Source: a virus
Lineage: Duplodnaviria; Caudoviricetes
Strand: one strand, 5' to 3'
IMG/VR virus record: IMGVR_UViG_3300035182_002389
Coordinates: 138,519-202,518 of that record
DNA length: 64,000 nucleotides
The translations under genes and the position numbers were made by a program. The notes beneath the pieces were generated by a model. That model did no database searches and was not told the origin of the DNA. It was given only the letters and a program-made list of their open reading frames with translations. Shown here piece by piece: positions 1-64,000 of this stretch. The stretch's first letter is position 1; the number at the start of each line of letters is the position of its first letter.

Positions 1-156
1 ACCAAGCGCCCCGACGGCACAACCTACGAAAAGGTCGACGAAGACGGCCTGCTCTCTTCGCCCCTCGTGCGCGCTTTGCGTCAGTTCCAGGCGGATTACA
101 ACCTGCCCGTGACCGGCCGACTCGATCTTTTGACGCTCAACGCGGTACAATGCTGA
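1..156 (+). CDS. 3' end of peptidoglycan-binding domain protein (5' truncated)
   Basis: Frame 1 reads ...DGLLSSPLVRALRQFQADYNLPVTGRLDLLTLNAVQC*, a PG_binding_1-type motif. Confidence 0.75.
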   Translation, partial: TKRPDGTTYEKVDEDGLLSSPLVRALRQFQADYNLPVTGRLDLLTLNAVQC

Positions 157-202
157 GCGCTGCGGCGACGAGCCGAAACGCACCCTGATCTGGAGCTACA
201 CC

Positions 203-1192
203 ATGGGCCCTCTTCCTATCATTCTCGGCGGCGGCGCTGTGCTCCTTGCGCTCGCGTTCGGCAAGAAGTCCTCGGTTGCGTCGCTGACCAGCAACCCTCA
301 GCCGACCCCCTACACGCCGCCGAACATCCTCCCGCCGGGGCCCACGCCGCCGAAGCCAGTCCCTCCCCAGGATTTGCCCATGGGCACTTCCGGCGGCGCG
401 AGCAAGGCCGAGATCACCTGCTTGCAGACGCAGCTCAGCATGCTCCGGTCGCCCGACGGCGCCGGATACAACACGGGCGGCATCGACGGCGTCTGGACGA
501 GCGGAACGTCCTCCGCGCTCGCGAAGTTCCAGAAAGATGCCGGCCTGCCGGTCACCGGAAGCATCGACGCGGCGACCCGATCGGCCGAAGCCTTCGCCAT
601 GTGCTTCTCGGCCAGCGCGCCGCAGCCTTCGAGCGGCCCCGACATGACCGGCGGCGCCACCGCGTACCAAATCCGCTGCCTCCAAAGCGCTCTGAACAAC
701 CGCTACAACGATCAGAACGTCAAGGAAGACGGTCTCTGGTCAAGCGCGCTCGGCACCGTCGTCTCTCGCGCGCAAACCGACGCGGGGCAGGCCGTCACCG
801 GCCGCATCACCCCCGAGCTGCTCGCGCAAGCCGGATGCTCTGCTGCCGCGCCGACCGTGTATCCGTCGACCTTCGGCGACACCATCGCGTGCGACGTCAA
901 CGGCAACATGCCTGACGCGAAGAAGACGGCGGACCTCAAGGCCGCCATCAACGCGTCGACCAGCGAAGCCGACCTCAACGAGTTCGCGAACTTCTGCCTC
1001 TCGCTCGACAAGCCCTGCACGGGTCTGCACGACTACGCGCTCGCCCGCATCGTCGGGATGCGCGAGAACAAGACCACCGAGCAAGTCCTGCAAGAGCAGC
1101 ACGACGCCGCCGTCGCTGCCGCGCAACAAGCGGGAGGCGTCGTCAAGGACGCTGCTGGCAACGTCATCGACACCTTCAAGAACATGTTCTGA
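203..1192 (+). CDS. Membrane-anchored protein with Pro-rich linker and two PG-binding domains
   Basis: N-terminal helix IILGGGAVLLALAFGKK; CLQTQL..GGIDGVW..SALAKFQKDAGLPVTGSID and CLQSAL..EDGLW..AQTDAGQAVTGRIT. Confidence 0.8.
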   Translation: MGPLPIILGGGAVLLALAFGKKSSVASLTSNPQPTPYTPPNILPPGPTPPKPVPPQDLPMGTSGGASKAEITCLQTQLSMLRSPDGAGYNTGGIDGVWTSGTSSALAKFQKDAGLPVTGSIDAATRSAEAFAMCFSASAPQPSSGPDMTGGATAYQIRCLQSALNNRYNDQNVKEDGLWSSALGTVVSRAQTDAGQAVTGRITPELLAQAGCSAAAPTVYPSTFGDTIACDVNGNMPDAKKTADLKAAINASTSEADLNEFANFCLSLDKPCTGLHDYALARIVGMRENKTTEQVLQEQHDAAVAAAQQAGGVVKDAAGNVIDTFKNMF

Positions 1193-1205
1193 TCGGGAGA
1201 GTGAA

Positions 1206-1433
1206 ATGCGAGTCTCGATCGGAAATCGTGTCGCCCTCGACGTGCAGACCGGCAAGGAGGGCGAGACCCTCCTGCTCCTGCTCACGGTTCAAACCCCGTG
1301 GGGCCCCATCTCCAACGCGACGAGCGTGAGCGCGCAGACGCTTCGCGCCATGCTTGTGTGGCTCCGCTCGAACTACGGCACGCTCGCGTACGATTTCGTT
1401 GCCGCGCGCAGCGGCCTGCTCCGTCGCCGCTGA
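1206..1433 (+). CDS. Hypothetical protein (75 aa)
   Basis: Fills gap between co-oriented genes; GGGAG upstream. Confidence 0.6.
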   Translation: MRVSIGNRVALDVQTGKEGETLLLLLTVQTPWGPISNATSVSAQTLRAMLVWLRSNYGTLAYDFVAARSGLLRRR

Positions 1434-1445
1434 ACCAACATTCCC

Positions 1446-1460
1446 GGCTTACCGCAAGCC
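1446..1460. promoter_or_regulatory. Palindromic operator copy 1, GGCTT-ACCGC-AAGCC
   Basis: Intergenic, 21 nt before ATG 1482. Confidence 0.75.
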
Positions 1461-1481
1461 TTCATCCAAGAAAGCACGATC

Positions 1482-2126
1482 ATGTCGCACACCCGTGAAG
1501 AAGTTCTGACCCGCGCGATGGACGTCAACGCGCAGATGCAGGAAGTCGGCAAACTCGCCTTCTCGCTCTGCTTCGACCTTCAAGGGGCGGTCGCTACGGG
1601 CATGGCAGCCATCGCCAACATGAGCCCGACGCTCACCGAGGTCGCCGCCGTTCAGGCCTCGTTGCTCGGCGACATGATCCCGCAAATCGCCGTCAGCGTT
1701 CGGCGATGCAAGTCGCTGAACACGGTTCAGGCCGGCGGCGACGCCGCTTTCGTCTCGAAGTTCACGTCGCTGCTCGCGCGCTGGAAGCTCTTCACCCGCC
1801 GCATCCAGGTGTTCAACCTCTTCGGCCAAGGTCCCGACAGCGCGTGGGACACCGTCGGCGTCTACGAGAACATCCTCGCGAAGTATCGCCAGGAAGTGCA
1901 GCTCCTCGCGCCGACGACCGTGGCCAACATCGTCGAGCAGGAGGCGACGCCTCCGAACGTCCTGCCCGAGCCCGTCGACGCGAGCGCGGCTCCTTCGACC
2001 CAGATCGTCGCAGGCGCCGCAGGCGCAAGTGTGCCGGTCGCCGGCACGCCGTGGGCTCTCATCGGCGGCGCGGCCATCGGCGGCGCAGCGCTCACCTATC
2101 TGCTGACGAAGCGTTCGTCCCGATAG
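1482..2126 (+). CDS. C-terminally anchored membrane protein, paralog 1 of tandem triplet
   Basis: HTREEV.., FTRRIQVFNLFGQGPDSAW motif; C-terminal WALIGGAAIGGAALTYLLTKR. Confidence 0.8.
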   Translation: MSHTREEVLTRAMDVNAQMQEVGKLAFSLCFDLQGAVATGMAAIANMSPTLTEVAAVQASLLGDMIPQIAVSVRRCKSLNTVQAGGDAAFVSKFTSLLARWKLFTRRIQVFNLFGQGPDSAWDTVGVYENILAKYRQEVQLLAPTTVANIVEQEATPPNVLPEPVDASAAPSTQIVAGAAGASVPVAGTPWALIGGAAIGGAALTYLLTKRSSR

Positions 2127-2166
2127 GCGACCGAAACCTCGACCCTTCACGCGAAAGAACAAGACC

Positions 2167-2883
2167 ATGCCTTTGCTCGACACCCACTCGCGTGAAGAGG
2201 TCCGCGCCAAAGCGGCGAACGTCGACGCCTCGATGAAGGAGTTCGAGAAGATCGTCCTCTCGCGGATGGCCTTCGACCCGAGCGCCATCGGTTCGGCGGT
2301 CAATGCCGCGCTCGCTCCCGACGCTCCCAACGCCGGCGAGTCCGCCAGCATCCTCGCTGCCAACCTCTCCGATACGGCGCCGTACATCGGCCCCTCCGTT
2401 CAACGCCGCGCCACCATCAGCGCTGCCCAGGCGACCAAGGAGACCGACTTCGCCACGAAGTTCATGGCCTTCTACGCGCGATGGAGCCTCTTCTACAAGC
2501 GCATCCAAGGGTTCGATCTCTTCGGGCCGTCCCCCGACGCCGCGTGGAAGATCGTGACCGACTACGAGACGAACCTCGGCACCTACAAGCAGGAAGCCGC
2601 GCAGATCATGGCCGCGTCGGCCGCTACGCCCGGCCCTGTGTTCGGGCCGCCCATCAACCCGACTCCGGTCGTTCCCGGCCAACCTGCACTGCCGGGGCAG
2701 CCTGCGACGCCCGCGCTCCCCGGGGCAGGGCCCGCCCTGTCCTCGGGCATCCCGTCGTGGCTCCTCATCGGCGGCGTGGCTGTCGGCGGCGTCCTGCTCG
2801 CCCACTACCTGACCAAGTCGAAGGGGCCGACCAGCGGCCAGTCCCTGCCTTCCGCGAGCTTCGCGAGCTACCGAGGCCGGTAG
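2167..2883 (+). CDS. C-terminally anchored membrane protein, paralog 2 of triplet
   Basis: HSREEV.., FYKRIQGFDLFGPSPDAAW; TM WLLIGGVAVGGVLLAHYLTK. Confidence 0.8.
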   Translation: MPLLDTHSREEVRAKAANVDASMKEFEKIVLSRMAFDPSAIGSAVNAALAPDAPNAGESASILAANLSDTAPYIGPSVQRRATISAAQATKETDFATKFMAFYARWSLFYKRIQGFDLFGPSPDAAWKIVTDYETNLGTYKQEAAQIMAASAATPGPVFGPPINPTPVVPGQPALPGQPATPALPGAGPALSSGIPSWLLIGGVAVGGVLLAHYLTKSKGPTSGQSLPSASFASYRGR

Positions 2884-2927
2884 CCCGAACTTCGCCACCG
2901 AACCTTTCGAGCCCTTCGAGGAGACCC

Positions 2928-3662
2928 ATGGCCGACTATCAGAACGCGCTCTTCAACACCCACGAACGCGGAGAGGTGAGGGCGCGAGCGTCGACCGTCG
3001 ATGCGGCGATCTCGACCTACAATCGAGACCTGCTCGCGCAGATCGCGTTCGATGCGGCCGACGTCGGAACGAACCTCTCAAAGTACCTCACGAACGATCT
3101 CGGCGCGTCCGACGGCGAAGCTTCGCTCATCGTGGAAGAGAGCGTCGCCGTCGCCGCTCCCTTCCTCGTGCACGCAGGACAGCGCGTCGCCATCGTCCCG
3201 GTCGACACCGCACAGAGCGAGAAGACCTTCTACCAGGGATGGTCGAAGTTCTACGGCAAGTGGAAGCTCTTCTTCACGCGCATCCAAAGCTTCAGCCTGC
3301 TCGGCCCGTCCCCCGACGACGCCTGGAACATGCTCATGCAGTTCGAGACCGATTTTGCCGCGTGGAAGAAGCAGGGCGAGACCCTGCTCCACGTCAAATC
3401 GACGGCCCCCGACGTTCCCGCTCTCCCGCAGCCGGATCCGGGCGCCGTCGAGAAGTTCGGCTCCTCCGTCGAGTCGGTCGCGAAGACGGTCCTGCTCTAC
3501 GGCGCGCTCGCGGGCGGCGGGTTCCTTCTCTACAAGTACCTCTCCTCGCGTGTCGAGGAGCGCAACATCGGCCTTGGCGAACGACGCGCTGGCGGCTCCA
3601 TGGGCGGCTCGATGATCGGGTCTGCCGAGCCCTACGGCTACCTTCCTTCAGGCCGGCGCTGA
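2928..3662 (+). CDS. C-terminally anchored membrane protein, paralog 3 of triplet
   Basis: GAGGAG RBS before ATG 2928; HERGEV.., FFTRIQSFSLLGPSPDDAW; TM VLLYGALAGGGFLLYKY. Confidence 0.8.
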   Translation: MADYQNALFNTHERGEVRARASTVDAAISTYNRDLLAQIAFDAADVGTNLSKYLTNDLGASDGEASLIVEESVAVAAPFLVHAGQRVAIVPVDTAQSEKTFYQGWSKFYGKWKLFFTRIQSFSLLGPSPDDAWNMLMQFETDFAAWKKQGETLLHVKSTAPDVPALPQPDPGAVEKFGSSVESVAKTVLLYGALAGGGFLLYKYLSSRVEERNIGLGERRAGGSMGGSMIGSAEPYGYLPSGRR

Positions 3663-3696
3663 GGCAAGACGAGATCGGGAACGCGCCTTCGGCGCT

Positions 3697-3732
3697 GGGA
3701 ACGGGAACGGGAACGGGAACGGGAACGGGAAC
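3697..3732 (+). repeat. (GGGAAC)6 microsatellite
   Basis: Six perfect copies ending 7 nt before ATG 3740. Confidence 0.95.
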
Positions 3733-3739
3733 GGACAAG

Positions 3740-4561
3740 ATGCTGCCAATCCTTGCCGCTGTTGGAGCTTGGGAAGGGGCCTGGTGGCTCCGTCGCCGCA
3801 ACGCGCGCACGTCGATGTACGCGGAGGCCGCTGCCAAAGCGCGCCAGCTCGGCAAACCGTTGCTCGTCATCGGCGCGCCCGACGGGGGCGTCACGGCGGG
3901 CTACGGATGCGGAGACGTCACCATCGACCTGCAAGAGTCCTCGTGCCCCGTCAGCATCAAGGCCGACATCACGAAGACGCTCCCGTTCGACGACAACTCC
4001 GCGGTCGTGTTCGTGTCCTGCGTCCTCGAATACGTGAACGACGCCGAAGCGGCCATGCGCGAGCTTCGCCGTGTCGCAGGGCCGAACCTCTACATGGTTC
4101 GTGTCGAGCCGTGGACGCTCACGGCCTACCTCTACCCAGGCGCTCAGCGCACCTTCCCACGAAACGTCACCCCCGAGTCTGAGGCCGCCGTGCTCAAGCT
4201 CCGACCTTCCGGCCACGCTCTTCTCCGCCGCCACAACGAAACACTCGCGCCCTCGCGCGAAGGCCCGACTGCCATCGTGCGCACGGGCGCCGTCGCCGAC
4301 CCTTCCGCGCCCGCCCCCGGGTTCAACTGGATGCTCGCGCTCGGCGCCCTCGGAGCCATCGGCGTCGCGCTCTACATCGTGAAGAAGAGCGGCGAGAAGG
4401 TCGAGGTCACGCACCGCCAGGCTTCGTACGAAGACCTTTGGAGCGATGCGACGCGTGCGACGCGCGACCCGCAGCGCGCCAAGAAACAGAAATCTCGCCT
4501 CGAAGCGTGGGAAGCGCGCAAGGCGATGAGCGCCATCGCGCGCCGAGAGAACGAGTGGTGA
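3740..4561 (+). CDS. Class I SAM-dependent methyltransferase-like protein with N- and C-terminal hydrophobic segments
   Basis: LLVIGAPDGG, DITKTLPFDDNSAVVFVSCVLEYVNDAEAAMRELRRV resembles Methyltransf_11 core; TM WMLALGALGAIGVALYIVKK. Confidence 0.6.
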   Translation: MLPILAAVGAWEGAWWLRRRNARTSMYAEAAAKARQLGKPLLVIGAPDGGVTAGYGCGDVTIDLQESSCPVSIKADITKTLPFDDNSAVVFVSCVLEYVNDAEAAMRELRRVAGPNLYMVRVEPWTLTAYLYPGAQRTFPRNVTPESEAAVLKLRPSGHALLRRHNETLAPSREGPTAIVRTGAVADPSAPAPGFNWMLALGALGAIGVALYIVKKSGEKVEVTHRQASYEDLWSDATRATRDPQRAKKQKSRLEAWEARKAMSAIARRENEW

Positions 4562-4776
4562 TGTACGCTCGGCCCATCCTCGCGCGACGGAAGACGTCTG
4601 CCGCTGTTGGCGCCGCCGCCGACGACGGCGACAAGCTGTCGACGAACACGATCGCGGTTCTCGCCGTCGTATGTCCTCTCGCGGGCTACCTTGCCTATCG
4701 GGCCTTCGGCGAGCCGCCTACAGAATCCGCGCGATCCACATCCACGCCCGCCCACCGATTGAGCTGGAACTCATGA
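4561..4776 (+). CDS. Small membrane protein with RPxL...VGA leader
   Basis: TGATG coupling; MYARPILARRKTSAAVGA; TM IAVLAVVCPLAGYLAYR. Confidence 0.7.
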   Translation: MYARPILARRKTSAAVGAAADDGDKLSTNTIAVLAVVCPLAGYLAYRAFGEPPTESARSTSTPAHRLSWNS

Positions 4777-5015
4777 GCTTTCTTCGACCCTGCGGACGTT
4801 CTCTGTTGAGCGCGCCTACGTGGCCCACCGCACAAGCCCAGGTCGGCGGCACCGCCGAAACCGTCGCCGCCACCGCAACAGGTCTGCTCGTCGCAGGGTT
4901 CACCATCGCCCTTGGCGCCATGGCCGTCTACGATCGGGGTTTCACCAAGGGCTGCAACGACTGCCGAAACCAAGACCGAAAGTGGGCCCTCGAAGGCAAG
5001 TCGAAGTTCATCTGA
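4773..5015 (+). CDS. Small membrane protein with ..VGG leader and CxxC tail
   Basis: ATGA overlap; TM GLLVAGFTIALGAMAVY; KGCNDC. Confidence 0.65.
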   Translation: MSFLRPCGRSLLSAPTWPTAQAQVGGTAETVAATATGLLVAGFTIALGAMAVYDRGFTKGCNDCRNQDRKWALEGKSKFI

Positions 5016-5047
5016 CAAGACACATAACGAGCTGCTACTATCTTCCC

Positions 5048-5248
5048 ATGCCCCGACCGAACATCGTCCTCGAACCCGGCCACGTTTTTCTCTACAAAGC
5101 CCTCGGCAAGACGAACGAGACCATCAAGGTCTCCGCCGAAGACGCGAAGAAGGCGAACTTCATCAAGCTCTTCGACGTGCACGGGCGAACCTTCGCCGCG
5201 TTCTCCATCAAAGGGACGCTCTACGCGCAGCCCTACCGGCACGGATAG
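5048..5248 (+). CDS. Hypothetical protein (66 aa), probably leaderless
   Basis: TG-C-TACTAT 6 nt before ATG; coding-like composition. Confidence 0.6.
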   Translation: MPRPNIVLEPGHVFLYKALGKTNETIKVSAEDAKKANFIKLFDVHGRTFAAFSIKGTLYAQPYRHG

Positions 5249-5256
5249 GAGACGTC

Positions 5257-6099
5257 GTGGCCGAAACCCTCGCCGACACGCTTCGCCAGCTCGGCGCCCG
5301 CATGCTTCGGATTCTCACCGAAGAGAAGCATCGAAACCGATCGCCGCTCGAAGTCATTCGCGAAGAGCTGGCTCGGCAGGGGATCGACCCGAGCGGGGAG
5401 AAGCAGAACGCGATCACGCTCTTGTTCGCTGCTTTCTGGGCGATGAGCGGGTTCGCCTACGTCGCGGTCGGCCACACGCTCTCGGCCTCGCTCATGGCCA
5501 CCGATCCGCCCGAGGACGTCGAAGACCTCGACGTCCCATGGCCCGCGTTCATCGTCGGCGTGCCCAACGGCCTCATCCCGGGCGATCCTGCCGAGTTCAT
5601 CGGCATCGCTCGAAGATCCGATTCCAGCGACGCCATGGTTCTGATCGGATGGCGCGCCGGCAACCGCTACTCCGCATGGTTCGGAAGCATTCGCGAACTC
5701 TCAGAGAACGCCAGGCACGCGGGCGCCGACGTCATCCTGCTCTACCGTTTGCTCATCGGCGTCATTCTGGAGCTGGACGCCCCCAAGGCCTCGGGGACCT
5801 TGCAGTCGCCACCGAAGCAGCCGAAGACTCGTCGGCAAGGGGAGCTGCCTCGCGTGTGGGTCTACCGCCTCGTGCGCGACGTCAAGGTCGACTGCCGCCC
5901 GTGGGTGCAGGCGTTCGTGCAGAGCGGAGGCAAGTCGCCGTCCGTGCAGCGCCTCACGCGAGGGCACCAACGACGCGTCGCAGTCGGACCTGGGCGCGCA
6001 GGACGGCGTTGGCAGCGCATCGAGCCCTATTGGAAGGGAAGCGTCGACGCTCCGATTGCGACGAGTCGACACGTCCTTGCGACCAAGCGGCGTCCGTGA
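5257..6099 (+). CDS. Phage-type hypothetical protein with C-terminal RGHxRxxxxGPGR...IEPYWKG motif
   Basis: GTG start after AGGAG; motif recurrent in uncharacterised phage/MGE proteins (from memory). Confidence 0.65.
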   Translation: MAETLADTLRQLGARMLRILTEEKHRNRSPLEVIREELARQGIDPSGEKQNAITLLFAAFWAMSGFAYVAVGHTLSASLMATDPPEDVEDLDVPWPAFIVGVPNGLIPGDPAEFIGIARRSDSSDAMVLIGWRAGNRYSAWFGSIRELSENARHAGADVILLYRLLIGVILELDAPKASGTLQSPPKQPKTRRQGELPRVWVYRLVRDVKVDCRPWVQAFVQSGGKSPSVQRLTRGHQRRVAVGPGRAGRRWQRIEPYWKGSVDAPIATSRHVLATKRRP

Positions 6100-6112
6100 C
6101 TTGTCGAAAGTC
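6098..6112. promoter_or_regulatory. Palindromic operator copy 2, GACTT-GTCGA-AAGTC, followed by TAGGAT -10 (6119-6124)
   Basis: Overlaps upstream stop codon; -10 is 9 nt before ATG 6134. Confidence 0.75.
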
Positions 6113-6133
6113 CAAGCGTAGGATGGTGGCACC

Positions 6134-6721
6134 ATGAGTTCCAAGCTCCCGTACATCCTCGGCGGCGCCGCGGTCCTCGGCATCGGCTACTTCCTCTACA
6201 AGAAGAGCCAGACGCCTACCGCAACCGGAGCAAAGAGCACCGCGGGAACGCCGCAGGGATCTGCTGGCACGCCGCAGGGAGCCGCCGGAACACCGCAAGG
6301 GCCTGCCGCTCCAGAGCCGACAAGACCGATTCTCGTGAGGAGCCCGGGGCCGCTCAACACGAACGCCATTCGTCTTCGCCCGGAACTCTTCGCGACGCAG
6401 CCCGAGCCGGCGCCTCAGCCGGAGCCCCAGCCCAAGCCAGAGCCGGAGCCACAGCCCAAGCCAGAGCCGGAGCCTCAGCCCCAAGAGCCGGTCGACACCG
6501 CCGATCTGGACGCGTGCTCTCAGGCCGTGGAAGACATCTCCAACAGCACCCTGCGGATGGCGGTCAAAGCCGGAATTTCTCAGGCTGCCAAACTTGGCGG
6601 TCCCAAGGGAGCTTCGGAGCTTCAGACGGCGATCTCCGCGCTTCGGATGGCCGCGTTCCTCGACGACTCCATGACCGACATCGCAGACTGCTTGCAAGCG
6701 GCGGCCGACAAGATGAAGTAA
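6134..6721 (+). CDS. N-anchored membrane protein with GTPQG and EPQP/EPEP repeats
   Basis: YILGGAAVLGIGYFLYKK; Pro/Glu/Gln stalk at ~6398-6490; helical C-terminal domain with 2 Cys. Confidence 0.8.
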   Translation: MSSKLPYILGGAAVLGIGYFLYKKSQTPTATGAKSTAGTPQGSAGTPQGAAGTPQGPAAPEPTRPILVRSPGPLNTNAIRLRPELFATQPEPAPQPEPQPKPEPEPQPKPEPEPQPQEPVDTADLDACSQAVEDISNSTLRMAVKAGISQAAKLGGPKGASELQTAISALRMAAFLDDSMTDIADCLQAAADKMK

Positions 6722-6793
6722 GACGTCCGAACGAATGTTTCAGGCTCACGTCCACGGACCATTCGGACGCTTTTTCACCCGAGGCGCAAAAGC

Positions 6794-7315
6794 ATGAGCG
6801 CAAAAGTCCAGCTTCTTCAGCTCGGCGTGCCAGAGCGACTCGTCGAGAAGACGGGGGCGCTCATCGGCAAGGGCACCGAAGGCGTCATCTACGCGCTCTC
6901 GGAGCACCGCATCCTCAAGGTCAACCTCACCGCTCCGCGCACGCAATCCATCGCCGCCGTCGCCAAACGTGCGAACAAGAGCAAGTGGTCCGCGCACATC
7001 TACGAGTACGGCCGGTGCGAACCACGAGGGTTCTGGTACACGAGCGAGCGACTCTACAAGGTGCCTGAGAGAGCGCGCGTGCTGCTCAACGTCATCGGCC
7101 TGTCCTACGTCGCGTGGAAGCGCGGGCGGATGACCAAAGCGGAGCACGACGAGCGCGTGAAGGGGGCCATCGAACGGATGCCTCCGCAGCTTCAGAGCAT
7201 CGTGAAGAGCGCTCGCAAGGCGGGGTACGTCGACGTGCACGGCGCGAACGTCATGATCACAAAAGACGGCATCTACAAGTTCATCGACCCGGAATCGATC
7301 TCACGCGTCGTCTGA
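6794..7315 (+). CDS. Minimal atypical protein-kinase-like enzyme
   Basis: Gly loop IGKGTEGVIY, ILKV lysine, catalytic loop DVHGANVM, metal-binding FIDP. Confidence 0.75.
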   Translation: MSAKVQLLQLGVPERLVEKTGALIGKGTEGVIYALSEHRILKVNLTAPRTQSIAAVAKRANKSKWSAHIYEYGRCEPRGFWYTSERLYKVPERARVLLNVIGLSYVAWKRGRMTKAEHDERVKGAIERMPPQLQSIVKSARKAGYVDVHGANVMITKDGIYKFIDPESISRVV

Positions 7316-7346
7316 CCGACCTTCAAACCGCACAATCGGTTCCTGC

Positions 7347-7418
7347 TGGGACGTAGCCAAGTTGGTAAGGCAGGGGATTTTGATTCCCCCACCGCGGGTT
7401 CAAGTCCCGCCGTCTCTA
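7347..7418 (+). tRNA. trnQ: tRNA-Gln (anticodon TTG), CCA not encoded
   Basis: D arm AGCCAAGTTGGTAAGGC, anticodon stem GGGGA/TCCCC with TTG at 7380-7382, T arm GCGGG-TTCAAGT-CCCGC, acceptor TGGGACG/CGTCTCT. Confidence 0.92.
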
Positions 7419-7431
7419 CTGCCGCCGAGGC

Positions 7432-7446
7432 GGCTTTCCACAAGCC
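7432..7446. promoter_or_regulatory. Palindromic operator copy 3, GGCTT-TCCAC-AAGCC, with embedded -35 (TTTCCA) 17 bp from TACTCT
   Basis: TACTCT at 7458-7463, 6 nt before ATG 7470. Confidence 0.8.
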
Positions 7447-7469
7447 AACGAGAAGGGTACTCTTCCACC

Positions 7470-7727
7470 ATGTCGCCCCGCCCCATCCTTTCTCGCCGCG
7501 CCATCACCGGCGCCGTCACCACCGACGTCGCGGCTGCCGCCGCCGCAGCCGCGCCGCCCGTCGCGCCCGCGCCCATCGTCACCACCGAGCCGTCCACCGG
7601 GCAGAAGATCGTCGGCACCGCAGGCGCGGCCGTCGGCCTCGCGGGCATCGGCGCCATGCTGCTCATCCCCGTCGCCGTGCTCGCGCTCATCGGCACCGGC
7701 GCCTACTACCTCTACAAGAAGGCCTGA
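7470..7727 (+). CDS. Small membrane protein with RPxL...TGA leader
   Basis: MSPRPILSRRAITGA; long TM ending GAYYLYKKA. Confidence 0.75.
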   Translation: MSPRPILSRRAITGAVTTDVAAAAAAAAPPVAPAPIVTTEPSTGQKIVGTAGAAVGLAGIGAMLLIPVAVLALIGTGAYYLYKKA

Positions 7728-7730
7728 ACC

Positions 7731-7931
7731 GTGATCGGGCGAGCGCTGCTTTCAAGGCGCGCTACGGTCGGCGCTGAATCTGCCACGCCCGCCACGCCGC
7801 AGGCTGCGAGCAGCGCGGTCTTGTGGACGTCGGCCATTACGCCCATCGCCGTTCTCGCGATCGCGGGCGGCATCGCCTACTACATCGTCAAGAGCGAGCC
7901 GGATCGTCGCGCGGGACACACGCTCTTCTAG
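7731..7931 (+). CDS. Small membrane protein with RALL...VGA leader
   Basis: MIGRALLSRRATVGA; TM ending GGIAYYIVK. Confidence 0.7.
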   Translation: MIGRALLSRRATVGAESATPATPQAASSAVLWTSAITPIAVLAIAGGIAYYIVKSEPDRRAGHTLF

Positions 7932-7943
7932 TCGAGGCCCGTC

Positions 7944-9098
7944 ATGAATCTCGACCAAAAGCTTCGCGTCCTCGTTGCTGGGGATTCCATCGTCGCGGGC
8001 TATCCGACGACCTCCGGGTTTCGCAAGAAGCTGCGCGAGTCGCTGCCGGAGAGCGTCGTCGAGTTCGTGGGGCCGAACGTCGACGCGGCCGGGCTCAGGC
8101 ACGGCGGCTATCATGGGCACCCATCAAAGAGCCTCGTCAAAAAGCTCCCAGAGCTGCTCGCTGATCGCCCCGACATCGCCATCATCATGGTGGGGGGCAA
8201 CGGCATCCCCGATACGACCCCCGAGGACGTGGGCCAAGAGGTTTCAGCCCTCGCCAAAGGTCTCGTCGACGGAGGCGTGCGCGTCGTCTACGTCTCGAAG
8301 ATTGCCGACGTCTCCCTCTTCAGCGAGCACGTGCGCGCCTACAACGAGCAGATCGCGCTTCAGTGCCTGCTGCCGAACGTGCACGTCATCGACATTGGCG
8401 GCGCAGTCGGTCCTGCCGATCGTGGATCGCCGTACTACGCTGACGACTGCCATCCGAACGAACTCGGATACGATCGCATGGCCGACGTTCCGCTCGCTCA
8501 GGTTTTCGGGCAAACCCCGCAGCCCATCACACGCGTTGGCGCGAGCGGTGAAAGCCCGACCTCACTCCTTCAGAGAGCCGACCAAGAACTGAAGTCTGCG
8601 TACCCCGAGATGACCTCGGAGATGCGCGCCGTCTTCATCAAGTCGTGCCACGAAATCACAGGCCTCGGCCAGTCGGGCGATTGGGCTCCGTTCGGTGTCG
8701 CGTCCAACAACGTCGGCGCCATCGTCTATCGCCCAGGCCACGACGCGACCTACTTCATGGGCCGCGACGGCGTGAAGTACGCGAAATACCCGACGCTCAA
8801 GGAAGGCCTTATCGCCGCTGTCGAAGCTTACGAGCACATCATCTCGCCCGACGTGCCCGAGCGACCGTCCTTTCGCCGTCCGGTGCTCACGCGCCCCTAC
8901 CCGGAAGCGACGGCGAACTTCAACCTGCACGGCGGCAAGCCCATCCTCCGCATCAGCGTTCGAGGTTCCTCGGACGCAGAGCCCACCGGCAACCCCTTCT
9001 CCTACGCCAACCTCGGCGTTCTCGTCATCGCAGGCGCCCTGTTCGCGGGCACGCTCGCGCTTCGACCCGGGCACAACGCGCCTCCGAGCCACCGATGA
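7944..9098 (+). CDS. SGNH/GDSL esterase fused to GH73-like glucosaminidase domain, C-terminal TM
   Basis: AGDS, VGGNG, DDCHP SGNH blocks; then HEITGLGQS..SNNVGAI..YAKYPTLKEG; TM LGVLVIAGALFAGTLALR. Confidence 0.7.
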   Translation: MNLDQKLRVLVAGDSIVAGYPTTSGFRKKLRESLPESVVEFVGPNVDAAGLRHGGYHGHPSKSLVKKLPELLADRPDIAIIMVGGNGIPDTTPEDVGQEVSALAKGLVDGGVRVVYVSKIADVSLFSEHVRAYNEQIALQCLLPNVHVIDIGGAVGPADRGSPYYADDCHPNELGYDRMADVPLAQVFGQTPQPITRVGASGESPTSLLQRADQELKSAYPEMTSEMRAVFIKSCHEITGLGQSGDWAPFGVASNNVGAIVYRPGHDATYFMGRDGVKYAKYPTLKEGLIAAVEAYEHIISPDVPERPSFRRPVLTRPYPEATANFNLHGGKPILRISVRGSSDAEPTGNPFSYANLGVLVIAGALFAGTLALRPGHNAPPSHR

Positions 9099-9415
9099 GC
9101 ACTGAGAGCTTGCGCGAGGTCTTCGCACGCGTGAAGCGCGAGAAAGCCGAACGCGAAGCGATCGTTCAAGCGTTCATCGCTCAGATCGGCGAGAGGCCCT
9201 TCTCCGTCGTCGTTCCTGCCCACGGCATATTTACGGACGACGTCACCTTCTACGTTCACCGGGACACACACGAGAAGTATCTCGGGCAGTGGCGCGTCAC
9301 TCGCTTCATCAACGGCGAGCCTTGGGGCCACTACACCCACGCATCCTACGCCGACGTGCTCCGTCAGGTTGTCGGCGAGTATCACGCCGATCTGCACAAA
9401 GCCAAACTGCGCTGA
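9095..9415 (+). CDS. Hypothetical protein (106 aa)
   Basis: ATGA overlap with upstream gene; GC3-biased codons. Confidence 0.65.
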   Translation: MSTESLREVFARVKREKAEREAIVQAFIAQIGERPFSVVVPAHGIFTDDVTFYVHRDTHEKYLGQWRVTRFINGEPWGHYTHASYADVLRQVVGEYHADLHKAKLR

Positions 9416-9501
9416 CATCTCCAACGAGCATGGAGATTTGACGGAGGCGTCTCTACGATGACCTCCGCCACGAGATTTCAACCAAGAACGAGAGAAACAC
9501 C

Positions 9502-10281
9502 ATGCACGACCCGAAGTCCCTTCTGCACGACCCGAGCCTCCTCCGACTCGGCAAGAAGGCCGTCCGCCACGACGACCGCACCCTGCAACTCGTCAAGTAT
9601 CTCGGCGCGGCCCTTCCGCCGGCTCCCGCGAGCCTCGTCTGGTCGACGAAGACCGACAACAAGTGGCCGATGTTCCTCAACGACTCGCTCGGCGACTGCA
9701 CGTGCGCCGCGGCCGGCCACATGGAGCAGCTCTGGAGCGCCGCCGGGATCAAGAACGAGATCACTGTCGCCGACGCCGACGTGCTCGCGATGTACGAAGG
9801 CGCTGCCGGGTACAACCCGAAGGATCCGTCGACCGATCAGGGAGCCGTCGAGCTGGACGTCCTGAAGTTCTGGCAGAAGACCGGCCTCGCGGGGCGCAAG
9901 ATCGGCCCGTACGCCTCGGTTTCGGTGCAGAGCAAGACCATCACGAAGGACGGCATCTACCTCTTCGGCGGCATCTACACCGGGTTCGCGCTGCCCGTCA
10001 GCGCGCAGTCGCAGGCCGTGTGGGACGTTCCCGCCCGCGGCGCCGTCGGACGCGGCGCGCCCGGGAGCTGGGGCGGCCACGCCGTGCCCGTCATCGACTA
10101 CGACACGCGCGGCCTCACGTGCGTGACCTGGGGTACGCTGAAGCGCATGACCTGGGCCTTCTACCAGACCTACTGCGACGAGGCGTACGCCATCCTCAGC
10201 CCGGACTTCCTGTCCGCCGGCAAGTCCCCCGCCGGGTTCGACGCGGCGACGCTCGCGGCCGACCTCGCGAAGCTTCACTGA
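9502..10281 (+). CDS. Papain-like (C1-type) cysteine peptidase
   Basis: NDSLGDCTCAAAGH catalytic Cys region; SWGGHAVPVIDYD catalytic His; VTWG. Confidence 0.8.
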   Translation: MHDPKSLLHDPSLLRLGKKAVRHDDRTLQLVKYLGAALPPAPASLVWSTKTDNKWPMFLNDSLGDCTCAAAGHMEQLWSAAGIKNEITVADADVLAMYEGAAGYNPKDPSTDQGAVELDVLKFWQKTGLAGRKIGPYASVSVQSKTITKDGIYLFGGIYTGFALPVSAQSQAVWDVPARGAVGRGAPGSWGGHAVPVIDYDTRGLTCVTWGTLKRMTWAFYQTYCDEAYAILSPDFLSAGKSPAGFDAATLAADLAKLH

Positions 10282-10308
10282 TCTCGCGAAGCTCCAACGA
10301 TTCCTAGA

Positions 10309-10342
10309 GCGGAGGGACTCGCTATCCCTCCGTTCGCCTTTT
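10309..10342 (+). terminator. Rho-independent terminator after peptidase
   Basis: GCGGAGGGA-loop-TCCCTCCGT followed by TCGCCTTTT. Confidence 0.65.
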
Positions 10343-10350
10343 GTGCTCTT

Positions 10351-10365
10351 GGCTTTTCACAAGCC
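10351..10365. promoter_or_regulatory. Palindromic operator copy 4, GGCTT-TTCAC-AAGCC, with embedded -35 (TTTTCA) 17 bp from TACGAT
   Basis: TACGAT at 10377-10382, 6 nt before ATG 10389. Confidence 0.8.
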
Positions 10366-10388
10366 AGTGTCCGGGGTACGATCTCTTC

Positions 10389-10901
10389 ATGGCCCGACGC
10401 AAGATGACGATCGAAGAGTTCTCCACCGAAGAGCGTCGCCGGCGCGACGCGAAGATCATGAGCCTTCGCGCGCAGCACGAAGCCCACGAGCGCGCGCACG
10501 AGAGCGTCCTCGGATCGCCTCGCTACCAGAAGCTTCGCGCGAAGGGCGGGAGCATCTCTGCCGAAGAGAGCGCGCGCATCTCCTCGATCGCACCCATGAG
10601 CAACGAGCAGCGCGGGGAGCTGGAGCTGGAGGAGATCCTCCGCGATCTGCCGAGCATGTTCGTCGCCTATGCAAAGGTCCACGGGCCGTCCAAGCACGAG
10701 TCGCGGCCCCAATCGGTCACGCTGACCACCTGGCCGGGTCAGGTCATCGCCGAAGGCGTCGCTGGGAGCATCTACAAGTCGCCGGGGTTCGGCGGTCCCA
10801 TCCGCCGACGTCAGGTCGTGGCCAAGATCCGCGGCGTCACCTACGTCGGCATCTGGTCGTTCGACAGCGCCGACGCGGTGCGGATGCGGCGGAGGGGCTG
10901 A
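10389..10901 (+). CDS. Phage-type hypothetical protein
   Basis: LTTWPGQVI..SPGFGG..RGVTYVG C-terminal module; likely leaderless. Confidence 0.65.
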   Translation: MARRKMTIEEFSTEERRRRDAKIMSLRAQHEAHERAHESVLGSPRYQKLRAKGGSISAEESARISSIAPMSNEQRGELELEEILRDLPSMFVAYAKVHGPSKHESRPQSVTLTTWPGQVIAEGVAGSIYKSPGFGGPIRRRQVVAKIRGVTYVGIWSFDSADAVRMRRRG

Positions 10902-11224
10902 TGGTCGGCATCCTCGCGCTCTTGCCCGCGAGCAAGCGGTACTACAGGGCTGGCGCGAGCCCCGGGTTCGCGCAGTCTTCTGCAACCACAGGGTTCTGCG
11001 CGCCGTGCATGCTCGCGCTCATTGCGGGCACCGACGCCGCCGTGCCTGCCGCGCCCGCTCCATCTGCGCCCGCGTCAGGGCCAAGCGCGCTCACCATCGT
11101 CGGCATCGCTGGCGCCGTCGGCCTCGTCGGGTTTCTTGCCTACGGCGCGCTCAACCCGCCGAGGAGCAACGAGTTCGATCGGCCGGGCCACGTTCGCGCC
11201 ATGCGCAACTCCTTCGATCGCTAA
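10901..11224 (+). CDS. Small membrane protein with CxxC
   Basis: TGATG coupling; FCAPC; TM LTIVGIAGAVGLVGFLAYGAL. Confidence 0.7.
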   Translation: MVGILALLPASKRYYRAGASPGFAQSSATTGFCAPCMLALIAGTDAAVPAAPAPSAPASGPSALTIVGIAGAVGLVGFLAYGALNPPRSNEFDRPGHVRAMRNSFDR

Positions 11225-11235
11225 CACGAGGACCC

Positions 11236-11574
11236 ATGCCCCACGACGACGACTTCATTCCTTCTTGGGCCGGCCGCACGAGCTACCGAGACATCGGCAA
11301 CGCGGAACGGCAATCAGCCAGGCTTCACGAGACGACGGACGCTCTCGTGAGACTCGATCCGTCGCTGACGCCGCGCATGGCCTACGTTCTATGCAGGGCC
11401 TACGCGGGCAGCATCAGCGGTGAAGATGCCGCAGACGATGCAAAGAGCGTCCTTGGCGCCGCGCGACGGAACAAGGCTCGCACCGAGAAGCTCCTCGACC
11501 AAGTCCGGCGCGAACCCATGTCCCTCGGTGGGCGGACGCCGAAGTCCAGCGTCGTTCGCCGCAAGAAGGCCTGA
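11236..11574 (+). CDS. Hypothetical protein (112 aa)
   Basis: GAGGA RBS before ATG 11236. Confidence 0.6.
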   Translation: MPHDDDFIPSWAGRTSYRDIGNAERQSARLHETTDALVRLDPSLTPRMAYVLCRAYAGSISGEDAADDAKSVLGAARRNKARTEKLLDQVRREPMSLGGRTPKSSVVRRKKA

Positions 11575-11576
11575 CC

Positions 11577-11765
11577 ATGCTCACCGTGCAGGGGCTCCTC
11601 GACGAGACCAAGCGCTATCGTGCAACCACGGCCACGGGCGCGACCATCGAAGAGGAGACCGCCAAGACGGCCATCTCCTCCGCTCTGCCGCTCATCGCTC
11701 TCGGAGGCCTGCTGCTCGTCGGTCTCTACGCGGCCAGCGCGCCGTCTGCGACCCGCCCACGCTGA
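11577..11765 (+). CDS. Small membrane protein
   Basis: ..ATGATIEE..; TM LPLIALGGLLLVGLYAA. Confidence 0.65.
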   Translation: MLTVQGLLDETKRYRATTATGATIEEETAKTAISSALPLIALGGLLLVGLYAASAPSATRPR

Positions 11766-11768
11766 TCG

Positions 11769-12347
11769 TCAAGGCGCATTGCGACGCGCCTCGAACGTAA
11801 TCAGGAGCTTGTCGAGCAGATCCTTCATGCGCTTGCGAAGGGCCCCTTCCTTGACGCCGAAGATGACCGCGATCTCCTTGTATTCGAGGCCATCGTCGAG
11901 ACGTAGGGTCAAGAGGTTGCGAGCGTCGTCGCTCAGCTCGCTCGCGATCTCACGGAGAAGCGCCACGTCGCGATGATGTTGAAGTCCCGTCCCCGGGCCT
12001 GCGAGGCTTCCGATCCAACGCTCGCTCGCGACGCCGGAGGTCGGCAAGGTGCGCCGACGCGCTCTCTTCGCCGACTCCGCCGAGTCGAGCGCCTTGTGAC
12101 GAGCGATGCCGCACAGCCACGAGTGCATCGTGCTCTGCCCCGCAAAACCGCCGATCTTTTCGGACGCCGCCGCGAACGTCACTTGCGCCACATCTCGGGC
12201 GCGCTGGTCGTCGCGCACGTAGCGCATCGCGAAGCGGACGATGCTCTTGTAGTAATGGCGGGCGGCAAGGTTCAACGCGCGATGTCGATCGCCCGCCTGA
12301 AGCGCCTGCCGAATCTGAGCCTCGACGGCCGCGATGTCTTCCGCCAT
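11769..12347 (-). CDS. ECF-family RNA polymerase sigma factor
   Basis: Region 2 (ARDVAQVTF..SWLCGIARHKALD) and region 4 (LSDDARNLLTLRLDDGLEYKEIAVIFGVKEGALRKR). Confidence 0.9.
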   Translation of the reverse strand: MAEDIAAVEAQIRQALQAGDRHRALNLAARHYYKSIVRFAMRYVRDDQRARDVAQVTFAAASEKIGGFAGQSTMHSWLCGIARHKALDSAESAKRARRRTLPTSGVASERWIGSLAGPGTGLQHHRDVALLREIASELSDDARNLLTLRLDDGLEYKEIAVIFGVKEGALRKRMKDLLDKLLITFEARRNAP

Positions 12348-12353
12348 GGCGTC

Positions 12354-12402
12354 AGCCTACTCCATCGACGATTGCGGAAGAAGAGAGAGGGCGTGCTACG
12401 AT
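12354..12402. promoter_or_regulatory. Divergent promoter pair: TAGGCT (- strand, 12359-12354) and TG-C-TACGAT (+ strand, 12397-12402)
   Basis: Each -10-like hexamer lies 6-7 nt before its ATG (12347 and 12410). Confidence 0.55.
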
Positions 12403-12409
12403 TGCCGCC

Positions 12410-12661
12410 ATGGCCTACCAGCGCCCCGCGCTCGCCGCTGCGTCTCGACACGTCGCCCCGCGCGCAGCCGTAGGAGGCATCGCCGATGCGGCGCCGCTCG
12501 GCGTTCCCGTTCCCATGTGGCTCATCGTCGCTGGCGGCGCCATCGGCGCCATCGGTGCAATCGAGCCTACCGCTGCGCCCTATCGAACGCCCGTTCTTCT
12601 CGCCGGTCTGCTCACTGCGTGCGCCGGCGCTGGCCTGACCGTCCTCAAGGGGTTCCAATGA
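12410..12661 (+). CDS. Small two-TM membrane protein with RPAL...VGG leader
   Basis: MAYQRPAL..AAVGG; two hydrophobic helices. Confidence 0.7.
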   Translation: MAYQRPALAAASRHVAPRAAVGGIADAAPLGVPVPMWLIVAGGAIGAIGAIEPTAAPYRTPVLLAGLLTACAGAGLTVLKGFQ

Positions 12662-12885
12662 ACTGCCGGCGTCCCGTGCTTGCCCGCATTTCTGGCGCTC
12701 CCGTCGTTCACACGGGCGGAACCTCGTCCGGCGTTCCTGCTACGGGACTCGCCGTCGCGGCAATGTTCGGAGGCATCAGCGTCCTCAGCGCTGCCAGCCT
12801 TCACGATCGGGCTACCGCCAACAGCCTCCTCTACCCGGTCGGCGGCGTTCTCGCTGTGGTCGGGGCCTTGAACCTGCTCTTCTGA
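12658..12885 (+). CDS. Small two-TM membrane protein with RPVL...TGG leader
   Basis: ATGA overlap; MNCRRPVL..HTGG; two helices. Confidence 0.7.
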   Translation: MNCRRPVLARISGAPVVHTGGTSSGVPATGLAVAAMFGGISVLSAASLHDRATANSLLYPVGGVLAVVGALNLLF

Positions 12886-12894
12886 GAGGCTTCC

Positions 12895-13134
12895 ATGAGC
12901 TACCAGCGACCCTCCCTCTGTTCTTCGCCTTCTCGGCCCGCCCTTGCGAGCGTTGGAGGTTCGGACACCTCTTCCGGCGCAAGCGAATGGATCCTCCCCG
13001 TACTGCTCGTCGGAGGGGGCGCTGCACTCTACATGGAGATGCGTCGAGAACGCGCAAAGGAAGAGGCGTCTGTTGTCCAGGGCAGGGCCTTCTACGCGAG
13101 TCGCCACCCTGAGAGGTCGCGCGCCGCGCGATAG
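12895..13134 (+). CDS. Small membrane protein, paralog of 13138
   Basis: RPSLC..SVGG; WILPVLLVGGGAALYMEMRRERAKEE..QGRAFY. Confidence 0.75.
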   Translation: MSYQRPSLCSSPSRPALASVGGSDTSSGASEWILPVLLVGGGAALYMEMRRERAKEEASVVQGRAFYASRHPERSRAAR

Positions 13135-13137
13135 ATC

Positions 13138-13686
13138 ATGGACTACCGTCGCCCCGCCCTCTGCTCTCGGCCCGATCTCGGGCCTGCGGCTACGCATGTC
13201 GGCGCAGACGTTCCTGCGACCTCAAGCCCGACGGGGTGGATACTGCCGGTCTTGATTCTTGGCGGAGGCGCCGCGCTCTACTTCGAGATGAAGAAGGAGC
13301 GCGCGAAAGAGGATTCGCAGACGGCGCAAGGGCGCGCCTTCTACGAGAAGCGTCGCTCTGAGAAAGAGCGCGAACGCGCCCTCCGAGAAGAGCGTTTTGG
13401 CCCCACCACTCCAAGGACCGGAGCTGCCTTTCACGGACCGAAGGCGCCATCCATCGCCGATCGTCCGATGACAACTGAGGAGGCCGCCAGGGTTCAGCGC
13501 GTGCTCCACCCTGTTCCGCCGCTTCGCCCGGACGCCTTGCCCGAGGTTCAACACGTACCCCGTGAGGCTCGGGAACGGGCCGGGTTCAAACCCCTGCACA
13601 TCGAGAAGATGCGCAAAGAGCTGGAGGCCCTCCGGCGCGAGTTCGGCCCTTCCACGGAAGGTCCGAAAACCGAGCGCAGGCCGTGA
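13138..13686 (+). CDS. Membrane protein, paralog of 12895 with C-terminal extension
   Basis: RPALC..HVGA; WILPVLILGGGAALYFEMKKERAKED..QGRAFY. Confidence 0.75.
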   Translation: MDYRRPALCSRPDLGPAATHVGADVPATSSPTGWILPVLILGGGAALYFEMKKERAKEDSQTAQGRAFYEKRRSEKERERALREERFGPTTPRTGAAFHGPKAPSIADRPMTTEEAARVQRVLHPVPPLRPDALPEVQHVPREARERAGFKPLHIEKMRKELEALRREFGPSTEGPKTERRP

Positions 13687-13711
13687 TTGTTTGCGCGTAG
13701 GAGCAGGGCCC

Positions 13712-13726
13712 GACTTACGCTAAGCT
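13712..13726. promoter_or_regulatory. Variant operator GACTT-ACGCT-AAGCT whose right half doubles as a -10 box (TAAGCT)
   Basis: One mismatch to consensus; 7 nt before ATG 13734. Confidence 0.6.
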
Positions 13727-13733
13727 GACTCGC

Positions 13734-14315
13734 ATGGCGTCTGTCCGCGGCCTGCTCGCACACAAGCCCCAAGCCCACGTTCCGCCGGCCAACGTCGGCG
13801 CACCTCTCCCGGCCGGACCTGCCCCCGCATCGAGCGGACCGAACCTGACGACTCTCCTCGTCATCGGCGTCGTCGGCGCAGGCGCGTACGTCTACTGGAA
13901 GAAAAAGAAGGAAGGCGAGAAGGCGGAAGCTAGCTATCGCAACCGCCAACCCGTCCAATACGACGCCTCCGTCGTTCGGACTCCGCACAGGCAGATGTCC
14001 GCCGTCGCCGGAACGAGCAAGAGCCCGGTTGGGTTCTTGGCACCGCCCTCGTCTGTCTCCGGGTCGACAGAGAGGGCCTCTCCGCGCCATACGGAGGGAG
14101 GCGTCATCTCTCGCGAGGCGTACTCCTACCCCGACGTGCCGCGTTTCCCCGACGCCCAAGCTTCGTCGTTCCGTTGGCGCCCACCCGTCGACCAGCCGCC
14201 CTCTACGGTTCCGGGAACTGAGCGAGACATGCCGCCCTTCACCGTCGTCTCGGGGGACGCTCCCTTCGCACCCGAGTCCATGAGCGAGTCTCTCTCCAAC
14301 CGCCGCAGCTTCTGA
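13734..14315 (+). CDS. Membrane protein with RGLL...VGA leader and Pro/Ser-rich tail
   Basis: TM LLVIGVVGAGAYVYWKKKK. Confidence 0.75.
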   Translation: MASVRGLLAHKPQAHVPPANVGAPLPAGPAPASSGPNLTTLLVIGVVGAGAYVYWKKKKEGEKAEASYRNRQPVQYDASVVRTPHRQMSAVAGTSKSPVGFLAPPSSVSGSTERASPRHTEGGVISREAYSYPDVPRFPDAQASSFRWRPPVDQPPSTVPGTERDMPPFTVVSGDAPFAPESMSESLSNRRSF

Positions 14316-14332
14316 GAGAACGGGGCTCGACG

Positions 14333-15055
14333 ATGGCGCAGAAGCAGTGGATCAATCTGCCGACCGGGCAGGTGCTCGTCGACGGCGTCGCCGTCACGCC
14401 CACCGATCCGCTACGCATCAAGCAGATTCAAAACGACGTCATCGAAAAGTGGGGCGTCGTATTCGCAAAGGCGGCAATCAAGACTGGCGTGCCGTGGTGC
14501 TGGCTCATCGGGTTCTGCGCGTCGGAGAGCTATCCTGTCGGCGATCCGAACAGCCTCTCTGGCATGGGCGCCATCGGGCTCATGCAGCTTTTGCCGAGCA
14601 ACTTTGCAAAATTCATGGGGCGCCCCGTGAGCCGCGCGGAGATGTTCAGCCCCGAGATCAACGCGTTCGTCGGCGCCTCCTTCATCGCGGACCTTCGCAA
14701 GCACAACGGCAACGATCTGGTCGCGACCGCCTCGATGTACAACGCGTGGATCGATCACAGCGACAAGTCGGGCCTCTACTACCCGAAGACGTGTGCCAAC
14801 CATCCGTGTTCAGACACGAGCTGGGGCCCCACGCCGAACGAGGCGATGTACGCGGAAGACAGCTACATCGAGAAGGTCGTGACCGCGACCAACTTCGCCT
14901 ACCCGCAGACGGCGCGGTTCATCGCCCAAGCTCAGACCGAAATCCAAACGTCCTCCACGGGACGCACACTCGCCATCGGCGCAGGATCGCTCCTGATCTG
15001 CGCCGGCGGCTATTTCGCCTACAAGCAATACGCCGCGAGGAAGAAGAACGCATGA
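14333..15055 (+). CDS. Lytic transglycosylase (SLT/GH23) with C-terminal membrane anchor
   Basis: ASES catalytic Glu, GAIGLMQL, PEINAFVGA, SMYNA; TM LAIGAGSLLICAGGYFAYK. Confidence 0.85.
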   Translation: MAQKQWINLPTGQVLVDGVAVTPTDPLRIKQIQNDVIEKWGVVFAKAAIKTGVPWCWLIGFCASESYPVGDPNSLSGMGAIGLMQLLPSNFAKFMGRPVSRAEMFSPEINAFVGASFIADLRKHNGNDLVATASMYNAWIDHSDKSGLYYPKTCANHPCSDTSWGPTPNEAMYAEDSYIEKVVTATNFAYPQTARFIAQAQTEIQTSSTGRTLAIGAGSLLICAGGYFAYKQYAARKKNA

Positions 15056-15462
15056 ACCTCCTCATCCTCGACGACGAGCCTGCACGCCACACATTCTACG
15101 AGACGCGTTACGGCAGGATGCACCACATCCGCCACGCAACTCGCTACCTCGATTTCGCAAAAGCGCTCGGGGAGCGCCGCTGGGACTACATCTTCCTCGA
15201 CCGCGATCTCGACAACCCCGAGTTCGCCCCGCGCCCCGATCGGTATCGCGGGCTTGACGGCGAAGTGCGCACGTACAACGGCGTCGACGCGGCCGTGCTC
15301 GTCGGCAAGCTGCCACGCCGTCTTCGCCCGCGCGGCGTGGTCGTCCAGTCCATCAACGAGGTCGGCTCGCACGACATCGCCGCCGTGCTCCAATCCTTCG
15401 GCGTTCGCTTCATTCGCGAGCCGTTCAACGAACTCGTCGAGCGCGTCGCCAAGACAGGGTGA
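15052..15462 (+). CDS. Stand-alone receiver-like domain (cyclic-phosphate-processing receiver type)
   Basis: LILDDE, YIFLDRDL, NGVDAA, VVQSINEVG match the LDHDL / HSxN pattern of that family. Confidence 0.7.
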   Translation: MNLLILDDEPARHTFYETRYGRMHHIRHATRYLDFAKALGERRWDYIFLDRDLDNPEFAPRPDRYRGLDGEVRTYNGVDAAVLVGKLPRRLRPRGVVVQSINEVGSHDIAAVLQSFGVRFIREPFNELVERVAKTG

Positions 15463-15467
15463 AGATC

Positions 15468-16079
15468 ATGAACAAGGAACTCCTGCTCGGAATCGGCGTC
15501 GGGAGCCTCATTGCTCTCTGCATCGTCGCAAAACGAAGCAGCGCAGCATCCTCGCTCACGCCTTTCAGCCCGCTCGCGAAGGGCTCCAAGATCCTCCTCG
15601 TCGGCGACTCGCTCGCTGTCGGTCTTCAGACTCGCCTCGGCGTCAACGCCAAGGACAACGGATACGCATTCGCTGCGGACGCCGTCGGTGGAACCAAGGC
15701 CGACCAATGGGCCCAGCGCATCGGCAGCGTTCTCGCGCGCGAGAGGCCTCAGCTCGTACTCGTCTCGCTCGGAACCAACGACGCGCTCAACGCTCCGGTC
15801 GAGAAGGAGGCGCCCGACGTCGCAAGCCTCGTCAAGCAGATCCGTGATGCGGGCGCCGTCCCCGTCTGGATCTTCCCCATCACGATGCCCTCGAACTTCA
15901 CGAACGGCCTCACCACGTTCCGGTCTCTCGTACGCTCCCAAGGCGTCGAGGCCCTCGACTCCTCCGTCGTGCTCATTCCGAGGCCAGCCGCCGATCCCAT
16001 CCATCCTGGAGGCGGCGGCTACGCCACCTGGGCCGACTGGATTTGGGGTACGCTGCAATCGCGCAACATCGTCTACTAG
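15468..16079 (+). CDS. N-anchored SGNH/GDSL hydrolase
   Basis: TM LLLGIGVGSLIALCIVAKR; VGDSL, SLGTND, DPIHP; alternative GTG at 15459. Confidence 0.85.
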   Translation: MNKELLLGIGVGSLIALCIVAKRSSAASSLTPFSPLAKGSKILLVGDSLAVGLQTRLGVNAKDNGYAFAADAVGGTKADQWAQRIGSVLARERPQLVLVSLGTNDALNAPVEKEAPDVASLVKQIRDAGAVPVWIFPITMPSNFTNGLTTFRSLVRSQGVEALDSSVVLIPRPAADPIHPGGGGYATWADWIWGTLQSRNIVY

Positions 16080-16097
16080 ACCCGCGGGAGTTCGCTC

Positions 16098-16706
16098 ATG
16101 TCGCACAGCCCCGTCCGCAACCAAATCTCCGCTGCCGATCCTGCTGCCCTCACCGCGTACGTGGGCAAGTTCCAAGCAGGCGATACGGCCTATGTCGCGT
16201 CTCCGTCCGCCGAGTTCATCTTCAGCGCTACCAACCCATACCCTGCCGGCGCTCTCAACCTCGCCTACGTCCTCGCCAGCGGCGGCGGCTTCTGGCTCCG
16301 AAACATGCCGAACGCTGCCACGTTCCTGTGCGACGCGATCTTGCCAGCGTCTCTCGCCGTGCCGGCATTGACGTACCTGACGCCCGGATATGGAGCGACC
16401 ACGGTCGATCCGCTTCCGTCTTCTGTTTCCCTCTTCGGCGTGATGCAGGCAACCAAGAGGACCGTCACGTCTCTCAGGGTTAGTCACGACTCCACCGCGG
16501 CAGAAGTCCCCACTATCCAGTACACCATCACGCTCAATGGCGCTCCCATCGTCACAACGGCGCTGTCTCTCGACGCCGGGATGGATGCTGGCGAAATCTA
16601 CTTCGGACCGCTTCCCGTCGTTCCTGGCGACGTCATCGGCGTTACGGCGCTTCCGACCGGCGTCGTCGTCAACACTCCGAGGTCCATCGTTGCCACGGTG
16701 AACTGA
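16098..16706 (+). CDS. Putative virion structural protein, beta-rich, shared N-terminal module
   Basis: MSHSPV..AALTAYVGKFQAGDTAYV matches N-terminus of 32670 and 42548. Confidence 0.6.
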   Translation: MSHSPVRNQISAADPAALTAYVGKFQAGDTAYVASPSAEFIFSATNPYPAGALNLAYVLASGGGFWLRNMPNAATFLCDAILPASLAVPALTYLTPGYGATTVDPLPSSVSLFGVMQATKRTVTSLRVSHDSTAAEVPTIQYTITLNGAPIVTTALSLDAGMDAGEIYFGPLPVVPGDVIGVTALPTGVVVNTPRSIVATVN

Positions 16707-16708
16707 AC

Positions 16709-17107
16709 ATGCACTGCAAAACCGCCGACGCTCAGCGCCTGTACATGCAGATCGCCATGACGCAAGCGGACGTGCGCGTGCTTAGTCGCATCGCGTACGA
16801 GACCAACGGCGAAGCGGGCCCCGTCGAGGCCTTCGCGCAGAAGCTCGTCGCCACGCGGTACGCCGGACTCCTTGCCCAGCGTGGAGAAGACGTCGCGCTC
16901 GATTTCTACGTCACGCCTTCGGAGCGCCAGGCGGTCGCGAAAGATGTCCGGGACATGGCCATCCAGAGCTACAAGGACGCCACGGGACTCAGTTCCATCG
17001 CTCGCGAGAGCGTGCGGAGCGGGCAAGAGCGCCTCGCCCGAGAGAAGCTCCGCCAGAACCCGCCCAAGCTGTCGCTGATCCTCGGCGGGAAGCCGAAAAC
17101 GCGATAG
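16709..17107 (+). CDS. Hypothetical protein (132 aa)
   Basis: Co-oriented, 2-nt gap, GC3 bias. Confidence 0.65.
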   Translation: MHCKTADAQRLYMQIAMTQADVRVLSRIAYETNGEAGPVEAFAQKLVATRYAGLLAQRGEDVALDFYVTPSERQAVAKDVRDMAIQSYKDATGLSSIARESVRSGQERLAREKLRQNPPKLSLILGGKPKTR

Positions 17108-17122
17108 GCTTCTGCTTGCACC

Positions 17123-17137
17123 GGCTTGTCGCAAGCC
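17123..17137. promoter_or_regulatory. Palindromic operator GGCTT-GTCGC-AAGCC
   Basis: Intergenic, 22 nt before ATG 17160. Confidence 0.75.
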
Positions 17138-17159
17138 AACCAGTAAAGGAAACCACACC

Positions 17160-17630
17160 ATGAACAAGGCTCTCCCGCTCCTCGTTGGCGGCGGCATCAT
17201 CCTCGCCGCCGTCCTGTTGTCCTCGAAGAAGGCCAGCGCCGCCACGACTGCGGGCGGTGGCGGCGGAGGGGGCGGCGCGCCTCCGCCCCCGAACAACGGC
17301 GGAGGCGGGGCCACGCCCTACAACGTCCCGCCGCAGCCCCAGCCGCAGCCGCAGCCTGCTCCGACGCCCGCCCCGAGGCCTACCAACGTGGCCAACACCC
17401 CGGGCAGCGCCAGCGGCATGTACTCCGCGACGCAGATCAAGTGCGTTCAGGCCTACCTGCTCGCCAACGGGTTCTACGCCGGCAAGACCATCGACGACAC
17501 GAACACCATCGTCGACGCTGCGGTTGGTCCGCAGACGGAAGCTGCCATCAAGGCCTTCCAGCTCGCGAACGGTCTCACGCCGACCGGCTTCATCAACGCC
17601 GACGTCATGAGCGCCACGGGCTGCCCGTAG
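17160..17630 (+). CDS. N-anchored protein with Gly/Pro-Gln linker and PG-binding domain
   Basis: LLVGGGIILAAVLLSSKK; CVQAYLLANGF..DAAVGPQTEAAIKAFQLANGLTPTG. Confidence 0.8.
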   Translation: MNKALPLLVGGGIILAAVLLSSKKASAATTAGGGGGGGGAPPPPNNGGGGATPYNVPPQPQPQPQPAPTPAPRPTNVANTPGSASGMYSATQIKCVQAYLLANGFYAGKTIDDTNTIVDAAVGPQTEAAIKAFQLANGLTPTGFINADVMSATGCP

Positions 17631-17636
17631 TCTCCG

Positions 17637-18635
17637 ATGGGGTCAGGGCCAAAAGACGATCGTGAGGAGGTGCCGGATACTTTGCCGGCACCGCCGCCCG
17701 ATCGCGCCCATGGTCCGGCCCCAAAGCCTTCTCGCGGAGCCAATACGAGGCCGTCCAGCCCCCACGCGATTCGCATCTCCGACCTCTTGCGCGAAGCTCG
17801 CCAAGAGGCCGGCCTTGCGGACCTGCCGCACGAGCCGCCCCGAGCGCCCGGCGGCCCTGAACGCGACATCAGGAGGCGCCTGCATATGCCCTACATCCTC
17901 CCCACCATCGTGAAGGACAACATTCGAGGCGTCGACGTCTCGAAGTGGAACGGGCGCATCGACTGGAAGCGCCTCTATCAAGAGGCGGGGCCTTCCACCG
18001 AATCGCGCATCTGCATGGTGTCCATCCGGTGCGGAGAAGCGGCGTGGGGCACGCCCGATGACGAATGGGAGAACAACTGGAAGGGCGCGCATGACGCGGG
18101 CTTCCAGTTCATCGACGCCTACCACGCGTTTCATCCGAGCGCGGACCCCATCGTCCAGGCCGATCTCTTCGCAGAGCGCCTCGATAAAATGGGAGGCGTC
18201 ACGCAGTTCGACTCCATCTCGAACGACTTCGAGGTCTTCGACATCCCTCGCCAGCAACATGCGCCTGCCGACGTCCACGACCGCGCGTGCCGATTCGCCG
18301 ATCGCGTCGAAGCGAACACGAAGCGCGTCTGCAAGACGTACACGGGGACCTACTTCTGGATCGACGTCGGAAATCCCGACGATGCCTCCCCGCTCGCTCG
18401 ACGCCCGCTGTGGCTCGCGGCCTATCCCAACGCTGCAACGCAAGCCGCGGCCGACGCTGTGCAAGCCCCCATCGTGCCTCGCGCGTGGCTCGCACAAGGA
18501 TGGATGTTCTGGCAGTGCATCGGCACCGACGCTGGCACACTTCCCGGGATTCCCGGCAAGGACGTCGACCGCGACGTCTTTCGGTCTTCTTCCATGACCG
18601 AGCTGGTCGACTGCTTCGCGTCCGCGAAGCTCTAG
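17637..18635 (+). CDS. GH25 muramidase (endolysin); true start may be ATG 17886
   Basis: GVDVSKWNGRIDW, YHAF, NDFE, YTGTYFW, LWLAAYP, WMFWQ, VDRDVF. Confidence 0.88.
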   Translation: MGSGPKDDREEVPDTLPAPPPDRAHGPAPKPSRGANTRPSSPHAIRISDLLREARQEAGLADLPHEPPRAPGGPERDIRRRLHMPYILPTIVKDNIRGVDVSKWNGRIDWKRLYQEAGPSTESRICMVSIRCGEAAWGTPDDEWENNWKGAHDAGFQFIDAYHAFHPSADPIVQADLFAERLDKMGGVTQFDSISNDFEVFDIPRQQHAPADVHDRACRFADRVEANTKRVCKTYTGTYFWIDVGNPDDASPLARRPLWLAAYPNAATQAAADAVQAPIVPRAWLAQGWMFWQCIGTDAGTLPGIPGKDVDRDVFRSSSMTELVDCFASAKL

Positions 18636-18642
18636 GAGCTGC

Positions 18643-19011
18643 ATGCCCTCGTCGAGCCCGTGGATGAAGGTCTTTCTCAGGCGCCTTGCCGATCGCGACG
18701 CAAGAGCCTCGTCCATCCACAGCGTCACCGGCGCGGACATGCACCGATGGTCCTTCGCTTCGTCGACCAAACGAGCCGACTTGCGGCAAGCCTGGGCCAC
18801 GTCCGAAGGCCGCGCTTTCATCCGAGAAGTCGAAGGTCCGCTGCGCGAGTACCTTGCGTGGCGCTATGAGAGACGCCGGTTGCGGCCCACGCAGGGAGAC
18901 GTCAAGAGGCTCGTTGAAGACGTTCTGCTCGAACAGCTCGACGCGTTCAAGGACCCCACACTCAACTTCCATCGCCTCGCCCGACTCATCGTCGACATCT
19001 ACGGAGAATGA
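18643..19011 (+). CDS. Hypothetical protein (122 aa)
   Basis: AGGAG upstream; coupled to next gene. Confidence 0.55.
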   Translation: MPSSSPWMKVFLRRLADRDARASSIHSVTGADMHRWSFASSTKRADLRQAWATSEGRAFIREVEGPLREYLAWRYERRRLRPTQGDVKRLVEDVLLEQLDAFKDPTLNFHRLARLIVDIYGE

Positions 19012-19256
19012 TCATGCGCGGCCCGTTCAAGATGTTCATGAAGCCGAAAGAGACCGCCGACGATCTCAAGGTCGGGCAGGTTCGCATCGTCACCGACGGC
19101 GCCCACTACGGCATGCCGTTCGTGATCAAAATGATCCGATCGGGCAGCAACGGAAAAAAGCAAGCGCTCATGAAGTCGTACTTCGACGGCGGCCCCACGG
19201 GATTCGTCGATCTCGAAGAGGTGCTTCGCTCCACGCGTCCGAGACACGATCACTGA
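19008..19256 (+). CDS. Hypothetical protein (82 aa)
   Basis: ATGA overlap; GGAG upstream. Confidence 0.6.
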   Translation: MIMRGPFKMFMKPKETADDLKVGQVRIVTDGAHYGMPFVIKMIRSGSNGKKQALMKSYFDGGPTGFVDLEEVLRSTRPRHDH

Positions 19257-19342
19257 TTTGGCACAAGAGAGTGAAGACTCTTTCATTTTCCACGTTCTGA
19301 CCGCACCATGAAGAAGGGGCAGAAAGGTCTGCGGAATCGCCC

Positions 19343-19831
19343 ATGAACATCCTCGCCTTTGCTGCCGATGGGGCTCCGTCCGTTGAAGCGGCGGCTGCCG
19401 AGCTGATCAAAACAGGCGTGCTTGGAGCCGTCCTCGTTCTCGTCGGCGCGTACGCGTTCTGGGTCACTCGACAGTCGAACCAAGCGCAGGCCGACCGAGT
19501 CGCCGATCAGCAGAAGGTCACCGACACGCTCCTCAAGTTCTCCACGTCCATGGGAGACGTCATGCGCGACCTCAAGGGCGCCATCGACAGCCTCAAGAAC
19601 GCCACAGACGAAGAGCGCAAGGCCATCGGGATCATCGACGCGGGCCTCACCGAGATCGGCCGAAACGTCGACAAGGCCGTCGATACTGCGGGCAAGGTCG
19701 CCGATCAGGTCAAGAACCTCGTCGACGATACGAAGAGGGCTCACGACGTGCATGCGGATGATAGTCGCCGCGCACACTCACAAATCCAAACCACCGTCGA
19801 CGATGTCCTTCGACGGCTGCCAAAAAGCTGA
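19343..19831 (+). CDS. Holin-like single-TM coiled-coil protein
   Basis: TGVLGAVLVLVGAYAFW helix then heptad-rich tail; downstream of endolysin. Confidence 0.5.
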   Translation: MNILAFAADGAPSVEAAAAELIKTGVLGAVLVLVGAYAFWVTRQSNQAQADRVADQQKVTDTLLKFSTSMGDVMRDLKGAIDSLKNATDEERKAIGIIDAGLTEIGRNVDKAVDTAGKVADQVKNLVDDTKRAHDVHADDSRRAHSQIQTTVDDVLRRLPKS

Positions 19832-19852
19832 TCTCGCGCGAGGGAGGCCATC

Positions 19853-20203
19853 ATGCGCTGGTTGCGTCTCATCCCTCTGCATCGACAGCAGCAGTCTGCT
19901 GACGATCTCGACGCTGCTCTCAAGAGCGTCGACTCCACGCAAGAGGTTTTCAACGAGCTGCGAGCCAAGCTCCAAGAAATCCAGCGAGATGTGCACGACG
20001 CTGCGCAGAGGGCGACGCCCACGCCAGAACCCTCCAAGGTTTCTGTTGCTCTCAAGACTCCCGCCCCGACCTACGTGAAGCCGACGATTCCAGGAGAGAA
20101 GACCGATGAGCGTGCCCAACGACCCGATGTCGCTCAAAATCGAGGAGACCCCGGCCGAGGAACGCCCGTCCCAGACCTCCGCCGAAAGGCAGGAGCGGCA
20201 TAA
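19853..20203 (+). CDS. Coiled-coil hypothetical protein overlapping next gene by 98 bp
   Basis: GGGAGG RBS; LDAALKSVDSTQEVFNELRAKLQEIQ. Confidence 0.55.
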   Translation: MRWLRLIPLHRQQQSADDLDAALKSVDSTQEVFNELRAKLQEIQRDVHDAAQRATPTPEPSKVSVALKTPAPTYVKPTIPGEKTDERAQRPDVAQNRGDPGRGTPVPDLRRKAGAA

Positions 20204-20651
20204 AGACCTCGTCGACAGCTTCGACAGGCTCGTCAAGCCGCTCGATCAGATCCTCGCACTCATGCAGGGGCACGCGACGGCCCAACGAAGGCTTTTTGCC
20301 ATCACCGCGAGCATCGCTCTGCTCGTCATCGTTGCGGCCGTCTATCAATTTCGCACCGCCCTGCGCATCAGCGCTCTCGAACAGCAGCTCGCCTCGCTCA
20401 GCAAAACCGGCGAAGAGACCAAGACTAAGGTCGCCGAAACCGAAAAAAAGCTCGACGAGGACAAACTGCGGGCCTTGCTCGCTCCCGAAGTCCGCGTTCG
20501 CCCGGGGTCCAACGGATCTCCGAACCAAGCCGTTCTCATCGTCAAGTCGGCCCCGAGCGCTCAGGCGTCCGCACAACCATCGTCTTCCTGGACGCCCGCC
20601 TCGCACGTCCCGCACGAATACGCCTTCGAGATCGGACAAGTCGAGCCCTGA
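20106..20651 (+). CDS. Single-TM coiled-coil protein (possible spanin-like lysis accessory)
   Basis: AGGAG RBS; TM LFAITASIALLVIVAAVY then ISALEQQLASL coiled coil. Confidence 0.55.
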   Translation: MSVPNDPMSLKIEETPAEERPSQTSAERQERHKDLVDSFDRLVKPLDQILALMQGHATAQRRLFAITASIALLVIVAAVYQFRTALRISALEQQLASLSKTGEETKTKVAETEKKLDEDKLRALLAPEVRVRPGSNGSPNQAVLIVKSAPSAQASAQPSSSWTPASHVPHEYAFEIGQVEP

Positions 20652-20661
20652 CCGTTCGACC

Positions 20662-20676
20662 GGCTTTTCATAAGCC
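20662..20676. promoter_or_regulatory. Palindromic operator GGCTT-TTCAT-AAGCC (extends to CCGGCTT..AAGCCGG)
   Basis: Intergenic upstream of 20767; TAGGAT at 20713-20718. Confidence 0.75.
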
Positions 20677-20766
20677 GGCGCCGCTTTGATCGCCTCGAAG
20701 GTCGGAAGCGGGTAGGATGGTCGCCATCCCGCTCTTCGCGGACAACCCAAAGCAGGAAACTTCACC

Positions 20767-21336
20767 ATGAAGAACTCGACCCTCCTTCTGCTCGGCGGTA
20801 CGGCCGCGATCGGCGGCTACCTCCTCTACACCAAGGTGTACAAGGCGACTCCGCCGGCAGCCGGTGCGCTCCCCGCAGGCGGCGCTCCCGTTTCCCTGGT
20901 CACCACCCCGCCCGCAAAGCCGCTGATGGCAACGGATCAGGCCGCGAAGTCGCGCACGATCTCGGGCGACGAGAAGACCGCGTGGTACGCCGCGCTCAAC
21001 AAGTATTATGCGATCTCGGGCGCCGACCTGGAGAAGCAGGCTGGCACCGTGAACGGTCCGATGACGGCCGTCAGCAACGTGGACCAGTCGCCCGCCGTCC
21101 TCATGACTGCGCCCGACGCGATCCCGGACAACATGACCCAGAACGTCGCCGGCAACGCCCTGAAGGCGCTCGTTCGCCAGGGCTTCACCGTCATGGTTCC
21201 CCTGGAGACGCAGGCCAAGTTCCTCGCCGGCACCTCCCTCAACGGCGCGCCCCTCTGGGTCGGCCGCAACAGCGGCATCTCCAACGGCATCAACGCCGGC
21301 ATGGCGATCCTTCTCACGCCGGAGCTGGACGCGTGA
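20767..21336 (+). CDS. N-anchored membrane protein, family with 22997
   Basis: LLLLGGTAAIGGYLLYTK; AWYAALNKYYAIS; C-terminal NAGMAILLTP. Confidence 0.8.
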   Translation: MKNSTLLLLGGTAAIGGYLLYTKVYKATPPAAGALPAGGAPVSLVTTPPAKPLMATDQAAKSRTISGDEKTAWYAALNKYYAISGADLEKQAGTVNGPMTAVSNVDQSPAVLMTAPDAIPDNMTQNVAGNALKALVRQGFTVMVPLETQAKFLAGTSLNGAPLWVGRNSGISNGINAGMAILLTPELDA

Positions 21337-21851
21337 ACCCCGTCCTCCTGCTCGCCCTCGGGATCGCGACCGCCGCGGCCGTCGTCGGCCTTGCAGGGGG
21401 AAAGAAGGCGAACTCTCAACCCGTCCCCGCGCCGCCGCCTCCCGCGCCCCCGACCGGCCCTCGAACCCTCACGGATTCGACAGGGCTTGCCGGCATGACC
21501 AAGGAAGCGGCGGCGCAGCTCTACACGTGGTTGCAGAACGACTACTCGATGGGCATGGGCACGCCCCTGCGTCTGGGAGGCTACGGACCGCTCGTTGCGA
21601 GCACGGTTAGCCACCAAGCCGGTCCAAAGGACCCGGCTCTCATGGGATCGACCAACGGGACTTGGTTTGTCGATCCGCAGTCGGGCTACTACACGTTCGT
21701 GCCGCCCGAGGTCGCTGCGGCCACGTCCAGCGCAGCGCTTCCGAGCCAGTTCTCCTACGTGAACGTGAAGCCCGAGTCGATCGCCGCGTTCCGTACGTCC
21801 AACCCCACGTGGGTGCTCGCGTTCTCGCCAGACACCACCGTCACGATCTGA
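21333..21851 (+). CDS. N-anchored membrane protein, Pro-rich linker
   Basis: GTGA overlap; VLLLALGIATAAAVVGLAGGKK. Confidence 0.75.
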   Translation: MNPVLLLALGIATAAAVVGLAGGKKANSQPVPAPPPPAPPTGPRTLTDSTGLAGMTKEAAAQLYTWLQNDYSMGMGTPLRLGGYGPLVASTVSHQAGPKDPALMGSTNGTWFVDPQSGYYTFVPPEVAAATSSAALPSQFSYVNVKPESIAAFRTSNPTWVLAFSPDTTVTI

Positions 21852-21858
21852 GGAGACG

Positions 21859-22974
21859 ATGCGCTGGAGCGATTTTGTCGCGCAGATGCGGGCTGGCAAC
21901 GTTCGAGGACAAGCTCTCGACGATGCCGGCCTCGCCGCCATGCTCGCTGGGAACGTTCCCGAATGGATGGCCGCTGCCCCGCGCATCCCGTGCCAAGTAT
22001 CGGCGTCCATCGACGGGCTCACGTACTACTGCGTCTACTACGTCAAGCAGAACTACCTCACCATCGGCGAAGATGACGATTGGGGCACCTTCCCGCTTTC
22101 GGAAGTGAACCTGCAAGCGTGGTGCGACAAGACCGGATGCTTCATCCCCCCGAAGAAGATCATCCGCGACACGTGGGACCGCACCGACTGCAAGATCGCG
22201 CCGCAGAACATCTATCGGCCACCGGCGGGGTATCCGGGACCACTCGACGCAGGCATCGAGCCCATTGCCGCCGAACAGCAGATGATCAACGAGGCGATGC
22301 AGCAAAAAGGCTGCTCCGTCAACTCGTTCTCGCGCGCGAAGAAGGCGTACATCACCGCGCCGAACATGGACGGCGGCAACCTCCACTTCACCGGCTGGTA
22401 CTCGGACGGCATCACAGGCTACAAGGCCGCCGACCCCGGCCTCGCCAACAGCAAGGGCGTCGTGCAGCCTCCGCGCACGCCGTACGGGCGCGCATGGCAG
22501 GACGGCGATGACGCCTCTCATCCGGCTCGCTACGCCGACTACTCGCACGGCTGCGACGTCGTGGGCCCGACCGTCAGCATCAACGATCAGGAGTACAGCT
22601 TCGCGGATGTGTGCGCGCATCCGAAGCTCCACGTGCTCGTCTCGGACCAAGGACCCTTCGTCCCTCGCTTTCCCAACGCGAACTTGAAGCCGCCGTCGCC
22701 TCCCGCGCCCATGCCCAACGCGCCCGAGACGCTCGCGAGCTTTGCAGGGCCCATCTACAAGACCAACAGCGCGGGAATCGCCGTTCTCTCCAAGGCAGGG
22801 CAGCCTCTTGTCCGCTACAGCGTGCCCAACGCTCCCGCGACCACGAACTCTTCAACCTCGCCCGCCTCTTCACCACGCGGTCTCTTGACCATTCTCGGTC
22901 TTGGAGCTGTCGCGATCGGGGCGTATTGGTACTGGAAAGAAAGCGTTCGGCGCCCTCGCCTGGTTCGCGCATAG
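21859..22974 (+). CDS. Membrane-anchored enzyme-like protein with HxxxYxDYSHGC motif, paralog of 57154
   Basis: GAGGAG RBS; MLAGNVPE, YLTIGEDDD, KKAYIT, HPARYADYSHGCD; C-terminal TM ILGLGAVAIGAYWYWK. Confidence 0.75.
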   Translation: MRWSDFVAQMRAGNVRGQALDDAGLAAMLAGNVPEWMAAAPRIPCQVSASIDGLTYYCVYYVKQNYLTIGEDDDWGTFPLSEVNLQAWCDKTGCFIPPKKIIRDTWDRTDCKIAPQNIYRPPAGYPGPLDAGIEPIAAEQQMINEAMQQKGCSVNSFSRAKKAYITAPNMDGGNLHFTGWYSDGITGYKAADPGLANSKGVVQPPRTPYGRAWQDGDDASHPARYADYSHGCDVVGPTVSINDQEYSFADVCAHPKLHVLVSDQGPFVPRFPNANLKPPSPPAPMPNAPETLASFAGPIYKTNSAGIAVLSKAGQPLVRYSVPNAPATTNSSTSPASSPRGLLTILGLGAVAIGAYWYWKESVRRPRLVRA

Positions 22975-22996
22975 ACCTCACCCCAAGGGAAACCTC

Positions 22997-23638
22997 ATGA
23001 AGACCTCGCACATGGTTCTGCTCGGACTCGGCGCTGCCGGCGTCGCGTACCTCGTCTACACGAAGACCAAGACCCCCGCTCCTACCACGGGCGCAACGCC
23101 GGGCACGCCGCCCGCACCAGGCACCACGCAGCTCACGACGGGCCCCGGCGTGCCCGCACCGACCCACGTCGTGTACAAGCCGACGCCCGTCGTTGCGACG
23201 CCGGGAAGCGTCCCTCTGACGCCCACGCCCGCGACGCCTGCCGCGCCGCGCACTGCCCCGACGCCCGACCAGGCCATGAACGATGCGGACTCCGCCGCGT
23301 TCCTCTCGAAGATGGCCTCATACTACGTCCCCAGCAGCGCCGACGACTTCACCTCGATGTCGGGGGCCTTCACCGCGGCGGCCGTCGACGGCACCACGGA
23401 CACGTCCAAGATCGGCGCAAACCTCGCGGCCGGCCTTCCGTACGTGTACGCGAGCGGGGTCATCGACGACGCCAAGAACGCCGGCAAGGCGCTCTACGTG
23501 TCGAAGAGCGATGCTCTGGCGATGGGCCCGAGCGTCGCTTTCCAGTTCGGCGACACCGGCGACATCGGAACCTTCCTGATCGACAACGCCGGCATGGCAA
23601 TCGTCTACCCGAAGATCGCCATCGCTCCACAAGCCTGA
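22997..23638 (+). CDS. N-anchored membrane protein with Pro/Thr stalk, family with 20767
   Basis: VLLGLGAAGVAYLVYTKTK; AFLSKMASYYVPS; NAGMAIVYP. Confidence 0.8.
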   Translation: MKTSHMVLLGLGAAGVAYLVYTKTKTPAPTTGATPGTPPAPGTTQLTTGPGVPAPTHVVYKPTPVVATPGSVPLTPTPATPAAPRTAPTPDQAMNDADSAAFLSKMASYYVPSSADDFTSMSGAFTAAAVDGTTDTSKIGANLAAGLPYVYASGVIDDAKNAGKALYVSKSDALAMGPSVAFQFGDTGDIGTFLIDNAGMAIVYPKIAIAPQA

Positions 23639-23658
23639 TCAGAAGTACCGTTCTTCGA

Positions 23659-23695
23659 GGGGCGCGCTTCTTCGGAGGCGCGCCCTTTCGTTTTA
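23659..23695 (+). terminator. Rho-independent terminator
   Basis: GGGGCGCGCTTC-TTCG-GAGGCGCGCCC followed by TTTCGTTTT. Confidence 0.85.
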
Positions 23696-23810
23696 TCCAT
23701 CAGATTCATCCATCAGCCAGACCCACAAAAAGTAGTGGGTTGCTCGTGGAGAACACTTGTCATGGAGTTCACTGCGAAGGAGACTCGACGACGGGGAAGG
23801 AACGGGAAAC

Positions 23811-24170
23811 ATGAAAGAGTTGACCAACACCGAGAGACTTTGCGCAACGCTGCTCTACTACTTCACGAGCGGCATGGAAGCGCAGCAGGTCATCGCCTCC
23901 GATCCGAAAGCGAAGAGCATCGGGGTCGAAGCGCCGACCGACCAGAACCTCGAAGAGATCCGACACAAGACTCCCATCGCCGTATGGGAAGCTGTGATGC
24001 CTGCCGCCGAAGACGTTGTCCGACGCATCGTCGAGACGGAGCCGCGCGACGCCGGCGTCGTCGCACGAGAAGCGCTCGGCGCCGTGCGCAAGATCCAGAA
24101 GAACGTCGAGTCCTTTCTCGGCTCGCGCTCCGTTCGCCCCATGAGCGAAACGACTCGTCGTAAGTCCTAG
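23811..24170 (+). CDS. Hypothetical protein (119 aa)
   Basis: Purine-rich RBS region before ATG 23811. Confidence 0.65.
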   Translation: MKELTNTERLCATLLYYFTSGMEAQQVIASDPKAKSIGVEAPTDQNLEEIRHKTPIAVWEAVMPAAEDVVRRIVETEPRDAGVVAREALGAVRKIQKNVESFLGSRSVRPMSETTRRKS

Positions 24171-24275
24171 CCGCCACTCTCGCGCAAGATGCGTGCGCGA
24201 TCGATTGAGGTGGTTATGGTCTTGACTCGGTCCGAGGCATGTGCGCCTCGATGACTGTATGAAGAGATTTGTCCC

Positions 24276-24770
24276 ATGGCCGTCAAGAAGATCGCGAAAG
24301 CCTCGGAGACTCTGACCATCCAGCTCCGCCGCCACCTCGAAATCGTGAACCGGATCACCCACGAGCACACCGCTTCGGTGATTCAGACCCTTCGAGACGA
24401 AAACGACTCTCTGCGCAGGCAGATCAAGGACGATCGAAGCGAGCAGAGCGAACGGCTGCGAAATAGGGATCGGGCCATGGAGAGCATGCTCCAGTCGCTT
24501 CTCCCCATGCTCCCCATCGTCATCTCGCGCTTCTCTGGACCCTCGAACGAGTCCGGCGTCCCGCACACGGTCGCTCAGCAGGCCGTCTTCGACGTCGCCA
24601 TCTTCAAGAGCTTCCTCGGCACCATCAACGAGGAGGAGTTCAACGTGCTCATCAACACCTTCGGCGGACGCCTCGCGGGCATCATGGATCTCGCGGCTCG
24701 ATACAAGCGCGAATACGAAGAAGCCCAGGGCTTCAAGAGCGACGCAAAGAAAGACCCGACCTCTCACTGA
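24276..24770 (+). CDS. Coiled-coil protein, paralog of C-terminal half of 24825
   Basis: LQSLLPMLPIV..FKSFLGTINEEEFNVLINTFGGRLAGIMDLAARYKREYE. Confidence 0.8.
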   Translation: MAVKKIAKASETLTIQLRRHLEIVNRITHEHTASVIQTLRDENDSLRRQIKDDRSEQSERLRNRDRAMESMLQSLLPMLPIVISRFSGPSNESGVPHTVAQQAVFDVAIFKSFLGTINEEEFNVLINTFGGRLAGIMDLAARYKREYEEAQGFKSDAKKDPTSH

Positions 24771-24824
24771 CTTGGCAGACGGGGCTGGGCGAGATTTCAA
24801 CGCGAAACATCAGGAGGACGGGGC

Positions 24825-25733
24825 ATGGTCAACAAGGCGGATCTCATCAAGTGGGTGCGCAAGGCAGTCGAGGTCGGCCGCAACGGAGTCGTCGCCAACG
24901 CCTTCAAGATCATCCACGCATCGGTCGGCAACTCCGGCACCGAGGTCGAGGAGTGGAGCAGGCCGTTCGGCGAGATCGGCGATCTTGCCCAGCAGATGAT
25001 CGACACGATCAACCGTGACTCCGAAGGCATGGAGGAGCACACGGTCACGTACCACATCCTCCCCTTCTTCGGAGAGTCGACCAAGCCGCTCGGCCGCTAC
25101 CCGGTCAAGATCGACAACATCAACTACAACGACCCGGAGACCAGCTCCCTTCTCCCCCAAGAAGGAGCGCACCCGAAGGGGCTGCTCGCCCAGAACCAGC
25201 GCCACCTCGAAGGGCTCTGGAAGCTCACGGCAGGCAGCATTCACGAGGCCATGCGTCGCCTCTCCGAAGAGAACGCGTCCTTGCGCGAGCAGGTCAAGAG
25301 CATGGGCGACATGCACCTCCAAATGGTGCAGATGCGAGAGGATCTCCTCGATCGCAAGCAGGAGCGCCAGATCAAGGCCGAGAGAGCTGCGTCTGCCGAG
25401 CACATGAAGACCATGCTCATCCAGCAGCTCCTGCCGTTCCTGCCCATCGTCGTGAACAAAATCCAAGGCAAACGAGTTCTGCCCGAAGCCATCCATCCCG
25501 ACGTCGAGCAGTTCAAGGTCTTCCTCAGCGGAATCAAGGAGGACGAGCTGGGCGTCCTCGTTCAGACCTTCGGCCCGCGTCTCGCTCCGCTCATGGATCT
25601 CGCCATCAAGTACAAGAAGGAATACGAAGACAAGGCCAAGGCCCACTCCGATCGCGCAAGCGAGCTGATGCCTTCCATGCCCGGACCGGGACCTCTTCCT
25701 GGCTTCCCTGCGCCTCGGGGCCTCGGGAGCTGA
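24825..25733 (+). CDS. Coiled-coil protein, paralog of 24276 with extra N-terminal domain
   Basis: AGGAGG RBS; IQQLLPFLPIV..FKVFLSGIKEDELGVLVQTFGPRLAPLMDLAIKYKKEYE. Confidence 0.8.
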   Translation: MVNKADLIKWVRKAVEVGRNGVVANAFKIIHASVGNSGTEVEEWSRPFGEIGDLAQQMIDTINRDSEGMEEHTVTYHILPFFGESTKPLGRYPVKIDNINYNDPETSSLLPQEGAHPKGLLAQNQRHLEGLWKLTAGSIHEAMRRLSEENASLREQVKSMGDMHLQMVQMREDLLDRKQERQIKAERAASAEHMKTMLIQQLLPFLPIVVNKIQGKRVLPEAIHPDVEQFKVFLSGIKEDELGVLVQTFGPRLAPLMDLAIKYKKEYEDKAKAHSDRASELMPSMPGPGPLPGFPAPRGLGS

Positions 25734-25757
25734 CAGATCGGCTACCATGAGGAGGCC

Positions 25758-25961
25758 ATGTCCAAGGTCACCTCGTACTACGCGCAGCGTCCCGCCCTCA
25801 CCCACCTCGTGAGGACCGGGGCGCTCGCCGATTTGGGCGATCAGGACCCTCTTGGGATTCCTCGCAGGTCCAACGGCGACGCGGTCGGACTGCTCGTCCT
25901 CACCACGGCGACCTCCATCGCGGGAGCTTTGCTCCTCTACCAGCTCACCCGCCACGACTGA
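25758..25961 (+). CDS. Small membrane protein with RPAL...TGA leader
   Basis: GAGGAGG RBS; TM GLLVLTTATSIAGALLLYQL. Confidence 0.75.
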   Translation: MSKVTSYYAQRPALTHLVRTGALADLGDQDPLGIPRRSNGDAVGLLVLTTATSIAGALLLYQLTRHD

Positions 25962-25968
25962 AATGTCC

Positions 25969-26018
25969 CGAATACAGCAGGTATTGCCCCGAATACCTCA
26001 GAACAGCGCCTCGAATAC
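25969..26018 (+). repeat. Three phased CGAATAC heptamers (25969, 25990, 26012)
   Basis: Direct repeats 21 and 22 bp apart in intergenic DNA. Confidence 0.7.
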
Positions 26019-26031
26019 CTTCCGACGCCCC

Positions 26032-26046
26032 GACTTTCGACAAGCC
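26032..26046. promoter_or_regulatory. Palindromic operator GACTT-TCGAC-AAGCC
   Basis: Intergenic upstream of the H1-like gene cluster. Confidence 0.75.
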
Positions 26047-26159
26047 GACGCCTTAGACGTTGTGCTTGACAGCCGAAAATCATGTATCGTGGTCCTCGTG
26101 CTGAGGCCAAAGGCCTCGCCTCCTTCCAAACCCGGAAGGCAAAGAAGGGACGGCCTCTC

Positions 26160-26702
26160 ATGGCGTGGACACTCGAAGGCACCAAGAAGGCAATCGCGAC
26201 GATCACCAAGCAGCTCAAGACGGGCAAGAACAAGGCGGGCAAGAAGCTCACCGCGTCCGGCCGCATGATGCTGGAGTGCGCCCTCGTCACGCAGCAGAAC
26301 AACTTCGCGAAGCTCACGGGCCACCCGAAGGCCGCCCTCGCCGTCGGCGCCGGTAAGAAGTCGGCCAAGAAGAAGACCACGAAGAAGGCCGCGAAGAAGA
26401 AGGCCGCGAAGAAGAAGGCCGCGAAGAAGAAGGCCGCGAAGACCGTCGCCGGATCCTTCTCGGTCCCGAAGAAGACCGCGAAGAAGGCCGCGAAGAAGCG
26501 CCCGGCGAAGAAGACCGCGAAGAAGACCGCCAAGAAACGTCCGGCGAAGAAGACCGCGAAGAAGACCGCCAAGAAGCGTCCGGCGAAGAAGACCGCCAAG
26601 AAGCGTCCGGCGAAGAAGGCCGCCAAGAAACGCCCGGCGAAGAAGGCCAAGAAGAGCGCGAAGAAGACCAAGAAGAGCGCGAAGAAGTCGGCCAAGAAGT
26701 AG
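26160..26702 (+). CDS. Histone H1-like Lys/Ala-rich DNA-binding protein 1 (alternative start 26082)
   Basis: KKAAKKK, KKRPAKKTAKK repeats fill the C-terminal two-thirds. Confidence 0.8.
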   Translation: MAWTLEGTKKAIATITKQLKTGKNKAGKKLTASGRMMLECALVTQQNNFAKLTGHPKAALAVGAGKKSAKKKTTKKAAKKKAAKKKAAKKKAAKTVAGSFSVPKKTAKKAAKKRPAKKTAKKTAKKRPAKKTAKKTAKKRPAKKTAKKRPAKKAAKKRPAKKAKKSAKKTKKSAKKSAKK

Positions 26703-26746
26703 TCCAGGCCCCGCGCGTTCCACCCTCCCACGAAAGAGAGATCACG

Positions 26747-26983
26747 ATGGCGGCGAAGAAGAAGACGACGAAGAAGAGCGCGAAGAAGAGCCCCAAGCGC
26801 GCCAAGAGCGCCAAGGCGCCGCACGCTGCGAAGAAGGCCGCTGCGGCGAAGGTTCTGGAGAAGAACGGCGCGTCCAAGAAGACGATGGCCTATCTCCAGA
26901 AGATGATCGGCAAGCTCCCGGCTGCGCACTCGGTCATCATCATCGAGTCCTGGCGGCGCCCCGCGAAGAAGCGCGCGAAGTAG
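26747..26983 (+). CDS. Small basic H1-like protein 2
   Basis: MAAKKKTTKKSAKKSPKRAK.. Confidence 0.75.
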   Translation: MAAKKKTTKKSAKKSPKRAKSAKAPHAAKKAAAAKVLEKNGASKKTMAYLQKMIGKLPAAHSVIIIESWRRPAKKRAK

Positions 26984-27035
26984 CTCGCGCCCCGAAACCC
27001 TCAGAGTCTGCCCTTACCGGCGCAAGGAGACGTTC

Positions 27036-28028
27036 ATGGCTGCGAAGAAGAGTGCGAAGAAGGCGAAGAAGGCGAAGAAGCCCGCCAAGGCCCGCAAGCC
27101 CGCCAAGGCCCGCAAGCCCGTCAAGGCTCACAAGACGGCGAAGAAGACCGCGAAGGCTCGGAAGCCTGCGAAGAAGACCGCGAAGCGCTCGAAGGCCACC
27201 ATGAGCAAGCGCGACGCGCAGCTCAAGCGTCTGCTCGGCCTGCGCGCCTTCCACAAGCGTCAGGGCCACGACACGTCCGACATGGACGCGAAGCTCGCCA
27301 AGATGATGCCGGGCAAGTGGGACGAGGCGGTCACCATCGCGAAGGTCGGCAAGCCGGCGAAGGCTCGCAAGCCGAAGTCGCGCAAGCCGAAGAAGGCCGC
27401 GAAGAAGTCGGCGAAAAAGTCCCCCAAGAAGTCGGCCAAGAAGAAGGCGCACCTCGGCTACACGCCGACCGGACGCCCGAAGCAGAAGCTCGACAAGAAG
27501 AGCCGTCGCTACAAGGCGGCCGTCATCAACGTCGCGAAGGCTCGCCTCTTCCGTCACACGAAGAAGCTCGTCGACGCCGGCGTCCTCACCCCCGACGAGG
27601 GGCGCAAGCTCGCGGGCGACATCGAGCTGGACTTCAGCAAGCTCGGCGCCGACCACCCGCTCGCCAAGGAAGCGGCGGCCAAGCTCGCGGCCCAGGAAGA
27701 GGCTCGCCTCAACTCCATCGCCGCCGAAGCGAAGCGTCGTGAAGGCATCCGCACCGGCCGAGCCGCACACGGTTCCGGCCGCATGGCGACCGGCGGCAAG
27801 CGTGCTCTTCCGGCACGCCCCACGCGCCACCGCGGACCGAACGTCTCGGCGTCCTTCGGGCGCAGCGCGTCGACGGGCGTTCCGAACGTCTCCGCCGCGG
27901 CTCCCCACGGCCGTCTCATGACGAAGGCCGAGTTCGAGATCATGGACCGCAAACGTCGGGAGGCCGAGCGCCTGCCGCACTTCAAGATGGAAGGTGAGGA
28001 AAGCGAGCCCGTCACCATCCGCCGCTGA
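27036..28028 (+). CDS. H1-like protein 3 with interspersed globular segments
   Basis: AAGGAG RBS; KPAKARKP repeats; KKAAKKSAKKSPKK; Arg-rich C-terminus. Confidence 0.8.
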   Translation: MAAKKSAKKAKKAKKPAKARKPAKARKPVKAHKTAKKTAKARKPAKKTAKRSKATMSKRDAQLKRLLGLRAFHKRQGHDTSDMDAKLAKMMPGKWDEAVTIAKVGKPAKARKPKSRKPKKAAKKSAKKSPKKSAKKKAHLGYTPTGRPKQKLDKKSRRYKAAVINVAKARLFRHTKKLVDAGVLTPDEGRKLAGDIELDFSKLGADHPLAKEAAAKLAAQEEARLNSIAAEAKRREGIRTGRAAHGSGRMATGGKRALPARPTRHRGPNVSASFGRSASTGVPNVSAAAPHGRLMTKAEFEIMDRKRREAERLPHFKMEGEESEPVTIRR

Positions 28029-28047
28029 TCCAATCGGATCTCACAAC

Positions 28048-28080
28048 GCGCCCTGCTCTTCTTCTTGGAGGGCGGGGCGC
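28048..28080 (+). terminator. GC-rich hairpin after H1-like cluster (no clear U tail)
   Basis: GCGCCCTGCTCTT...GAGGGCGGGGCGC. Confidence 0.45.
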
Positions 28081-28098
28081 AGTGCTATCATCTGACGC

Positions 28099-28287
28099 AT
28101 GGACGCAGCCGATCGGCCCATCCTTGCGCGGCTCATGGATGGAACTCGTATGACCCCGAACGGCTTCTTTCTTGGCGCCGTGTCTGGCAGCGTCCTCGCC
28201 GTCCTCGGACTGCTCCTCCAACGCAAGCGCATCCTCGAACGCGAGCGAGACGTCGAAGCCTCCATCGAGGCCTCCGTTCCGCGGTGA
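28099..28287 (+). CDS. Small membrane protein, probably leaderless
   Basis: TG-C-TATCAT 7 nt before ATG; TM FFLGAVSGSVLAVLGLLLQRKR. Confidence 0.65.
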   Translation: MDAADRPILARLMDGTRMTPNGFFLGAVSGSVLAVLGLLLQRKRILERERDVEASIEASVPR

Positions 28288-28318
28288 CGTTCGATAAAGA
28301 GGTGATTAGGATGGCGAG

Positions 28319-29446
28319 ATGACCATCTTCCGCTGCGTCGCGTGCGAGGCGCTCACGCAGGTGTCGTTCCCTCACTGCCGCACGTGTGGCACGACCAACG
28401 GCTACCACAAAGCGCCGAAGGGGACACGGATGCCCAGACCCAAGCCCGAAGGCGCCGGCGGAGCGCCCGGCATGGGAGGATTCGGCGATTTTGGCGGAGG
28501 GTTTGGCGGCGTCGATGACGCGCCCCTTGACCTCGATCCGGTGGGCGGCGCTCCTGGGTTCGATCCGCCCGGACTTGGCGGACCGCCCGGCCCAACCGGC
28601 AAGAAGATCCGAAACACAGCAGGCTACGAAGAGCCCGACAAGAAGCCGCGCGCCGTATCCATCGGCCGCGTCGCCGTGCAAAAGCGAAGGCGCCTCGCGA
28701 CCGGAATCAAGCAGCTCGATCGCGTTCTCGGAGGCAGCGAGCAGAAAGGGTTCGGCATCGTCACCGGGTCCTCTGTCATGGTCGATGGAAGCCCCGGCAT
28801 CGGTAAATCCACGCTGCTCCTTCAAGCGGCTGCGAAGCTTGCGCTGCAAGGACCCGTCCTCGTCGCAACCGGCGAGGAGGCCATCGACGACATCAAAGAG
28901 CGCGCGCTGCGTCTGAAGATCCTCAAGGATCCGACGGTCCGAAAGAACCTGCTCCTCGTCGAGATGACCGACACTGACGATCTCATCGAGATCATCGAGA
29001 AGCGAAAGCCCATCGCCGTCATCATGGACTCGGTGCAGATGTTCATCTCAGAGAATGCCGTCGGTCAAGCCGGCTCCGAACCTCAGTGCAAGTACATCCT
29101 GAATGAGCTGATCAAGAAGACGACAAAGCCCATGGGCATCGCTCTCTTCATCGTCTCGCAGGTGACCAAGGACGGCGATGCGCGAGGTCCCAACACCATC
29201 GCGCACATGGTCGACGCACACCTCAAGTTCGACCGCGAGAACCCCAAGGATCTCTCCGACGTGAAGCGCCGCCTCTGGCAAAAGAAGAACCGCAACGGCA
29301 ACATCGCCATCACGGGCCGCTTCTGGATGACCGACAAGGGGCTGCGAGGTCTCAAGCACAAAGACGTTGTCGACTTCACAGCTCCGCGCAAGGAGCCGAA
29401 GATCAAAAAATCCGCGCGCGATCACGGACACAGCAAGGCGGCTTGA
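28319..29446 (+). CDS. radA: RadA/Sms-like recombination ATPase lacking the C-terminal S5/Lon-like domain
   Basis: N-terminal CxxC..CxxC finger; TGIKQLDRVLGG; Walker A GSPGIGKST; IMDSVQ; GPNTIAHMVD; KNRNG. Confidence 0.85.
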   Translation: MTIFRCVACEALTQVSFPHCRTCGTTNGYHKAPKGTRMPRPKPEGAGGAPGMGGFGDFGGGFGGVDDAPLDLDPVGGAPGFDPPGLGGPPGPTGKKIRNTAGYEEPDKKPRAVSIGRVAVQKRRRLATGIKQLDRVLGGSEQKGFGIVTGSSVMVDGSPGIGKSTLLLQAAAKLALQGPVLVATGEEAIDDIKERALRLKILKDPTVRKNLLLVEMTDTDDLIEIIEKRKPIAVIMDSVQMFISENAVGQAGSEPQCKYILNELIKKTTKPMGIALFIVSQVTKDGDARGPNTIAHMVDAHLKFDRENPKDLSDVKRRLWQKKNRNGNIAITGRFWMTDKGLRGLKHKDVVDFTAPRKEPKIKKSARDHGHSKAA

Positions 29447-29454
29447 GACAAGCC
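29440..29454. promoter_or_regulatory. Palindromic operator GGCTT-GAGAC-AAGCC
   Basis: Overlaps radA stop, upstream of the structural module; TAGGAT at 29519. Confidence 0.75.
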
Positions 29455-29549
29455 AGCGCGATCTGACCGAGCCGATCAGGCCCAACCATCGCTGCTAGGA
29501 AGCTCTGACGAACAGCGGTAGGATACGCTTCTAGGAGAGAAGCCGCCCG

Positions 29550-30317
29550 ATGTCCGTCACCATCGTCAAGCCGAACGTCACGGACGACCCGCTCCCCAGC
29601 GTCGTGCCGCCGCCTGGCTACCGCCTCTTTCCCGTCGCCAACTTCTCGCCAAGCGGAAACGTTGCAGGGCAGATCGTCATCGAGGGACAGATTCTCAACG
29701 CGGCAGGTCGACCTGTCGCAAGCGGATCCACCTACGACGCAGAGCTTTTTCTCTTCGTTCAGGGACAGTGGATGCTTGCCGGTCGCCCGGTCATCAGCGC
29801 ATCGGGAGGGGACGGCCCCTCCGCGCCTTTCGGGTCGGGCGGCGGGCACAAGTCTGCTCGCTACATCAGCTTCCTGTTCGGGGGACTCATCGACGTCGTT
29901 GCGCAAGGATTTCTTCGCATCACCAACGTGCAGTCGCCCACCGAACTGGCCGGCAGCATGGTCTTCAACATCCACGCGGCCGAGCCGACGGCGACCAATC
30001 CGCGAAGCTTGTCGGGCACGCCGGAGGCTTCTCTCACGGCCCCAAGCAACTGGAGAACGCTTCCGACGTTCTCCAACACCACCGCCATCGATCCGCTCGT
30101 CACTGTTCCTACGCCCGTCGAACAGTACGTCCTTCTTCAGACCGACCCGCTGAGCCCGAGGCCTGCCTTCATTTGCAGCGCCGCGACACCTGCCGGCGAC
30201 GGATACCTGCTTCTTCAGGGTGAAGAAATCCAGTGGCCCACGCGCGATGCGAGCGAAATCTACATTCGCTCCAACGGCATTCCGACCAACGTCATCGTCC
30301 GGGCCACCAAGTTCTAG
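29550..30317 (+). CDS. Beta-rich putative virion protein, paralog of 30346
   Basis: IVKP..PGYRLFP..GQILNAAGRPV..VPTPVEQYVLLQ..IQWPTRDA. Confidence 0.75.
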   Translation: MSVTIVKPNVTDDPLPSVVPPPGYRLFPVANFSPSGNVAGQIVIEGQILNAAGRPVASGSTYDAELFLFVQGQWMLAGRPVISASGGDGPSAPFGSGGGHKSARYISFLFGGLIDVVAQGFLRITNVQSPTELAGSMVFNIHAAEPTATNPRSLSGTPEASLTAPSNWRTLPTFSNTTAIDPLVTVPTPVEQYVLLQTDPLSPRPAFICSAATPAGDGYLLLQGEEIQWPTRDASEIYIRSNGIPTNVIVRATKF

Positions 30318-30345
30318 TTCGCAGGCGACACGGGAGAAACACGAG

Positions 30346-31110
30346 ATGATCACGCCCATCGTCAAGCCCGACGTTCTGCCCGATCCGGTTCCGGGTCTTG
30401 CGCCCTCCGTTCCAGGGTATCGGCGCTTCCCTGCCTCGAACTTCGTTCCCCGAGGGGGATTCGCAAACCAGATCACCGTCGAAGGACAGATTCTCGACGC
30501 CAACAAGCAGCCCGTCGCAGGCTCCTCCTACGACGCCATCCTGTACCTGCTCATCGACGGCATTTGGCGACAGGCAGGAAAGCCCGTCACAAACATCGCG
30601 GGCGGAAGCGGGCCGCAGCCCGCGCTTGGATCGGGCAGGGGATACACGTCCGCGCGCGTCGTCAGCTTTCTTTACGGGGGCATCGTCGATGTTGCCGCCG
30701 AGGGCTACATTCAGGTCGTCAACATCGTCCCGCTCACCGGCGTCTCGATGCTCTTCAAGGTGCAGAGCCCCGAACCTTCTGCCACCGTTTCTCGAAGCCT
30801 CTCTGGCGCACCGGAGGTATCCCTCGCTCCGCCTGCGACCTGGAAGACGCTGCCCACGTTCGTGAATGCTGGCGCTCTCGGTCCTCTCGTCCCCGTTCCT
30901 ACGCCGGTCGAGCAGTACGTTCTCCTTCAAGCGGACGCTGGCAACCCGGGCCAAACCGTCATCGTTAGCCAGGGCATCGGCAGCCTCAGCCAAGGCTTCG
31001 AGCTTGCTGCTGGCAAATCTATCCAGTGGCCGACGCGCGACGCCGGCAACATCTACATCCTCACCGACCAAGCGGCGGGCGCCATCACCATCCGCGTGAC
31101 GAGGTTCTAA
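30346..31110 (+). CDS. Beta-rich putative virion protein, paralog of 29550
   Basis: IVKP..PGYRRFP..GQILDANKQPV..VPTPVEQYVLLQ..IQWPTRDA. Confidence 0.75.
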   Translation: MITPIVKPDVLPDPVPGLAPSVPGYRRFPASNFVPRGGFANQITVEGQILDANKQPVAGSSYDAILYLLIDGIWRQAGKPVTNIAGGSGPQPALGSGRGYTSARVVSFLYGGIVDVAAEGYIQVVNIVPLTGVSMLFKVQSPEPSATVSRSLSGAPEVSLAPPATWKTLPTFVNAGALGPLVPVPTPVEQYVLLQADAGNPGQTVIVSQGIGSLSQGFELAAGKSIQWPTRDAGNIYILTDQAAGAITIRVTRF

Positions 31111-31112
31111 AC

Positions 31113-32603
31113 ATGCCCGTTTCCCGATCGGCCAAACTTCCCGTCGTCGAAGCCAAAAACAAGAAGGCTCCCACGGCCTCCAATCCCGCGCTCGAACCTG
31201 CGCGAACGATTCCCCTCGCCATTGGGGGACCTCCCGTTCGCGGACCTGTCGGCGAAAAAGGTCTGGTCGGCGAGCGAGGGGCAAAAGGTCTCCTTGGCGA
31301 CAAAGGACCCAAGGGCGACGCGGGGCCTCTTGGCTCTCCCGGACCCAAGGGCACGATCGGCGACAAGGGGCCGAAAGGTCCGCTTGGCGATCCTGGGCCG
31401 ATCGGTCGGCAGGGGCCTGAAGGCGTGCAAGGCCCGAAGGGCGTTCAAGGACCCGTCGGCTCTCCAGGACCTATCGGGCCCGCGGGCAAAGAAGGGCCTA
31501 CCGGACCGAAGGGCGAGATAGGCGCTCGCGGAGACAAGGGGCCGATGGGCGACGTCGGTCCCCAAGGTCCCCTCGGCTCGCCAGGACCCAAGGGCGACAA
31601 GGGGCCGGCCGGCGACAGGGGGGCGGTCGGGGACAAAGGGCTGATCGGCGACAAGGGGCCGATCGGTGACAAGGGGCCGGTCGGTGACAGGGGGGCGGTC
31701 GGGGACAAAGGGCCGATCGGCGACAAGGGGCCGATCGGTGACAAGGGGCCGGTCGGTGACAAGGGGCCGGTCGGCGAGCAAGGTCCGCAAGGTCCGCAAG
31801 GTCTCCGAGGCGAGCAGGGCCCTCTCGGCGACGGGGGGCCGATCGGGGACAGGGGGCCGATCGGGGACAAGGGCGCCACCGGCGACCAAGGCTCCACCAT
31901 CCTGTTTCCCGCGACGCGACGAGCCTTCCAGGGCGCTTCGCACGTCTACTACCTCGACGAGTCTGCGCTGCCGCTCAAGAACGCCGCAGGGCCCGACGGC
32001 ATTCTCACCTCCGACGAGCCGAAGGGGCTCATCTTCCGCGACACGTCCCTCTTCAACCGAGGGACGCCGGCGCTGCGCATCCAAGGGCGCACCCCTTCAC
32101 AGGGTGTCTACTCGACCGACGTCAACGCAGACGTGAGCCGTGGCGCCACACTCGAAGTCGTCTTCGAGCCGAGCGAGATGACCCCCGACGTTCGGTGGAT
32201 CGCCGAGCTGATCGGCGTCATCCCCCAGGGCGGCAAGCTCAACGCGTTGTCCATCGCGTTTTTCCCGAACACCCTGCGAGCCCAAGTCATCCTCGGAGGC
32301 GTCAGCGGCGAACACGCGCAGTTCACCGCCAGCGTCCCCTGGACCAACGGACGACGCACGGTGTTTGCGCTCAGGTTCGACCCCGCTCGCGGTACGCTCG
32401 ACGCCATCCTCAACGGATTCGTCGAGTCCTCTGTCGCGACCCGTGGAATCATCGAGGTCCCGCTCTCTCAAATCGCCATCGGGCGCGCCATCAACAAGAG
32501 CGCGGCCTCGTGGAAGGGCACCATTTCCGAGGTCCGCTTGACCCCGTTTGCACAACCTGACGAATACTTCGTCGAAGGAGTGCGCGCGATGGGCTTGCTG
32601 TAG
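31113..32603 (+). CDS. Collagen-like fibre protein with C-terminal LamG/ConA-like head
   Basis: 73 uninterrupted Gly-X-Y triplets (31242-31898); C-terminal TLEVVF..WTNGRRTVFALRFD..LNG..IAIG..KGTISEVRL. Confidence 0.85.
   Translation: MPVSRSAKLPVVEAKNKKAPTASNPALEPARTIPLAIGGPPVRGPVGEKGLVGERGAKGLLGDKGPKGDAGPLGSPGPKGTIGDKGPKGPLGDPGPIGRQGPEGVQGPKGVQGPVGSPGPIGPAGKEGPTGPKGEIGARGDKGPMGDVGPQGPLGSPGPKGDKGPAGDRGAVGDKGLIGDKGPIGDKGPVGDRGAVGDKGPIGDKGPIGDKGPVGDKGPVGEQGPQGPQGLRGEQGPLGDGGPIGDRGPIGDKGATGDQGSTILFPATRRAFQGASHVYYLDESALPLKNAAGPDGILTSDEPKGLIFRDTSLFNRGTPALRIQGRTPSQGVYSTDVNADVSRGATLEVVFEPSEMTPDVRWIAELIGVIPQGGKLNALSIAFFPNTLRAQVILGGVSGEHAQFTASVPWTNGRRTVFALRFDPARGTLDAILNGFVESSVATRGIIEVPLSQIAIGRAINKSAASWKGTISEVRLTPFAQPDEYFVEGVRAMGLL
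31242..31898 (+). repeat. Collagen Gly-X-Y coding repeat including 18-bp GDK-GP(I/V) units
   Basis: 657 nt = 73 triplets counted in the translation. Confidence 0.9.
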
Positions 32604-32617
32604 TGCGACAAGGGTCC

Positions 32618-32632
32618 GGCTTATGATAAGCC
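32618..32632. promoter_or_regulatory. Palindromic operator GGCTT-ATGAT-AAGCC
   Basis: Intergenic, upstream of 32670. Confidence 0.75.
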
Positions 32633-32669
32633 TGCCATCCACAGACCTTCGACCACACGCAGGTACGTG

Positions 32670-33254
32670 ATGTCGCACTCGCCCGTTCTCTACTGTGTGT
32701 CCTTCCCCAACGCAGCGGCGTTGTCGACGGCGCACGGGCGCTTCAACGACGGCGACTTCGGGTACGTGAAGTCGACGGCGATCTACTACACCTACTTCGA
32801 GATTCCGCCGGGAGTGCCACCCCCCGGCACCATCTTCAGCGTCGAAGGCGGCGCCTGGGTTCCGTTCTCGGGAGGCGGACCTCCGCCTCCTGCGACCACC
32901 GCCTACGTCGAAGAGTCCTTCACCTGCGACCCATCTGTCCTCGTTCGAGACGTCGTCTTCATCAGCCCGCTCGGCATCGTGGATCGAGCCAGCGCCGCGA
33001 CTCTCGGAACGACCGCCGCCGTCGGCGTGGTGTCTGCAAAACCTGCGGGCAACATCGCCACCGTGCGTTACACCGGCGCGCTTTCAGGATTCGCAGGGCT
33101 AAACCCTGGACAGGTGTACTATCTTGGCGTCAGTCCAGGCGCATTGCTCTCGACCCCAACGGATGCGCCGGGGTACGTTGTTCAGAAGATCGGCGTCGCT
33201 CTCGACGCGATCACCCTCATGATCAGTGTCGGGCCGAACACCACCGTTCTCTGA
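32670..33254 (+). CDS. Putative virion protein: shared N-terminal module plus cement-like C-terminal domain
   Basis: MSHSPV..AALSTAHGRFNDGDFGYV; AVGVV..TVRYTGAL..GLNPGQVYYL..VVQKIGVA (DUF2190-like, from memory). Confidence 0.65.
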   Translation: MSHSPVLYCVSFPNAAALSTAHGRFNDGDFGYVKSTAIYYTYFEIPPGVPPPGTIFSVEGGAWVPFSGGGPPPPATTAYVEESFTCDPSVLVRDVVFISPLGIVDRASAATLGTTAAVGVVSAKPAGNIATVRYTGALSGFAGLNPGQVYYLGVSPGALLSTPTDAPGYVVQKIGVALDAITLMISVGPNTTVL

Positions 33255-33269
33255 TCCCACGGAGTTCTC

Positions 33270-33494
33270 ATGGCGCGATTCAAGTACCTTGGACCGAACC
33301 CGCCGCCCAAAGGCGTCGTTTGGGGACCGCTCACCAAGATCGGCCTCATCACCAAGATGCAGGGCGTGGTGAGCTACCTTCCCGTCCCTCCGAACACCGA
33401 GTTCGTGATCGGCGAAGACATCGGGTACGACATCACCGACCAGTTCTCCCTTCAAGCGCTCGACGCCGACCCTCGCTACCAGCGGATCGTCTGA
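33270..33494 (+). CDS. Hypothetical protein (74 aa) in structural module
   Basis: GGAG RBS; co-oriented. Confidence 0.65.
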   Translation: MARFKYLGPNPPPKGVVWGPLTKIGLITKMQGVVSYLPVPPNTEFVIGEDIGYDITDQFSLQALDADPRYQRIV

Positions 33495-33522
33495 TTCCGC
33501 AGCCGTCTGAAAGGAATCGATC

Positions 33523-35703
33523 ATGTCCGCACAGCTCAAAGCACTCACGATTCAAAGCGGCGTCACCCAGCGCATTGGGTCGACGTCCAGCCTCGAAGTC
33601 GGCAACGGCATCAACTCGACGTCGGGCAACAACCTCGCCATCACGGGCGGCGCCGCCGCCGACAGCATCAGCATCGGTTCGACGACGACCAGCGGATCGA
33701 TCAGCATCGGCGGAACAGTCACCACCGGCACGATCAACATCGGTGACGCGTCGGTCGCCGGTCTGAACATCAACATCGGCACCAACATGGGGGCGCCGGG
33801 AACGATCACGATCGGCACCGCAGGCCAAGGCACCGTTCAGTTTCCCGGCGTCGTGAACTTCACGTCGGCGACCGCCTCCCCGGACGTCTCGTTCACCGGC
33901 AACGTGCAGATCGGCAGCAACCCGTACGACGGCGACCAGCTCTCGATCTACTCGCACGTCACGACCAGCATCACGTTCGATGGTGCGGGCGCGCACAGCG
34001 TCCTCCAGTTCGCGAGCGCGACCGGCCAGAACCTCACCTTCGCAGGCGGTCAGGGCACCGCCGGTGCTGGCGGGCAAGCAATCTTCGTCGGCGGCGCAGG
34101 TACGACCACAGGCGGTCTTGCCTCGGTCACCGGCGGCGCAGGTGCAGGCGGTCTCGGCGGTGGAGCGTCCCTCATCGGCGGCCTCGGCTCGACCACCGGC
34201 GGCGCAGTCACCGTCACCGGCGGCGCCGGCACGGCGACTGCGGGCGGCGCGGTCAACATCACGAGCGGCAACGGCGCCACGGCAGCCGGCGACGTCACGC
34301 TCGGAGTCGGCACCGGCGGCACCGGCACGATCACCATCGGCGGAACCAACCCGACCACGACCACGATCGGTCTGTCGAGCGTGTCGAGCCTCCTCGACCT
34401 GCTCTCGATCATCATCACGCCGACCGTCCACTTCCTCAAGGAAGTCAACCACACGCTCCTCGTCGACCCGTCGACCACGGGCGGCGCTGCTGGCGGCAAC
34501 TTCACCTCGCAGGCGGGTGCGGCCGAAGCTGCCGGCGCCGGCACGGGCGGCGTCATCCGCCAAACGGCTGGCGCGGGCGGGGATACTGGCATCGGCGGCG
34601 CGGCGTTCGTCACTGGCGGCGCCGGCGGCGCAACCAGCGGGGCGGGCGGAGCGGTCACCTTCACAGGCGGCGCTGCCACCAGCGGCGCGGGCGGGGCTTC
34701 GTCCCTCGTCGGCGGCGCAGGCGGCACGGCTGGAGCTGGCGGCGCGACCTTCGTAACTGGAGGTGTCGCAGGCGTCACGGGCATCGGCGGCGCAACCAAC
34801 ATCGCCGGCGGACTCGGCGGCGCAACCAGCGGCAACGGCGGCGCGGTCAACCTGACCGGCGGCGCAGCGGCAACGGAAGGCGTCGGCGGCTTCGTCACCA
34901 TCGCAGGCGGCGCGGCAGCGACTGCTACCTCGCAGAACGGAGGCAACGTCGCCATCAACGGCGGCGCGCTCGCCGGCGGCGGCACCAACGGTCTGGTCCT
35001 CATCGGCCAGGCGAACACCTCCGCGATCAACCTGTACGCGAACACCACCGCACAGGCAGGCGTCGCTATCGGGGCTACGGGCACCGGCTACATCAACCTG
35101 CCGAACAACACAGCGCCCAGCACGGTGTTCTTCAGGATTGGTGGGACCGCCGTCGGAACTGGCGCCGCAGGCGCAAATATCACGGCTGCGAACTTCGACG
35201 TCCTATTCGCGGGCCCGACCTCGGACGCCTCGAACCTCCACACCCACACGAGCCTCTCGGCCGCAGTGACCATCCCGGTCAAGGCCGGTGAAGCCATCGT
35301 TGCCGTCGGCTCGCCGATCTTCACGAAGTTCTCGACGACATCGCGAGGCTTCAACATCGACGAAACCAACAATGTGGGAGCCCGCGGCGCTGCCGCAGGC
35401 AACGCCATTGGTCTCGCAGCGACACTGCCGGCACCGAACGCGGCAGGCAACAACTTCAACGTGCAGGTCGCCGGAGAGCTGACCGTTGCCGACGCCGTCT
35501 TCGTAACCGCTCCGGTCGCGGCCACGGACACGGGCAACGTCATCTGGGGCGCCAAGACCAGCGGCAAGCTCACCATGGACGTCTCGGCCTTCGTTGCCGG
35601 CGACGTCGTGCAGAAGATGGGCATCCTCGGCGCCAGCCAGGGGCCCGGCACCCCGAACGCCAACGTCGTGGTCGTGCAGATCGGCGACGTCGTCCTGCTC
35701 TGA
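33523..35703 (+). CDS. Gly/Thr-rich fibre/spike protein with GGAVxxTGGAG repeats
   Basis: Two blocks of ~13-16 aa repeats; C-terminal domain similar to 32670 C-terminus (AIGLA..VQVAGEL..VVQKMGIL). Confidence 0.75.
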   Translation: MSAQLKALTIQSGVTQRIGSTSSLEVGNGINSTSGNNLAITGGAAADSISIGSTTTSGSISIGGTVTTGTINIGDASVAGLNINIGTNMGAPGTITIGTAGQGTVQFPGVVNFTSATASPDVSFTGNVQIGSNPYDGDQLSIYSHVTTSITFDGAGAHSVLQFASATGQNLTFAGGQGTAGAGGQAIFVGGAGTTTGGLASVTGGAGAGGLGGGASLIGGLGSTTGGAVTVTGGAGTATAGGAVNITSGNGATAAGDVTLGVGTGGTGTITIGGTNPTTTTIGLSSVSSLLDLLSIIITPTVHFLKEVNHTLLVDPSTTGGAAGGNFTSQAGAAEAAGAGTGGVIRQTAGAGGDTGIGGAAFVTGGAGGATSGAGGAVTFTGGAATSGAGGASSLVGGAGGTAGAGGATFVTGGVAGVTGIGGATNIAGGLGGATSGNGGAVNLTGGAAATEGVGGFVTIAGGAAATATSQNGGNVAINGGALAGGGTNGLVLIGQANTSAINLYANTTAQAGVAIGATGTGYINLPNNTAPSTVFFRIGGTAVGTGAAGANITAANFDVLFAGPTSDASNLHTHTSLSAAVTIPVKAGEAIVAVGSPIFTKFSTTSRGFNIDETNNVGARGAAAGNAIGLAATLPAPNAAGNNFNVQVAGELTVADAVFVTAPVAATDTGNVIWGAKTSGKLTMDVSAFVAGDVVQKMGILGASQGPGTPNANVVVVQIGDVVLL

Positions 35704-35818
35704 TCCGTAGTTCTGACCTGTAGCGGCGATGGGAAATCGGGTATCCTCGCCACGCCCCGCTGTCGAGCCGGGCGTGATGGGGAACTCGACGAACCATTCG
35801 CCGATACAGGAGAACACC

Positions 35819-36184
35819 ATGGCCAAGAAGCCGAAGGCGACCAAGTCGCCCGTGAAGGTCTCGAACGTTCGAGCCTTTCCATCGCCGCCCGCAGCCTTCA
35901 AGGGCAAGGCGGCGAACGCTACAGTGCCCGCGGAGCTGAAGCTCTCGGACGAGCAGATGAACGAGCTTCGCGCGATGGATCAGAACATCGCCAAGCTCAA
36001 GAACGAACTCGGCCACACGACCATGCAGTCTCGGATCAACGAGGCTCGCCTGATCAACGCTCTCATCGAGGCTCAGAAGAGCATCGAGGAGAAGGCTAAG
36101 GCGCACGGCGCTTCGCTCGGCATCGATCTGGACAAGGAGCGCTGGAGCCTCGATTTCCAGACGGGCCTCTTCACCAAGTCGTAG
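35819..36184 (+). CDS. Coiled-coil protein, possible fibre assembly chaperone
   Basis: AGGAG RBS; LKLSDEQMNELRAMDQNIAKLKNEL heptads; follows fibre gene. Confidence 0.55.
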   Translation: MAKKPKATKSPVKVSNVRAFPSPPAAFKGKAANATVPAELKLSDEQMNELRAMDQNIAKLKNELGHTTMQSRINEARLINALIEAQKSIEEKAKAHGASLGIDLDKERWSLDFQTGLFTKS

Positions 36185-36267
36185 TCGGCGACACCCGGTG
36201 GTAGCATGAGGGCGGCGCTCCAGAAGCTTGGGGTGGCCGCCCTCGAAGTTGTTGGGAGCCTTCATCC

Positions 36268-36729
36268 ATGACCACCCGCAAAGTCCTCGTCGAAGTCAGC
36301 GGACTCACGCGAGAGATCGCGGACGCGGACAGCGCAGGCGTCGGCGCAGGGCTCGTGTTCACGAACACGGCCGCACACATCGACGCGGCCGGCGGAACGA
36401 TCAGCTTCACCGACACCAACGGAACCAAGAACCTGAGCGCGATGCCCGTCATGGGCACGATCATCCTCGACTTCGGCGCCTTCCCAGGATCTTCCAACGC
36501 ATCCGTCGCCGTTGCGGACGCCGGCATCAAAGCCGGTTCTGTGACAACCGCCCAGATCGAGCCAATCGCAACCGCCGATCACTCGGCCGACGAGCACATC
36601 GCCGATCCGCCGGCTGTCTACGCAGACAGCGTTGTTGCTGGCGTAGGGTTCACTGTTCGAGGCAGCTACACGCAGCAAGATGGCGCACGGACTTACGGTA
36701 AGTGGACGGTCGCCTGGTCGCGGACGTAG
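36268..36729 (+). CDS. Beta-rich putative virion protein (153 aa)
   Basis: Thr/Gly/Val-rich, in structural module. Confidence 0.65.
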   Translation: MTTRKVLVEVSGLTREIADADSAGVGAGLVFTNTAAHIDAAGGTISFTDTNGTKNLSAMPVMGTIILDFGAFPGSSNASVAVADAGIKAGSVTTAQIEPIATADHSADEHIADPPAVYADSVVAGVGFTVRGSYTQQDGARTYGKWTVAWSRT

Positions 36730-36780
36730 CCTTCTTTCCAACGATTTTTCGCCGATCTACGCACGCAAGAGGAAACGAAC

Positions 36781-38280
36781 ATGGGCCTGCAAATCATCGG
36801 AACCTCGGGCATTGGCTACATCGCCGACGTCAACATCGATCAGCAGTTGCAAGTCAACACGCCCATCACCATCACGGGCCTCGCTGTTGGACGCGGTCCC
36901 GGATTTCTTGCGCTGGTATCCGAAAACGATCCGGGCACCATCACGGGCGAGCGCTACCTGCTGCCGCCGGAGACGGATGACGACTACCGTCTGCGCGTCG
37001 GCGTCGACTCGCTCAAGTTCTTCGAGCCGTGGGCGCAGTCGACCATCAACTCGGGCACGTGGTCGCTCGTGTCGACGACGCTCCTCACCACCGTGACCGG
37101 CGGATACTGCAAGCTCAACAGCTCGGGACTCACGACGGCCAACGGCGTCGCGCGCATCATGACGCTGCGCACGTTTCCGTCCTACTCGACCTACCCGATC
37201 TACGTCACCTTCCAGTTGCAGGTGAACGCTTCGGCCCTCGGCATCCCAAACACGCAATGGGAGGCCGGGCTCTGCCTCAACGGCACGACTGCAAACACCG
37301 CAACACCAACCGACGGCATCTACCTGCGCATGTCGAGCTTGAGCGTGCTTACGCTCGTCTCGAACTTCGCCGGTGCAGAAACGACATCGGCACCCATCAA
37401 CTACGCCGGACTCGCGGTCAACACCAACTACGAAGTCCTCATCACCGTCACCCCGGGCAGCTTGGAGCTGTGGATCAACAACGTCCTCTACGCAGAGGTC
37501 GCTACACCAACCGCGCTCCCCGACTTCACGCAGTCACTCGCGCTGCCGTTCAACGCTCGTATCTACAACACAGCGACACCGCCCGCTTCTGCAACGACCC
37601 TCGCCATCGGCGCCATCGAGGTCTCTTACGGTGGCATGAACAACGCTGCGAGCTTCCCCGATCGCGTCGCGATGAGTGAGCAGGGTGGCTATCAGACGCA
37701 GTCGGGAACCATTGCTCCTGCACAAACTGCGCAGTGGGCCAACAACGCTGCTCCTGCCACCATCACCCTCGCTTTTCCCGGCTCCAACACAGCCGCGGCG
37801 TACACCACCTTCGGAGGCGCATTCATCGTGGCCGCGCCCGCAGGATCGGAAAACGACGCGCTCCTGTTCGGATTTCAGGTTCCCGCCAACGCTGCGGGAG
37901 CCATGAATCGAAATCTACTCATTCGAGGCGTGCGCATCCGAACCGTCAACATCGGAGCTGCGGTCGCGACGACCGCAACCGTCTTGCAGTGGGGCATTGC
38001 CGTCGGTTCCTCCGTGGTATCTCTCGCCGCCACAAGCGATACGACCACGACGTCCTCGGCAGTCAAAAGCCCGCGTCGCAAAGCGCTCGGCATGCAGGGC
38101 TTCATCGTCGGCGCTGCCATTGGCACCGAAGCTCAGCTCATCGACTGCTACTTCGGCGATTCGCCCCTCTTCGCAGAACCGGGAAGCTTCGTGCAGATCA
38201 TGATGCGCATCCCTGTCGGCACTGCGACGGCATCGCAGCTTCTGCGCGGCATCGTCGACATCGACGCGCAGTACGAGTGA
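36781..38280 (+). CDS. Putative spike / receptor-binding protein, paralog of 38311
   Basis: GAGG RBS; ETDDDYRLRVGVD, LELWINNV lectin-like core, MSEQGGYQTQSG, ends DIDAQYE. Confidence 0.75.
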   Translation: MGLQIIGTSGIGYIADVNIDQQLQVNTPITITGLAVGRGPGFLALVSENDPGTITGERYLLPPETDDDYRLRVGVDSLKFFEPWAQSTINSGTWSLVSTTLLTTVTGGYCKLNSSGLTTANGVARIMTLRTFPSYSTYPIYVTFQLQVNASALGIPNTQWEAGLCLNGTTANTATPTDGIYLRMSSLSVLTLVSNFAGAETTSAPINYAGLAVNTNYEVLITVTPGSLELWINNVLYAEVATPTALPDFTQSLALPFNARIYNTATPPASATTLAIGAIEVSYGGMNNAASFPDRVAMSEQGGYQTQSGTIAPAQTAQWANNAAPATITLAFPGSNTAAAYTTFGGAFIVAAPAGSENDALLFGFQVPANAAGAMNRNLLIRGVRIRTVNIGAAVATTATVLQWGIAVGSSVVSLAATSDTTTTSSAVKSPRRKALGMQGFIVGAAIGTEAQLIDCYFGDSPLFAEPGSFVQIMMRIPVGTATASQLLRGIVDIDAQYE

Positions 38281-38310
38281 GGCGTCGCGGACGACCCGAG
38301 GGCTTCATTC

Positions 38311-39819
38311 ATGGCACTAAAAATCACCGGAACGTCGGGATATACTGCCGACATTGATGCAGACGGCCGACTCCTAATCAACGGCCCCATTGTTGATTTT
38401 GGAGGACCAAGTCCGCTCCTTCCCGGACGTGGTCCGGGATTCTTCGCTATCGCCGCCGAAACCGATCCGGGAGCGTACACCGCGTCTCGCTTGATACTTG
38501 GTTCCGAAACGGACGATGACTACCGCCTGCGAACTGGCGTCGATTCTCTTCAGTTCTTCGAGCCGTTCGCGCTCATCACGATCAACAGCGGCACGTGGTC
38601 GCTCACGACCTCGAACATGACCGTGGTCGTGGGAAGAGGATCGGCGACGCTCAACAGCAACGCAATCCTCACTTCCGGTTCCTACGCAGTCCTCAACACC
38701 CTGCGAAGCTTCGCGCTCTACAGCTCGTTCGAGACGCGAGTTGTCTTCCAGATGATGATCCAAACGGGCGCCGCCGCAGGATCGGCGGCGCCACTCTTCA
38801 TCGCAAATACCGTCTGGGAGGTCGGACTCTACATCGCCTCGGGCGTCAGTGCCCCGACCGACGGCGTCTTCGTCCGCATGAATGATGTGGGACAGATGTC
38901 TCTCATCGCGAGCTTCAACGGCACAGAGACTAGCGCAGTCGTTACGACCACGGACATGCTCCCGTTCACCAGCTATCAGTACGAAGTCAACATCCTGCCA
39001 GAGCACATCGAGTTGTGGATCGATAACGTTCTTCGCGCATCCATTCGCGTGAACGTTCCAGCTCCTTTCACCGTACCGGGCCCAACCATCTCGCCCGCTC
39101 TGCCGTTCACAGCCCGCGTCTACAACAGCGGCGTCGCAACGCAGTTCACAAGGCTCGCTATCGGCCCCATCGAAATCAGCACAGGAGCGATGCAAAACTC
39201 GACACGATTTTACGATCGTGTCGCGATGAGCGAGCAGGGCGGCTACCAAACGCAGTCTGGCAACACCACGCCCGCGCAAACTGCGAACTGGACCAACAGC
39301 CTCGTTCCGGGCACCGCGGCGCTCGCCAACGCAACAGCCAGCTACACGACCATGGGCGGCGCGTTTCTCTTTGCCGCTATTGCAGGCGCGGAAACCGACT
39401 ACTGCCTCTTCGGGTTTCAGGTTCCCGCCGACTCTGTCGGCGGCATGAACCGGGATCTCGTCATCCGAGCCGTGCGCATTCGGACGGAAGCAACCGGCGG
39501 AAACGTCGCCGCAGCCGGGGCTGTTTTTCAGTGGGGCATCGCCGTCGGGTCAAACGCCGTCTCGCTCGCAACCGTGGAGACCACCACTACTGCATCCGCC
39601 GTCAAAGGGCCGCGCCGCAAGGCGCTCGGGATGCAGGGCTTCCCCGGCTCCTCCGTCATCGGCACCCGAGCACAAATGATCAACTCCTTCTTCGGCGATT
39701 CGCCGTTGTACTGCGAGTCGGGAGCGTTCGTGCAGATCATTCTCCGCGTCATCGTTGGGACAGTCGGAGGCGGATCGTTGTTTCGCGGCACCGTCGACAT
39801 CGACGCGCAGTACGAGTGA
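38311..39819 (+). CDS. Putative spike / receptor-binding protein, paralog of 36781
   Basis: ETDDDYRLRTGVD, IELWIDNV, MSEQGGYQTQSG, ends DIDAQYE. Confidence 0.75.
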   Translation: MALKITGTSGYTADIDADGRLLINGPIVDFGGPSPLLPGRGPGFFAIAAETDPGAYTASRLILGSETDDDYRLRTGVDSLQFFEPFALITINSGTWSLTTSNMTVVVGRGSATLNSNAILTSGSYAVLNTLRSFALYSSFETRVVFQMMIQTGAAAGSAAPLFIANTVWEVGLYIASGVSAPTDGVFVRMNDVGQMSLIASFNGTETSAVVTTTDMLPFTSYQYEVNILPEHIELWIDNVLRASIRVNVPAPFTVPGPTISPALPFTARVYNSGVATQFTRLAIGPIEISTGAMQNSTRFYDRVAMSEQGGYQTQSGNTTPAQTANWTNSLVPGTAALANATASYTTMGGAFLFAAIAGAETDYCLFGFQVPADSVGGMNRDLVIRAVRIRTEATGGNVAAAGAVFQWGIAVGSNAVSLATVETTTTASAVKGPRRKALGMQGFPGSSVIGTRAQMINSFFGDSPLYCESGAFVQIILRVIVGTVGGGSLFRGTVDIDAQYE

Positions 39820-39875
39820 TCTAAACAGGCATTGCGACCGCGAAACGTTGCGCCCGAACATCGAGGACCAGACCC

Positions 39876-40712
39876 ATGAGCAAGCAGATCGTCTCGTTCA
39901 ACGCCAACGTCACCGTCGAGTGCCGCTGGGCCGACTTCAAAGCCACGATCGCGGCCAAGAGCCTGTTCCACCAGTTCGCAGAGGATGCGGACACGTACAC
40001 GATCTTCGCCATCGACGGGCAGGTCGCCTACAAGACGATCCTGATCAAGAGCCCGGAGGCGAACGTCTACCCGTTCACGCCCGACTACGACCAGGCGGCC
40101 AACGACGCCGACCTCGCGGACTTCGAGACCAACTTCAAGCCAAGTGCGAACCACGTCCTCGATCCTCGGGCCGCTGACGGGCGCCTCACCGTGCGCCAGT
40201 CAACGGCCAACCGCATGGCGAACTTCAAGCTTCGCGCCGTCTCCTTCACCACGGCAAAGGCCGGCAGCGTCCACAACGTCAGCCCCATCACCAACAGCGC
40301 CTACGGAGATGTGACGCTGACGCTCTACGACGCCGCGGGAAACGCCACCGCCGTCGAAGCGGAGGCGGTCAAGACCGTCGTCGACTTCGAGCCGACATAC
40401 GACTACGAAATCATCGGAGGGTTCATCGACCTTCCTTCGGTCTTGAGGGACGGCACGACGAACCAGTGGTTCATCTCCGCGGTCGGCGTCCCGGACTATC
40501 CGCCCGTCTTCTTCGGGCAGGTCGACTTCGTGTCCGAAGTGAACCTCGAAGCCGTCACGAACCAGCGCGTCATCTCGGACGGTCGAGCGGTCTCCTTCAT
40601 GCCGTACAACTACGGCGGCAACCCGCACACCAACAGGATGCGCTTCACGATCAAGCATCCGGCCGGCGCGCAGCAGCGCTTCCAGTGCTACCTCGAACAC
40701 TTCACGAAGTAA
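39876..40712 (+). CDS. Putative virion structural protein (278 aa)
   Basis: GAGGA RBS; DLADFETNFKPSAN N-terminal module then beta-rich domain. Confidence 0.65.
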   Translation: MSKQIVSFNANVTVECRWADFKATIAAKSLFHQFAEDADTYTIFAIDGQVAYKTILIKSPEANVYPFTPDYDQAANDADLADFETNFKPSANHVLDPRAADGRLTVRQSTANRMANFKLRAVSFTTAKAGSVHNVSPITNSAYGDVTLTLYDAAGNATAVEAEAVKTVVDFEPTYDYEIIGGFIDLPSVLRDGTTNQWFISAVGVPDYPPVFFGQVDFVSEVNLEAVTNQRVISDGRAVSFMPYNYGGNPHTNRMRFTIKHPAGAQQRFQCYLEHFTK

Positions 40713-40718
40713 GCTTCC

Positions 40719-41138
40719 ATGGCCCACTTGAACCAGGCCTCGATGCCGCAGGCCGCGTGCGTGCTCGTCTTCGAGCCCACGACCCATCGCATCCTTGCGG
40801 TCTCTCGCCGGAACGACCCGACCGCCTTCGGGCTGCCTGGCGGAAAGGTCGACCCCGGCGAAACGCCCATTCACGCCGCAAGGCGCGAGATGCTCGAAGA
40901 GACGGGCTTCATCGTCAGGCTCGACCAACACGTCCTGACCGCGGTTTGCTTCGGAGAAGTCCCCCACCTCACGACCACCTACCTCGCCACCATCACTGGA
41001 TGGAACGGGCCATCGAACGAGAGCGGTCGCGTTGCGTGGGTCACGTGGGGCGATCTCTTTCAAGGGCCTTTCCGCGACTACAACCGGCAGCTCTACGAGA
41101 TCGTTCGCAGACTTTTTCCGAACCTTCGGCAAGCGTGA
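40719..41138 (+). CDS. NUDIX hydrolase
   Basis: Nudix box GLPGGKVDPGETPIHAARREMLEETG. Confidence 0.93.
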   Translation: MAHLNQASMPQAACVLVFEPTTHRILAVSRRNDPTAFGLPGGKVDPGETPIHAARREMLEETGFIVRLDQHVLTAVCFGEVPHLTTTYLATITGWNGPSNESGRVAWVTWGDLFQGPFRDYNRQLYEIVRRLFPNLRQA

Positions 41139-41145
41139 GGATCGT

Positions 41146-41448
41146 ATGACCTGGCTCTACGGCAAGACGGGCACGTCCTTCTTCGACGTCTGGTCGATCG
41201 TCCACTTCTGCTTTTGGGTATTCGCAGGCTCCGTCGCTTGGGGTGCGAAGGTGCAGAAGTGGTGGGCGCTCGCTGCGGGCGTCCTCTTCGCGCTCGCGTG
41301 GGAGTGCTTCGAGCGATACGCGGAAAAGCGCTGGCCGCAATATTGGCTCCACCCCGAGAGCTGGTGGAACTCGTGGATCAGCGACATCCTCATGTGCGTC
41401 CTCGGCGTCCTCTTCATCTGGGCGCTCCTAGACAGGTACGCGCGGTGA
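41146..41448 (+). CDS. Multi-pass membrane protein with H..G / WExxE / ND-like conserved polar residues
   Basis: SIVHFCFW..G, LAWECFE, NSWISDI; three hydrophobic helices. Confidence 0.7.
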   Translation: MTWLYGKTGTSFFDVWSIVHFCFWVFAGSVAWGAKVQKWWALAAGVLFALAWECFERYAEKRWPQYWLHPESWWNSWISDILMCVLGVLFIWALLDRYAR

Positions 41449-42053
41449 CCGTCGAGGCGTGGGCGGACATTGCGGGAAAACCGAACGACGCCGTCTACGT
41501 CGGCTTTTCCACAGTCCCAAGCAACCCTATCTCCAGGATCGTTCGGGCCGTCACTGGATCGGACGCGAGCCACGTCTGGCTCGTGGTAAGCCTCTTCGGC
41601 GTCAGGTGCGTCGTTGAAGCCGGAGATTTCGGATTCTTTCCCTCGATGACCTTCGATCGTTTCAGGAAAAAGAATCAGGTCGTCGACTTTTTCCCAATCC
41701 GGCACGACCTCCGCGCCGGCCTTCATTGGGCGGCAAACCACTTCGGAGAGAAGTACGACTACGGCGGCCTAATCGGCATGGCGCCCGTCATGCTCGGACG
41801 CTTCTTTCACCGACGATGGCGCAACCCGTTCGGCTCGCGTAATGCCCTGTTCTGCTCCGAAGCCATCTCAGAAATCTTCAAGCGATCCAGGGTGCCCGGC
41901 TTCCAGAAGTTTGTTCCAGAGGAAACCACCCCAGAACAGATTCGGACCGTGCTCCGCAACGCCGAGTTTCAGAGGCTCAGCGAAAGCGTTCGCCAGACTC
42001 GCGACAAGTCGAAGGTTTTGGTAGCATCACGAGCTAAGGAGGACCGCACATGA
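41445..42053 (+). CDS. Permuted papain-like amidase (YiiX/YebB-type NlpC/P60)
   Basis: GTGA overlap; ASHVW (His), EKYDY, LFCSEAI (Cys) in permuted order. Confidence 0.8.
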   Translation: MTVEAWADIAGKPNDAVYVGFSTVPSNPISRIVRAVTGSDASHVWLVVSLFGVRCVVEAGDFGFFPSMTFDRFRKKNQVVDFFPIRHDLRAGLHWAANHFGEKYDYGGLIGMAPVMLGRFFHRRWRNPFGSRNALFCSEAISEIFKRSRVPGFQKFVPEETTPEQIRTVLRNAEFQRLSESVRQTRDKSKVLVASRAKEDRT

Positions 42054-42115
42054 TCGGGAAAATGCTCGAATGGCGTTCGGGGTTGCTGCGTCGCTGCGGC
42101 AACGGGTGCAGATGA
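42050..42115 (+). CDS. 21-aa mini-ORF MIGKMLEWRSGLLRRCGNGCR
   Basis: AAGGAGG RBS 7 nt upstream; ATGA overlap at start and TGATG coupling to next gene. Confidence 0.45.
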   Translation: MIGKMLEWRSGLLRRCGNGCR

Positions 42116-42492
42116 TGGCCGTCGGAGGGGTCCTTGCCGCTTTGCTCCCGTGGGCGCTCGCCGTCTTCGGGCTGACCGTGATCATTGCGATCTCGCGCGT
42201 CATGCGGCCCCTCCGGCGGCTCTTTCGCCCCGTCGCGCCCGACGGCGTCACCGAGCTGCCCGTTGGCCGCGTCCGCGCGTTCTTCGGCCATCTCATCCAC
42301 TGCTGCATGTGCGTTGGAACCTGGGTTGGGTTCGTCTACGCCCTCCTGGGCTTCCAGATCATCCCGGAGCTTCCTCGCCTTGGCGTCATCCACATTCCCG
42401 GGCTCCACTACGCGCTCAACGCGTTCGCCGCAACGGGTGTATGCTGGTGCCTGCACGTGATCCTCACCAGGCTCGGCGCCGACAAGCTCTAG
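42115..42492 (+). CDS. DUF1360-like membrane protein
   Basis: IAISRVMRPLR..FFGHLIHCCMCVGTWVG motif; several TM helices; starts 42070/42112 also possible. Confidence 0.65.
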   Translation: MAVGGVLAALLPWALAVFGLTVIIAISRVMRPLRRLFRPVAPDGVTELPVGRVRAFFGHLIHCCMCVGTWVGFVYALLGFQIIPELPRLGVIHIPGLHYALNAFAATGVCWCLHVILTRLGADKL

Positions 42493-42547
42493 CCGGTCGT
42501 CTGCTCCTCGATCGCGACCGCGGTCGCCCGCCACAAGGAACTCCGCC

Positions 42548-44185
42548 ATGACCGAAGGCTACAATCCGTTCACAGGCTTCTTCCTGTCGCCGAACCTCTG
42601 CTCCTTGTCCAACGAGGACACGAGCGGCCTTCAGAACGGCTGCCTCGCGTACGTGGAGGATGTCAACCGCTACTACCGCTACGCGGCCAACGGGACCGAC
42701 GCGCCGCTCGACGGCGTCTACGTGGTCTCGACGTGGACGGGCCCCATCAACCCGGGCTGCGACCCGCTGCCGCCCGGCCTCAACGCGCACGGTACCGACA
42801 AGCCGCGATGGGTCCTCACCAACCTCGCCGACGCGATCGGGACCACGGCCAACTCGACCAAGTGGTTCATCGACGCCGTCTTCGGCAACGACAACAACAT
42901 CGGCACCGTCCCGAGCAAACCGCTCCAGACGTTCCGCGAGCTGGGTCGGCGCTGGAGGAACGGCGCGACCTACAACACCGACTACATCTTCGTCACGATC
43001 CTCTCGGATCACTTGCTCGACGACGACGTCATCGACATCTGCCGACCGCTCGGCGACCCCAACCAGAGCCAAAACTTCCCCATCATCATCCAGGGAAAGC
43101 GTCAGGATCCTGTCAGTTCCGGCGTCATCGGACCAGTCTCGGTCGGCGTCTACCACGCCGCTCCCGTGTCTCCTGGCATCGCAGCCGGAGGCCACGGCGT
43201 TCTGCTCGACATCGGCGCTCTCGGCGCGGCGTATCCGAACAGCTTCCTGCAAATCACCCGCCCCGGCGTTCTCCTCAATGCGTGGATGTGCTTGGTCGGA
43301 GTCTACAACTCCGGCACACCCCCGCTCGACTACTCGACTCCCATCGTTCTGCAAGCGGTCGCTCCGTCGCCTGCCATCCCACCGGACCCCGCCCTCAACC
43401 AAGACTCTCCCGTTCCAGGCGACACCTTCAACGTTCTCGGGGACGGATGCAGCATCCCCGACACCATCGTGCTCGACATTCCGTCGTTCGCCGAGGTCTG
43501 GTTCTACGACGTCGAGCTGCGGCAGGGGACGCCCACCACGCCGACCGCCGTGCAGAACCTTCAGTCTGGCGCGATGCGCTTCTACCGTTCTTCGGGATCC
43601 TCGGCGAATCCTGCACGGCTCTACACCGGGCCGAACTCCCAGGTGTCCCTCTACTTCATGGGGAGCACCACCAAGGACATCCAGGTCCTCATGCGAAACC
43701 CGGCCACCTCGGCCGGACAAAGCAGCTACTCGATCAGCGGCGGGCTTCGCCTGGACGCTTCCCTCTACGACAACAATCAGGGCATCGACGCCAACGCCGT
43801 CGACTTCTGGAACGATTCCGTCTTCGCGCCAGGCGCCTACGTCACCCTCCAAAGCGGGCGCATCCTCACGGTCGTCGACCTGTGGATCCAGTACAACGTC
43901 GCAACGAGCATCCGCAGCTCTGGCGGCGTCATCTTCTTCAACAACGCGCTCTACGGCAGCGGCAACCTTGCCGACATCATGCAACTCGGCGAGTACACCA
44001 AGGGCGTGTACAGCAGCGCTGCGCAACTCACCGTCGCTGCCAACCTTGGCGCCGCTCAATCGGGCGGCATCAACTACCTCAACGGCGTCTCGAAGACGTT
44101 CGTTCCCGCCGACCTGCCGTTCGTCTCCATCGCCACAGGTGCCGACTCGCAATCCGGCATGATCAAGCGAGGCGGCGGCATCTAA
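42548..44185 (+). CDS. Putative tailspike-like beta-helix protein with shared N-terminal module
   Basis: LSNEDTSGLQNGCLAYVED; WFIDAVFGNDNNIGTVPSKPLQT beta-helix cap motif; Gly/Ser/Asn-rich C-terminus. Confidence 0.65.
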   Translation: MTEGYNPFTGFFLSPNLCSLSNEDTSGLQNGCLAYVEDVNRYYRYAANGTDAPLDGVYVVSTWTGPINPGCDPLPPGLNAHGTDKPRWVLTNLADAIGTTANSTKWFIDAVFGNDNNIGTVPSKPLQTFRELGRRWRNGATYNTDYIFVTILSDHLLDDDVIDICRPLGDPNQSQNFPIIIQGKRQDPVSSGVIGPVSVGVYHAAPVSPGIAAGGHGVLLDIGALGAAYPNSFLQITRPGVLLNAWMCLVGVYNSGTPPLDYSTPIVLQAVAPSPAIPPDPALNQDSPVPGDTFNVLGDGCSIPDTIVLDIPSFAEVWFYDVELRQGTPTTPTAVQNLQSGAMRFYRSSGSSANPARLYTGPNSQVSLYFMGSTTKDIQVLMRNPATSAGQSSYSISGGLRLDASLYDNNQGIDANAVDFWNDSVFAPGAYVTLQSGRILTVVDLWIQYNVATSIRSSGGVIFFNNALYGSGNLADIMQLGEYTKGVYSSAAQLTVAANLGAAQSGGINYLNGVSKTFVPADLPFVSIATGADSQSGMIKRGGGI

Positions 44186-44200
44186 CCAGCCTCCAGGGCA

Positions 44201-44246
44201 AACGAAAGGAGGGAAGGGCGTTCGCCCGACCCTCCTTCGTTGTTTT
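44201..44246. terminator. Bidirectional terminator between convergent genes
   Basis: AACGAAAGGAGGG..GGGC-GTTC-GCCC..CCCTCCTTCGTT then GTTTT. Confidence 0.75.
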
Positions 44247-44306
44247 GATGGCCGACTTCTACCGCCCTCGCCGCCACCATTTCACCTTCTGATCATCCGT
44301 TCGCCG

Positions 44307-44630
44307 TCAGCCAATCACCTCGACGCCTTCGTTCTGTGCGCGGACGCGGAAGAACCACGTCTCGTTCCGGCGGGACGCGACGTACTCCTTGCCCTTGAAG
44401 ATGAACGGGCCGTTCTTCTTGAGGCGGTCGACGAGACCCTTCACGTGCACGCTCATCTGCTCGCGAACGGTCTTGATCCGAACCTCCAGCGTCTCGATTT
44501 CGGCGGACATTTTCTCGTAGGAAACGAAGAGCGCCTCCTTCTCCACCGCCGTCAAGGGCGGCAGCTCCGGGACGTCCGTCTTCTCTTCCGCCGTCTTCTT
44601 CTCGTCCGTTTTCTCGGCCGTATCGTTCAT
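44307..44630 (-). CDS. Coiled-coil hypothetical protein (107 aa)
   Basis: AAAGGAG RBS before ATG at 44630. Confidence 0.7.
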   Translation of the reverse strand: MNDTAEKTDEKKTAEEKTDVPELPPLTAVEKEALFVSYEKMSAEIETLEVRIKTVREQMSVHVKGLVDRLKKNGPFIFKGKEYVASRRNETWFFRVRAQNEGVEVIG

Positions 44631-44681
44631 GGTGCTCTCCTTTGGGCCGTCCACGACCCATGCCTGTGATAGCATTTTCTC

Positions 44682-44945
44682 ATGGGCGACTGGCAAGAAG
44701 ATGCGAGAAAACCGATCAAGCAAGGCAAGTGCGTCTGGTGCAATGGCTCTCGACTAAGCATAACTCTTTCCCAAGAACGCCAGACCATCCTGGCGAAGCA
44801 ATGGGATCAGAAAATCCTCTCGATGCCTCCCTCCGCTACGCGCGCCGAAGCGTCCAGGCTCCGAGAAATGCGCAAGAGGGTCGACCAGGCCAAGGCCGGC
44901 AAGTTGTGCGAGACGTGCGTCGGCTGGCTCGAAAAGGGCGCGTAG
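44682..44945 (+). CDS. Small Zn-binding protein (CxxC..CxxC), probably leaderless
   Basis: CVWC and CETC; TG-A-TAGCAT 6 nt before ATG. Confidence 0.6.
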   Translation: MGDWQEDARKPIKQGKCVWCNGSRLSITLSQERQTILAKQWDQKILSMPPSATRAEASRLREMRKRVDQAKAGKLCETCVGWLEKGA

Positions 44946-45022
44946 TCGAAGCGTCGGCGGTGCTTCGCGCGAGGAAGCGTAGACCTCCCACCGAATACGC
45001 GTGGTAGTCTCAGCCCAGGCTC

Positions 45023-45517
45023 ATGCTCCTCCGCAAGTGTCAGGCGCCAGGCTGCGAGCACACGTTCATCGTGGGCGCACGCAACGCGCATCAGAAGTAC
45101 CACTGCCGAAGTTGCGGAGAGGCCGACCGGAAACGGTGGATGCGCCCCGAGCGGCAGCAATACATGCGCGGATACATGCGCGACTACCTTGTCGGCTACG
45201 TTCGTCCTGAAGACCGGGCCAACGACGGCGAGGAGATGCCCAGCGCCATGGTTGCCGGCGCGGAGCCCGTCAGCGAACAAAAGGCAACGCCCAATCAGGA
45301 GATCCTGATCGAGTCGCCCATCCTGACAACGCACCATCTAACAATCGCGCCTTCGACCAAGCCCGACCTCAGCCTCTCGTTTCTCAAGACTTCGAGCGCA
45401 CGAGAAAAAGATTCAGAGCCCGCCACGGAGGCCGATTCTGCGCCCAAGACCTACGATGACGAAGCGTCGGGGCACGTCCTGCTCTCGCGCAAGAAGCGGC
45501 TTGTCAAAAGTCGCTGA
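45023..45517 (+). CDS. Zn-finger hypothetical protein
   Basis: CQAPGC..HCRSC then charged helix YMRGYMRDY. Confidence 0.6.
   Translation: MLLRKCQAPGCEHTFIVGARNAHQKYHCRSCGEADRKRWMRPERQQYMRGYMRDYLVGYVRPEDRANDGEEMPSAMVAGAEPVSEQKATPNQEILIESPILTTHHLTIAPSTKPDLSLSFLKTSSAREKDSEPATEADSAPKTYDDEASGHVLLSRKKRLVKSR
45498..45512. promoter_or_regulatory. Palindromic operator GGCTT-GTCAA-AAGTC
   Basis: In last codons of 45023 gene, 14 nt before ATG 45527. Confidence 0.7.
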
Positions 45518-45526
45518 AAGACGCCC

Positions 45527-48109
45527 ATGCTCATTCGCGTTCGCCACATCCCCATCACGCCGTACGCCATGCTTCCCGCAGGAGCTGCCGTCGGGGTTTA
45601 CATCCCCGGCGTCAGCGAAATCGGTCACGCGCTGGAGAAGGGGTACAACGCTGCAAAAAGCGCACTCAATAAAATCGGCGACGCATTCGAGAGCGCCGGC
45701 AAATGGATCGGGGAGAACGTTGGGGCCGGAGGCAAGTGGCTCTGGGAACACGACCCGATCATGCAGCTCGGGTACAAGATCGCGAAGGGCGAAAACGTCT
45801 GGCAAGCGCTCAAGGAGGTCGGCGCCATCATCGGCGAAGACATCCGCATCTTCGGGCCCTACCTCGCCTACATCCCCGGCGTCGGAACGGCGGCGGCGAT
45901 GGCCATCGCGGCAGGCCTTGCGCTCGCCAACGGCAAGAGCCTCACCGAGATCGCCATCGAGACCATGCGCGGAGCCATTCCGCCAGGGCCGTTCCAGACC
46001 GCATTCGATACCGCCAACGCGCTCCTCCACGGCAAGAGCATCACGGACGCCGCACTCGAAGCGCTCCACAAGGAGTATCCGGCGGCCTACGACGTCGCAA
46101 AAGCGGCCATCGACGTCGCCAAGGGCGGCAGCATCACCGAAGCTGCGCTCTCGGCCCTCCGCGACCAGTTGCCGCCCGAAGCGCAAGGGGCCCTGGACGC
46201 AGGCATCGCCATCGCGAAGGGCAAGCGCGTCCAAGACGCTCTGCTCGACGGCATCCGCACGGCCCTGCCGCCCGACTATCAGGAAGCCTTCGACGTTGCC
46301 CGCGACGTCGCCAACGGCAAGAACATCGTCGACGTCGCGATCGCCGAAGCCAAGAGGCAACTGCCTCCCGAAGCGCAGGCGTACGCGGACGTCGCCATCG
46401 CGCTGATCAAGGGCGCGAAGGTTTCCGACGTTCTCATTCAGGCCGCGCGCGCCGCCATTCCCGCCGAATACCTCAAGTATTTCGACATGGCGATGAATCT
46501 CAAGAGCGTCGACGCATCCGCCGTCATCGCCGCTGTCAAGGCGCAAGTTCCTGCGAACACGCCCATCGATCAGGTCTACGCCATCGCGAAGAACTTGCAG
46601 ACGACGGGCGCTGCAACCGGAGGCGTGCGCGCGGTTGTTCGCGGAAACTCCATCGCGTTCGAGGCCAGACCACACATCGCGCTCGGAGGCCTCTTTCCGA
46701 CCCGTCCGCCGCAGTACCGACAAGTGTCCGTCGGCGCAGGGGCCATCGTCAACGCTGCCCTCAACGTCGCGATCGAAGAGCTGCGCCAACGGCTCCCCAG
46801 CGAACCTGCCGCGCAGGCTGCGTTCCAAGCCGCCGTCGATCTCGTCAAGGGAAAGAGCCTCGAAGACGTCGCCATCGAGGTCTCCAAGAGCTTCGTCCCG
46901 CAAGAATACCAAGACGCATACGGCAAGGCTGCAAAGGTCGCCGACGACGTCATTCACGGTGCCAACCTCGGCGACGTTGGCATGGACGCAATCCGCGCCA
47001 ACCTCCCCGATGGAGCTGCCGGATACGCCGATCTCGCACTTCGCTTCGTTCAAGGCGAAAAATCAACCGATGCGGCGCTGGCTGCCGCTCGCCTGCTCCT
47101 CCCCGCAAACGCGCAAGGCGCATTCGATCTCGCCATGAGCCTCGCCAGCCAGAGCGCGAGCTTCCGGCAAGCGGCCATCGACGCCGTCAAGGCTGCCATG
47201 ACCCCAGGCCAAGACCTCAACACGGCCTTCGACCAGGCCGTCTCGCTCGCGAAGGACCAGATCCCACAAAGCTTCATCGACGATCTCAAAACGAAGGCGG
47301 CCATCGGAGACGAACTCAAGGCCGCTTTCGATCAGGTCATCGAACTTGCCAAGGGAAAGGCCATTCAGAGCATCGCGACCGAGATCGTGAAGGGATACAT
47401 CCCCGACGATTTCAAGGCCTCATACCAAAAGGTCGCGGATTTTGCGAACCAAGCGCCCACGAGCGACGCTGCGCTCAACGTCTTTCGACAGAAAGTGTCT
47501 CCAGCCGGACAACACGTCGTCGACAGCGCCACCGCTTTGTTCAAGGGAGCGGCGCCAGAGAACATCGCCAACGACGCCGTGGTCCAGGATGTCGTTGCAC
47601 GGGTCGTCGCCTACCAGAAGAGCGCCGCTGCCTACCAAAAGGTCGCCGCACCCAGAACGGCCGTTCCTGCCCCGATCCTCGCCCGCGTGACAAGGCTTCG
47701 GTCCAACATGCTCGCCTCCGTCAACGGAACGTCTGATCCGGCGTCCGACCCTCTGCGGTCCCCAGACTTGATCGTCGTCGTTGCACCCGGCGAAGAAGAC
47801 TGGACCGCATACAACCAGGCTCTCGAAGACATTGCTCGACGACGGGCCGCGCTCGGCCAGTCCAACCCGTACCTCGGATCGCCCATCGATCCAGATTTTC
47901 AGAAAGCGATCGACGCCAAAACTGCGCAATACCAGGCGGAGATGGCTCCCAAGATCAACGCGCGCCGTTTTCTTCGTCTCGAAGGCGCAGTCGAAGAATC
48001 GGCCGAGGGCGCAACTAAGGGCAAGAGCACGATCAAAACCGTCGCCCTCGTCGCCGGCGGAGGAGCCCTCGCCTACTATTTGATCAGGCGCCGCAGGCAC
48101 GCTCCCTAG
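45527..48109 (+). CDS. 860-aa alpha-helical repeat protein with C-terminal membrane anchor
   Basis: ~15 units of ~32-33 aa (GKSITDAALEAL..LPP..QxAFDxAxxxxK); TM VALVAGGGALAYYLIRRRR. Confidence 0.8.
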   Translation: MLIRVRHIPITPYAMLPAGAAVGVYIPGVSEIGHALEKGYNAAKSALNKIGDAFESAGKWIGENVGAGGKWLWEHDPIMQLGYKIAKGENVWQALKEVGAIIGEDIRIFGPYLAYIPGVGTAAAMAIAAGLALANGKSLTEIAIETMRGAIPPGPFQTAFDTANALLHGKSITDAALEALHKEYPAAYDVAKAAIDVAKGGSITEAALSALRDQLPPEAQGALDAGIAIAKGKRVQDALLDGIRTALPPDYQEAFDVARDVANGKNIVDVAIAEAKRQLPPEAQAYADVAIALIKGAKVSDVLIQAARAAIPAEYLKYFDMAMNLKSVDASAVIAAVKAQVPANTPIDQVYAIAKNLQTTGAATGGVRAVVRGNSIAFEARPHIALGGLFPTRPPQYRQVSVGAGAIVNAALNVAIEELRQRLPSEPAAQAAFQAAVDLVKGKSLEDVAIEVSKSFVPQEYQDAYGKAAKVADDVIHGANLGDVGMDAIRANLPDGAAGYADLALRFVQGEKSTDAALAAARLLLPANAQGAFDLAMSLASQSASFRQAAIDAVKAAMTPGQDLNTAFDQAVSLAKDQIPQSFIDDLKTKAAIGDELKAAFDQVIELAKGKAIQSIATEIVKGYIPDDFKASYQKVADFANQAPTSDAALNVFRQKVSPAGQHVVDSATALFKGAAPENIANDAVVQDVVARVVAYQKSAAAYQKVAAPRTAVPAPILARVTRLRSNMLASVNGTSDPASDPLRSPDLIVVVAPGEEDWTAYNQALEDIARRRAALGQSNPYLGSPIDPDFQKAIDAKTAQYQAEMAPKINARRFLRLEGAVEESAEGATKGKSTIKTVALVAGGGALAYYLIRRRRHAP

Positions 48110-48158
48110 ACCGCTCGTCCAACGAAGAAAAGACGTGTACGCTACTGCTCGTCAGCGC

Positions 48159-48173
48159 GACTTTCCGTAAGCC
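48159..48173. promoter_or_regulatory. Palindromic operator GACTT-TCCGT-AAGCC
   Basis: Intergenic, 18 nt before ATG 48192. Confidence 0.75.
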
Positions 48174-48191
48174 ACCGTCGGGAGACACCGC

Positions 48192-48548
48192 ATGCCCCCG
48201 CGCACCAGCCCAAGCATCGATCCGAAGAGCATCCCCTACGACGTCTACGCTCTCGCGTATGCGCTGGCCGACGCTCTGATCCCCAAGTTCACGTGGGTGC
48301 TCACGACCATCGACCAGAACCAGCAGATCACCGTGAGCACGGAGCTGCTCGACGACGTCAACCTGTTCGTCGAATGCGGATCGGCCGGCATCGTCGAGTT
48401 TCAGCTCGAAAAGGACGGGGGCGCCAAGTACACCCAACAAAGCGTCGTTGCGGGGCAGAGAATCTTCGGGAGGTTCAAGAGAATCGGCCCGAACACCAAC
48501 GTCTACCCGCTCATCGGCTACGGCAACTCGTCGCAGCGGTCGCGCTGA
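48192..48548 (+). CDS. Hypothetical protein (118 aa)
   Basis: GGGAG RBS. Confidence 0.7.
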   Translation: MPPRTSPSIDPKSIPYDVYALAYALADALIPKFTWVLTTIDQNQQITVSTELLDDVNLFVECGSAGIVEFQLEKDGGAKYTQQSVVAGQRIFGRFKRIGPNTNVYPLIGYGNSSQRSR

Positions 48549-48558
48549 AGGATTTCGC

Positions 48559-48756
48559 ATGAGCCCTCGAAACCACATCCTCCCCGTTCTTCCGCTTGCC
48601 CTGTCGGTTCTCACCGCCGGAGGCGTTCTCAGCTCCTACGTCGGGTGTTCCGGGGCCAACGGCGGCAAGGATGCGCGGGCCGAAAGCGCCACGGCACAAC
48701 CGTCCGCTCCGACTTCCAAGATCCTCACGGCGCCGAGCGCGTCGACCTCCAAGTAG
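48559..48756 (+). CDS. Small putative lipoprotein
   Basis: Hydrophobic signal LPVLPLALSVLTAGGVLSSYVG|C, Ser/Ala-rich tail. Confidence 0.45.
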   Translation: MSPRNHILPVLPLALSVLTAGGVLSSYVGCSGANGGKDARAESATAQPSAPTSKILTAPSASTSK

Positions 48757-48807
48757 TTCGCGAGCCTCGGCCCGCCCCAACGCCCCCACATCCACGAGGA
48801 GATCCAC

Positions 48808-50256
48808 ATGCACCGTCATTCCTGCGGCCGAGGCTTCTGCTCCGGCGAATGCAACACGCAAGACCCGCGCGAGCGCGACCGGAAGAGCCCCGCGTTCCCC
48901 AGCCGTTTCGACGGCATGGTTCCGATGCCTCCGCAGATGGCTCCCCCGCCCGCTGCTCCGCCGGCCGACATCAACGCGAACCCGCTGAACCAGCCGCCCT
49001 CGGACGTTCCCCCGTACATCCCCGGAGGGTTCACGTCCGACACCAACATGCCGTTCACGCCCGACCAGGGCGGCGGCAACACGGACATGACCTTCAACCC
49101 CGACCAGGGCGGCGGCGACGCCAACATGCCGTTCACGCCCGACCAGGGCGGCGGCGACGCCAACATGCCGTTCACGCCCGACCAGGGCGGCGGCGACGCC
49201 AACATGCCGTTCACGCCCGACCAGGGCGGCGGCCAAGTCATGACCCCGCAGCAGCCCGACATGCCGGCCTACAACCCCGCGCCCGACACCTCGAACGTCA
49301 TGCGCCCCGTCGATCAGGGGGGTCAAGACGGTCAAGGAACCGTCGTTCAACCGCAGGGCCAAGGCGACCAGGGCGGTTTCACGACCAACATCATGATGCC
49401 CGATCAGAACACGTCGACGTCGGTCAACGAACCCATCGCGACCGAGCCTGCGCCCCCGCAGTACACGATCTCGAACCCGGGCATGATCAACGTCGCCTAC
49501 ACGCCTCCGGCTCCAGTTCTCGACGAGAAGGACCTCTGGGAGAAGCGACAGCGCGAAGCTGCCGCAGCCGCCCCGGCCCCGCAGGAGTTCTTCGGCATGA
49601 TGCGTCTCCCGCCTCCCACCTCCACGATCCAAGGAACGGCGTCGACGGGCGCGTGCCCCGGATGCGGCCGTTCGTACACGGGGGCTTCTGCGCGCAGCGG
49701 CACCGTCGCGCGCTGCCCGTACTGCGGCACGGCCATGTCCGCCTCTCTCGGCGGCATCACCCGCCCGTCGAGCCGTGTCGAGCGCACGCCCGCGGACAAG
49801 CTCGTCGAACGCCTCGTGAAGAACATCCAGGGCACCGCCCACACCTCCGGCGTCGGGCAGACCTACCTGCCGGGAGGCCCGCGCGTCTCCTCGACCCCCG
49901 CCGAGGACCTCATCGCGCGAGGCCTCAAGAACTCGCAGCTCAACTGGCGCGGCGGCCAGTCGGCCGGCGTTCACGGCGCCATGCACGCGGACATGCGCGG
50001 CGCGACGAAAACGCACGCCGACCACCTCGTCGAGCGTCAAATCGCGATGGCCCACATCCGGCGCAACCCTGCGGCCGTGCACGCCCACGTCTCCGGGATC
50101 GTCAACCATCCCGCGTCGACGGCCGGCGTCTCCATCGCCGATCCGGCCCTCGTCGAGTACCGCAGCGGCGGCATCTCGTACGGCGCCATGTACCAGAGCC
50201 TCCGGGGCCGCGGGTACACCGACGCGCAGATCGCTGTCGCGCTGAGGATGCGATGA
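48808..50256 (+). CDS. Pro/Gly-rich protein with 13-aa repeats, Zn ribbon and His-rich C-terminus
   Basis: GAGGAG RBS; NMPFTPDQGGGDA repeats; CPGC..CPYC. Confidence 0.75.
   Translation: MHRHSCGRGFCSGECNTQDPRERDRKSPAFPSRFDGMVPMPPQMAPPPAAPPADINANPLNQPPSDVPPYIPGGFTSDTNMPFTPDQGGGNTDMTFNPDQGGGDANMPFTPDQGGGDANMPFTPDQGGGDANMPFTPDQGGGQVMTPQQPDMPAYNPAPDTSNVMRPVDQGGQDGQGTVVQPQGQGDQGGFTTNIMMPDQNTSTSVNEPIATEPAPPQYTISNPGMINVAYTPPAPVLDEKDLWEKRQREAAAAAPAPQEFFGMMRLPPPTSTIQGTASTGACPGCGRSYTGASARSGTVARCPYCGTAMSASLGGITRPSSRVERTPADKLVERLVKNIQGTAHTSGVGQTYLPGGPRVSSTPAEDLIARGLKNSQLNWRGGQSAGVHGAMHADMRGATKTHADHLVERQIAMAHIRRNPAAVHAHVSGIVNHPASTAGVSIADPALVEYRSGGISYGAMYQSLRGRGYTDAQIAVALRMR
49045..49233 (+). repeat. Five 39-bp in-frame tandem repeats
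   Basis: Units start 49045, 49084, 49123, 49162, 49201. Confidence 0.9.
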
Positions 50257-50543
50257 TCTGCGGCGGTTGCGGGCGCGAGTACCGAGGCGTGTCGAGCCGT
50301 AGCGGCACGCCGCGGTGCCCGTACTGCGACAAGCCGTACGGACAAGCGGCAACCGGCGCGACGAGGGTCGCCCCCGTCATCACCGCAGATCAGCGCGTCG
50401 TATTCCTGCCGAACCCGCTGAAGGACCGCCCGTTCTACCTCAAGCGCATCTACGACGCACCCACCAGCGACTCACCGATGGGTCCGATCGATCAGCAGAC
50501 CACCGCGCAGATTCGCGCGAGGATCATCGGACAGAAAGGGTAG
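50253..50543 (+). CDS. Zn-ribbon protein sharing its finger with 48808
   Basis: ATGA overlap; CGGCGREYRGVSSRSGTPRCPYC. Confidence 0.7.
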   Translation: MICGGCGREYRGVSSRSGTPRCPYCDKPYGQAATGATRVAPVITADQRVVFLPNPLKDRPFYLKRIYDAPTSDSPMGPIDQQTTAQIRARIIGQKG

Positions 50544-50545
50544 CC

Positions 50546-50893
50546 GTGTCGCCCTACGCCATGTCTCCGTACGCCTACGTCATCGAATACGGGCTCGCGC
50601 TCGGCACCATCACGCCCAGCGAAGTCCGCGACATCGGGCTCGACCCGAGAGACTTCTGGCCCGACTTCTCGCAAGTCGTTCCGAAGCCCGGCGTTCGGCA
50701 GACCAGCTACAAGGGCTCCAAGGTCACGACTCCGATGAAGCCGCCCTACCCCGCGAACGATCCCGTCCTGCAAGCCGTCGCGTACGGCTTGCAGAACGGA
50801 ATCATCGCGATCAAGCAGGTCGACTGGCTCGGGCTTCACCCTGCCTACTTGGTTCCGTCGAACGTTCACTTCCCGAAGCTGCGGACCGAGTAG
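50546..50893 (+). CDS. Hypothetical protein with two ~28-aa internal repeats
   Basis: YGLALGTITPSEVRDIGLDP / YGLQNGIIAIKQVDWLGLHP. Confidence 0.65.
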   Translation: MSPYAMSPYAYVIEYGLALGTITPSEVRDIGLDPRDFWPDFSQVVPKPGVRQTSYKGSKVTTPMKPPYPANDPVLQAVAYGLQNGIIAIKQVDWLGLHPAYLVPSNVHFPKLRTE

Positions 50894-50969
50894 GCCCGTC
50901 AGTCCTCCGCGCTCGTCGCTCTTGTGCGGCGACGACCAGAAGAAGATCATCGCCTTCACAGGAGACATC

Positions 50970-52019
50970 ATGGACTCGAAGACTCCCTACATCATCGGCG
51001 GCCTGGCCGTGCTCGGCGTCGGCGCCTACTTCCTGCTCCGCAAGACCCCGGTCACCGCTGCGGCGACTCCGGGAACTACCGCGCTGCCCGCCGGTGGAAC
51101 TCCCGTCGCCGGAACGCCCGCCACGACCGTCCCGCAGGCCATGCCTGCCGGGTGGCCGACCAGCATTCCGTGGCCGCCGCCCGGCCTGCCCGCCGGCACG
51201 GCGCTGCCGACCGCCAAGCCTGCATGGTGGCCCGCCGGCATCACCTACCCGCCGACCGTTCCGACGAACGTCTCGAACGTCCCGAGCAGCCTGCCCGGCA
51301 CCACGACGTCTCCCCAGCCGCCGGCCGAAGCCAAGTTCAACCGCCTCGGCGCGACCCCCGATCAGGAGGCGCAGGCCAAGCAGAACATGTGGCACGTGCT
51401 TCAGATGGTCGCGCTTGCCGACGCAACCGCGAATCCTGCCACGCTCGACGCGACGCACACCGTCGGCCTCGGTTCGAGCGACCCGAGCGGCACCTCCGCA
51501 GCGCAGAGCATCGCAATGCTCAACGACGCTCTCAACGGCGGCGGACAGTACGTCCTCATCAGCGTTCCCCCGACCGACGGATCGGGCAACGCCATGCCTC
51601 CGACCTTCCTGTTCACGAACCTCGAAGGCGCCATGTCTTCCGGTCTCGGCGCGGGCGTCGGCGGCCCGTGGACGCTCTTCCTCACCCCGAACGAGTGGCG
51701 CACCGTCGAAGCCGCCGTCGTCGCACAGGGAGCGCCTCCCGCCGTTCCGACTCTTCCGCAGAGCGCTCCGACGGGGTGGCCGGCGGGCGTCGCATGGCCC
51801 CCGACCGGATGGACCCCGGGGCAGCCCGTTCCCTCGACGGCTCCCTCGGGCTGGCCGGCCAGCATCCCCTGGCCTCCGACCTCCGCGAGCATCCCGGGAT
51901 TCACCCCGCCCGCCGGAACGCCCCAGATCCCGCCCAGCATCCCGACCGATCCGACGCAGTACGCCGCCTACATCGCCCAGCTCAAGGCCATGGGCCTCCC
52001 GGTCCCTCCCGGCGCCTGA
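50970..52019 (+). CDS. N-anchored membrane protein with GWP..WPP repeats flanking a globular domain
   Basis: AGGAG RBS; YIIGGLAVLGVGAYFLLRK; QYVLIS; WTLFLTPNEWRTV. Confidence 0.8.
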   Translation: MDSKTPYIIGGLAVLGVGAYFLLRKTPVTAAATPGTTALPAGGTPVAGTPATTVPQAMPAGWPTSIPWPPPGLPAGTALPTAKPAWWPAGITYPPTVPTNVSNVPSSLPGTTTSPQPPAEAKFNRLGATPDQEAQAKQNMWHVLQMVALADATANPATLDATHTVGLGSSDPSGTSAAQSIAMLNDALNGGGQYVLISVPPTDGSGNAMPPTFLFTNLEGAMSSGLGAGVGGPWTLFLTPNEWRTVEAAVVAQGAPPAVPTLPQSAPTGWPAGVAWPPTGWTPGQPVPSTAPSGWPASIPWPPTSASIPGFTPPAGTPQIPPSIPTDPTQYAAYIAQLKAMGLPVPPGA

Positions 52020-52038
52020 TTCGACCACGCGTTTTCGG

Positions 52039-52080
52039 TGGAGCCCTCGACGTCGCGCTTTGCGGCGTCGCAGGGCTCCA
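52039..52080. other. Long intergenic hairpin
   Basis: TGGAGCCCT-CGACGTCGC-GCTTT-GCGGCGTCG-C-AGGGCTCCA. Confidence 0.6.
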
Positions 52081-52115
52081 TGATGCTGCGGGGTTCGCCC
52101 GCCAAGAGAAACCTC

Positions 52116-52727
52116 ATGGCCGACAGCTTCGAGTCCATCCCAGCATCCGCCCGCAAGGAAGCGTCGAACACGCTGCTCTACGTTTTGCTCGGCGGCGCCG
52201 CTCTTGCCGGCGTCGCTTGGTTTCTCACGAAGAAAGAACCGCCGCTCGTTGCTGGGCCGGACAACCAAACCAGACCGCTGCCGCCGCCTTCCGTGCCAGC
52301 GCCGCCAAGCGTTCCCGAGATGACCAACGCCGAGAAGGTGTTGCTCTGGCGGCAGCTCGCCTCTGCGCAGCTCGAAAACGGATCTGCTCCGAACACGACC
52401 AACATCATCGGGCGAACGCCCGCGTCCAACGAAGCGACCACCTCCGCGCTTCGCGACATCGTCTACCGAAATCGATCCGTCGCCGAAACTACGGCGGATG
52501 CGCAAACCGTCACGATGTCGGCGCCGAACCTTGCGCCTGCTGCGGCCCAGCCTGGCAAATACGTTCTTGTCTCCTTGAACGGACTCGTCTTGTGGTTCGC
52601 CACCCTCGACGAAATCAAGAACGAAGTGCTCACGGCATCGAAGAACTACCGGATCTTTCTCAAGCCTGACGAATGGAGCACTGTTCAGGCTCTCGCTGGC
52701 GCCCCGTACGCGGCGGTCCTCCCATGA
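52116..52727 (+). CDS. N-anchored membrane protein, paralog of 50970 globular domain
   Basis: LLYVLLGGAALAGVAWFLTKK; KYVLVS; YRIFLKPDEWSTV. Confidence 0.75.
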   Translation: MADSFESIPASARKEASNTLLYVLLGGAALAGVAWFLTKKEPPLVAGPDNQTRPLPPPSVPAPPSVPEMTNAEKVLLWRQLASAQLENGSAPNTTNIIGRTPASNEATTSALRDIVYRNRSVAETTADAQTVTMSAPNLAPAAAQPGKYVLVSLNGLVLWFATLDEIKNEVLTASKNYRIFLKPDEWSTVQALAGAPYAAVLP

Positions 52728-52903
52728 AAGCCCCCTCGCTCACTCGCCGAGTCGGAACCGAAAGCACGGCCCACACGGGCGCGTGGACCATGGGCTGCGA
52801 AGAAACCGTCTCCACGCCAGTCATGCTCATTCACGTGGGCGCAGCTCTCGTTCTTTACGCAATCGCCTATGAGCGCGGCGCGGCTTCTGAGAAAAAGACC
52901 TGA
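52724..52903 (+). CDS. Small membrane protein
   Basis: ATGA overlap; RRVGT..HTGA; TM VMLIHVGAALVLYAIAY. Confidence 0.6.
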   Translation: MKAPSLTRRVGTESTAHTGAWTMGCEETVSTPVMLIHVGAALVLYAIAYERGAASEKKT

Positions 52904-52950
52904 CCAAACTTCGGCGCACTTCCAACGCCCACGACTGACGGAGTTTTACG

Positions 52951-53376
52951 ATGCCCTGCCCCAACCCGAGCTGCCCGTACGCAAACGACCCAAGCCACTT
53001 CTGCCCATGCTCCTCGGCTGCTGTCGGTAGGGGCGGCGGGGGAGGGGGCGGAGGACATGGAGGCGGCGGAGGAGGCCATGGAGGCGGCGGAGGCGGCGGA
53101 GGCCACGGCGGCGGAGGGCATGGCGGAGGTGGAGGCCGCGGGTGGGGCGGCGGAGGGTGGGGAAACTACGGGCTGAGGCCCAGGCCGCACGGGTACTACG
53201 GCTGGTACGCAAACGGATACTGGTGGCCGGGCTGGTGGGACTACCCGAACGAGCTGAACGATACGAGCAGCCTCCTCGCACTCGCCAGAGCCTTGCAGAA
53301 CGGCGCCATCACAGGCGCGCAGGTGCGAGCCATGGGGATCAGCCCCAACGCCCTCATCGCCATCCTCAGCCCGTAG
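52951..53376 (+). CDS. Cys-rich leader, Gly/His-rich and Trp/Tyr-rich protein
   Basis: MPCPNPSC..AAVG, GHGGGGG repeats, YYGWYANGYWWPGWW, C-terminal ALQNGAITGAQVRAMGISP. Confidence 0.7.
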   Translation: MPCPNPSCPYANDPSHFCPCSSAAVGRGGGGGGGGHGGGGGGHGGGGGGGGHGGGGHGGGGGRGWGGGGWGNYGLRPRPHGYYGWYANGYWWPGWWDYPNELNDTSSLLALARALQNGAITGAQVRAMGISPNALIAILSP

Positions 53377-53385
53377 CGGCTCGCC

Positions 53386-53400
53386 GACTTACCGCAAGCC
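53386..53400. promoter_or_regulatory. Palindromic operator GACTT-ACCGC-AAGCC
   Basis: Intergenic, 18 nt before ATG 53419; same spacer as copy at 1446. Confidence 0.75.
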
Positions 53401-53418
53401 CGCCAGAGTCCAAAGAGC

Positions 53419-53868
53419 ATGATCCTCTTCTCATACGGCTCCAATCACCCGGCCCAGCTCGCTGAAAGGCTTGGCCGCGCCATCAAGAGGACATGGCCGG
53501 CATTTTTGCCGGGACACGAACGAGTGTTTCGAGGGCGGTCCGTGCGGTGGAACGGAGGCGTCGCGAGCCTCAAAGCACATCCGAAGGCCACGACCTACGG
53601 GTACGCCGCCGAAGTCAACCGCGCAGACATCGAAAAGCTCGACGTTTACGAAGGGATTGCCCAAGGCAAGTACAAGCGCGTCGAACTGCCCATCGTCATC
53701 GAGGTGCACGGCGCTCACAAGGAGACGCTCGCATCGCTCTACGTCAGCACCAGCGAAGAGTTCAACGCGCCGAGCAGGGAATACCTCGACGCCGTGGCGA
53801 AGACCATCGCGTCTTTCTGGGTCGGATCTAAGGGTACGATCACGCGCAAAGACATCCCCATCCGCTGA
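53419..53868 (+). CDS. Gamma-glutamylcyclotransferase (GGCT/AIG2-like) family protein
   Basis: LFSYGSN, GVASL, KLDVYEG, YKRV, PSREYL. Confidence 0.85.
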   Translation: MILFSYGSNHPAQLAERLGRAIKRTWPAFLPGHERVFRGRSVRWNGGVASLKAHPKATTYGYAAEVNRADIEKLDVYEGIAQGKYKRVELPIVIEVHGAHKETLASLYVSTSEEFNAPSREYLDAVAKTIASFWVGSKGTITRKDIPIR

Positions 53869-53876
53869 GGAGTCCG

Positions 53877-54188
53877 ATGGCCGCCAAAAAAGCGAAGAAG
53901 TGGTCGAAAAAGATCAAGACGTCCTGGGAACCGCCGGAGGGTCTTTTCAAGCAAGACCCGAAGACGATCGCGTACGCGGTCGCGTCCGATTCCAAGGACT
54001 TGCGGCAAGCCGTCCAGAGGATCCAGTTCTACGTGAACCGCGCCGGATCGAATCTGTCCACCGAGCGCAAGCGTACAATGGACAGGGCCAAGGACTACGT
54101 TCGGTTCCTCTTCGACAACCCGTCCTCGCTCGCGCAAGTGCGACGTTCGTCGATCGCCCCATCCTCCACCTTCCTGTCCCTCGCTTGA
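53877..54188 (+). CDS. DUF3175-like protein
   Basis: KKWS..EGLFKQDPKTIA..QFYVNRAGSNL..RAKD pattern (from memory). Confidence 0.65.
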   Translation: MAAKKAKKWSKKIKTSWEPPEGLFKQDPKTIAYAVASDSKDLRQAVQRIQFYVNRAGSNLSTERKRTMDRAKDYVRFLFDNPSSLAQVRRSSIAPSSTFLSLA

Positions 54189-54198
54189 CGAGAACCCC

Positions 54199-54396
54199 AT
54201 GAAGGCTACGAGCTGGTTCTTTCTTGGTGGCGGAGCCCTCGCCGTCACCTACCTCGTCCTCCGATCTCGGGAAGAGGCCGCCAAGAGCCAAATCGCGAAC
54301 ATTCAGGCGCCGATTCAGACCGTAGAGCCGAAGACGTCTTCCGACGTTCTCAACCAAGGCCCGCCGCCAAGCGATGTTCGGCGAACCTCTACCTAG
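54199..54396 (+). CDS. Small N-anchored membrane protein
   Basis: WFFLGGGALAVTYLVLRSR. Confidence 0.7.
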   Translation: MKATSWFFLGGGALAVTYLVLRSREEAAKSQIANIQAPIQTVEPKTSSDVLNQGPPPSDVRRTST

Positions 54397-54435
54397 CCAG
54401 ACGGCACGATCTTCATCTAACCTTCGACGAGGACC

Positions 54436-55119
54436 ATGAACAACACGTCGCGCGAGTGGGTCATCACCTTCCAAAAAGGAGCCAAGAGCGAGCCGGTCCA
54501 GCTCGTTCGATTGTCTGCCACGAGCGCCGACATCGCGAAGAAGACGTTCCTGTCGCTCGTCCCTCATGCGAAGGTCTACAACGTAGGTCTCGGCATCGGC
54601 GACGAGAGGATTCCACGCATCGACCAGATCCTCGACGCTTCGGAGCTTTCCTCCGCGGCGAAGAAGAACACGCCCCGGAGAAGCACCATGCCCAAGGCAA
54701 AGAAGGCCGCGAAGAAGAGCACGAAGAAGGCCGCGAAGAAGAGCGCGAAGAAGCGCCCGGCCAAGAAGCACGTGGCCAAGAAGGTCGCCAAGAAGCACAC
54801 GGCGAAGAAGCACACGGCGAAGAAGACCGCCAAGAAGCGTGCACCGAAGAAGGCTGCCAAGAAGCGTGCGCCGAAGAAGGCCGCCAAGAAGCACGCGCCG
54901 AAGAAGGCCGCCAAGAAGCACGCGCCGAAGAAGGCCGCCAAGAAGCACGCGCCGAAGAAGGCCGCCAAGAAGACCGCCAAGAAGTCGGCGAAGAAGTCGC
55001 CGGCCGATCGCGTCGCACGCCGCAAAAAGTGGAACGCGTTCCAGAAGTCGCACGCGGGCAAGGGCCTCACCAAGAAGCAGCTCGGCGAGAAGTTCAAGAA
55101 GGCCCACCCGGAGAAGTGA
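54436..55119 (+). CDS. Histone H1-like protein 4 with N-terminal globular domain; second in-frame start at 54688
   Basis: GAGGA RBS; KKAAKK repeats; GGAG 7 nt before internal ATG (MPKAKKAAKK). Confidence 0.8.
   Translation: MNNTSREWVITFQKGAKSEPVQLVRLSATSADIAKKTFLSLVPHAKVYNVGLGIGDERIPRIDQILDASELSSAAKKNTPRRSTMPKAKKAAKKSTKKAAKKSAKKRPAKKHVAKKVAKKHTAKKHTAKKTAKKRAPKKAAKKRAPKKAAKKHAPKKAAKKHAPKKAAKKHAPKKAAKKTAKKSAKKSPADRVARRKKWNAFQKSHAGKGLTKKQLGEKFKKAHPEK
54844..54972 (+). repeat. Five 27-bp units encoding PKKAAKK(R/H)A
   Basis: Units start 54844, 54871, 54898, 54925, 54952. Confidence 0.9.
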
Positions 55120-55140
55120 TCTCCGAGGTCGGCATCGACC

Positions 55141-55173
55141 GGGAGCGCGGAGACGTCGTCTCCGCGCACTCCC
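55141..55173 (+). terminator. Strong hairpin after H1-like gene 4
   Basis: GGGAG-CGCGGAGAC-GTC-GTCTCCGCG-CA-CTCCC; weak U tail. Confidence 0.5.
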
Positions 55174-55202
55174 GCCTTCAACATTTACGCTAGGAGGCGG
55201 AC

Positions 55203-55592
55203 ATGAACACCGTCGAGCATCTTCACCTGCTCATCTCCAACGACGCGGTCCTGTACCGCAGCCGCGTTCTTCCCATTCAAAAGAACCTTGCGAACCGTAT
55301 GGCGAAGGGCGAGTACGACCCCGCCAAGGCCGCGATTCTCTTCCGCTACCTCGTCGACGAAGCTGCGAAGAAATACCAGTCCATCGTCGGCCGTCTGAGT
55401 GGACGCGAGCGCAACCAAGTCGCCGAAATGTTCGAGAGAAGCTTCCGCGCTGAATGGTCGCTCGGCAACCACCGCGAAAGCCTCAGCAAAATGGCCGCGA
55501 CCTCGCTCGGAAACCAAGAGACGTCGCTGCCCACGACCTCCCTCGACGACACGTCCATCTCGATTCGACCACGACGGTCAAGTCTCCGCTAA
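55203..55592 (+). CDS. Phage-type hypothetical protein
   Basis: AGGAGG RBS; LISND..LY..PIQKNL..KGEYDPAKA..Y..DEAAKKY pattern seen in phage proteins (from memory). Confidence 0.7.
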   Translation: MNTVEHLHLLISNDAVLYRSRVLPIQKNLANRMAKGEYDPAKAAILFRYLVDEAAKKYQSIVGRLSGRERNQVAEMFERSFRAEWSLGNHRESLSKMAATSLGNQETSLPTTSLDDTSISIRPRRSSLR

Positions 55593-55611
55593 CACAAACT
55601 CAACGTGCCAA

Positions 55612-55626
55612 GGCTTACGGTAAGCC
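55612..55626. promoter_or_regulatory. Palindromic operator GGCTT-ACGGT-AAGCC followed by TG-A-TAGGAT (55640-55645)
   Basis: -10 lies 9 nt before ATG 55655. Confidence 0.78.
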
Positions 55627-55654
55627 CCGACGCCCGTGATAGGATCAAGACACC

Positions 55655-55930
55655 ATGTTCGACTACAACCCGCACGTCTTCACCGGAGCCGAAACGACCG
55701 CCACGGGCCCGACGCAGCCCGGTCTCACCACGCCTCCGGGCACGCCCCCGTCGACGTTCTTCAGCGACAACAAATACTACATCATCGGCGGCGTGGCCGT
55801 CGTCGGCGTGGCCGCGTACATGCTGATGGCCAAGAAGGGCGACAAATCCATCTCGGGCTCCGACTCCAGCGTCGGCGGCTACCATCGCGACAGCTACGCC
55901 GGCATCCAGCACGCCGCCCGTCGACGCTAG
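55655..55930 (+). CDS. Small membrane protein
   Basis: YYIIGGVAVVGVAAYMLMAKK. Confidence 0.75.
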   Translation: MFDYNPHVFTGAETTATGPTQPGLTTPPGTPPSTFFSDNKYYIIGGVAVVGVAAYMLMAKKGDKSISGSDSSVGGYHRDSYAGIQHAARRR

Positions 55931-55939
55931 AAGGCCTCG

Positions 55940-56293
55940 ATGAGCGCATGCACGCACAGTCTCCGGGTTCGTAAGAACCGATTCGGACGCGGCATCTACG
56001 CGAAGCGCGACTACGCGCGGGGAGAGACCATCGAGGTCTCCCCCGCGGTCATCGTCAAGAAACGCGACATTCGCGACGACGATCGCCTCGCCGACTACGC
56101 GTTCGAGTGGGCGCGCGGAAAGTACGCCATCGCGCTCGGCTACGGATCGCTCTTCAACCACTCCGAAGAACACCAGAACGCCACGTGGCGCAATGATCTC
56201 GCCCACAACCGCCTCGTCTTCTACGCCATCCGGCCGATCAAGAGAGGGCAGGAAATCTTCACGAACTACGGGTACGACCCGGCGAGACGCTGA
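55940..56293 (+). CDS. Minimal SET-domain lysine methyltransferase
   Basis: GRGIYAKRD..GETIE; GYGSLFNHS; AIRPIKRGQEIFTNYG. Confidence 0.9.
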   Translation: MSACTHSLRVRKNRFGRGIYAKRDYARGETIEVSPAVIVKKRDIRDDDRLADYAFEWARGKYAIALGYGSLFNHSEEHQNATWRNDLAHNRLVFYAIRPIKRGQEIFTNYGYDPARR

Positions 56294-56301
56294 GGAGACC
56301 G

Positions 56302-56526
56302 ATGACGCGTAAGCATGCCATGAAACACAGCGCGGCCAGCATCGCGACGAGCGCCGATCTCGACCCCGATGATCGTCTCGGCATCGAGCTGAGCCACGCC
56401 ATCATGCGCGTCCTCTCTCAACACTCACGCGTCGGGCAAGCTCACGCCGATCGCGTCTCGCGAGCCGCCTCTCGATACGTCCTCAAATCGCTCAAAGAAG
56501 CGGGCAAGTCCTCCGTCCCGTTCTGA
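56302..56526 (+). CDS. Hypothetical protein (74 aa)
   Basis: GAGGAG RBS. Confidence 0.65.
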   Translation: MTRKHAMKHSAASIATSADLDPDDRLGIELSHAIMRVLSQHSRVGQAHADRVSRAASRYVLKSLKEAGKSSVPF

Positions 56527-56533
56527 GGTCAGC

Positions 56534-57136
56534 ATGGCGTCCAGGAAGTTCAACGCGAAAGAAGCCAGGAGCATCGGAACGTCGATCGGCGTCGACTTCC
56601 AGAAGTTCAGCCTCGACGAGTTCCGAAAGGGTCTCAGCGCGGAGCTGGAACACAAGGACGTCACCAAGGGCAATCTCTCCATCACCGGCAAGATCGCGAT
56701 GGCCCACCTACGCGAAATGCCGGACTACTACACGAAGCTCGATCTCATGGAACGAGGGGCGTGCTGCCCTTGCTCGCCGCTCCACAAAAAGCTCCAGCGC
56801 ATCGAAAAGAAAACCGGCTCCGCGCCGAAGACAAGCTCAAAAAAGCATGTCGCACCAGCAGCCGTCGCACGCGTTGCTCGACGCGCTCTCGAATGGCGGC
56901 GTGAGTTCAAGCGCGGAGGAACCGCCATCGGCGTGCGTCGAGCTGTGCAGCTTGCGGACCGACAAAACTTGTCGGACGACACCGTTCGGCGCATGAAGGC
57001 GTACTTCGCCAGACATGCCGTAGACAAGAAGGCCAAAGGGTTTCGGGAAGGCGAACAAGGATTCCCTTCCGCCGGCCGCGTTGCGTGGGACCTGTGGGGA
57101 GGCGATCTCGGGCGTACGTGGGTACGGGGGCTTTGA
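56534..57136 (+). CDS. DUF5661-like domain fused to a phage-associated RGGT..YFARH..AWDLWGGD domain
   Basis: EFRKGLSAELEH..GKIAMAHLREMPDYYTKL; LSDDTVRRMKAYFARH..PSAGRVAWDLWGGD. Confidence 0.7.
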   Translation: MASRKFNAKEARSIGTSIGVDFQKFSLDEFRKGLSAELEHKDVTKGNLSITGKIAMAHLREMPDYYTKLDLMERGACCPCSPLHKKLQRIEKKTGSAPKTSSKKHVAPAAVARVARRALEWRREFKRGGTAIGVRRAVQLADRQNLSDDTVRRMKAYFARHAVDKKAKGFREGEQGFPSAGRVAWDLWGGDLGRTWVRGL

Positions 57137-57153
57137 GGCCGGCCCAGGACCCC

Positions 57154-58281
57154 TCAACGAATCGACGACGAAGGACGTGAAAGGAAATACGCCACGGCCG
57201 CACCGGCGAGCATTGCTCCGCCGGCCATGAGGACCTTCGTCGACGTCGATGTCGAGGCTCCACCGCCGGCATCCATGACGAAAGGTTCGGGGTCAGGGCC
57301 CTGCACGTAGTCTGTGCGACCTTCGACGCCCGGCGGGTTTGACGCCGGATCGGGGATCGCCACGCCGTCGGAACCCGTCACGTAGCTCACTCTCTTCGCT
57401 CCGCTCGTCCCCGACATGGGAGGGGGCATCAGCGTCTTCTTCGACCCGTTGTTGAGCACCGGCAGAGCGTTCGTTCCCGCGTTGGGGAACCGAGGGTTGA
57501 ACGGCCCGTCGTCCGAAACGAGCACGTGCAGCTTCGGATGCAAGCACACCTCGTCGAACGAAAACGGAACGCCGTTGACCGACACCTGCCAATAGACGAG
57601 GTCGCAACCGTGCGAGTAGTCCTCGTAACCAGCTTCGTGAAATGACCAGTCCCACGGCTGGATCTGCGAGCCGTTCGGCCAAAACCAGCCACCGAACGCC
57701 ATGTTCTTGCCGTCCAGGTTCGGCCTCGTGATGTACGCCTTCTTCGTTCGCGTGAACGCGCTGTAGTTCGCGCCGAAGATGACGCCGGCCTTCGCGAGAG
57801 CTTCGTTGACCCGCTCGTTCTCTTTCGCAATGACCGACGTTGCGAGCCCAGGATGGCAAATGCCGAGAGGATTCTTCTCGGTCTTCTCACAGGGCCTGGA
57901 GAGGGCCTGCGGATCGATTTTGAACGACGTCGACTGCCACGTGTTCTTCACGATCTTCTTCGACGGAATGTAGAACTTCGAGGTTCGGTCCGTTGGATCT
58001 GAAGCGCTCACGAGCATTCGAGCGTCGCAAAACGATTGCAGACTTGGCTGTATGAGCGGCCATCGAACGAAGTCCTCGTTCGTGCCGATCGACAAGTAGT
58101 CGGGCGGCGTTAGGTACGTCAGCTCGTAGTCACCTCCGTCGATGACCGCAGACGTTCGGCACGTCTGAAGATGCTCCATGAACTCCGGCGTATTGCCGGC
58201 GAGCATCGTGGAGAGCGCAAGCGCATCGCGCTTCGGATCGCTCATGTCCCAGACAAGCTTCAGGAACTCGGAGCCCTTCAT
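57154..58281 (-). CDS. Membrane-anchored HxxxYxDYSHGC protein, paralog of 21859
   Basis: MLAGNTPE, YLSIGTNED, KKAYIT, HEAGYEDYSHGCD, VCLHPKLHVLVSD; TM LMAGGAMLAGAAVAYFLSR; TG-G-TAGGCT 7 nt upstream. Confidence 0.8.
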   Translation of the reverse strand: MKGSEFLKLVWDMSDPKRDALALSTMLAGNTPEFMEHLQTCRTSAVIDGGDYELTYLTPPDYLSIGTNEDFVRWPLIQPSLQSFCDARMLVSASDPTDRTSKFYIPSKKIVKNTWQSTSFKIDPQALSRPCEKTEKNPLGICHPGLATSVIAKENERVNEALAKAGVIFGANYSAFTRTKKAYITRPNLDGKNMAFGGWFWPNGSQIQPWDWSFHEAGYEDYSHGCDLVYWQVSVNGVPFSFDEVCLHPKLHVLVSDDGPFNPRFPNAGTNALPVLNNGSKKTLMPPPMSGTSGAKRVSYVTGSDGVAIPDPASNPPGVEGRTDYVQGPDPEPFVMDAGGGASTSTSTKVLMAGGAMLAGAAVAYFLSRPSSSIR

Positions 58282-58317
58282 GAAAGGGAGCCTACCACCG
58301 ACGCTGGATGTAGAAAA

Positions 58318-58539
58318 TCATGCGCGCAGACGCTGGATCGCTTTCACAACACCGACCACGATCATGTCCGCGTCATCCACAGAGAAAGACACAGAACCGA
58401 TTCTGGACCACTCCTCGGAGGACGCTGCACGACGCTCCTCTACGAGAACCACCTCACGACGGTCAGCGTCGACGACGACAGAAACGCGATCTTCAGCGCC
58501 CACCACCGTCGCCACCCTGCACGACGAGCGATCCGTCAT
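58318..58539 (-). CDS. Hypothetical protein (73 aa)
   Basis: AGGAGG RBS on - strand. Confidence 0.6.
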   Translation of the reverse strand: MTDRSSCRVATVVGAEDRVSVVVDADRREVVLVEERRAASSEEWSRIGSVSFSVDDADMIVVGVVKAIQRLRA

Positions 58540-58724
58540 CAGAACCTCCTACGAGTCAGGAACCTCGTACGTCCAGACGAGGGCGGCTTCCGACAAGTCG
58601 GGGGAGCAGTCGCGCTCCGCCGGGGCGTCAACAAGAGGATACCTCGCGCCAACGGATCGCGCCCTTCGATCCGAAGGCTCGTTCAAGCTCGAACGATCCG
58701 AGACGCATTCTCTTGCTTCGCACG

Positions 58725-58913
58725 TCATCGCTTCCCCGCAATCACGACAGCAGCAGCAAGTGCTTCCATCGCCTTCTGCACTCGAAGATGGGCTCTCTGG
58801 ACATCGCCAGCGTTCGGCGAGTCGCCGCGTTTCTCACGGTGATCGAAGGCCTCTCTCAGCTCTTCCACCACTTTATCAGAAATCAAATACCAGCTCGCCG
58901 TTGCTTCGTCCAT
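58725..58913 (-). CDS. Hypothetical protein (62 aa)
   Basis: Helical charged composition; weak support. Confidence 0.45.
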   Translation of the reverse strand: MDEATASWYLISDKVVEELREAFDHREKRGDSPNAGDVQRAHLRVQKAMEALAAAVVIAGKR

Positions 58914-59031
58914 CGCAACCTTCTACCAGAGTCGCGAACGAAGTATCTGCGATATGGTTCGCAAGTCGATCTGACGACCGTTGTTCGAGGCCGAGTTCCA
59001 TTCCATCAGACTTCATGGTAAATGGCGAACC

Positions 59032-59619
59032 ATGACGAAAGTAGCCCTACTGGCCCTCGTGCCCTACATCCTCGTTGCCGGCACCCCCGCGAAGACGACG
59101 ATGAAACTGCCCGAGGACAGCCCTACCATGCAGCGAGCCGGAACCCGCGCCGAGGAGACCATCTCCGTCGTCGAGGCCATGGTCGCGGACCCCGTCGAGC
59201 GCGACATCTGGGAGCGCTCTCTCTTCGGCTGGGAGTATTGGGAGGCGTCTTGGCAAACGTCCCCGAAGGGCTGGAACGACGCTGGCACGGCCTGCGGCGT
59301 TCTTCAGGTCCACGCCCCCGAAAAGATCATCCCGGGCACCACGTGCGAGATGATGCGCAAGGACTCGAAGCTCGCCATCCGCGTCGCATTGACCTTTCTC
59401 CTGGAACGAGAGAAGACCTGCGGAAGTAAAGCGGCGGCGTGGACCGCCTTTTCGTGGGACGGCGGTTGCCACGACTTCTCCCTCGACCTCGTGAAGTTTC
59501 GCTGCCGATCGGTCGGGCTCACCACCTCGTGCGAATCGAAGAAAGCCGCCCTGCCCGCATCGACATCCGCCGTACCGACCACCGTCAAACCGGCCCCGAC
59601 AGCGAGCGTCAAGCCGTAG
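59032..59619 (+). CDS. Secreted lysozyme-like / lytic-transglycosylase-like protein
   Basis: N-terminal signal VALLALVPYILVAG; WEAS..NDAGTACGVLQVH; several Cys. Confidence 0.55.
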   Translation: MTKVALLALVPYILVAGTPAKTTMKLPEDSPTMQRAGTRAEETISVVEAMVADPVERDIWERSLFGWEYWEASWQTSPKGWNDAGTACGVLQVHAPEKIIPGTTCEMMRKDSKLAIRVALTFLLEREKTCGSKAAAWTAFSWDGGCHDFSLDLVKFRCRSVGLTTSCESKKAALPASTSAVPTTVKPAPTASVKP

Positions 59620-59622
59620 ACG

Positions 59623-59952
59623 TCAACCGCACTTCAGAATGATGGGGGTCGCTCGCATGATACGCGCAGCGGCCTTCTTCATGTCTTCGCGCAGGAACGG
59701 AGGCCGCGTCGGCATCGAAACGCCCTTGGCTTCCGCTTCTTCTCGCCAGGTCTCACGCATCCGAATCGCCGCAAGATTCACCACGGTATCCGCAATCTCG
59801 TCGCGGATCTGATTGTGGGTCCAACCCTCGCGCTGGCCCTTCTTGATCAGCTCGATCGCTTCCGATGTGAGCGCCTTGCTCTTGAGGATGGCCCGAGCAA
59901 GGTATCGCCCCGGAGGGACCGTCGTTTTTCCTGTCTGGGGATCGCGCGGCAT
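59623..59952 (-). CDS. Hypothetical protein (109 aa), probably leaderless
   Basis: TATTCT 6 nt before ATG on - strand. Confidence 0.65.
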   Translation of the reverse strand: MPRDPQTGKTTVPPGRYLARAILKSKALTSEAIELIKKGQREGWTHNQIRDEIADTVVNLAAIRMRETWREEAEAKGVSMPTRPPFLREDMKKAAARIMRATPIILKCG

Positions 59953-60005
59953 GGCTGAAGAATACACGAGGCCGACGAGCTACGCGAGCGTAAGCCGAAG
60001 ACGAC

Positions 60006-60020
60006 GACTTTTCATAAGCC
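60006..60020. promoter_or_regulatory. Palindromic operator GACTT-TTCAT-AAGCC with embedded -35 (TTTTCA) 17 bp from TACACT
   Basis: TACACT at 60032-60037; upstream of 60070. Confidence 0.8.
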
Positions 60021-60069
60021 ACAGACGCGCGTACACTTGCCGGCAGACGTCTACACCGAGGAACAGCTC

Positions 60070-60624
60070 ATGCCCTTCTGCCCATCTTGCGGTAAGAATC
60101 ACGCCGCCGTTGGCGCTCTCGTCGGGGCGAACCCGTACCGCTCCAACGTGCAGAAGCTCCACACCGTCATGCAGCAGGTCATGCACCGAGCCAGCATCGG
60201 CGATCCCGGGACTCTCAGCGTCACACTGGCAAAGGCTCTCCCCCTCGCCAACGGCGGTCGCGGCAAGACGCAGAACGTGCAAGCGCTCGGCCCGCTCAAC
60301 CTCGTCGGGCTCCACATTGGAACCGCTGAAGGCGTGGCTAGTGGGCTCAAGGTCACGAGGGTCCAGATCGGCCGACACGACATCCTTCCAATGGATCAGT
60401 CGGGCCGACTCATCGACCCGAATCCTGCCAAGAAGAACGCCTTCGGCAACCAACCGATCATCGCCGGATGGGACATTGGCCAGACGATCCCGCTCGACCC
60501 TCAAGGGCTGATGTGGAAGGCCTCCACGCCCAGCGACTACGCCTACCAAGATCAGGTGCTCTGGATCACGTTCTGGAATCGGTCAGGACAAACGGTCACG
60601 CCAAACGGCATCGCCATCTACTGA
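60070..60624 (+). CDS. CxxC/VGA-leader protein with all-beta domain; candidate single-jelly-roll capsid-type protein
   Basis: MPFCPSC..AAVGALVGA; alternating beta-strand pattern (LSVTL, LNLVGLHI, LKVTRVQIG, LWITFWN); fold unverified. Confidence 0.4.
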   Translation: MPFCPSCGKNHAAVGALVGANPYRSNVQKLHTVMQQVMHRASIGDPGTLSVTLAKALPLANGGRGKTQNVQALGPLNLVGLHIGTAEGVASGLKVTRVQIGRHDILPMDQSGRLIDPNPAKKNAFGNQPIIAGWDIGQTIPLDPQGLMWKASTPSDYAYQDQVLWITFWNRSGQTVTPNGIAIY

Positions 60625-60637
60625 GACCACGAGCAAA

Positions 60638-60671
60638 GCCGCACTCCGCCTCCAAAGAGCGGAGCTGCGGC
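60638..60671. terminator. Hairpin between convergent genes
   Basis: GCCGCA-CTCCGC-loop-GCGGAG-C-TGCGGC. Confidence 0.6.
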
Positions 60672-60684
60672 CGTCCTCGTTCTT

Positions 60685-61842
60685 CTACACCGACTCCAGA
60701 AGCTCCACGACCTCTCCCAGTGTTACGCCGAGGTCCCTCGCCAGCTTCAGAAACGCCTCCACCTCCGGGGCCATGTGACGCTTTGCGGATAGCGTTGCTC
60801 GCGTCAGTCGAACCGTCGTCGCAATGCCCTCCGTCTCCGGCGGCGGCGAGGCCTTCGGAGGCTGAACGGAAGGTGCTGAGACCGGCAAGTCCTTGACCAT
60901 GGGAGCCAGACGTCCGGCACCAATGGACGGTGCGGACTGATTGCGAGACGTGTTCAAAGGATCCTCCTCATTCGTTGGCGTACCGCGAAGATTCAACTGT
61001 CCAATCGGCGGGGAAATATTACGGACCTTGGGAGGCCCCACGTCTCGGATCTCTGGAAACAGATCACAGAGGGCCGCGTAGTGCTCTTGCACCGGAACAG
61101 AACTTCCGGCCTCCCATGCGGTAACAGCCGTCCGGTTCAGACCGCGACCGATCAGTTCGCCCAGATCCTCCTGCGTCAAACCATGCTTTTCTCGCAGCGA
61201 TCGCAACGCATCCGCGAAACAGAGATCGACGAGGGCTCCGTGGACCTTAGAGATCGGCGGGGCGCGCGATTCCGAATGAACATCGCTCGCCAAAGGTGCC
61301 AAGCCGGGAAGAGGAACCTGAACGCTCTTTGGGGGGACGGGCCTGAGCCCAAAACCTGCGAGATCGTTCGCCACGCTCACTGCAACGCCCGCCGCCGCAC
61401 CAGCGAGGTCTGGAGTAATCGCGGCTCCTCGTTCGCCGACCATATCCAAAAGCTTCACAGCAATCTCGCCCGCCGCGTGACCGCCAACATTTCTGGCGAA
61501 GCGACGCGCCAGCTCTACGGTCTCTCCCTTTGCCGTGAAGATGGTCGGCATGGGCTCATTGGATGAAGAGGAGACCAACACCTTTCGGCGCGACGGGAAA
61601 AGATGAAGGTGGGCCTTGAGCTGCTTGAAGACGTGGAGGAGGCGCGATAGCTGAGGGCCTGTAGGCTCACGCTCTCCTTCCTCCCAACACCTCACATCAT
61701 CTTGCGAGGCTCTGGTCTTCTCCGCGAGCTTCTTGAACGAGGTTCCGCTTCTCTCTCGCTGTTCTCGTAACATGTCGCCAAACGTCTTTCGCTCAACACG
61801 AAAATCCGGCGGATCAACCACGCGAACATGTGCAGTGCCCAT
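60685..61842 (-). CDS. Transcriptional regulator with two XRE-family HTH domains
   Basis: FGDMLREQRERSGTSFKKLAE..WEEGEREP and FADALRSLREKHGLTQEDLGE..TAVTAWEAGSSVP. Confidence 0.85.
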   Translation of the reverse strand: MGTAHVRVVDPPDFRVERKTFGDMLREQRERSGTSFKKLAEKTRASQDDVRCWEEGEREPTGPQLSRLLHVFKQLKAHLHLFPSRRKVLVSSSSNEPMPTIFTAKGETVELARRFARNVGGHAAGEIAVKLLDMVGERGAAITPDLAGAAAGVAVSVANDLAGFGLRPVPPKSVQVPLPGLAPLASDVHSESRAPPISKVHGALVDLCFADALRSLREKHGLTQEDLGELIGRGLNRTAVTAWEAGSSVPVQEHYAALCDLFPEIRDVGPPKVRNISPPIGQLNLRGTPTNEEDPLNTSRNQSAPSIGAGRLAPMVKDLPVSAPSVQPPKASPPPETEGIATTVRLTRATLSAKRHMAPEVEAFLKLARDLGVTLGEVVELLESV

Positions 61843-61856
61843 CAGCCGACCTCCCG

Positions 61857-62399
61857 TCAGAAACCGATCAAGTCGTCTTCATCGCCTTCCACTTGGGGAA
61901 GCACCACGTCGCCCTCGTCGCCGTAGAGAGGCGTGCCGTGATCTGCGACCACCGCTCGATCGCGCAGCTCGAACCAGAACTCCCGCAGGCGCATCTGCTT
62001 GCGCTTGAGCATTCCTTCCCGTTCCAAGGGAACACCGGCCTGCCAGATCGCCAACCTCGACTCCTCGCGCGTCATTTGTCGCGTCTCCAGAAGGCGAGCC
62101 CCATGTACAACCACGGGGAAGCGGTAGTAGCGACGAAGAGCCGGCAGCAGATCGTTTCCAGGAATGTCGAGGGGATTGGCTCCCTTCAGGACCCTCTGAA
62201 TCCTCGTGCCAGGACGAAACGAACTTGTCTCGAACAGCGAGAGATACAGCCACTCCGACCTCAGAACAGGGCGCGCCAAATAACCACGAGTGTTTCGTCG
62301 CCCATCCGCAGCGCCTTCTGTCAAACGATCAGGGTCGGCAAAAAGATTGCGCAACTCCTCCAGGAGAGGCACGTACGACGGCAGAAGAGACTTCCTCAC
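61857..62399 (-). CDS. Hypothetical protein (180 aa)
   Basis: GTG start overlapping upstream stop; part of leftward operon. Confidence 0.55.
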   Translation of the reverse strand: MRKSLLPSYVPLLEELRNLFADPDRLTEGAADGRRNTRGYLARPVLRSEWLYLSLFETSSFRPGTRIQRVLKGANPLDIPGNDLLPALRRYYRFPVVVHGARLLETRQMTREESRLAIWQAGVPLEREGMLKRKQMRLREFWFELRDRAVVADHGTPLYGDEGDVVLPQVEGDEDDLIGF

Positions 62400-62668
62400 T
62401 TCCTCTTGCGCCCTTTCTTGCGCGCCTTACGGGCCGACTTGGCCCGAACCCGTTCTTCCGGGTCCGCATCGCCGTGACCAAACTGAGCGCGAAGCCACAC
62501 CTCTCTTCGTTCAAAGGCCAACTCGGCCGCCGACTTGTGAGAAGTGTTCTTCGGAGAAGAAGGAAAGTTGTCATACGTCGCCGTCGCGGTCCAAACCTCG
62601 ATAACCTGTGGGGTCTGCGGCGTGATCGCGCCGTAAGGCAAAATCGTGTAGTCCCAGATTCGGTTCAC
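62396..62668 (-). CDS. Hypothetical protein with basic tail (90 aa)
   Basis: Coupled in leftward operon. Confidence 0.55.
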   Translation of the reverse strand: MNRIWDYTILPYGAITPQTPQVIEVWTATATYDNFPSSPKNTSHKSAAELAFERREVWLRAQFGHGDADPEERVRAKSARKARKKGRKRK

Positions 62669-62671
62669 GAC

Positions 62672-62950
62672 CTACCACCGTTTCTTCGCGAGCCATTCCG
62701 GGAAAAGCTGCTCGATTCGGCCCAAGACTCGAACACGCATCTCCAACTCGTCCGACAACAGGCCGTCGCGACGATTGCCGCGCATCGTCAAAATCCCACG
62801 ACGCCCATTCAGCTCGATCTCGTCACGAACCATTCGCAACACCACGTCCTTGCGCGTCGGGAGCGAGAGGCCGCTCCCGACGAGCAAGTAGGTGACGAGA
62901 TCGACAACATCGTCCGTCGTAAGACGATGTCGGATCTGCACCGTCAGCAT
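62672..62950 (-). CDS. Hypothetical protein (92 aa)
   Basis: GGAG upstream; leftward operon. Confidence 0.6.
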   Translation of the reverse strand: MLTVQIRHRLTTDDVVDLVTYLLVGSGLSLPTRKDVVLRMVRDEIELNGRRGILTMRGNRRDGLLSDELEMRVRVLGRIEQLFPEWLAKKRW

Positions 62951-62955
62951 GGCCG

Positions 62956-63699
62956 CTACGAACGCTCCGCGATCGCCTTGAAGAGACGCTTCACGAGCTT
63001 CTGCTGCGCGAAGAGGACCTTGAGGAGCTTCTCATCGAAGTTGATGCTGCTCGGAATCGGGGGCAGATCGATGATCTCGCTCTCCGCTTCCGGCCGAGCC
63101 CCGCCGCAAGACCCGCCTCCGTCACAAGCTCCGCCGCAGCCGGGCTGAACGACGCGAGACGTCTCCTCCGAGACCTTCGCCTGAGCGTCGGCGAGCGATC
63201 CGTGCTCCTTGAGCAGCTCGGTCACGGTCGCCGGAATCTGCTCGTACAGGCGAGCCTCCAGACCGAGCAGTCCGCCGATCTCCGACAGCAACGACTCGAA
63301 GTGATCGGAGCTTTTCGTCTCGTCCTTCAAGTGCTCCACGACTTCGGCCACTCGTTCCGGGAGCGCCATCACGGTCGCGTAGTCGGGCGTCAAGCCGAGT
63401 GCAGACGCGATCCGATCGAGAGCATTGCGGAACTTCAGCTCGGCGATCGTGCAGCGAACATCCCCCTCCACCATGTAGATGACCGCGTAGGCCTTGACGC
63501 CTTCGCCCTTGCTCACCGTGTCGACCGTCTCCTCCGCCTCGGCGCGCGTCGCGTACTTCACGATGCGCCCCATCTGCTCGACGGGGCTCCCGTTCGCTCG
63601 GCACACTGCCCACGCCACCGGCACCCGAAGCGCATCGCGATCTCCGATCGAACCACGCGGCTCGCTCGCCGACTCCGCGTCCGTCTTGTCGCTCTCCAT
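62956..63699 (-). CDS. Coiled-coil hypothetical protein (upstream TTG at 63765 possible)
   Basis: GGAGGG RBS before ATG 63699; repeated LGL..Y..xPxxVxEL segments. Confidence 0.65.
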   Translation of the reverse strand: MESDKTDAESASEPRGSIGDRDALRVPVAWAVCRANGSPVEQMGRIVKYATRAEAEETVDTVSKGEGVKAYAVIYMVEGDVRCTIAELKFRNALDRIASALGLTPDYATVMALPERVAEVVEHLKDETKSSDHFESLLSEIGGLLGLEARLYEQIPATVTELLKEHGSLADAQAKVSEETSRVVQPGCGGACDGGGSCGGARPEAESEIIDLPPIPSSINFDEKLLKVLFAQQKLVKRLFKAIAERS

Positions 63700-63717
63700 C
63701 TCGCCCTCCGCTGCCAG

Positions 63718-63732
63718 AACTTGCCGTAAGCC
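63718..63732. promoter_or_regulatory. Near-match operator AACTT-GCCGT-AAGCC in leader of leftward operon
   Basis: One mismatch to consensus. Confidence 0.45.
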
Positions 63733-63795
63733 GAACCGCAAGACCTTTCCCGCAATCCGCGCCAACGAACCATAAGAACTCGCCCTAGAAAGGAA

Positions 63796-63833
63796 ACCAT
63801 ATCAACAAAGACGGTTCGTGTCAACATTGACAC
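63796..63833 (-). promoter_or_regulatory. Sigma70-type promoter TTGACA-17-TATGGT, with -35 inside palindrome GTGTCAA-CA-TTGACAC
   Basis: -35 at 63824-63819, -10 at 63801-63796, exact 17-bp spacer; palindrome 63818-63833. Confidence 0.75.
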
Positions 63834-64000
63834 GACCGCTGAACGGAAGGGCAGATGAACCGCGAGCCGTCGGAGGCAGCCACCCCCACCGCCGCCCCAT
63901 CCTTATCCCCCATCGTCTCCCCCTCGACCTCCTCGCCAGGTCCAGCATCCCCGCCAACATCCGGTCCAGGCAGCCCTTGTCGCGATCGTGGTGAGGCCGA

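Follow-up and report, generated by a model that had tools for sequence, protein, structure and literature searches.

Membrane-anchored proteins and exchangeable receptor-binding cassettes at the right end of a large virus-like genome with a tectivirus-like polymerase

Closest described systems and extent of the genome

The Tectiviridae (PRD1, Bam35, and AP50), the Autolykiviridae, and the Methanosarcina spherical virus (MetSV) possess the protein-primed family B polymerases (pPolB) most similar to the one encoded here (PF03175, E value of 2e-26), with 23 to 28% identity and E values of 1e-6 to 3e-12 for Bam35, AP50, GIL16, the Autolykiviridae, and MetSV. Like this group, the virus studied here encodes numerous small membrane proteins as well as a transglycosylase with a membrane anchor. 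It differs in that its genome is 15 to 25 times larger, its polymerase open reading frame (ORF) is broken by a 65-nt hairpin, its receptor-binding modules resemble those of tailed phages, and neither a double jelly-roll capsid nor an A32-type ATPase is detectable; an inverted terminal repeat could not be demonstrated either. Other resemblances are to tailed phages. The uncultured jumbo contractile-tailed phage GD_farmland_Scaff09493402 (ENA, 202.8 kb) and an IMG/VR record (G006, 202.1 kb, with terminal repeats) have a similar G+C content (60 to 61%, compared with 65% here) and jumbo size, and share the genes g311, g313, and g314 at 45 to 52% identity. The cassette lies there among recognizable sheath, tube, and baseplate genes (in the 202.8-kb contig, between the sheath and the tube/baseplate genes), yet only 8 proteins are common genome-wide and the tail genes of these phages have no BLAST-detectable counterpart here. 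Gp23 of mycobacteriophage TM4 (PDB 9n6a) and the ConA-like lectin/GH16 modules of siphophage tail tips have the same fold as g309 and g310, although identity to TM4 gp23 is about 9% and the two proteins form a duplicated pair in a virus with no recognizable tail. Multi-tailspike phages (Ackermannviridae and G7C-like phages) use shared N-terminal adaptors to attach several spikes. Ten proteins here likewise share one N-terminal module, but this adaptor has no match in deposited phages and six copies lack a distal domain.

The window analyzed (64 kb) is the right end of a 202.5-kb IMG/VR contig from a virus of sediment and microbial mat communities. Coordinates below refer to the window, and features lie on the plus strand unless stated otherwise. 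Other assemblies extend the contig to at least 239 to 243 kb, by 34.9 kb, or 38.8 kb judged from the length of a JGI contig, on the left and by 1.4 to 1.7 kb past the window on the right; the start of the contig is an artifact at a hairpin repeat. Near the right end, a 30-bp word (63874 to 63903, no strand assigned) is a branch point in the assembly graphs of two samples, where the graph leads into an equally deep contig (10.0 kb or 7.9 kb) whose flank is not within the known 239 kb. The genome is therefore incompletely assembled, with further equal-depth DNA visible in the graph, and its missing head and tail genes cannot yet be read as taillessness. Four assemblies stop no more than 350 bp apart, 1.4 to 1.7 kb beyond the window. 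These clustered stops look like a physical DNA end, and a linear genome replicated by protein priming would account for them better than a permuted phage genome.

Membrane anchors and cell-wall lysis genes

A codon-model gene call gave 98 ORFs in the window, 92 of them on the plus strand, with about 90% of the DNA coding. Anchored proteins number 33 of 98 at a Kyte-Doolittle threshold of 1.6 and 37 of 98 under an uncharged 17-mer rule that yields a few false anchors (e.g., g309), compared with 13 to 14% of the genes outside the window. The excess is centered on 1.5 to 21.5 kb, where 21 of 37 genes are affected. Genome-wide, approximately 65 stereotyped single anchors are present, and anchored proteins occur on both strands, in early as well as late regions. 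Of 54 N-terminal anchors, 41 have their positive charge after the helix and not before it; under the positive-inside rule, peptidoglycan-binding domains would then stay on the cytoplasmic face. Such an orientation would be odd for host-envelope proteins but would suit a virion membrane formed within the cell.

The first genes of the window, g250 (which runs in from upstream) and g251 (203 to 1192), together span 1 to 1192 and carry N-terminal anchors and peptidoglycan-binding-type repeats according to transmembrane heuristics and sequence reading; g251 also has PHROG endolysin and peptidoglycan-binding matches. The same approaches identified three paralogs with a C-terminal Gly-rich anchor (g253 to g255; 1518 to 3662), which belong to no PHROG family. 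The segment from 7944 to 10281 encodes a putative SGNH-type esterase with a C-terminal anchor (g265, by motif reading), a small ORF, and the papain-like g267, which matches phrog_19005 (E value of 1e-37) and has a metagenomic phage homolog annotated as a cysteine protease. A lytic transglycosylase of the SLT-like type (g277; 14333 to 15055) has PHROG transglycosylase and endolysin matches and a C-terminal membrane anchor at residues 212 to 228, an arrangement that presumably parallels PRD1 P7. It is followed by an anchored SGNH lipase (g279), a fibre-adaptor-B protein (g280), an anchored peptidoglycan-binding protein (g282), and a GH25-like muramidase (g283) (15459 to 18635). Endolysin and lipase PHROGs were hit in the protein set containing these four, each of which was assigned by sequence reading; among 30 further window ORFs, there were several endolysin PHROGs, one lipase, and one sigma factor. 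Four more anchored proteins (g288, g289, g290, and g291; 20767 to 23638, by sequence reading and transmembrane heuristics) have no PHROG or Pfam family and no match among isolated phages. One of them, g290 (371 amino acids [aa], C-terminal anchor), has paralogs at 57154 to 58281 and at genome positions 18457 to 19578. We suggest that the window represents the late arm, transcribed rightward, of a jumbo virus with double-stranded DNA and that the Gly-rich anchors and cell-wall domains of its first ∼23 kb would serve as envelope attack and lysis machinery.

DNA-condensing proteins and the receptor-binding block

Between the lysis region and the adsorption block are genes for H1-like proteins, which would condense DNA, and for a recombination helicase of the RadA type. 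Three Lys/Ala-rich H1-like proteins (g296 to g298; 26082 to 26702, 26747 to 26983, and 27036 to 28028) were identified by composition and tandem AAGAAG-type repeats, and a fourth (g333; 54436 to 55119) by repeats and 28% Lys. The four contain 19 to 33% Lys and 18 to 23% Ala, and two more are encoded upstream of the window, giving six in the genome. The neighboring g300 (28319 to 29446) is the only P-loop ATPase of the window. Profile and PDB matches identify it as a RadA/Sms homolog (E value of 1e-27 to RadA 5LKM, with additional KaiC, AAA_25, and DnaB_C matches), and it shares 38 to 40% identity with RadA of phage records. As in bacterial RadA/Sms (5LKM), an N-terminal Zn ribbon, a RecA-like ATPase, and a KNRxG motif are present (the ribbon and motif by sequence reading). 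Unlike that protein, g300 has a Gly-rich linker and no C-terminal Lon-like domain, and it is set among late genes beside the H1-like proteins. Two beta-rich paralogs that are 50% identical in alignment follow (g301 and g302; 29550 to 31110); they match no PHROG and are poorly conserved, with only one homolog among 5.8 billion proteins.

The fibre/spike module, put at 15 kb in length in an earlier sequence-only reading, was recovered as a 13-kb block (31113 to 44185). It begins with a collagen-like fibre with a ConA-like head (g303), an adaptor-B protein (g304), and a Gly-rich fibre (g306) (31113 to 35703), assigned from Pfam, PHROG, and sequence reading (Collagen, E value of 6e-33; Laminin_G_3; and tail-fibre PHROGs); g306 has a 905-aa paralog at genome positions 89065 to 91782. 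The next cassette (36268 to 39819) consists of g308 and the tandem g309 and g310, whose AF2 models (pLDDT of 86) show two ConA-like beta-sandwiches. Their best Foldseek match is the receptor-binding domain of TM4 gp23, followed by L-type lectins and GH16, and this fold shows them to be tandem lectin receptor binders. The family has more than 380 homologs and no Pfam entry, and no member occurs among 50,697 deposited phage genomes. The g308-g310 cassette is found in otherwise unrelated phage contigs (4 of 10 with a terminase) and also in a prophage tail-fibre/lysis (lysozyme) context. It is followed by g311 (an alpha/beta domain plus a jelly roll), the NUDIX protein g312, g313, the papain-like g314, and the DUF1360 membrane protein g315 (39876 to 42492). 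The g309/g310 and g311 cassettes thus sit in tail modules of phages encoding a terminase, sheath, or tube, and their distribution indicates that the receptor-binding block is assembled from exchangeable cassettes.

The block ends with a spike (g316; 42548 to 44185) bearing an N-terminal "EG(Y/F)NPFPG" adaptor, located by regular expression and sequence reading. This module of about 110 aa recurs in 9 proteins elsewhere in the genome, and the C-terminal parts of its carriers vary (beta-helix, fibre, or none). The region of ∼29 to 44 kb as a whole would act in adsorption, with the collagen/ConA fibre, the Gly-rich fibre, the lectin pair, and the adaptor-docked spike as its components.

Candidates for a capsid protein were rejected. 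The two best-conserved beta-rich candidates proved to be a lectin-type receptor binder (g309/g310, ConA-like rather than double jelly roll) and a generic, not double, jelly roll (g311). The 100-aa beta domain of the e308 type is mobile, turning up in proteins of 100 to 420 aa, and does not form a capsid-like family.

Virion hallmarks, rival readings, and host

Window ORFs of at least 80 aa had no terminase, portal, HK97 major capsid, sheath, tube, or baseplate match in PHROG or Pfam, and eight hallmark HMMs applied in six frames to the 202.5-kb contig found none, by a method that readily recovered terminases in other phages. The adjoining sequence, comprising 138.5 kb upstream plus 34.9 kb farther left and 1.7 kb on the right, had no hallmark either, and no tape measure was recognized. 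The PHROG scan took in all proteins of at least 160 aa in the 239 kb, many of which were also scanned with Pfam. For a tailed phage, a contiguous stretch of this length devoid of hallmarks is extreme. The Varidnaviria markers searched (Pox_A32, FtsK_SpoIIIE, PRD1 P3, and NCLDV capsid HMMs) gave no match either; the only Walker A proteins of the genome are a UvrD-like helicase, an ABC/SMC-type ATPase, RadA, and a vWA protein. Neither a terminase-type nor an A32/FtsK-HerA-type packaging ATPase was found in the genome, most simply because the morphogenesis module is missing.

The most probable reading, to which we give roughly an even chance, is a tailed jumbo phage of at least 240 to 250 kb whose head, packaging, and tail genes are unjoined in the assemblies or diverged beyond HMM recognition. 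It is favored by the incompleteness of the genome, the fold of the receptor binders, the tail-module setting of the cassettes, the multiple spikes on a shared adaptor, and auxiliary genes also found in tailed phages (ViI, SP-15, and Rhizobium types). Because receptor-binding cassettes can be exchanged between virus classes, their presence does not prove a tail. A tailless or capsid-less virion is possible, though with a minor share of the probability. The lack of any Caudoviricetes hallmark in 239 kb, the tectivirus-like pPolB, and the clustered right-end stops speak against a tailed phage and for a very large, Varidnaviria-like "giant tectivirus," linear and protein primed, with an icosahedral tailless capsid, anchored proteins in an internal membrane, and fibres on the vertices. 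The wealth of single anchors, the P7-like transglycosylase, and the charge after the anchor helix point the same way. We consider this reading unlikely, since no A32/FtsK-HerA ATPase and no PRD1- or NCLDV-type capsid was matched, the ATPase beside the beta-rich paralogs is RadA, and those paralogs (g301/g302) are almost unconserved. Neither g309/g310 and g311 nor the mobile e308-type domain supplies a capsid, anchored proteins extend over early and late regions on both strands, the polymerase gene is interrupted, and no inverted terminal repeat could be demonstrated.

No packaging ATPase of either class and no major capsid protein of either fold could be detected, which could also reflect a pleomorphic or enveloped virion like those of archaeal pPolB viruses. 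Its DNA would be compacted by the six H1-like proteins inside a membrane that bears the anchored proteins and spikes, and no terminase- or A32-type motor would be needed. The very large anchor repertoire and a phospholipase D homolog (genome positions 92572 to 93519) are in keeping with it. It is nevertheless improbable: the argument is one from absence in an incomplete genome, no bacterial precedent exists at such a genome size, the H1-like proteins may act on host DNA instead, and ten spike or fibre proteins begin with a soluble adaptor, which implies that they dock to a structure made of protein. Least probable is a large linear plasmid or other myxobacterial element equipped with fibres and lysins of phage origin and a large number of effectors, secreted or anchored. 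The missing morphogenesis genes, the many small accessory genes, the anchored proteins with cell-wall domains, a ParB-like match, and a protein-primed polymerase, which some linear plasmids also have, would suit it. Apart from that one match, however, no conjugation or partition system was recognized, and the genome has genes for nucleotide modification and takeover such as lytic jumbo phages typically carry, short co-oriented genes at phage-type density, ten adaptor-bearing spikes or fibres, and receptor-binding cassettes seen elsewhere only in phage contigs. A virus-like element is supported by these receptor-binding proteins, the lysins, the gene density, and the IMG/VR virus record.

The sequence-only reading had described about 100 genes, lysins, a lone tRNA, four H1-like proteins, 35 to 40 membrane proteins, and no morphogenesis hallmark in 64 kb, and these observations are confirmed. 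Its interpretation, a large tailless Varidnaviria-like virus, is partly supported: the virus-like nature, the richness in anchors, and the tectivirus-type pPolB hold, and the neighboring sequence did not yield the hallmarks that would have refuted it, whereas no Varidnaviria marker emerged and taillessness is unproven. Its weak hint of a Myxococcota host has been strengthened. RtcB is 62 to 65% identical to RtcB of 8- to 11-Mb Myxococcales/Polyangiales metagenome-assembled genomes, which do not carry the virus marker g311, and this similarity makes a member of the Myxococcota the most likely host. The "Cys-rich lysozyme-like" protein cited for that hint (59032 to 59619) matched no lysin HMM and is unconfirmed; the GGGAAC microsatellite is real (6.3 copies at 3697 to 3734 by TRF, no strand assigned).

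The sole RNA gene found by ARAGORN and Rfam is a tRNA-Gln (UUG; 7347 to 7419). An ECF-type sigma factor (g272; 11769 to 12347), one of the few minus-strand genes, was assigned by sequence reading and by a sigma-factor PHROG match within the 30-protein set that contains it. Two coiled-coil proteins with a common C-terminal domain (g293 and g294; 24276 to 25733, by sequence reading) have no PHROG or Pfam family and may be scaffold-like. The 860-aa g320 (45527 to 48109), built of helical repeats with hydrophobic stretches and anchored at its C terminus, also falls outside PHROG and Pfam families; it is a putative tape-measure-like protein or membrane scaffold. A genuine relative of the virus with the same gene order exists, and the g320 counterpart is kept there at 868 aa.

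Extent and ends of the genome

A tectivirus-type polymerase, six histone-H1-like proteins, and approximately 65 membrane anchors of a stereotyped form occur together in a genome of at least 240 kb, 239 kb of which yielded no recognizable morphogenesis gene. The window spans positions 138,519 to 202,518, the right end of one 202,518-bp IMG/VR virus record (65% G+C; topology class "linear"), for which the CheckV completeness estimate is 94%, and the metagenomes carrying this DNA come from sediment and microbial mat. This record is not the whole genome. It opens with an artificial poly-C run (genome 1-23) at a GC-rich hairpin repeat, and other assemblies show the hairpin repeat at the record start and then continue leftwards. 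Overlapping contigs, found in other assemblies by exact-protein look-up and identical where compared by BLAST, gave a left extension of 34,862 bp, and the length (199,543 bp) and matched range of a JGI contig imply that it extends ∼38.8 kb to the left of the record start. On the right side, four assemblies continue 1,374 to 1,725 bp beyond the window and then end. The extended sequence built from these pieces is 238,754 bp long, with no repeat common to its two ends.

The right end resembles a physical terminus and not a repeat break, because the four assembly stops scatter within 350 bp of one another, whereas repeat breaks share one exact base. The 1.7 kb past the window end is richer in A+T, contains one 190-aa gene, and is almost noncoding past the last gene; the longest right extension starts 5'-CCCCC. 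At window 63874-63903 the assembly graph forks in two samples, being joined in the first by a 10,017-bp contig (depth of 22.3, versus 19.3 for the window's contig) and in the second by a 7,921-bp contig (23.1 versus 21.2). In the joining contig, the flanking 30-base stretch is absent from the 238.8-kb extended sequence, and the fork is evidence for missing, unjoined DNA. Its topology, one right continuation with two left contexts, would fit an inverted terminal repeat of ∼1.8 kb, which we do not claim because the depth of the shared piece is not doubled. Exact DNA words for the left end and the branch contig had no match in the IMG/VR and JGI collections.

GC skew is close to 0 over the left 150 kb of the extended genome, regardless of gene orientation, and lies between −0.05 and −0.11 (about −0.09) over the right 85 kb, the whole window included, with the switch near genome 115,000. 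The skew tracks the Pro/Ala/Thr-rich late proteins and was therefore not used to infer replication or missing length.

Morphogenesis genes and the protein-primed polymerase

The sequence-only reading had found no tailed-phage hallmark in 64 kb and had proposed a Varidnaviria-like virus instead. The former observation holds, as no window ORF of at least 80 aa matched a terminase, portal, capsid, sheath, tube, or baseplate family in PHROG or Pfam. It extends to adjacent sequence, where PHROG scans of all proteins of at least 160 aa in the other 138.5 kb and of the larger proteins in the 35-kb extension, with Pfam scans of many of them, gave zero morphogenesis genes. The adjacent sequence thus supplied none of the hallmark genes by which the sequence-only proposal would have been refuted. 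The flank scans returned replication, repair, and nucleotide genes (RtcB, RlaP, a UvrD-like helicase, an ABC/SMC ATPase, an Mre11-like nuclease, Dam, ThyX, a dNMP kinase, SSB, ligase, thioredoxins, HNH, and FEN), more lysins, and a vWA protein.

Six-frame searches of the 202.5-kb contig of this incomplete genome with PF03237 (Terminase_6N) and PF03354 (TerL_ATPase) found no large terminase subunit, and the Walker-A inventory held no TerL-like Walker A; the identical six-frame method recovered terminases in other phage records. A protein with an RGEGKT motif (e261) was rejected as a split terminase, since the adjoining genes encode unrelated small proteins. The portal family PF04860 had no match in six frames of the contig, and a "portal" PHROG match (phrog_15528) proved to be the NUDIX domain of window ORF g312, with matches also in 14 of 14 control genomes. 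Neither PF05065 nor any capsid PHROG detected an HK97-fold capsid, a result that, with two proteins folded, is compatible with a diverged HK97 fold elsewhere. Sheath, tube, tape measure, and baseplate had zero PHROG or Pfam matches; g320, an 860-aa protein of helical repeats, is tape-measure-like in composition only.

Positive hallmarks of a Varidnaviria-like virus were missing too. A packaging ATPase of the FtsK-HerA/A32 type, for which the sequence-only reading had suggested searching the flanks, was not found in six frames of the contig with PF04665 (Pox_A32) and PF01580 (FtsK_SpoIIIE), and the Walker-A inventory contained no packaging ATPase candidate. The PRD1 P3 and NCLDV capsid HMMs likewise detected no jelly-roll capsid in six frames, and the beta-rich candidates were ConA-like lectins (g309 and g310) or a generic jelly roll (g311). 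Because the defining features of both groups were tested and not found, we file the virus in neither Caudoviricetes nor Varidnaviria.

The family-B DNA polymerase is of the protein-primed kind (PF03175), and its matches in the phage collection are limited to Tectiviridae, Autolykiviridae, and Methanosarcina spherical virus. The gene lies outside the window at genome 38725-40784 (L003:2725-4784), and a GC-rich hairpin of 65 nt, inserted at 39982-40046, interrupts its frame within motif B. Without exactly those 65 nt, a single 686-aa frame results, with motifs B and C intact and carrying KYLLNSLYGKFG and YCDTDS; the hairpin could be an inserted repeat element, a translational bypass, or a small intron. 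As regards a linear protein-primed genome, the polymerase is present and the right end is terminus-like, in a sequence that stops short of the left end.

The left part of the genome also encodes a 558-aa DUF8224/phrog_1735 protein (left extension, L017:8147-9823) and an 800-aa vWA/phrog_2426 protein (genome 8853-11255, L001), both common to ViI-like, SP-15, Sundance, Rhizobium, and Vibrio phages. Thymidine hypermodification is known from several phages in this list, and this virus may modify its own DNA.

Anchored proteins and adsorption cassettes

Codon-model gene calling placed 98 ORFs in the window, nearly all on the + strand, close to the 100 or so genes of the sequence-only reading. Most of the inventory drawn from the sequence was recovered, including the lone tRNA (a tRNA-Gln), four H1-like proteins rich in Lys and Ala, the GGGAAC microsatellite, a collagen/ConA fibre in the proposed fibre module, and lysins, namely, anchored peptidoglycan (PG)-binding proteins, an SLT transglycosylase anchored at its C terminus, and further endolysin-type matches. 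A lipase and a sigma factor are also among the family matches. The estimate of 35 to 40 membrane proteins is close to the outcome of two crude transmembrane rules, by which 33 and 37 of the 98 ORFs are anchored. Elsewhere in the genome the share is 13 to 14%, and the excess clusters at window 1.5 to 21.5 kb.

Genome-wide, approximately 54 N-terminal and 11 C-terminal single anchors were counted (∼65 proteins). The common anchor is a Gly-rich helix (LLxGGxAxxGxxYLxYKK) followed by aromatic and Lys/Arg residues, as at window 203-1192, 6134-6721, 17160-17630, 20767-21336, and 22997-23638. Net charge is greater after the helix than before it in 41 of the 54 N-terminal and 9 of the 11 C-terminal cases. 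Applied to the N-terminal anchors, the positive-inside rule would place the bulk domain, PG-binding repeats included, on the cytoplasmic side, which is unexpected for proteins attacking the host wall from the periplasm.

A further window protein, g323 (window 48808-50256; 482 aa), combines clusters of Cys residues with a 13-aa motif, DQGGGDANMPFTP, repeated five times in tandem (39-nt period, 90% identity). Genes after it encode a small paralogue with a Zn ribbon (50253-50543) and a protein rich in Gly and His (52951-53376). Among the late genes, Pfam marks a SET-domain protein and a GGACT/AIG2-like protein at window 55940-56293 and 53542-53868, respectively.

The sole P-loop ATPase of the window, g300, matches the bacterial RadA structure 5LKM (E value of 1e-27). 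Its Zn ribbon, its RecA-like ATPase carrying Walker A, and its KNRxG motif, together with an end at residue 375 that leaves out the Lon-like C-terminal domain, class it as a truncated RadA homologue. It was thus rejected as the packaging ATPase of a sphaerolipovirus-like "ATPase plus two small capsid proteins" block, as were its neighbors g301 and g302, with a lone homologue among 5.8 billion proteins, as the small capsid proteins. The e308 family, whose paralogous members share an MPxCPxCGxNHA leader and, at the C terminus, a beta domain of ∼100 aa, is encoded at genome 47628-51281 (− strand), genome 128822-129385, and window 60037-60624. Its C-terminal domain is a mobile module (282 cluster representatives) and its profile has no match in the PDB; a 100-aa domain in proteins of 100 to 420 aa is not capsid-like, and the family was dismissed as single jelly-roll capsid proteins.

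Two tandem proteins, g309 and g310 (window 36781-39819), belong to a family of more than 380 full-length homologues of ∼475 aa that has no Pfam entry. Their uniform length, number of homologues, and two beta-sandwiches suggested capsid proteins. An AlphaFold (AF2) model from an 89-sequence alignment (pLDDT, 86; pTM, 0.76) was matched by Foldseek at probability 1.0 to the receptor-binding domain (RBD) of mycobacteriophage TM4 gp23 as top match, to L-type lectins, and to GH16, with no capsid protein among the top 50 matches. The g308+g309 cassette occurs in at least 80 IMG/VR contigs otherwise unrelated to this virus, 4 of 10 such contigs carry a terminase, and in one prophage it lies between DUF2793 and "phage tail repeat" genes on one side and a lysozyme on the other. 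The ConA-like fold, the TM4 match, and the terminase-positive phages rule out the capsid reading; the modeled fold and the occurrence in phage adsorption modules identify them as ConA-like lectin receptor-binding proteins.

The neighboring g311 (window 39876-40712; 43 homologues) is modeled as an alpha/beta domain with one jelly roll (pLDDT, 87). Its conservation and high coding score made it another capsid candidate, which was rejected as unproven, because the jelly roll is generic and because g311, g313, and g314 are located between sheath and tube/baseplate genes in a 202.8-kb phage contig. This cassette recurs in ∼20 otherwise unrelated IMG/VR records with G+C of 32 to 61%. Two widespread, unannotated adsorption cassettes are thereby defined, g308 with the tandem-lectin protein and g311 with g313 and the papain-like g314, neither of which has a Pfam family or a cultured representative. 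No support for a double jelly-roll capsid or for an A32-type motor comes from g309/g310, g311, g300, g301/g302, or the e308 family.

A separate module of ∼110 aa, EG(Y/F)NPFPG...C.LQN, forms the N terminus of ten proteins (genome 129536-133514 and 83434-86220; window 42548-44185), six of which are stand-alone tandem copies. This putative adaptor had no match in deposited phage genomes.

Virion class, host, and relatives

The window represents the late arm of a jumbo virus, in which an envelope/lysis block with many anchored proteins is accompanied by H1-like proteins, a RadA homologue, and an adsorption block assembled from cassettes that in other genomes belong to phage tails. To our knowledge, every known bacterial jumbo virus is tailed, and every known membrane-containing or protein-primed bacterial virus is small, under 20 to 50 kb. 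These prior odds, the tail-type receptor modules, the finding of neither packaging ATPase, and the evidence for unjoined DNA are the reasons that we give an even chance to a tailed jumbo phage with a morphogenesis module that escaped assembly or recognition. A tailless membrane-containing virus would fit the tectivirus-type polymerase, the terminus-like right end, and the many stereotyped anchors with their unusual charge distribution. However, anchored proteins also occur in early regions and on both strands, which weakens the argument that anchors mark a structural module, and with neither a double jelly-roll capsid nor an A32-type motor we regard such a virus as unlikely. A capsid-less particle appears quite improbable, a nonviral element would surprise us most, and part of the probability is given to none of these readings.

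A bolder proposal, rather unlikely in our view, is a ∼250-kb bacterial, probably myxobacterial, virus that is linear, protein primed, of tectivirus-like ancestry, and truly without terminase, portal, and HK97 capsid, its H1-like proteins packaging the DNA into a membrane-containing tailless or capsid-less particle. If so, that particle would display tailed-phage-type receptor binders docked via a private adaptor and would stand an order of magnitude above any known prokaryotic member of the tectivirus-like world. Either tailless lineages reach such sizes, which is useful for virus evolution, or Myxococcota have a tailed jumbo lineage whose head and tail genes are missed by current profiles or systematically split off during assembly, an outcome that would inform how metagenomic virus classification fails.

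A weak hint of a Myxococcota host in the sequence-only reading gained support, falling short of proof, from RtcB, which is 62 to 65% identical to RtcB of Polyangiales and Myxococcales metagenome-assembled genomes of 8 to 11 Mb; the virus marker g311 is absent from those genomes.

Two other sequences were rejected as relatives or as the missing part. One, of 54.9 kb (G026; same sample, terminase bearing), shares only 4 proteins and is a different phage, with 56% G+C and zero copies of a 15-bp dyad found here; the other, complete at 202 kb (G006), shares only 8. A true relative with identical gene order exists, and larger relatives have been recorded at 112.9 and 160.8 kb, which makes the virion-class question answerable. 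The dyad, G[GA]CTT-N5-AAG[CT]C, is present in 62 copies in the 238.8 kb, a density of 26 per 100 kb that compares with 0 to 0.5 for two other phages similar in G+C, and is usable as a binning signature for the missing DNA. Its sites in the window are at 1446, 6098, 7432, 10351, 17123, 18778, 20662, 26032, 29440, 32618, 45498, 48159, 50663, 53386, 53997, 55612, 58585, and 60006.

What the first reader, a model, noticed from the sequence alone, without database searches (positions are those of the whole stretch)
203..58281. About 35-40 single-pass membrane proteins share one Gly-rich anchor signature
Seen: anchors such as YILGGAAVLGIGYFLYKK (6134), LLLGGTAAIGGYLLYTK (20767), YIIGGLAVLGVGAYFLLRK (50970), YYIIGGVAVVGVAAYMLMAKK (55655), WALIGGAAIGGAALTYLLTKR (1482), VAGGGALAYYLIRRRR (45527). 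Pattern: aliphatic-GG-small-GxxxG-aromatic-basic, used at either terminus of unrelated domains. Inference: a common sorting or oligomerisation tag that recruits cargo into a virion membrane or a virus-built membrane domain.
Basis: partly seen in the sequence, partly recalled or inferred. Interest (0 to 1): 0.78.

Follow-up and report, generated by a model that had tools for sequence, protein, structure and literature searches.

The report
Glycine-rich anchors of viral membrane proteins
A 200-kb uncultured bacterial virus puts the same style of short, glycine-rich membrane anchor on about 45 otherwise unrelated proteins, and this style matches known particle-membrane proteins of tailless phages such as PRD1 and P23-77, so the virus may carry a lipid membrane.

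Summary
The window is the last 64 kb of a 202.5-kb viral contig (64% GC, probable Myxococcota host). A scoring matrix built from the anchors finds 27 in the window and 45 in the genome. 43 of the 45 lie in the late half. All are in coding frames. Density is 3.5 per 10 kb, against 0.07 in 554 kb of bacterial DNA and 0.09 in 215 kb of tailed-phage DNA. A related virus has 4.8.

The anchor is an 18-20-residue helix with a Leu-rich start, a central GG cluster, a Tyr/Trp/Phe belt and then Lys/Arg. It sits at the N-terminus (about two thirds) or the C-terminus. Cargo includes peptidoglycan-binding, lytic transglycosylase, GDSL and lectin domains.

GxxxG is depleted and small residues form no helical face. 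Anchors share about 20% identity. This is a physicochemical style, not one copied tag or a glycine zipper.

The matrix also picks out PRD1 P11 and P16 and P23-77 VP20, VP22 and VP23. The genome has a protein-primed polymerase and no detectable terminase, portal or HK97 capsid. No capsid protein or packaging ATPase was found either.

Best reading (about 0.55): Sec-independent anchors of virion-membrane proteins.

The parts
209..274 (+). N-terminal anchor of gene 203-1192 (329 aa; two PG_binding_1 repeats)
   Evidence: PSSM 29.1. Pfam PG_binding_1 1.1e-17.
2055..2120 (+). C-terminal anchor of gene 1482-2126 (214 aa)
   Evidence: PSSM 30.1. No N-terminal hydrophobic run. Paralogue of gene 2167-2883.
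2761..2826 (+). C-terminal anchor of gene 2167-2883 (238 aa)
   Evidence: PSSM 23.6.
3480..3545 (+). C-proximal anchor of a newly called ORF, about 2928-3662 (244 aa)
   Evidence: PSSM 21.9. The ORF was read.
4325..4390 (+). Internal or C-proximal anchor of a newly called ORF, about 4055-4561 (168 aa)
   Evidence: PSSM 21.9. The start codon is uncertain.
6146..6211 (+). N-terminal anchor of gene 6134-6721 (195 aa)
   Evidence: PSSM 38.7. Paralogue of gene 50922-52019.
7659..7724 (+). C-terminal anchor of gene 7362-7727 (121 aa)
   Evidence: PSSM 13.9.
7836..7901 (+). Anchor of a newly called small ORF, 7731-7931 (66 aa)
   Evidence: PSSM 21.3.
9009..9074 (+). C-terminal anchor of gene 7944-9098 (384 aa; GDSL/SGNH hydrolase)
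   Evidence: PSSM 17.4, but only 4.7 in the leave-one-out test, so this is a weak member. Lipase_GDSL_2 5.5e-15.
11685..11750 (+). Anchor of gene 11577-11765 (62 aa)
   Evidence: PSSM 18.5.
12991..13056 (+). Anchor of a newly called ORF, 12895-13134 (79 aa), paralogue of the next gene
   Evidence: PSSM 17.5.
13231..13296 (+). N-proximal anchor of gene 13138-13686 (182 aa)
   Evidence: PSSM 19.6.
13845..13910 (+). N-proximal anchor of gene 13734-14315 (193 aa)
   Evidence: PSSM 40.0.
14969..15034 (+). C-terminal anchor of gene 14333-15055 (240 aa; SLT lytic transglycosylase)
   Evidence: PSSM 28.4. SLT 2.1e-10. tblastn to PRD1 P7, 7e-5. Same domain order as PRD1 P7.
15477..15542 (+). N-terminal anchor of gene 15459-16079 (206 aa; GDSL/SGNH hydrolase)
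   Evidence: PSSM 21.5. Lipase_GDSL_2 2.1e-10.
17172..17237 (+). N-terminal anchor of gene 17160-17630 (156 aa)
   Evidence: PSSM 28.5.
19415..19480 (+). N-proximal anchor of gene 19343-19831 (162 aa)
   Evidence: PSSM 19.2. The orthologue in the relative (58% identity) keeps the anchor.
20779..20844 (+). N-terminal anchor of gene 20767-21336 (189 aa)
   Evidence: PSSM 34.1.
21345..21410 (+). N-terminal anchor of a newly called ORF, 21333-21851 (172 aa, GTG start)
   Evidence: PSSM 16.5.
22882..22947 (+). C-terminal anchor of gene 21859-22974 (371 aa; cell-wall-associated domain family)
   Evidence: PSSM 36.3. Homologues are either tail-anchored or carry a signal peptide.
23009..23074 (+). N-terminal anchor of a newly called ORF, 22997-23638 (213 aa)
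   Evidence: PSSM 25.3.
28165..28230 (+). Anchor of gene 28099-28287 (62 aa)
   Evidence: PSSM 16.9, but only 2.5 in the leave-one-out test, so this is a weak member.
48032..48097 (+). C-terminal anchor of gene 45527-48109 (860 aa; helical repeat protein)
   Evidence: PSSM 24.7. The 934-aa orthologue in the relative keeps a C-terminal anchor scoring 21.1.
50985..51050 (+). N-proximal anchor of gene 50922-52019 (365 aa)
   Evidence: PSSM 32.5.
52176..52241 (+). N-proximal anchor of gene 52038-52727 (229 aa)
   Evidence: PSSM 34.7. Paralogue of three anchored genes just upstream of the window.
55778..55843 (+). Anchor of gene 55655-55930 (91 aa)
   Evidence: PSSM 24.9.
57166..57231 (-). C-terminal anchor of gene 57154-58281 (375 aa, minus strand), paralogue of gene 21859-22974
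   Evidence: PSSM 24.5. Paralogy shown.

Best explanation
The segments are membrane anchors of one physicochemical class. About 45 late proteins of this virus use them to attach to a lipid bilayer while the folded domain stays on the cytoplasmic side.

Each anchor is an 18-20-residue, moderately hydrophobic helix. It has a Leu/Ile/Val-rich start, a cluster of glycines in the middle third, Tyr/Trp/Phe in the last third, and a Lys-rich clamp directly after.

Inferred from the positive-inside rule:
- N-terminal copies are N-out/C-in signal anchors, like Pf3 coat protein.
- C-terminal copies are tail anchors.
- Neither kind needs the Sec pathway.
- Both leave cargo (peptidoglycan-binding, lytic transglycosylase, SGNH/GDSL, lectin and other domains) on the cytoplasmic face of the host inner membrane.

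Further inference, by analogy with PRD1: this protein-loaded membrane is taken into the particle as a viral membrane, and the wall-degrading cargo is carried along for use at entry.

The shared features reflect selection for this insertion route and for life in a crowded viral membrane. They do not reflect a specific peptide tag or GxxxG-driven pairing.
For: Shown by computation:
- There are 45 anchors, 43 of them in the late half of the genome, all in coding frames.
- Leave-one-out enrichment is 26/161 late proteins against 1/390 host-like proteins and 0/124 early proteins.
- A relative at about 55-65% protein identity has 4.8 anchors per 10 kb, mostly on proteins with no detectable similarity to this genome. 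Orthologues keep the anchor style but not the sequence.
- Helix length is uniform (median 19 residues, IQR 18-20). K/R lies within 3 residues after the helix in 44/45. K:R is 69:33 although the proteome has more R than K.
- Compared with host-like single hydrophobic segments: Tyr in the last five residues 51% against 5%; GG 57% against 24%; charge bias reversed relative to host signal peptides.
- Cargo is PG_binding_1, SLT, two GDSL domains and B_lectin.
- C-terminal-class proteins have no N-terminal hydrophobic run.
- In the family of gene 21859-22974, 41 homologues are tail-anchored, 31 have an N-terminal signal-like segment and only 2 have both.
- The matrix scores PRD1 P11 and P16 and P23-77 VP20, VP22 and VP23. 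It hits membrane phages at 1.3 per 10 kb against 0.09 in tailed phages, p = 2e-5.
- Gene 14333-15055 has the SLT-plus-C-terminal-helix layout of PRD1 P7 and weak sequence similarity to it.
- The genome has a protein-primed polymerase (PF03175, 92 bits).
- No terminase, portal or HK97 capsid family is found in six frames or in the Pfam and PHROG scans of larger proteins.

From the literature:
- PRD1 membrane proteins are first inserted into the host membrane, and a patch is then pinched off (PMC6356626).
- P16 is a virion membrane protein with a transmembrane helix.
- P7/P14 and P32 are single-pass proteins.
- Proteins fill about half of the PRD1 membrane volume (PMC3782422).
Against: - No double or single jelly-roll major capsid protein and no FtsK/HerA-type packaging ATPase was found. 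The only late P-loop protein (gene 28319-29446) looks like RadA/KaiC/DnaB.
- The two candidates I folded are not capsid proteins. Gene 36781-38280 is a tandem ConA/GH16-like lectin. Gene 39876-40712 has a generic jelly-roll, and a homologue sits in a myovirus tail module.
- Receptor-binding and spike genes are shared with tailed phages.
- The contig has no terminal repeats and may lack genes.
- Only one true relative could be sampled.
- The membrane-phage comparison rests on five small genomes, two of them related.
- Topology is inferred from charge rules only.
- Transmembrane calls come from a hydropathy heuristic, not a trained predictor.
Confidence: 0.55

Rival explanations
1. The virus is a tailed jumbo phage whose head, tail and packaging genes are too divergent to detect or lie off the contig. 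The anchored proteins are non-structural. They sit in the host inner membrane during infection, for example for envelope remodelling, superinfection exclusion or control of lysis.
For: - Spike, lectin and peptidase genes have homologues in tailed phages and prophages.
- Nine paralogues share a spike-adaptor-like N-terminal domain, as in multi-tailspike phages.
- The contig is linear without terminal repeats.
- No capsid protein of any kind was identified.
Against: - Four terminase families, the portal family and the HK97 capsid family give no hit at E <= 1 in six frames.
- PHROG scans give no head, tail or packaging hit except one false 'portal', which is a Nudix domain.
- The anchor is nearly absent from 215 kb of tailed-phage DNA, including a Myxococcus phage and a 66% GC jumbo phage.
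- Cargo acting on the cell wall would be held on the wrong side of the membrane.
Confidence: 0.22
2. The anchor is a dedicated address tag. A specific viral factor reads it, or the anchors pair with each other, to recruit cargo into the viral membrane.
For: - The same polarity of the motif is kept at either terminus.
- Lys and Tyr are preferred against the genome's compositional bias.
- The style is kept in a relative on proteins that are otherwise unrecognisable.
- Helix length is strikingly uniform.
Against: - Mean pairwise identity is 20%.
- Codon sharing at identical residues equals the codon-usage expectation, 0.517 against 0.521.
- GxxxG is depleted and the small-residue helical moment is below shuffles.
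- No Gly-zipper Pfam family and no CTERM sorting family matches.
- Similar anchors occur in unrelated small phages.
Confidence: 0.15
3. The anchors are signal-anchor-release (SAR)-like domains. They hold wall-degrading enzymes in the membrane until lysis and then release them.
For: - The helices are Gly/Ala-rich and only moderately hydrophobic, with mean hydropathy 1.9.
- Several cargo domains act on peptidoglycan.
Against: - The charge bias is the opposite of SAR endolysins, with 2.3 K/R after the helix against 0.9 before.
- A third of the anchors are C-terminal.
- Most cargo is not muralytic.
- About 45 copies is far beyond any lysis cassette.
- A free GH25 muramidase (gene 17637-18635) is also present.
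Confidence: 0.05
4. The pattern is a by-product of high G+C content: Gly, Ala, Leu and Val are favoured in any hydrophobic segment.
For: The genome is 64% GC, and Gly and Ala have GC-rich codons.
Against: - A 68% GC Myxococcota chromosome sample has 0.10 hits per 10 kb.
- The virus's own early half has 0.25.
- High-GC tailed phages have almost none.
- Lys and Tyr (AT-rich codons) are enriched.
- No off-frame hits occur.
Confidence: 0.02

Closest known systems
PRD1 (Tectiviridae) virion membrane proteins P11, P16, P7/P14 and P32
   Same: - Short terminal single-pass helices followed by basic residues.
- P11 and P16 score 21.4 and 20.4 with the matrix built from this virus.
- P7 has the SLT-domain-plus-C-terminal-helix layout of gene 14333-15055 and weak sequence similarity to it.
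- PRD1 also has a protein-primed polymerase.
   Different: - PRD1 is 15 kb with about ten membrane proteins. This genome is about 200 kb with about 45.
- Most PRD1 helices (P7, P32, P34, P20, P22) score low.
- No homologue of the P3 capsid protein or the P9 ATPase was found here.
Thermus phages P23-77 and IN93 (Matshushitaviridae): small structural proteins VP20, VP22 and VP23
   Same: - High-GC internal-membrane phages.
- VP22 scores 29.4, the best match outside the clade. VP23 scores 17.8 and VP20 14.9.
- IN93 gives four hits.
- Their transglycosylase also carries a terminal helix.
   Different: - These are 17-20-kb genomes with two single jelly-roll capsid proteins and an ATPase that have no detectable counterpart here.
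- That VP20, VP22 and VP23 are membrane-associated is from my own knowledge. The record only calls them structural proteins.
Pf3 and M13 coat-type N-out/C-in anchors and bacterial tail-anchored proteins (YidC-dependent insertion)
   Same: A very short N-tail or extreme C-terminal position, a moderately hydrophobic Gly-containing helix, a basic cluster after the helix and no Sec signal. These features are compared with those proteins from my own knowledge.
   Different: Here the anchor carries large folded cargo of up to 860 aa. Dependence on YidC is untested.
Transmembrane glycine zippers and GxxxG dimerisation motifs
   Same: The helices are Gly- and Ala-rich.
   Different: GxxxG is depleted (z = -2.5), the triple small-xxx-small pattern is not enriched, and there is no small-residue face. 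No Gly-zipper Pfam family is hit.
SAR (signal-anchor-release) domains of phage endolysins and pinholins
   Same: N-terminal Gly/Ala-rich, weakly hydrophobic helices on muralytic cargo.
   Different: The charge polarity is opposite. The anchors also occur at C-termini and on non-lytic cargo, and there are tens of copies.

Membership tests
Virion-membrane protein anchors of internal-membrane phages (PRD1, P23-77 type) | Terminal single-pass helix with a basic clamp, resembling known virion membrane proteins | tested here: met
   Matrix scores: PRD1 P11 21.4, P16 20.4; P23-77 VP22 29.4, VP23 17.8, VP20 14.9. Membrane phages have 12 hits in 91 kb against 2 in 215 kb for tailed phages, p = 2e-5.
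Virion-membrane protein anchors of internal-membrane phages (PRD1, P23-77 type) | Proteins and lipid present in purified particles | not testable with these tools
   The virus is uncultured. Only DNA runs from microbial mat and sediment were found.
Internal-membrane tailless phages (Tectiviridae, Corticoviridae, Helvetiavirae) | Vertical jelly-roll major capsid protein(s) | tested here: inconclusive
   Two candidates were folded. Gene 36781-38280 is a tandem ConA/GH16-like lectin (Z 17-19). Gene 39876-40712 has a generic jelly-roll with TM-scores below 0.3. There is no tblastn hit to capsid genes of PRD1, PM2, P23-77, IN93 or SH1. Other late proteins were not folded.
Internal-membrane tailless phages (Tectiviridae, Corticoviridae, Helvetiavirae) | FtsK/HerA-type packaging ATPase | tested here: not met
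   The strict Walker A motif gives nine matches in my gene call. Only three are plausible ATPases: a UvrD helicase, an SMC/ABC-like protein and the RadA/KaiC-like gene 28319-29446. None matches P9, ORF13 or ORF17.
Tectiviridae-like replication | Protein-primed family B DNA polymerase | tested here: met
   PF03175 at 92 bits (cut-off 25.8) at genome 39343-39987. tblastn to PRD1 P1, 4e-5. Inverted terminal repeats were not found on the contig.
Caudoviricetes (tailed phages) | Large terminase, portal and HK97-fold capsid protein | tested here: not met
   Terminase_6N, Terminase_6C, TerL_ATPase, Terminase_3, Phage_portal and Phage_capsid give no six-frame hit at E <= 1. PHROG and Pfam scans of the larger proteins show none. 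The one 'portal' PHROG hit is a Nudix domain. Caveats: the contig may be incomplete, and one search listed only 25 of 39 families.
GxxxG / glycine-zipper association motif | Enrichment of G-x3-G or small-x3-small-x3-small on one helix face | tested here: not met
   GxxxG 7 against 16 +/- 3.6. Zipper pattern 16 against 21.5 +/- 4.5. Small-residue helical moment 0.197 against 0.280 +/- 0.022 in shuffles.
Sec or lipoprotein signal peptides | Positive n-region before the helix, AxA or lipobox after it, no basic cluster after | tested here: not met
   K/R is 0.9 before and 2.3 after the helix, the reverse of host-like signal peptides at 1.4 before and 0.8 after. The virus does use a classical lipobox signal elsewhere, at genome 102427-102975.
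C-terminal sorting signals (GlyGly-CTERM, MYXO-CTERM, PEP-CTERM) | Match to the curated sorting-domain models; strictly C-terminal position | tested here: not met
   NCBIfam gives no such hit at E <= 0.1 for nine C-terminal-class proteins. Two thirds of the anchors are N-terminal.
SAR domains | N-in/C-out orientation with the positive charge on the N-terminal side | tested here: not met
   Charge bias is opposite, and nine window anchors are C-terminal.
Tail-anchored membrane proteins (C-terminal class only) | Single helix within about 30 residues of the C-terminus and no N-terminal signal | tested here: met
   The nine window proteins have no second hydrophobic run at the N-terminus. In the family of gene 21859-22974, tail anchors and N-terminal signals are almost mutually exclusive: 41, 31 and 2.

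The most novel reading that the evidence does not exclude
The contig represents a roughly 200-kb tailless bacterial virus with a lipid membrane and protein-primed replication. Its genome would be about ten times larger than any characterised internal-membrane phage. About 45 particle-membrane proteins would share one anchor style, and a simple scoring matrix of that style could be used to find virion-membrane proteins, and such viruses, in metagenomes.
Probability: 0.45. Interest if true: 0.9.

Novelty: new variant of a known kind. Interest (0 to 1): 0.66.

Why it matters
Membrane-containing phages are few and small, and their membrane proteins have no recognised sequence signature. Here a definable anchor style separates one virus clade and the known internal-membrane phages from tailed phages and from bacterial DNA.

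If this holds on larger sets, it gives a sequence-only marker for virion-membrane proteins. It also gives a way to recognise large tailless, lipid-containing bacterial viruses that current hallmark-gene tools miss.

The finding also raises a testable cell-biology question. Wall-acting enzymes that cells export through Sec are tail-anchored or N-out anchored in the virus. This implies a Sec-independent route that keeps them on the cytoplasmic face until they are packaged.

Tried and rejected
- Major capsid candidates: gene 39876-40712 (AlphaFold2 pLDDT 83.6) has an N-terminal domain plus a generic jelly-roll with weak, mixed matches. Gene 36781-38280 (pTM 0.78) is a tandem ConA/GH16-like lectin, not a double jelly-roll.
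- ESM Atlas look-ups of three proteins gave only leads: a beta-helix spike for gene 42548-44185, nothing for 39876-40712, and a large viral family for 36781-38280.
- Phage-collection searches: no DNA match and no match for the spike protein. Hits for the ATPase were RadA-like. The 800-aa early protein matches vWA proteins of Ackermannviridae and says nothing about morphology.
- IMG/VR scans with single proteins found nothing. With an alignment they found two unrelated phages without anchors.
- Neighbourhoods of homologues of gene 9502-10281 (L049, L060, L061) are other phage types and share only that gene. They served as extra negative controls.
- Two closer relatives had no DNA on file. The relative's record could not be searched as a whole.
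- The PHROG 'portal' hit is a Nudix domain. The 'head decoration' hit lies inside a spike paralogue.
- Rejected readings are the compositional artefact, signal peptides, SAR domains, CTERM sorting signals and the glycine zipper (see the membership tests).

Full report
**What the window is.** The window is bases 138519-202518 of a 202,518-base IMG/VR viral record. The record is linear, and CheckV estimates it 94% complete. It is 61-68% GC throughout. Markers show it to be a virus of bacteria:
- RtcB, RlaP, sigma-70 region 4, a UvrD helicase and LysM.
- Methyltransferases, HNH endonucleases, SSB, thymidylate synthase and a DNA polymerase in the early half.
- GH25, Nudix and sigma-factor genes in the window.

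RtcB is 62-65% identical to proteins of Myxococcales and Polyangiales MAGs, so a Myxococcota host is the best guess. The DNA occurs in microbial-mat and sediment metagenomes, and no RNA run was found.

**Checking the observation.** I called genes by third-position GC and scanned for hydrophobic segments.
- The quoted anchors are all there.
- From 38 curated segments, aligned without gaps on the first basic residue after the helix, the consensus reads: K/T/S, then Leu-rich, then G-G-(A/G), then Ala/Gly-rich, then Tyr, then Leu/Phe/Tyr, then K-K.
- A 22-column scoring matrix (PSSM) run over all six frames gives 45 hits scoring 13 or more. 43 lie between 81 and 202 kb, and 27 are in the window.
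- Every hit is in the frame of a called gene or in an ORF inside a gap of my gene call. Six new window ORFs were recovered this way. No hit falls in an off frame, which is an internal negative control.
- The count for the window is therefore about 27, not 35-40.

**Is it more than chance or composition?** Yes.
- Leave-one-out scores of 16 bits or more occur in 26 of 161 late proteins and 0 of 124 early proteins. They occur in 1 of 390 proteins from 400 kb of a 68% GC Myxococcota chromosome. Shuffled late proteins give none at 12 bits or more.
- Hits per 10 kb in six frames: late region 3.5, early region 0.25, bacterial DNA 0.07 (4 hits in 554 kb).
- Compared with single hydrophobic segments of the host-like sample, the viral anchors have more GG (57% against 24%) and more often carry three or more Gly (77% against 35%). 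They have ten times more Tyr in the last five residues (51% against 5%). They prefer Lys over Arg although both proteomes have more Arg.
- The charge bias is reversed. The positive charge lies after the helix, whereas in host signal peptides it lies before.
- Helix length is very uniform, with median 19 and IQR 18-20.

**What the motif is not.**
- G-x3-G is depleted: 7 observed against 16 +/- 3.6 in shuffles that keep each segment's composition.
- The small-x3-small-x3-small zipper is not enriched.
- The helical moment of small residues is below random.
- What is enriched is adjacent GG (44 against 19.5) and G-x4-G.
- Glycines concentrate in the middle third, aliphatic residues in the first third and aromatic residues in the last third.
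- The anchors are not copies. Mean pairwise identity in register is 20%, and the maximum is 68%, between tandem paralogues. Identical residues share codons no more often than codon usage predicts, 0.517 against 0.521.
- So this is a shared style kept by selection, not a recently spread cassette or a fixed peptide tag.

**Cargo and paralogy.** All-against-all BLAST links only a few anchored proteins to each other. Domains on anchored proteins:
- PG_binding_1 (gene 203-1192).
- An SLT lytic transglycosylase with a C-terminal anchor (gene 14333-15055).
- Two GDSL/SGNH hydrolases, one anchored at each end (genes 7944-9098 and 15459-16079).
- A B_lectin, and a weak glutaredoxin match, upstream of the window.
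- An 860-aa helical-repeat protein (gene 45527-48109).

Gene 21859-22974 and its paralogues belong to a family whose cellular members sit next to peptidoglycan hydrolase domains. Among 149 representative homologues, 41 have only a C-terminal tail helix, 31 have only an N-terminal signal-like segment and 2 have both. Eleven of the 41 tails score 13 or more with the matrix, and none of the others do. So cells export this domain with a signal peptide, while in this virus and its apparently viral homologues it is tail-anchored.

**Relatives.** One true relative was sampled: a 160,779-base JGI contig, syntenic with this genome, with conserved proteins 40-66% identical.
- Its region matching the start of the window has 10 anchors in 20.8 kb. 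Most are on proteins with no BLAST similarity to this genome.
- Orthologues of genes 19343-19831, 21859-22974, 57154-58281 and 45527-48109 keep an anchor of the same style but different sequence.
- Other loci that share single genes with this virus have none or one anchor. These are a myovirus tail module, a prophage with terminase and portal, two IMG/VR phages and two replication-module contigs.

**Comparison with known phages.** The same matrix was run over reference genomes.
- It scores PRD1 P11 (21.4) and P16 (20.4), and P23-77 VP22 (29.4), VP23 (17.8) and VP20 (14.9). It gives four hits in IN93 and one each in PM2 and SH1. The total is 12 hits in 91 kb.
- Myxococcus phage Mx8, the first 50 kb of the 66% GC jumbo phage phiCbK, phiC31 and four tailed-phage loci give 2 weak hits in 215 kb (p = 2e-5).
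- P16 is a virion membrane protein whose transmembrane helix is seen in the PRD1 structure. P7/P14 and P32 are single-pass proteins. Proteins fill about half of the PRD1 membrane (PMC3782422).
- PRD1 membrane proteins are first inserted into the host membrane, and a patch is then pinched off (PMC6356626).
- Gene 14333-15055 has the layout of PRD1 P7 and weak similarity to it (7e-5).

**What kind of virus?** This is unresolved, but the evidence leans away from a tailed phage.
- In six frames there is no Terminase_6N, Terminase_6C, TerL_ATPase, Terminase_3, Phage_portal or Phage_capsid at E <= 1.
- Pfam and PHROG scans of essentially all late proteins of 130 aa or more, and early proteins of 160 aa or more, show no head, tail or packaging family. 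The single 'portal' hit is a Nudix domain.
- The polymerase is of the protein-primed type (PF03175, 92 bits), as in tectiviruses.
- A PLD-like protein (6.8e-41) lies in the late region.
- Four Lys/Ala-rich histone-like proteins lie among the late genes.
- Against the membrane-virus reading, I found no jelly-roll capsid protein and no FtsK/HerA ATPase. The two proteins I folded are lectin-like or generic jelly-roll proteins of the kind used as receptor-binding modules. The contig also has no terminal repeats.

**Mechanism.**
- Shown: the segments form a distinct, conserved, late-gene-specific class of hydrophobic terminal helices with a basic clamp, on unrelated cargo.
- Inferred from the positive-inside rule: N-terminal copies insert N-out/C-in, and C-terminal copies are tail anchors. 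Neither needs Sec, and the cargo stays on the cytoplasmic face.
- Inferred by analogy with PRD1: that face becomes the capsid-facing side of a viral membrane, which carries wall-binding and wall-cutting enzymes for entry.
- The central glycines, spread around the helix, would give a thin, flexible waist suited to dense packing or to easy insertion and extraction. This last point is speculation.
- A monotopic hairpin hinged at GG, with both flanks on the same side, is not excluded, since 32 of 45 anchors also have a K/R within six residues before the helix.

**Earlier notes of this scan.** Other first readers of the same genome noted the same anchors and suggested a tailless membrane virus. A follow-up on other DNA described a shared hydrophobic-plus-basic leader on swappable phage cargo. 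These notes are leads only, and I tested the claims above myself.

**Limits.**
- Transmembrane calls use a hydropathy heuristic.
- Gene starts are uncertain for several N-proximal anchors.
- The matrix was built from this genome. This is why the leave-one-out scores, the relative and the reference phages carry the weight.
- The reference set is small and includes related pairs.

Noticed in passing
genome 39343-39987 (about 98.5 kb before the window start; locus L010/L011): A protein-primed family B DNA polymerase (PF03175, 92 bits), also weakly similar to PRD1 P1. This is unusual for a roughly 200-kb bacterial virus.
   Followed up: partly
window 26082-28028 and 54436-55119: Four Lys/Ala-rich, histone H1-like proteins (206, 78, 330 and 227 aa) lie among the late genes. 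They may condense DNA.
   Followed up: no
window 42548-44185 and genome 83-86 kb, 129-134 kb: Nine paralogues share a roughly 100-aa N-terminal domain joined to different C-terminal parts. The window copy looks like a beta-helix spike, which is an Atlas lead only.
   Followed up: partly
window 36781-38280 and 38311-39819: Tandem paralogues (about 500 aa) fold as two ConA/GH16-like lectin domains. The family has hundreds of homologues of very constant length in viral contigs and carries no Pfam name.
   Followed up: yes
window 9502-10281: A 259-aa protein with Cys/His motifs has more than 3,300 homologues at 50-67% identity and no Pfam family. It moves between unrelated phage contexts, including a prophage where it lies about 6 kb upstream of the terminase and portal genes.
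   Followed up: partly
window 24276-24770 and 24825-25733: Two adjacent coiled-coil paralogues share a conserved C-terminal block. They look like scaffold proteins but have no family match.
   Followed up: no
genome 8853-32388 (early region): An RNA-repair set: an 800-aa vWA protein of the kind annotated as 'von Willebrand factor type A domain protein' in Ackermannviridae phage records, RtcB, and an 868-aa RlaP-domain protein.
   Followed up: partly
genome 81-138 kb (probably 92572-93519, minus strand): A PLD-like protein (PLDc_2, 6.8e-41) lies in the late region. It could be a lipid-modifying enzyme or a nuclease. I guessed the gene coordinates and did not map the hit.
   Followed up: no
genome 102427-102975 (minus strand): One late protein has a classical lipoprotein signal (Leu-Thr-Ser-Cys lipobox after a positive n-region). 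This shows the virus uses normal export signals where needed.
   Followed up: no
genome 1-25: The contig begins with a run of about 20 C. This may be an assembly or library artefact, or a real end. There is no similarity between the two contig ends on either strand.
   Followed up: partly
window 45527-48109: The 860-aa anchored protein is built of about 35-residue helical repeats (pattern A..A..GK...D.A..A.R..LP). The orthologue in the relative is 934 aa.
   Followed up: no
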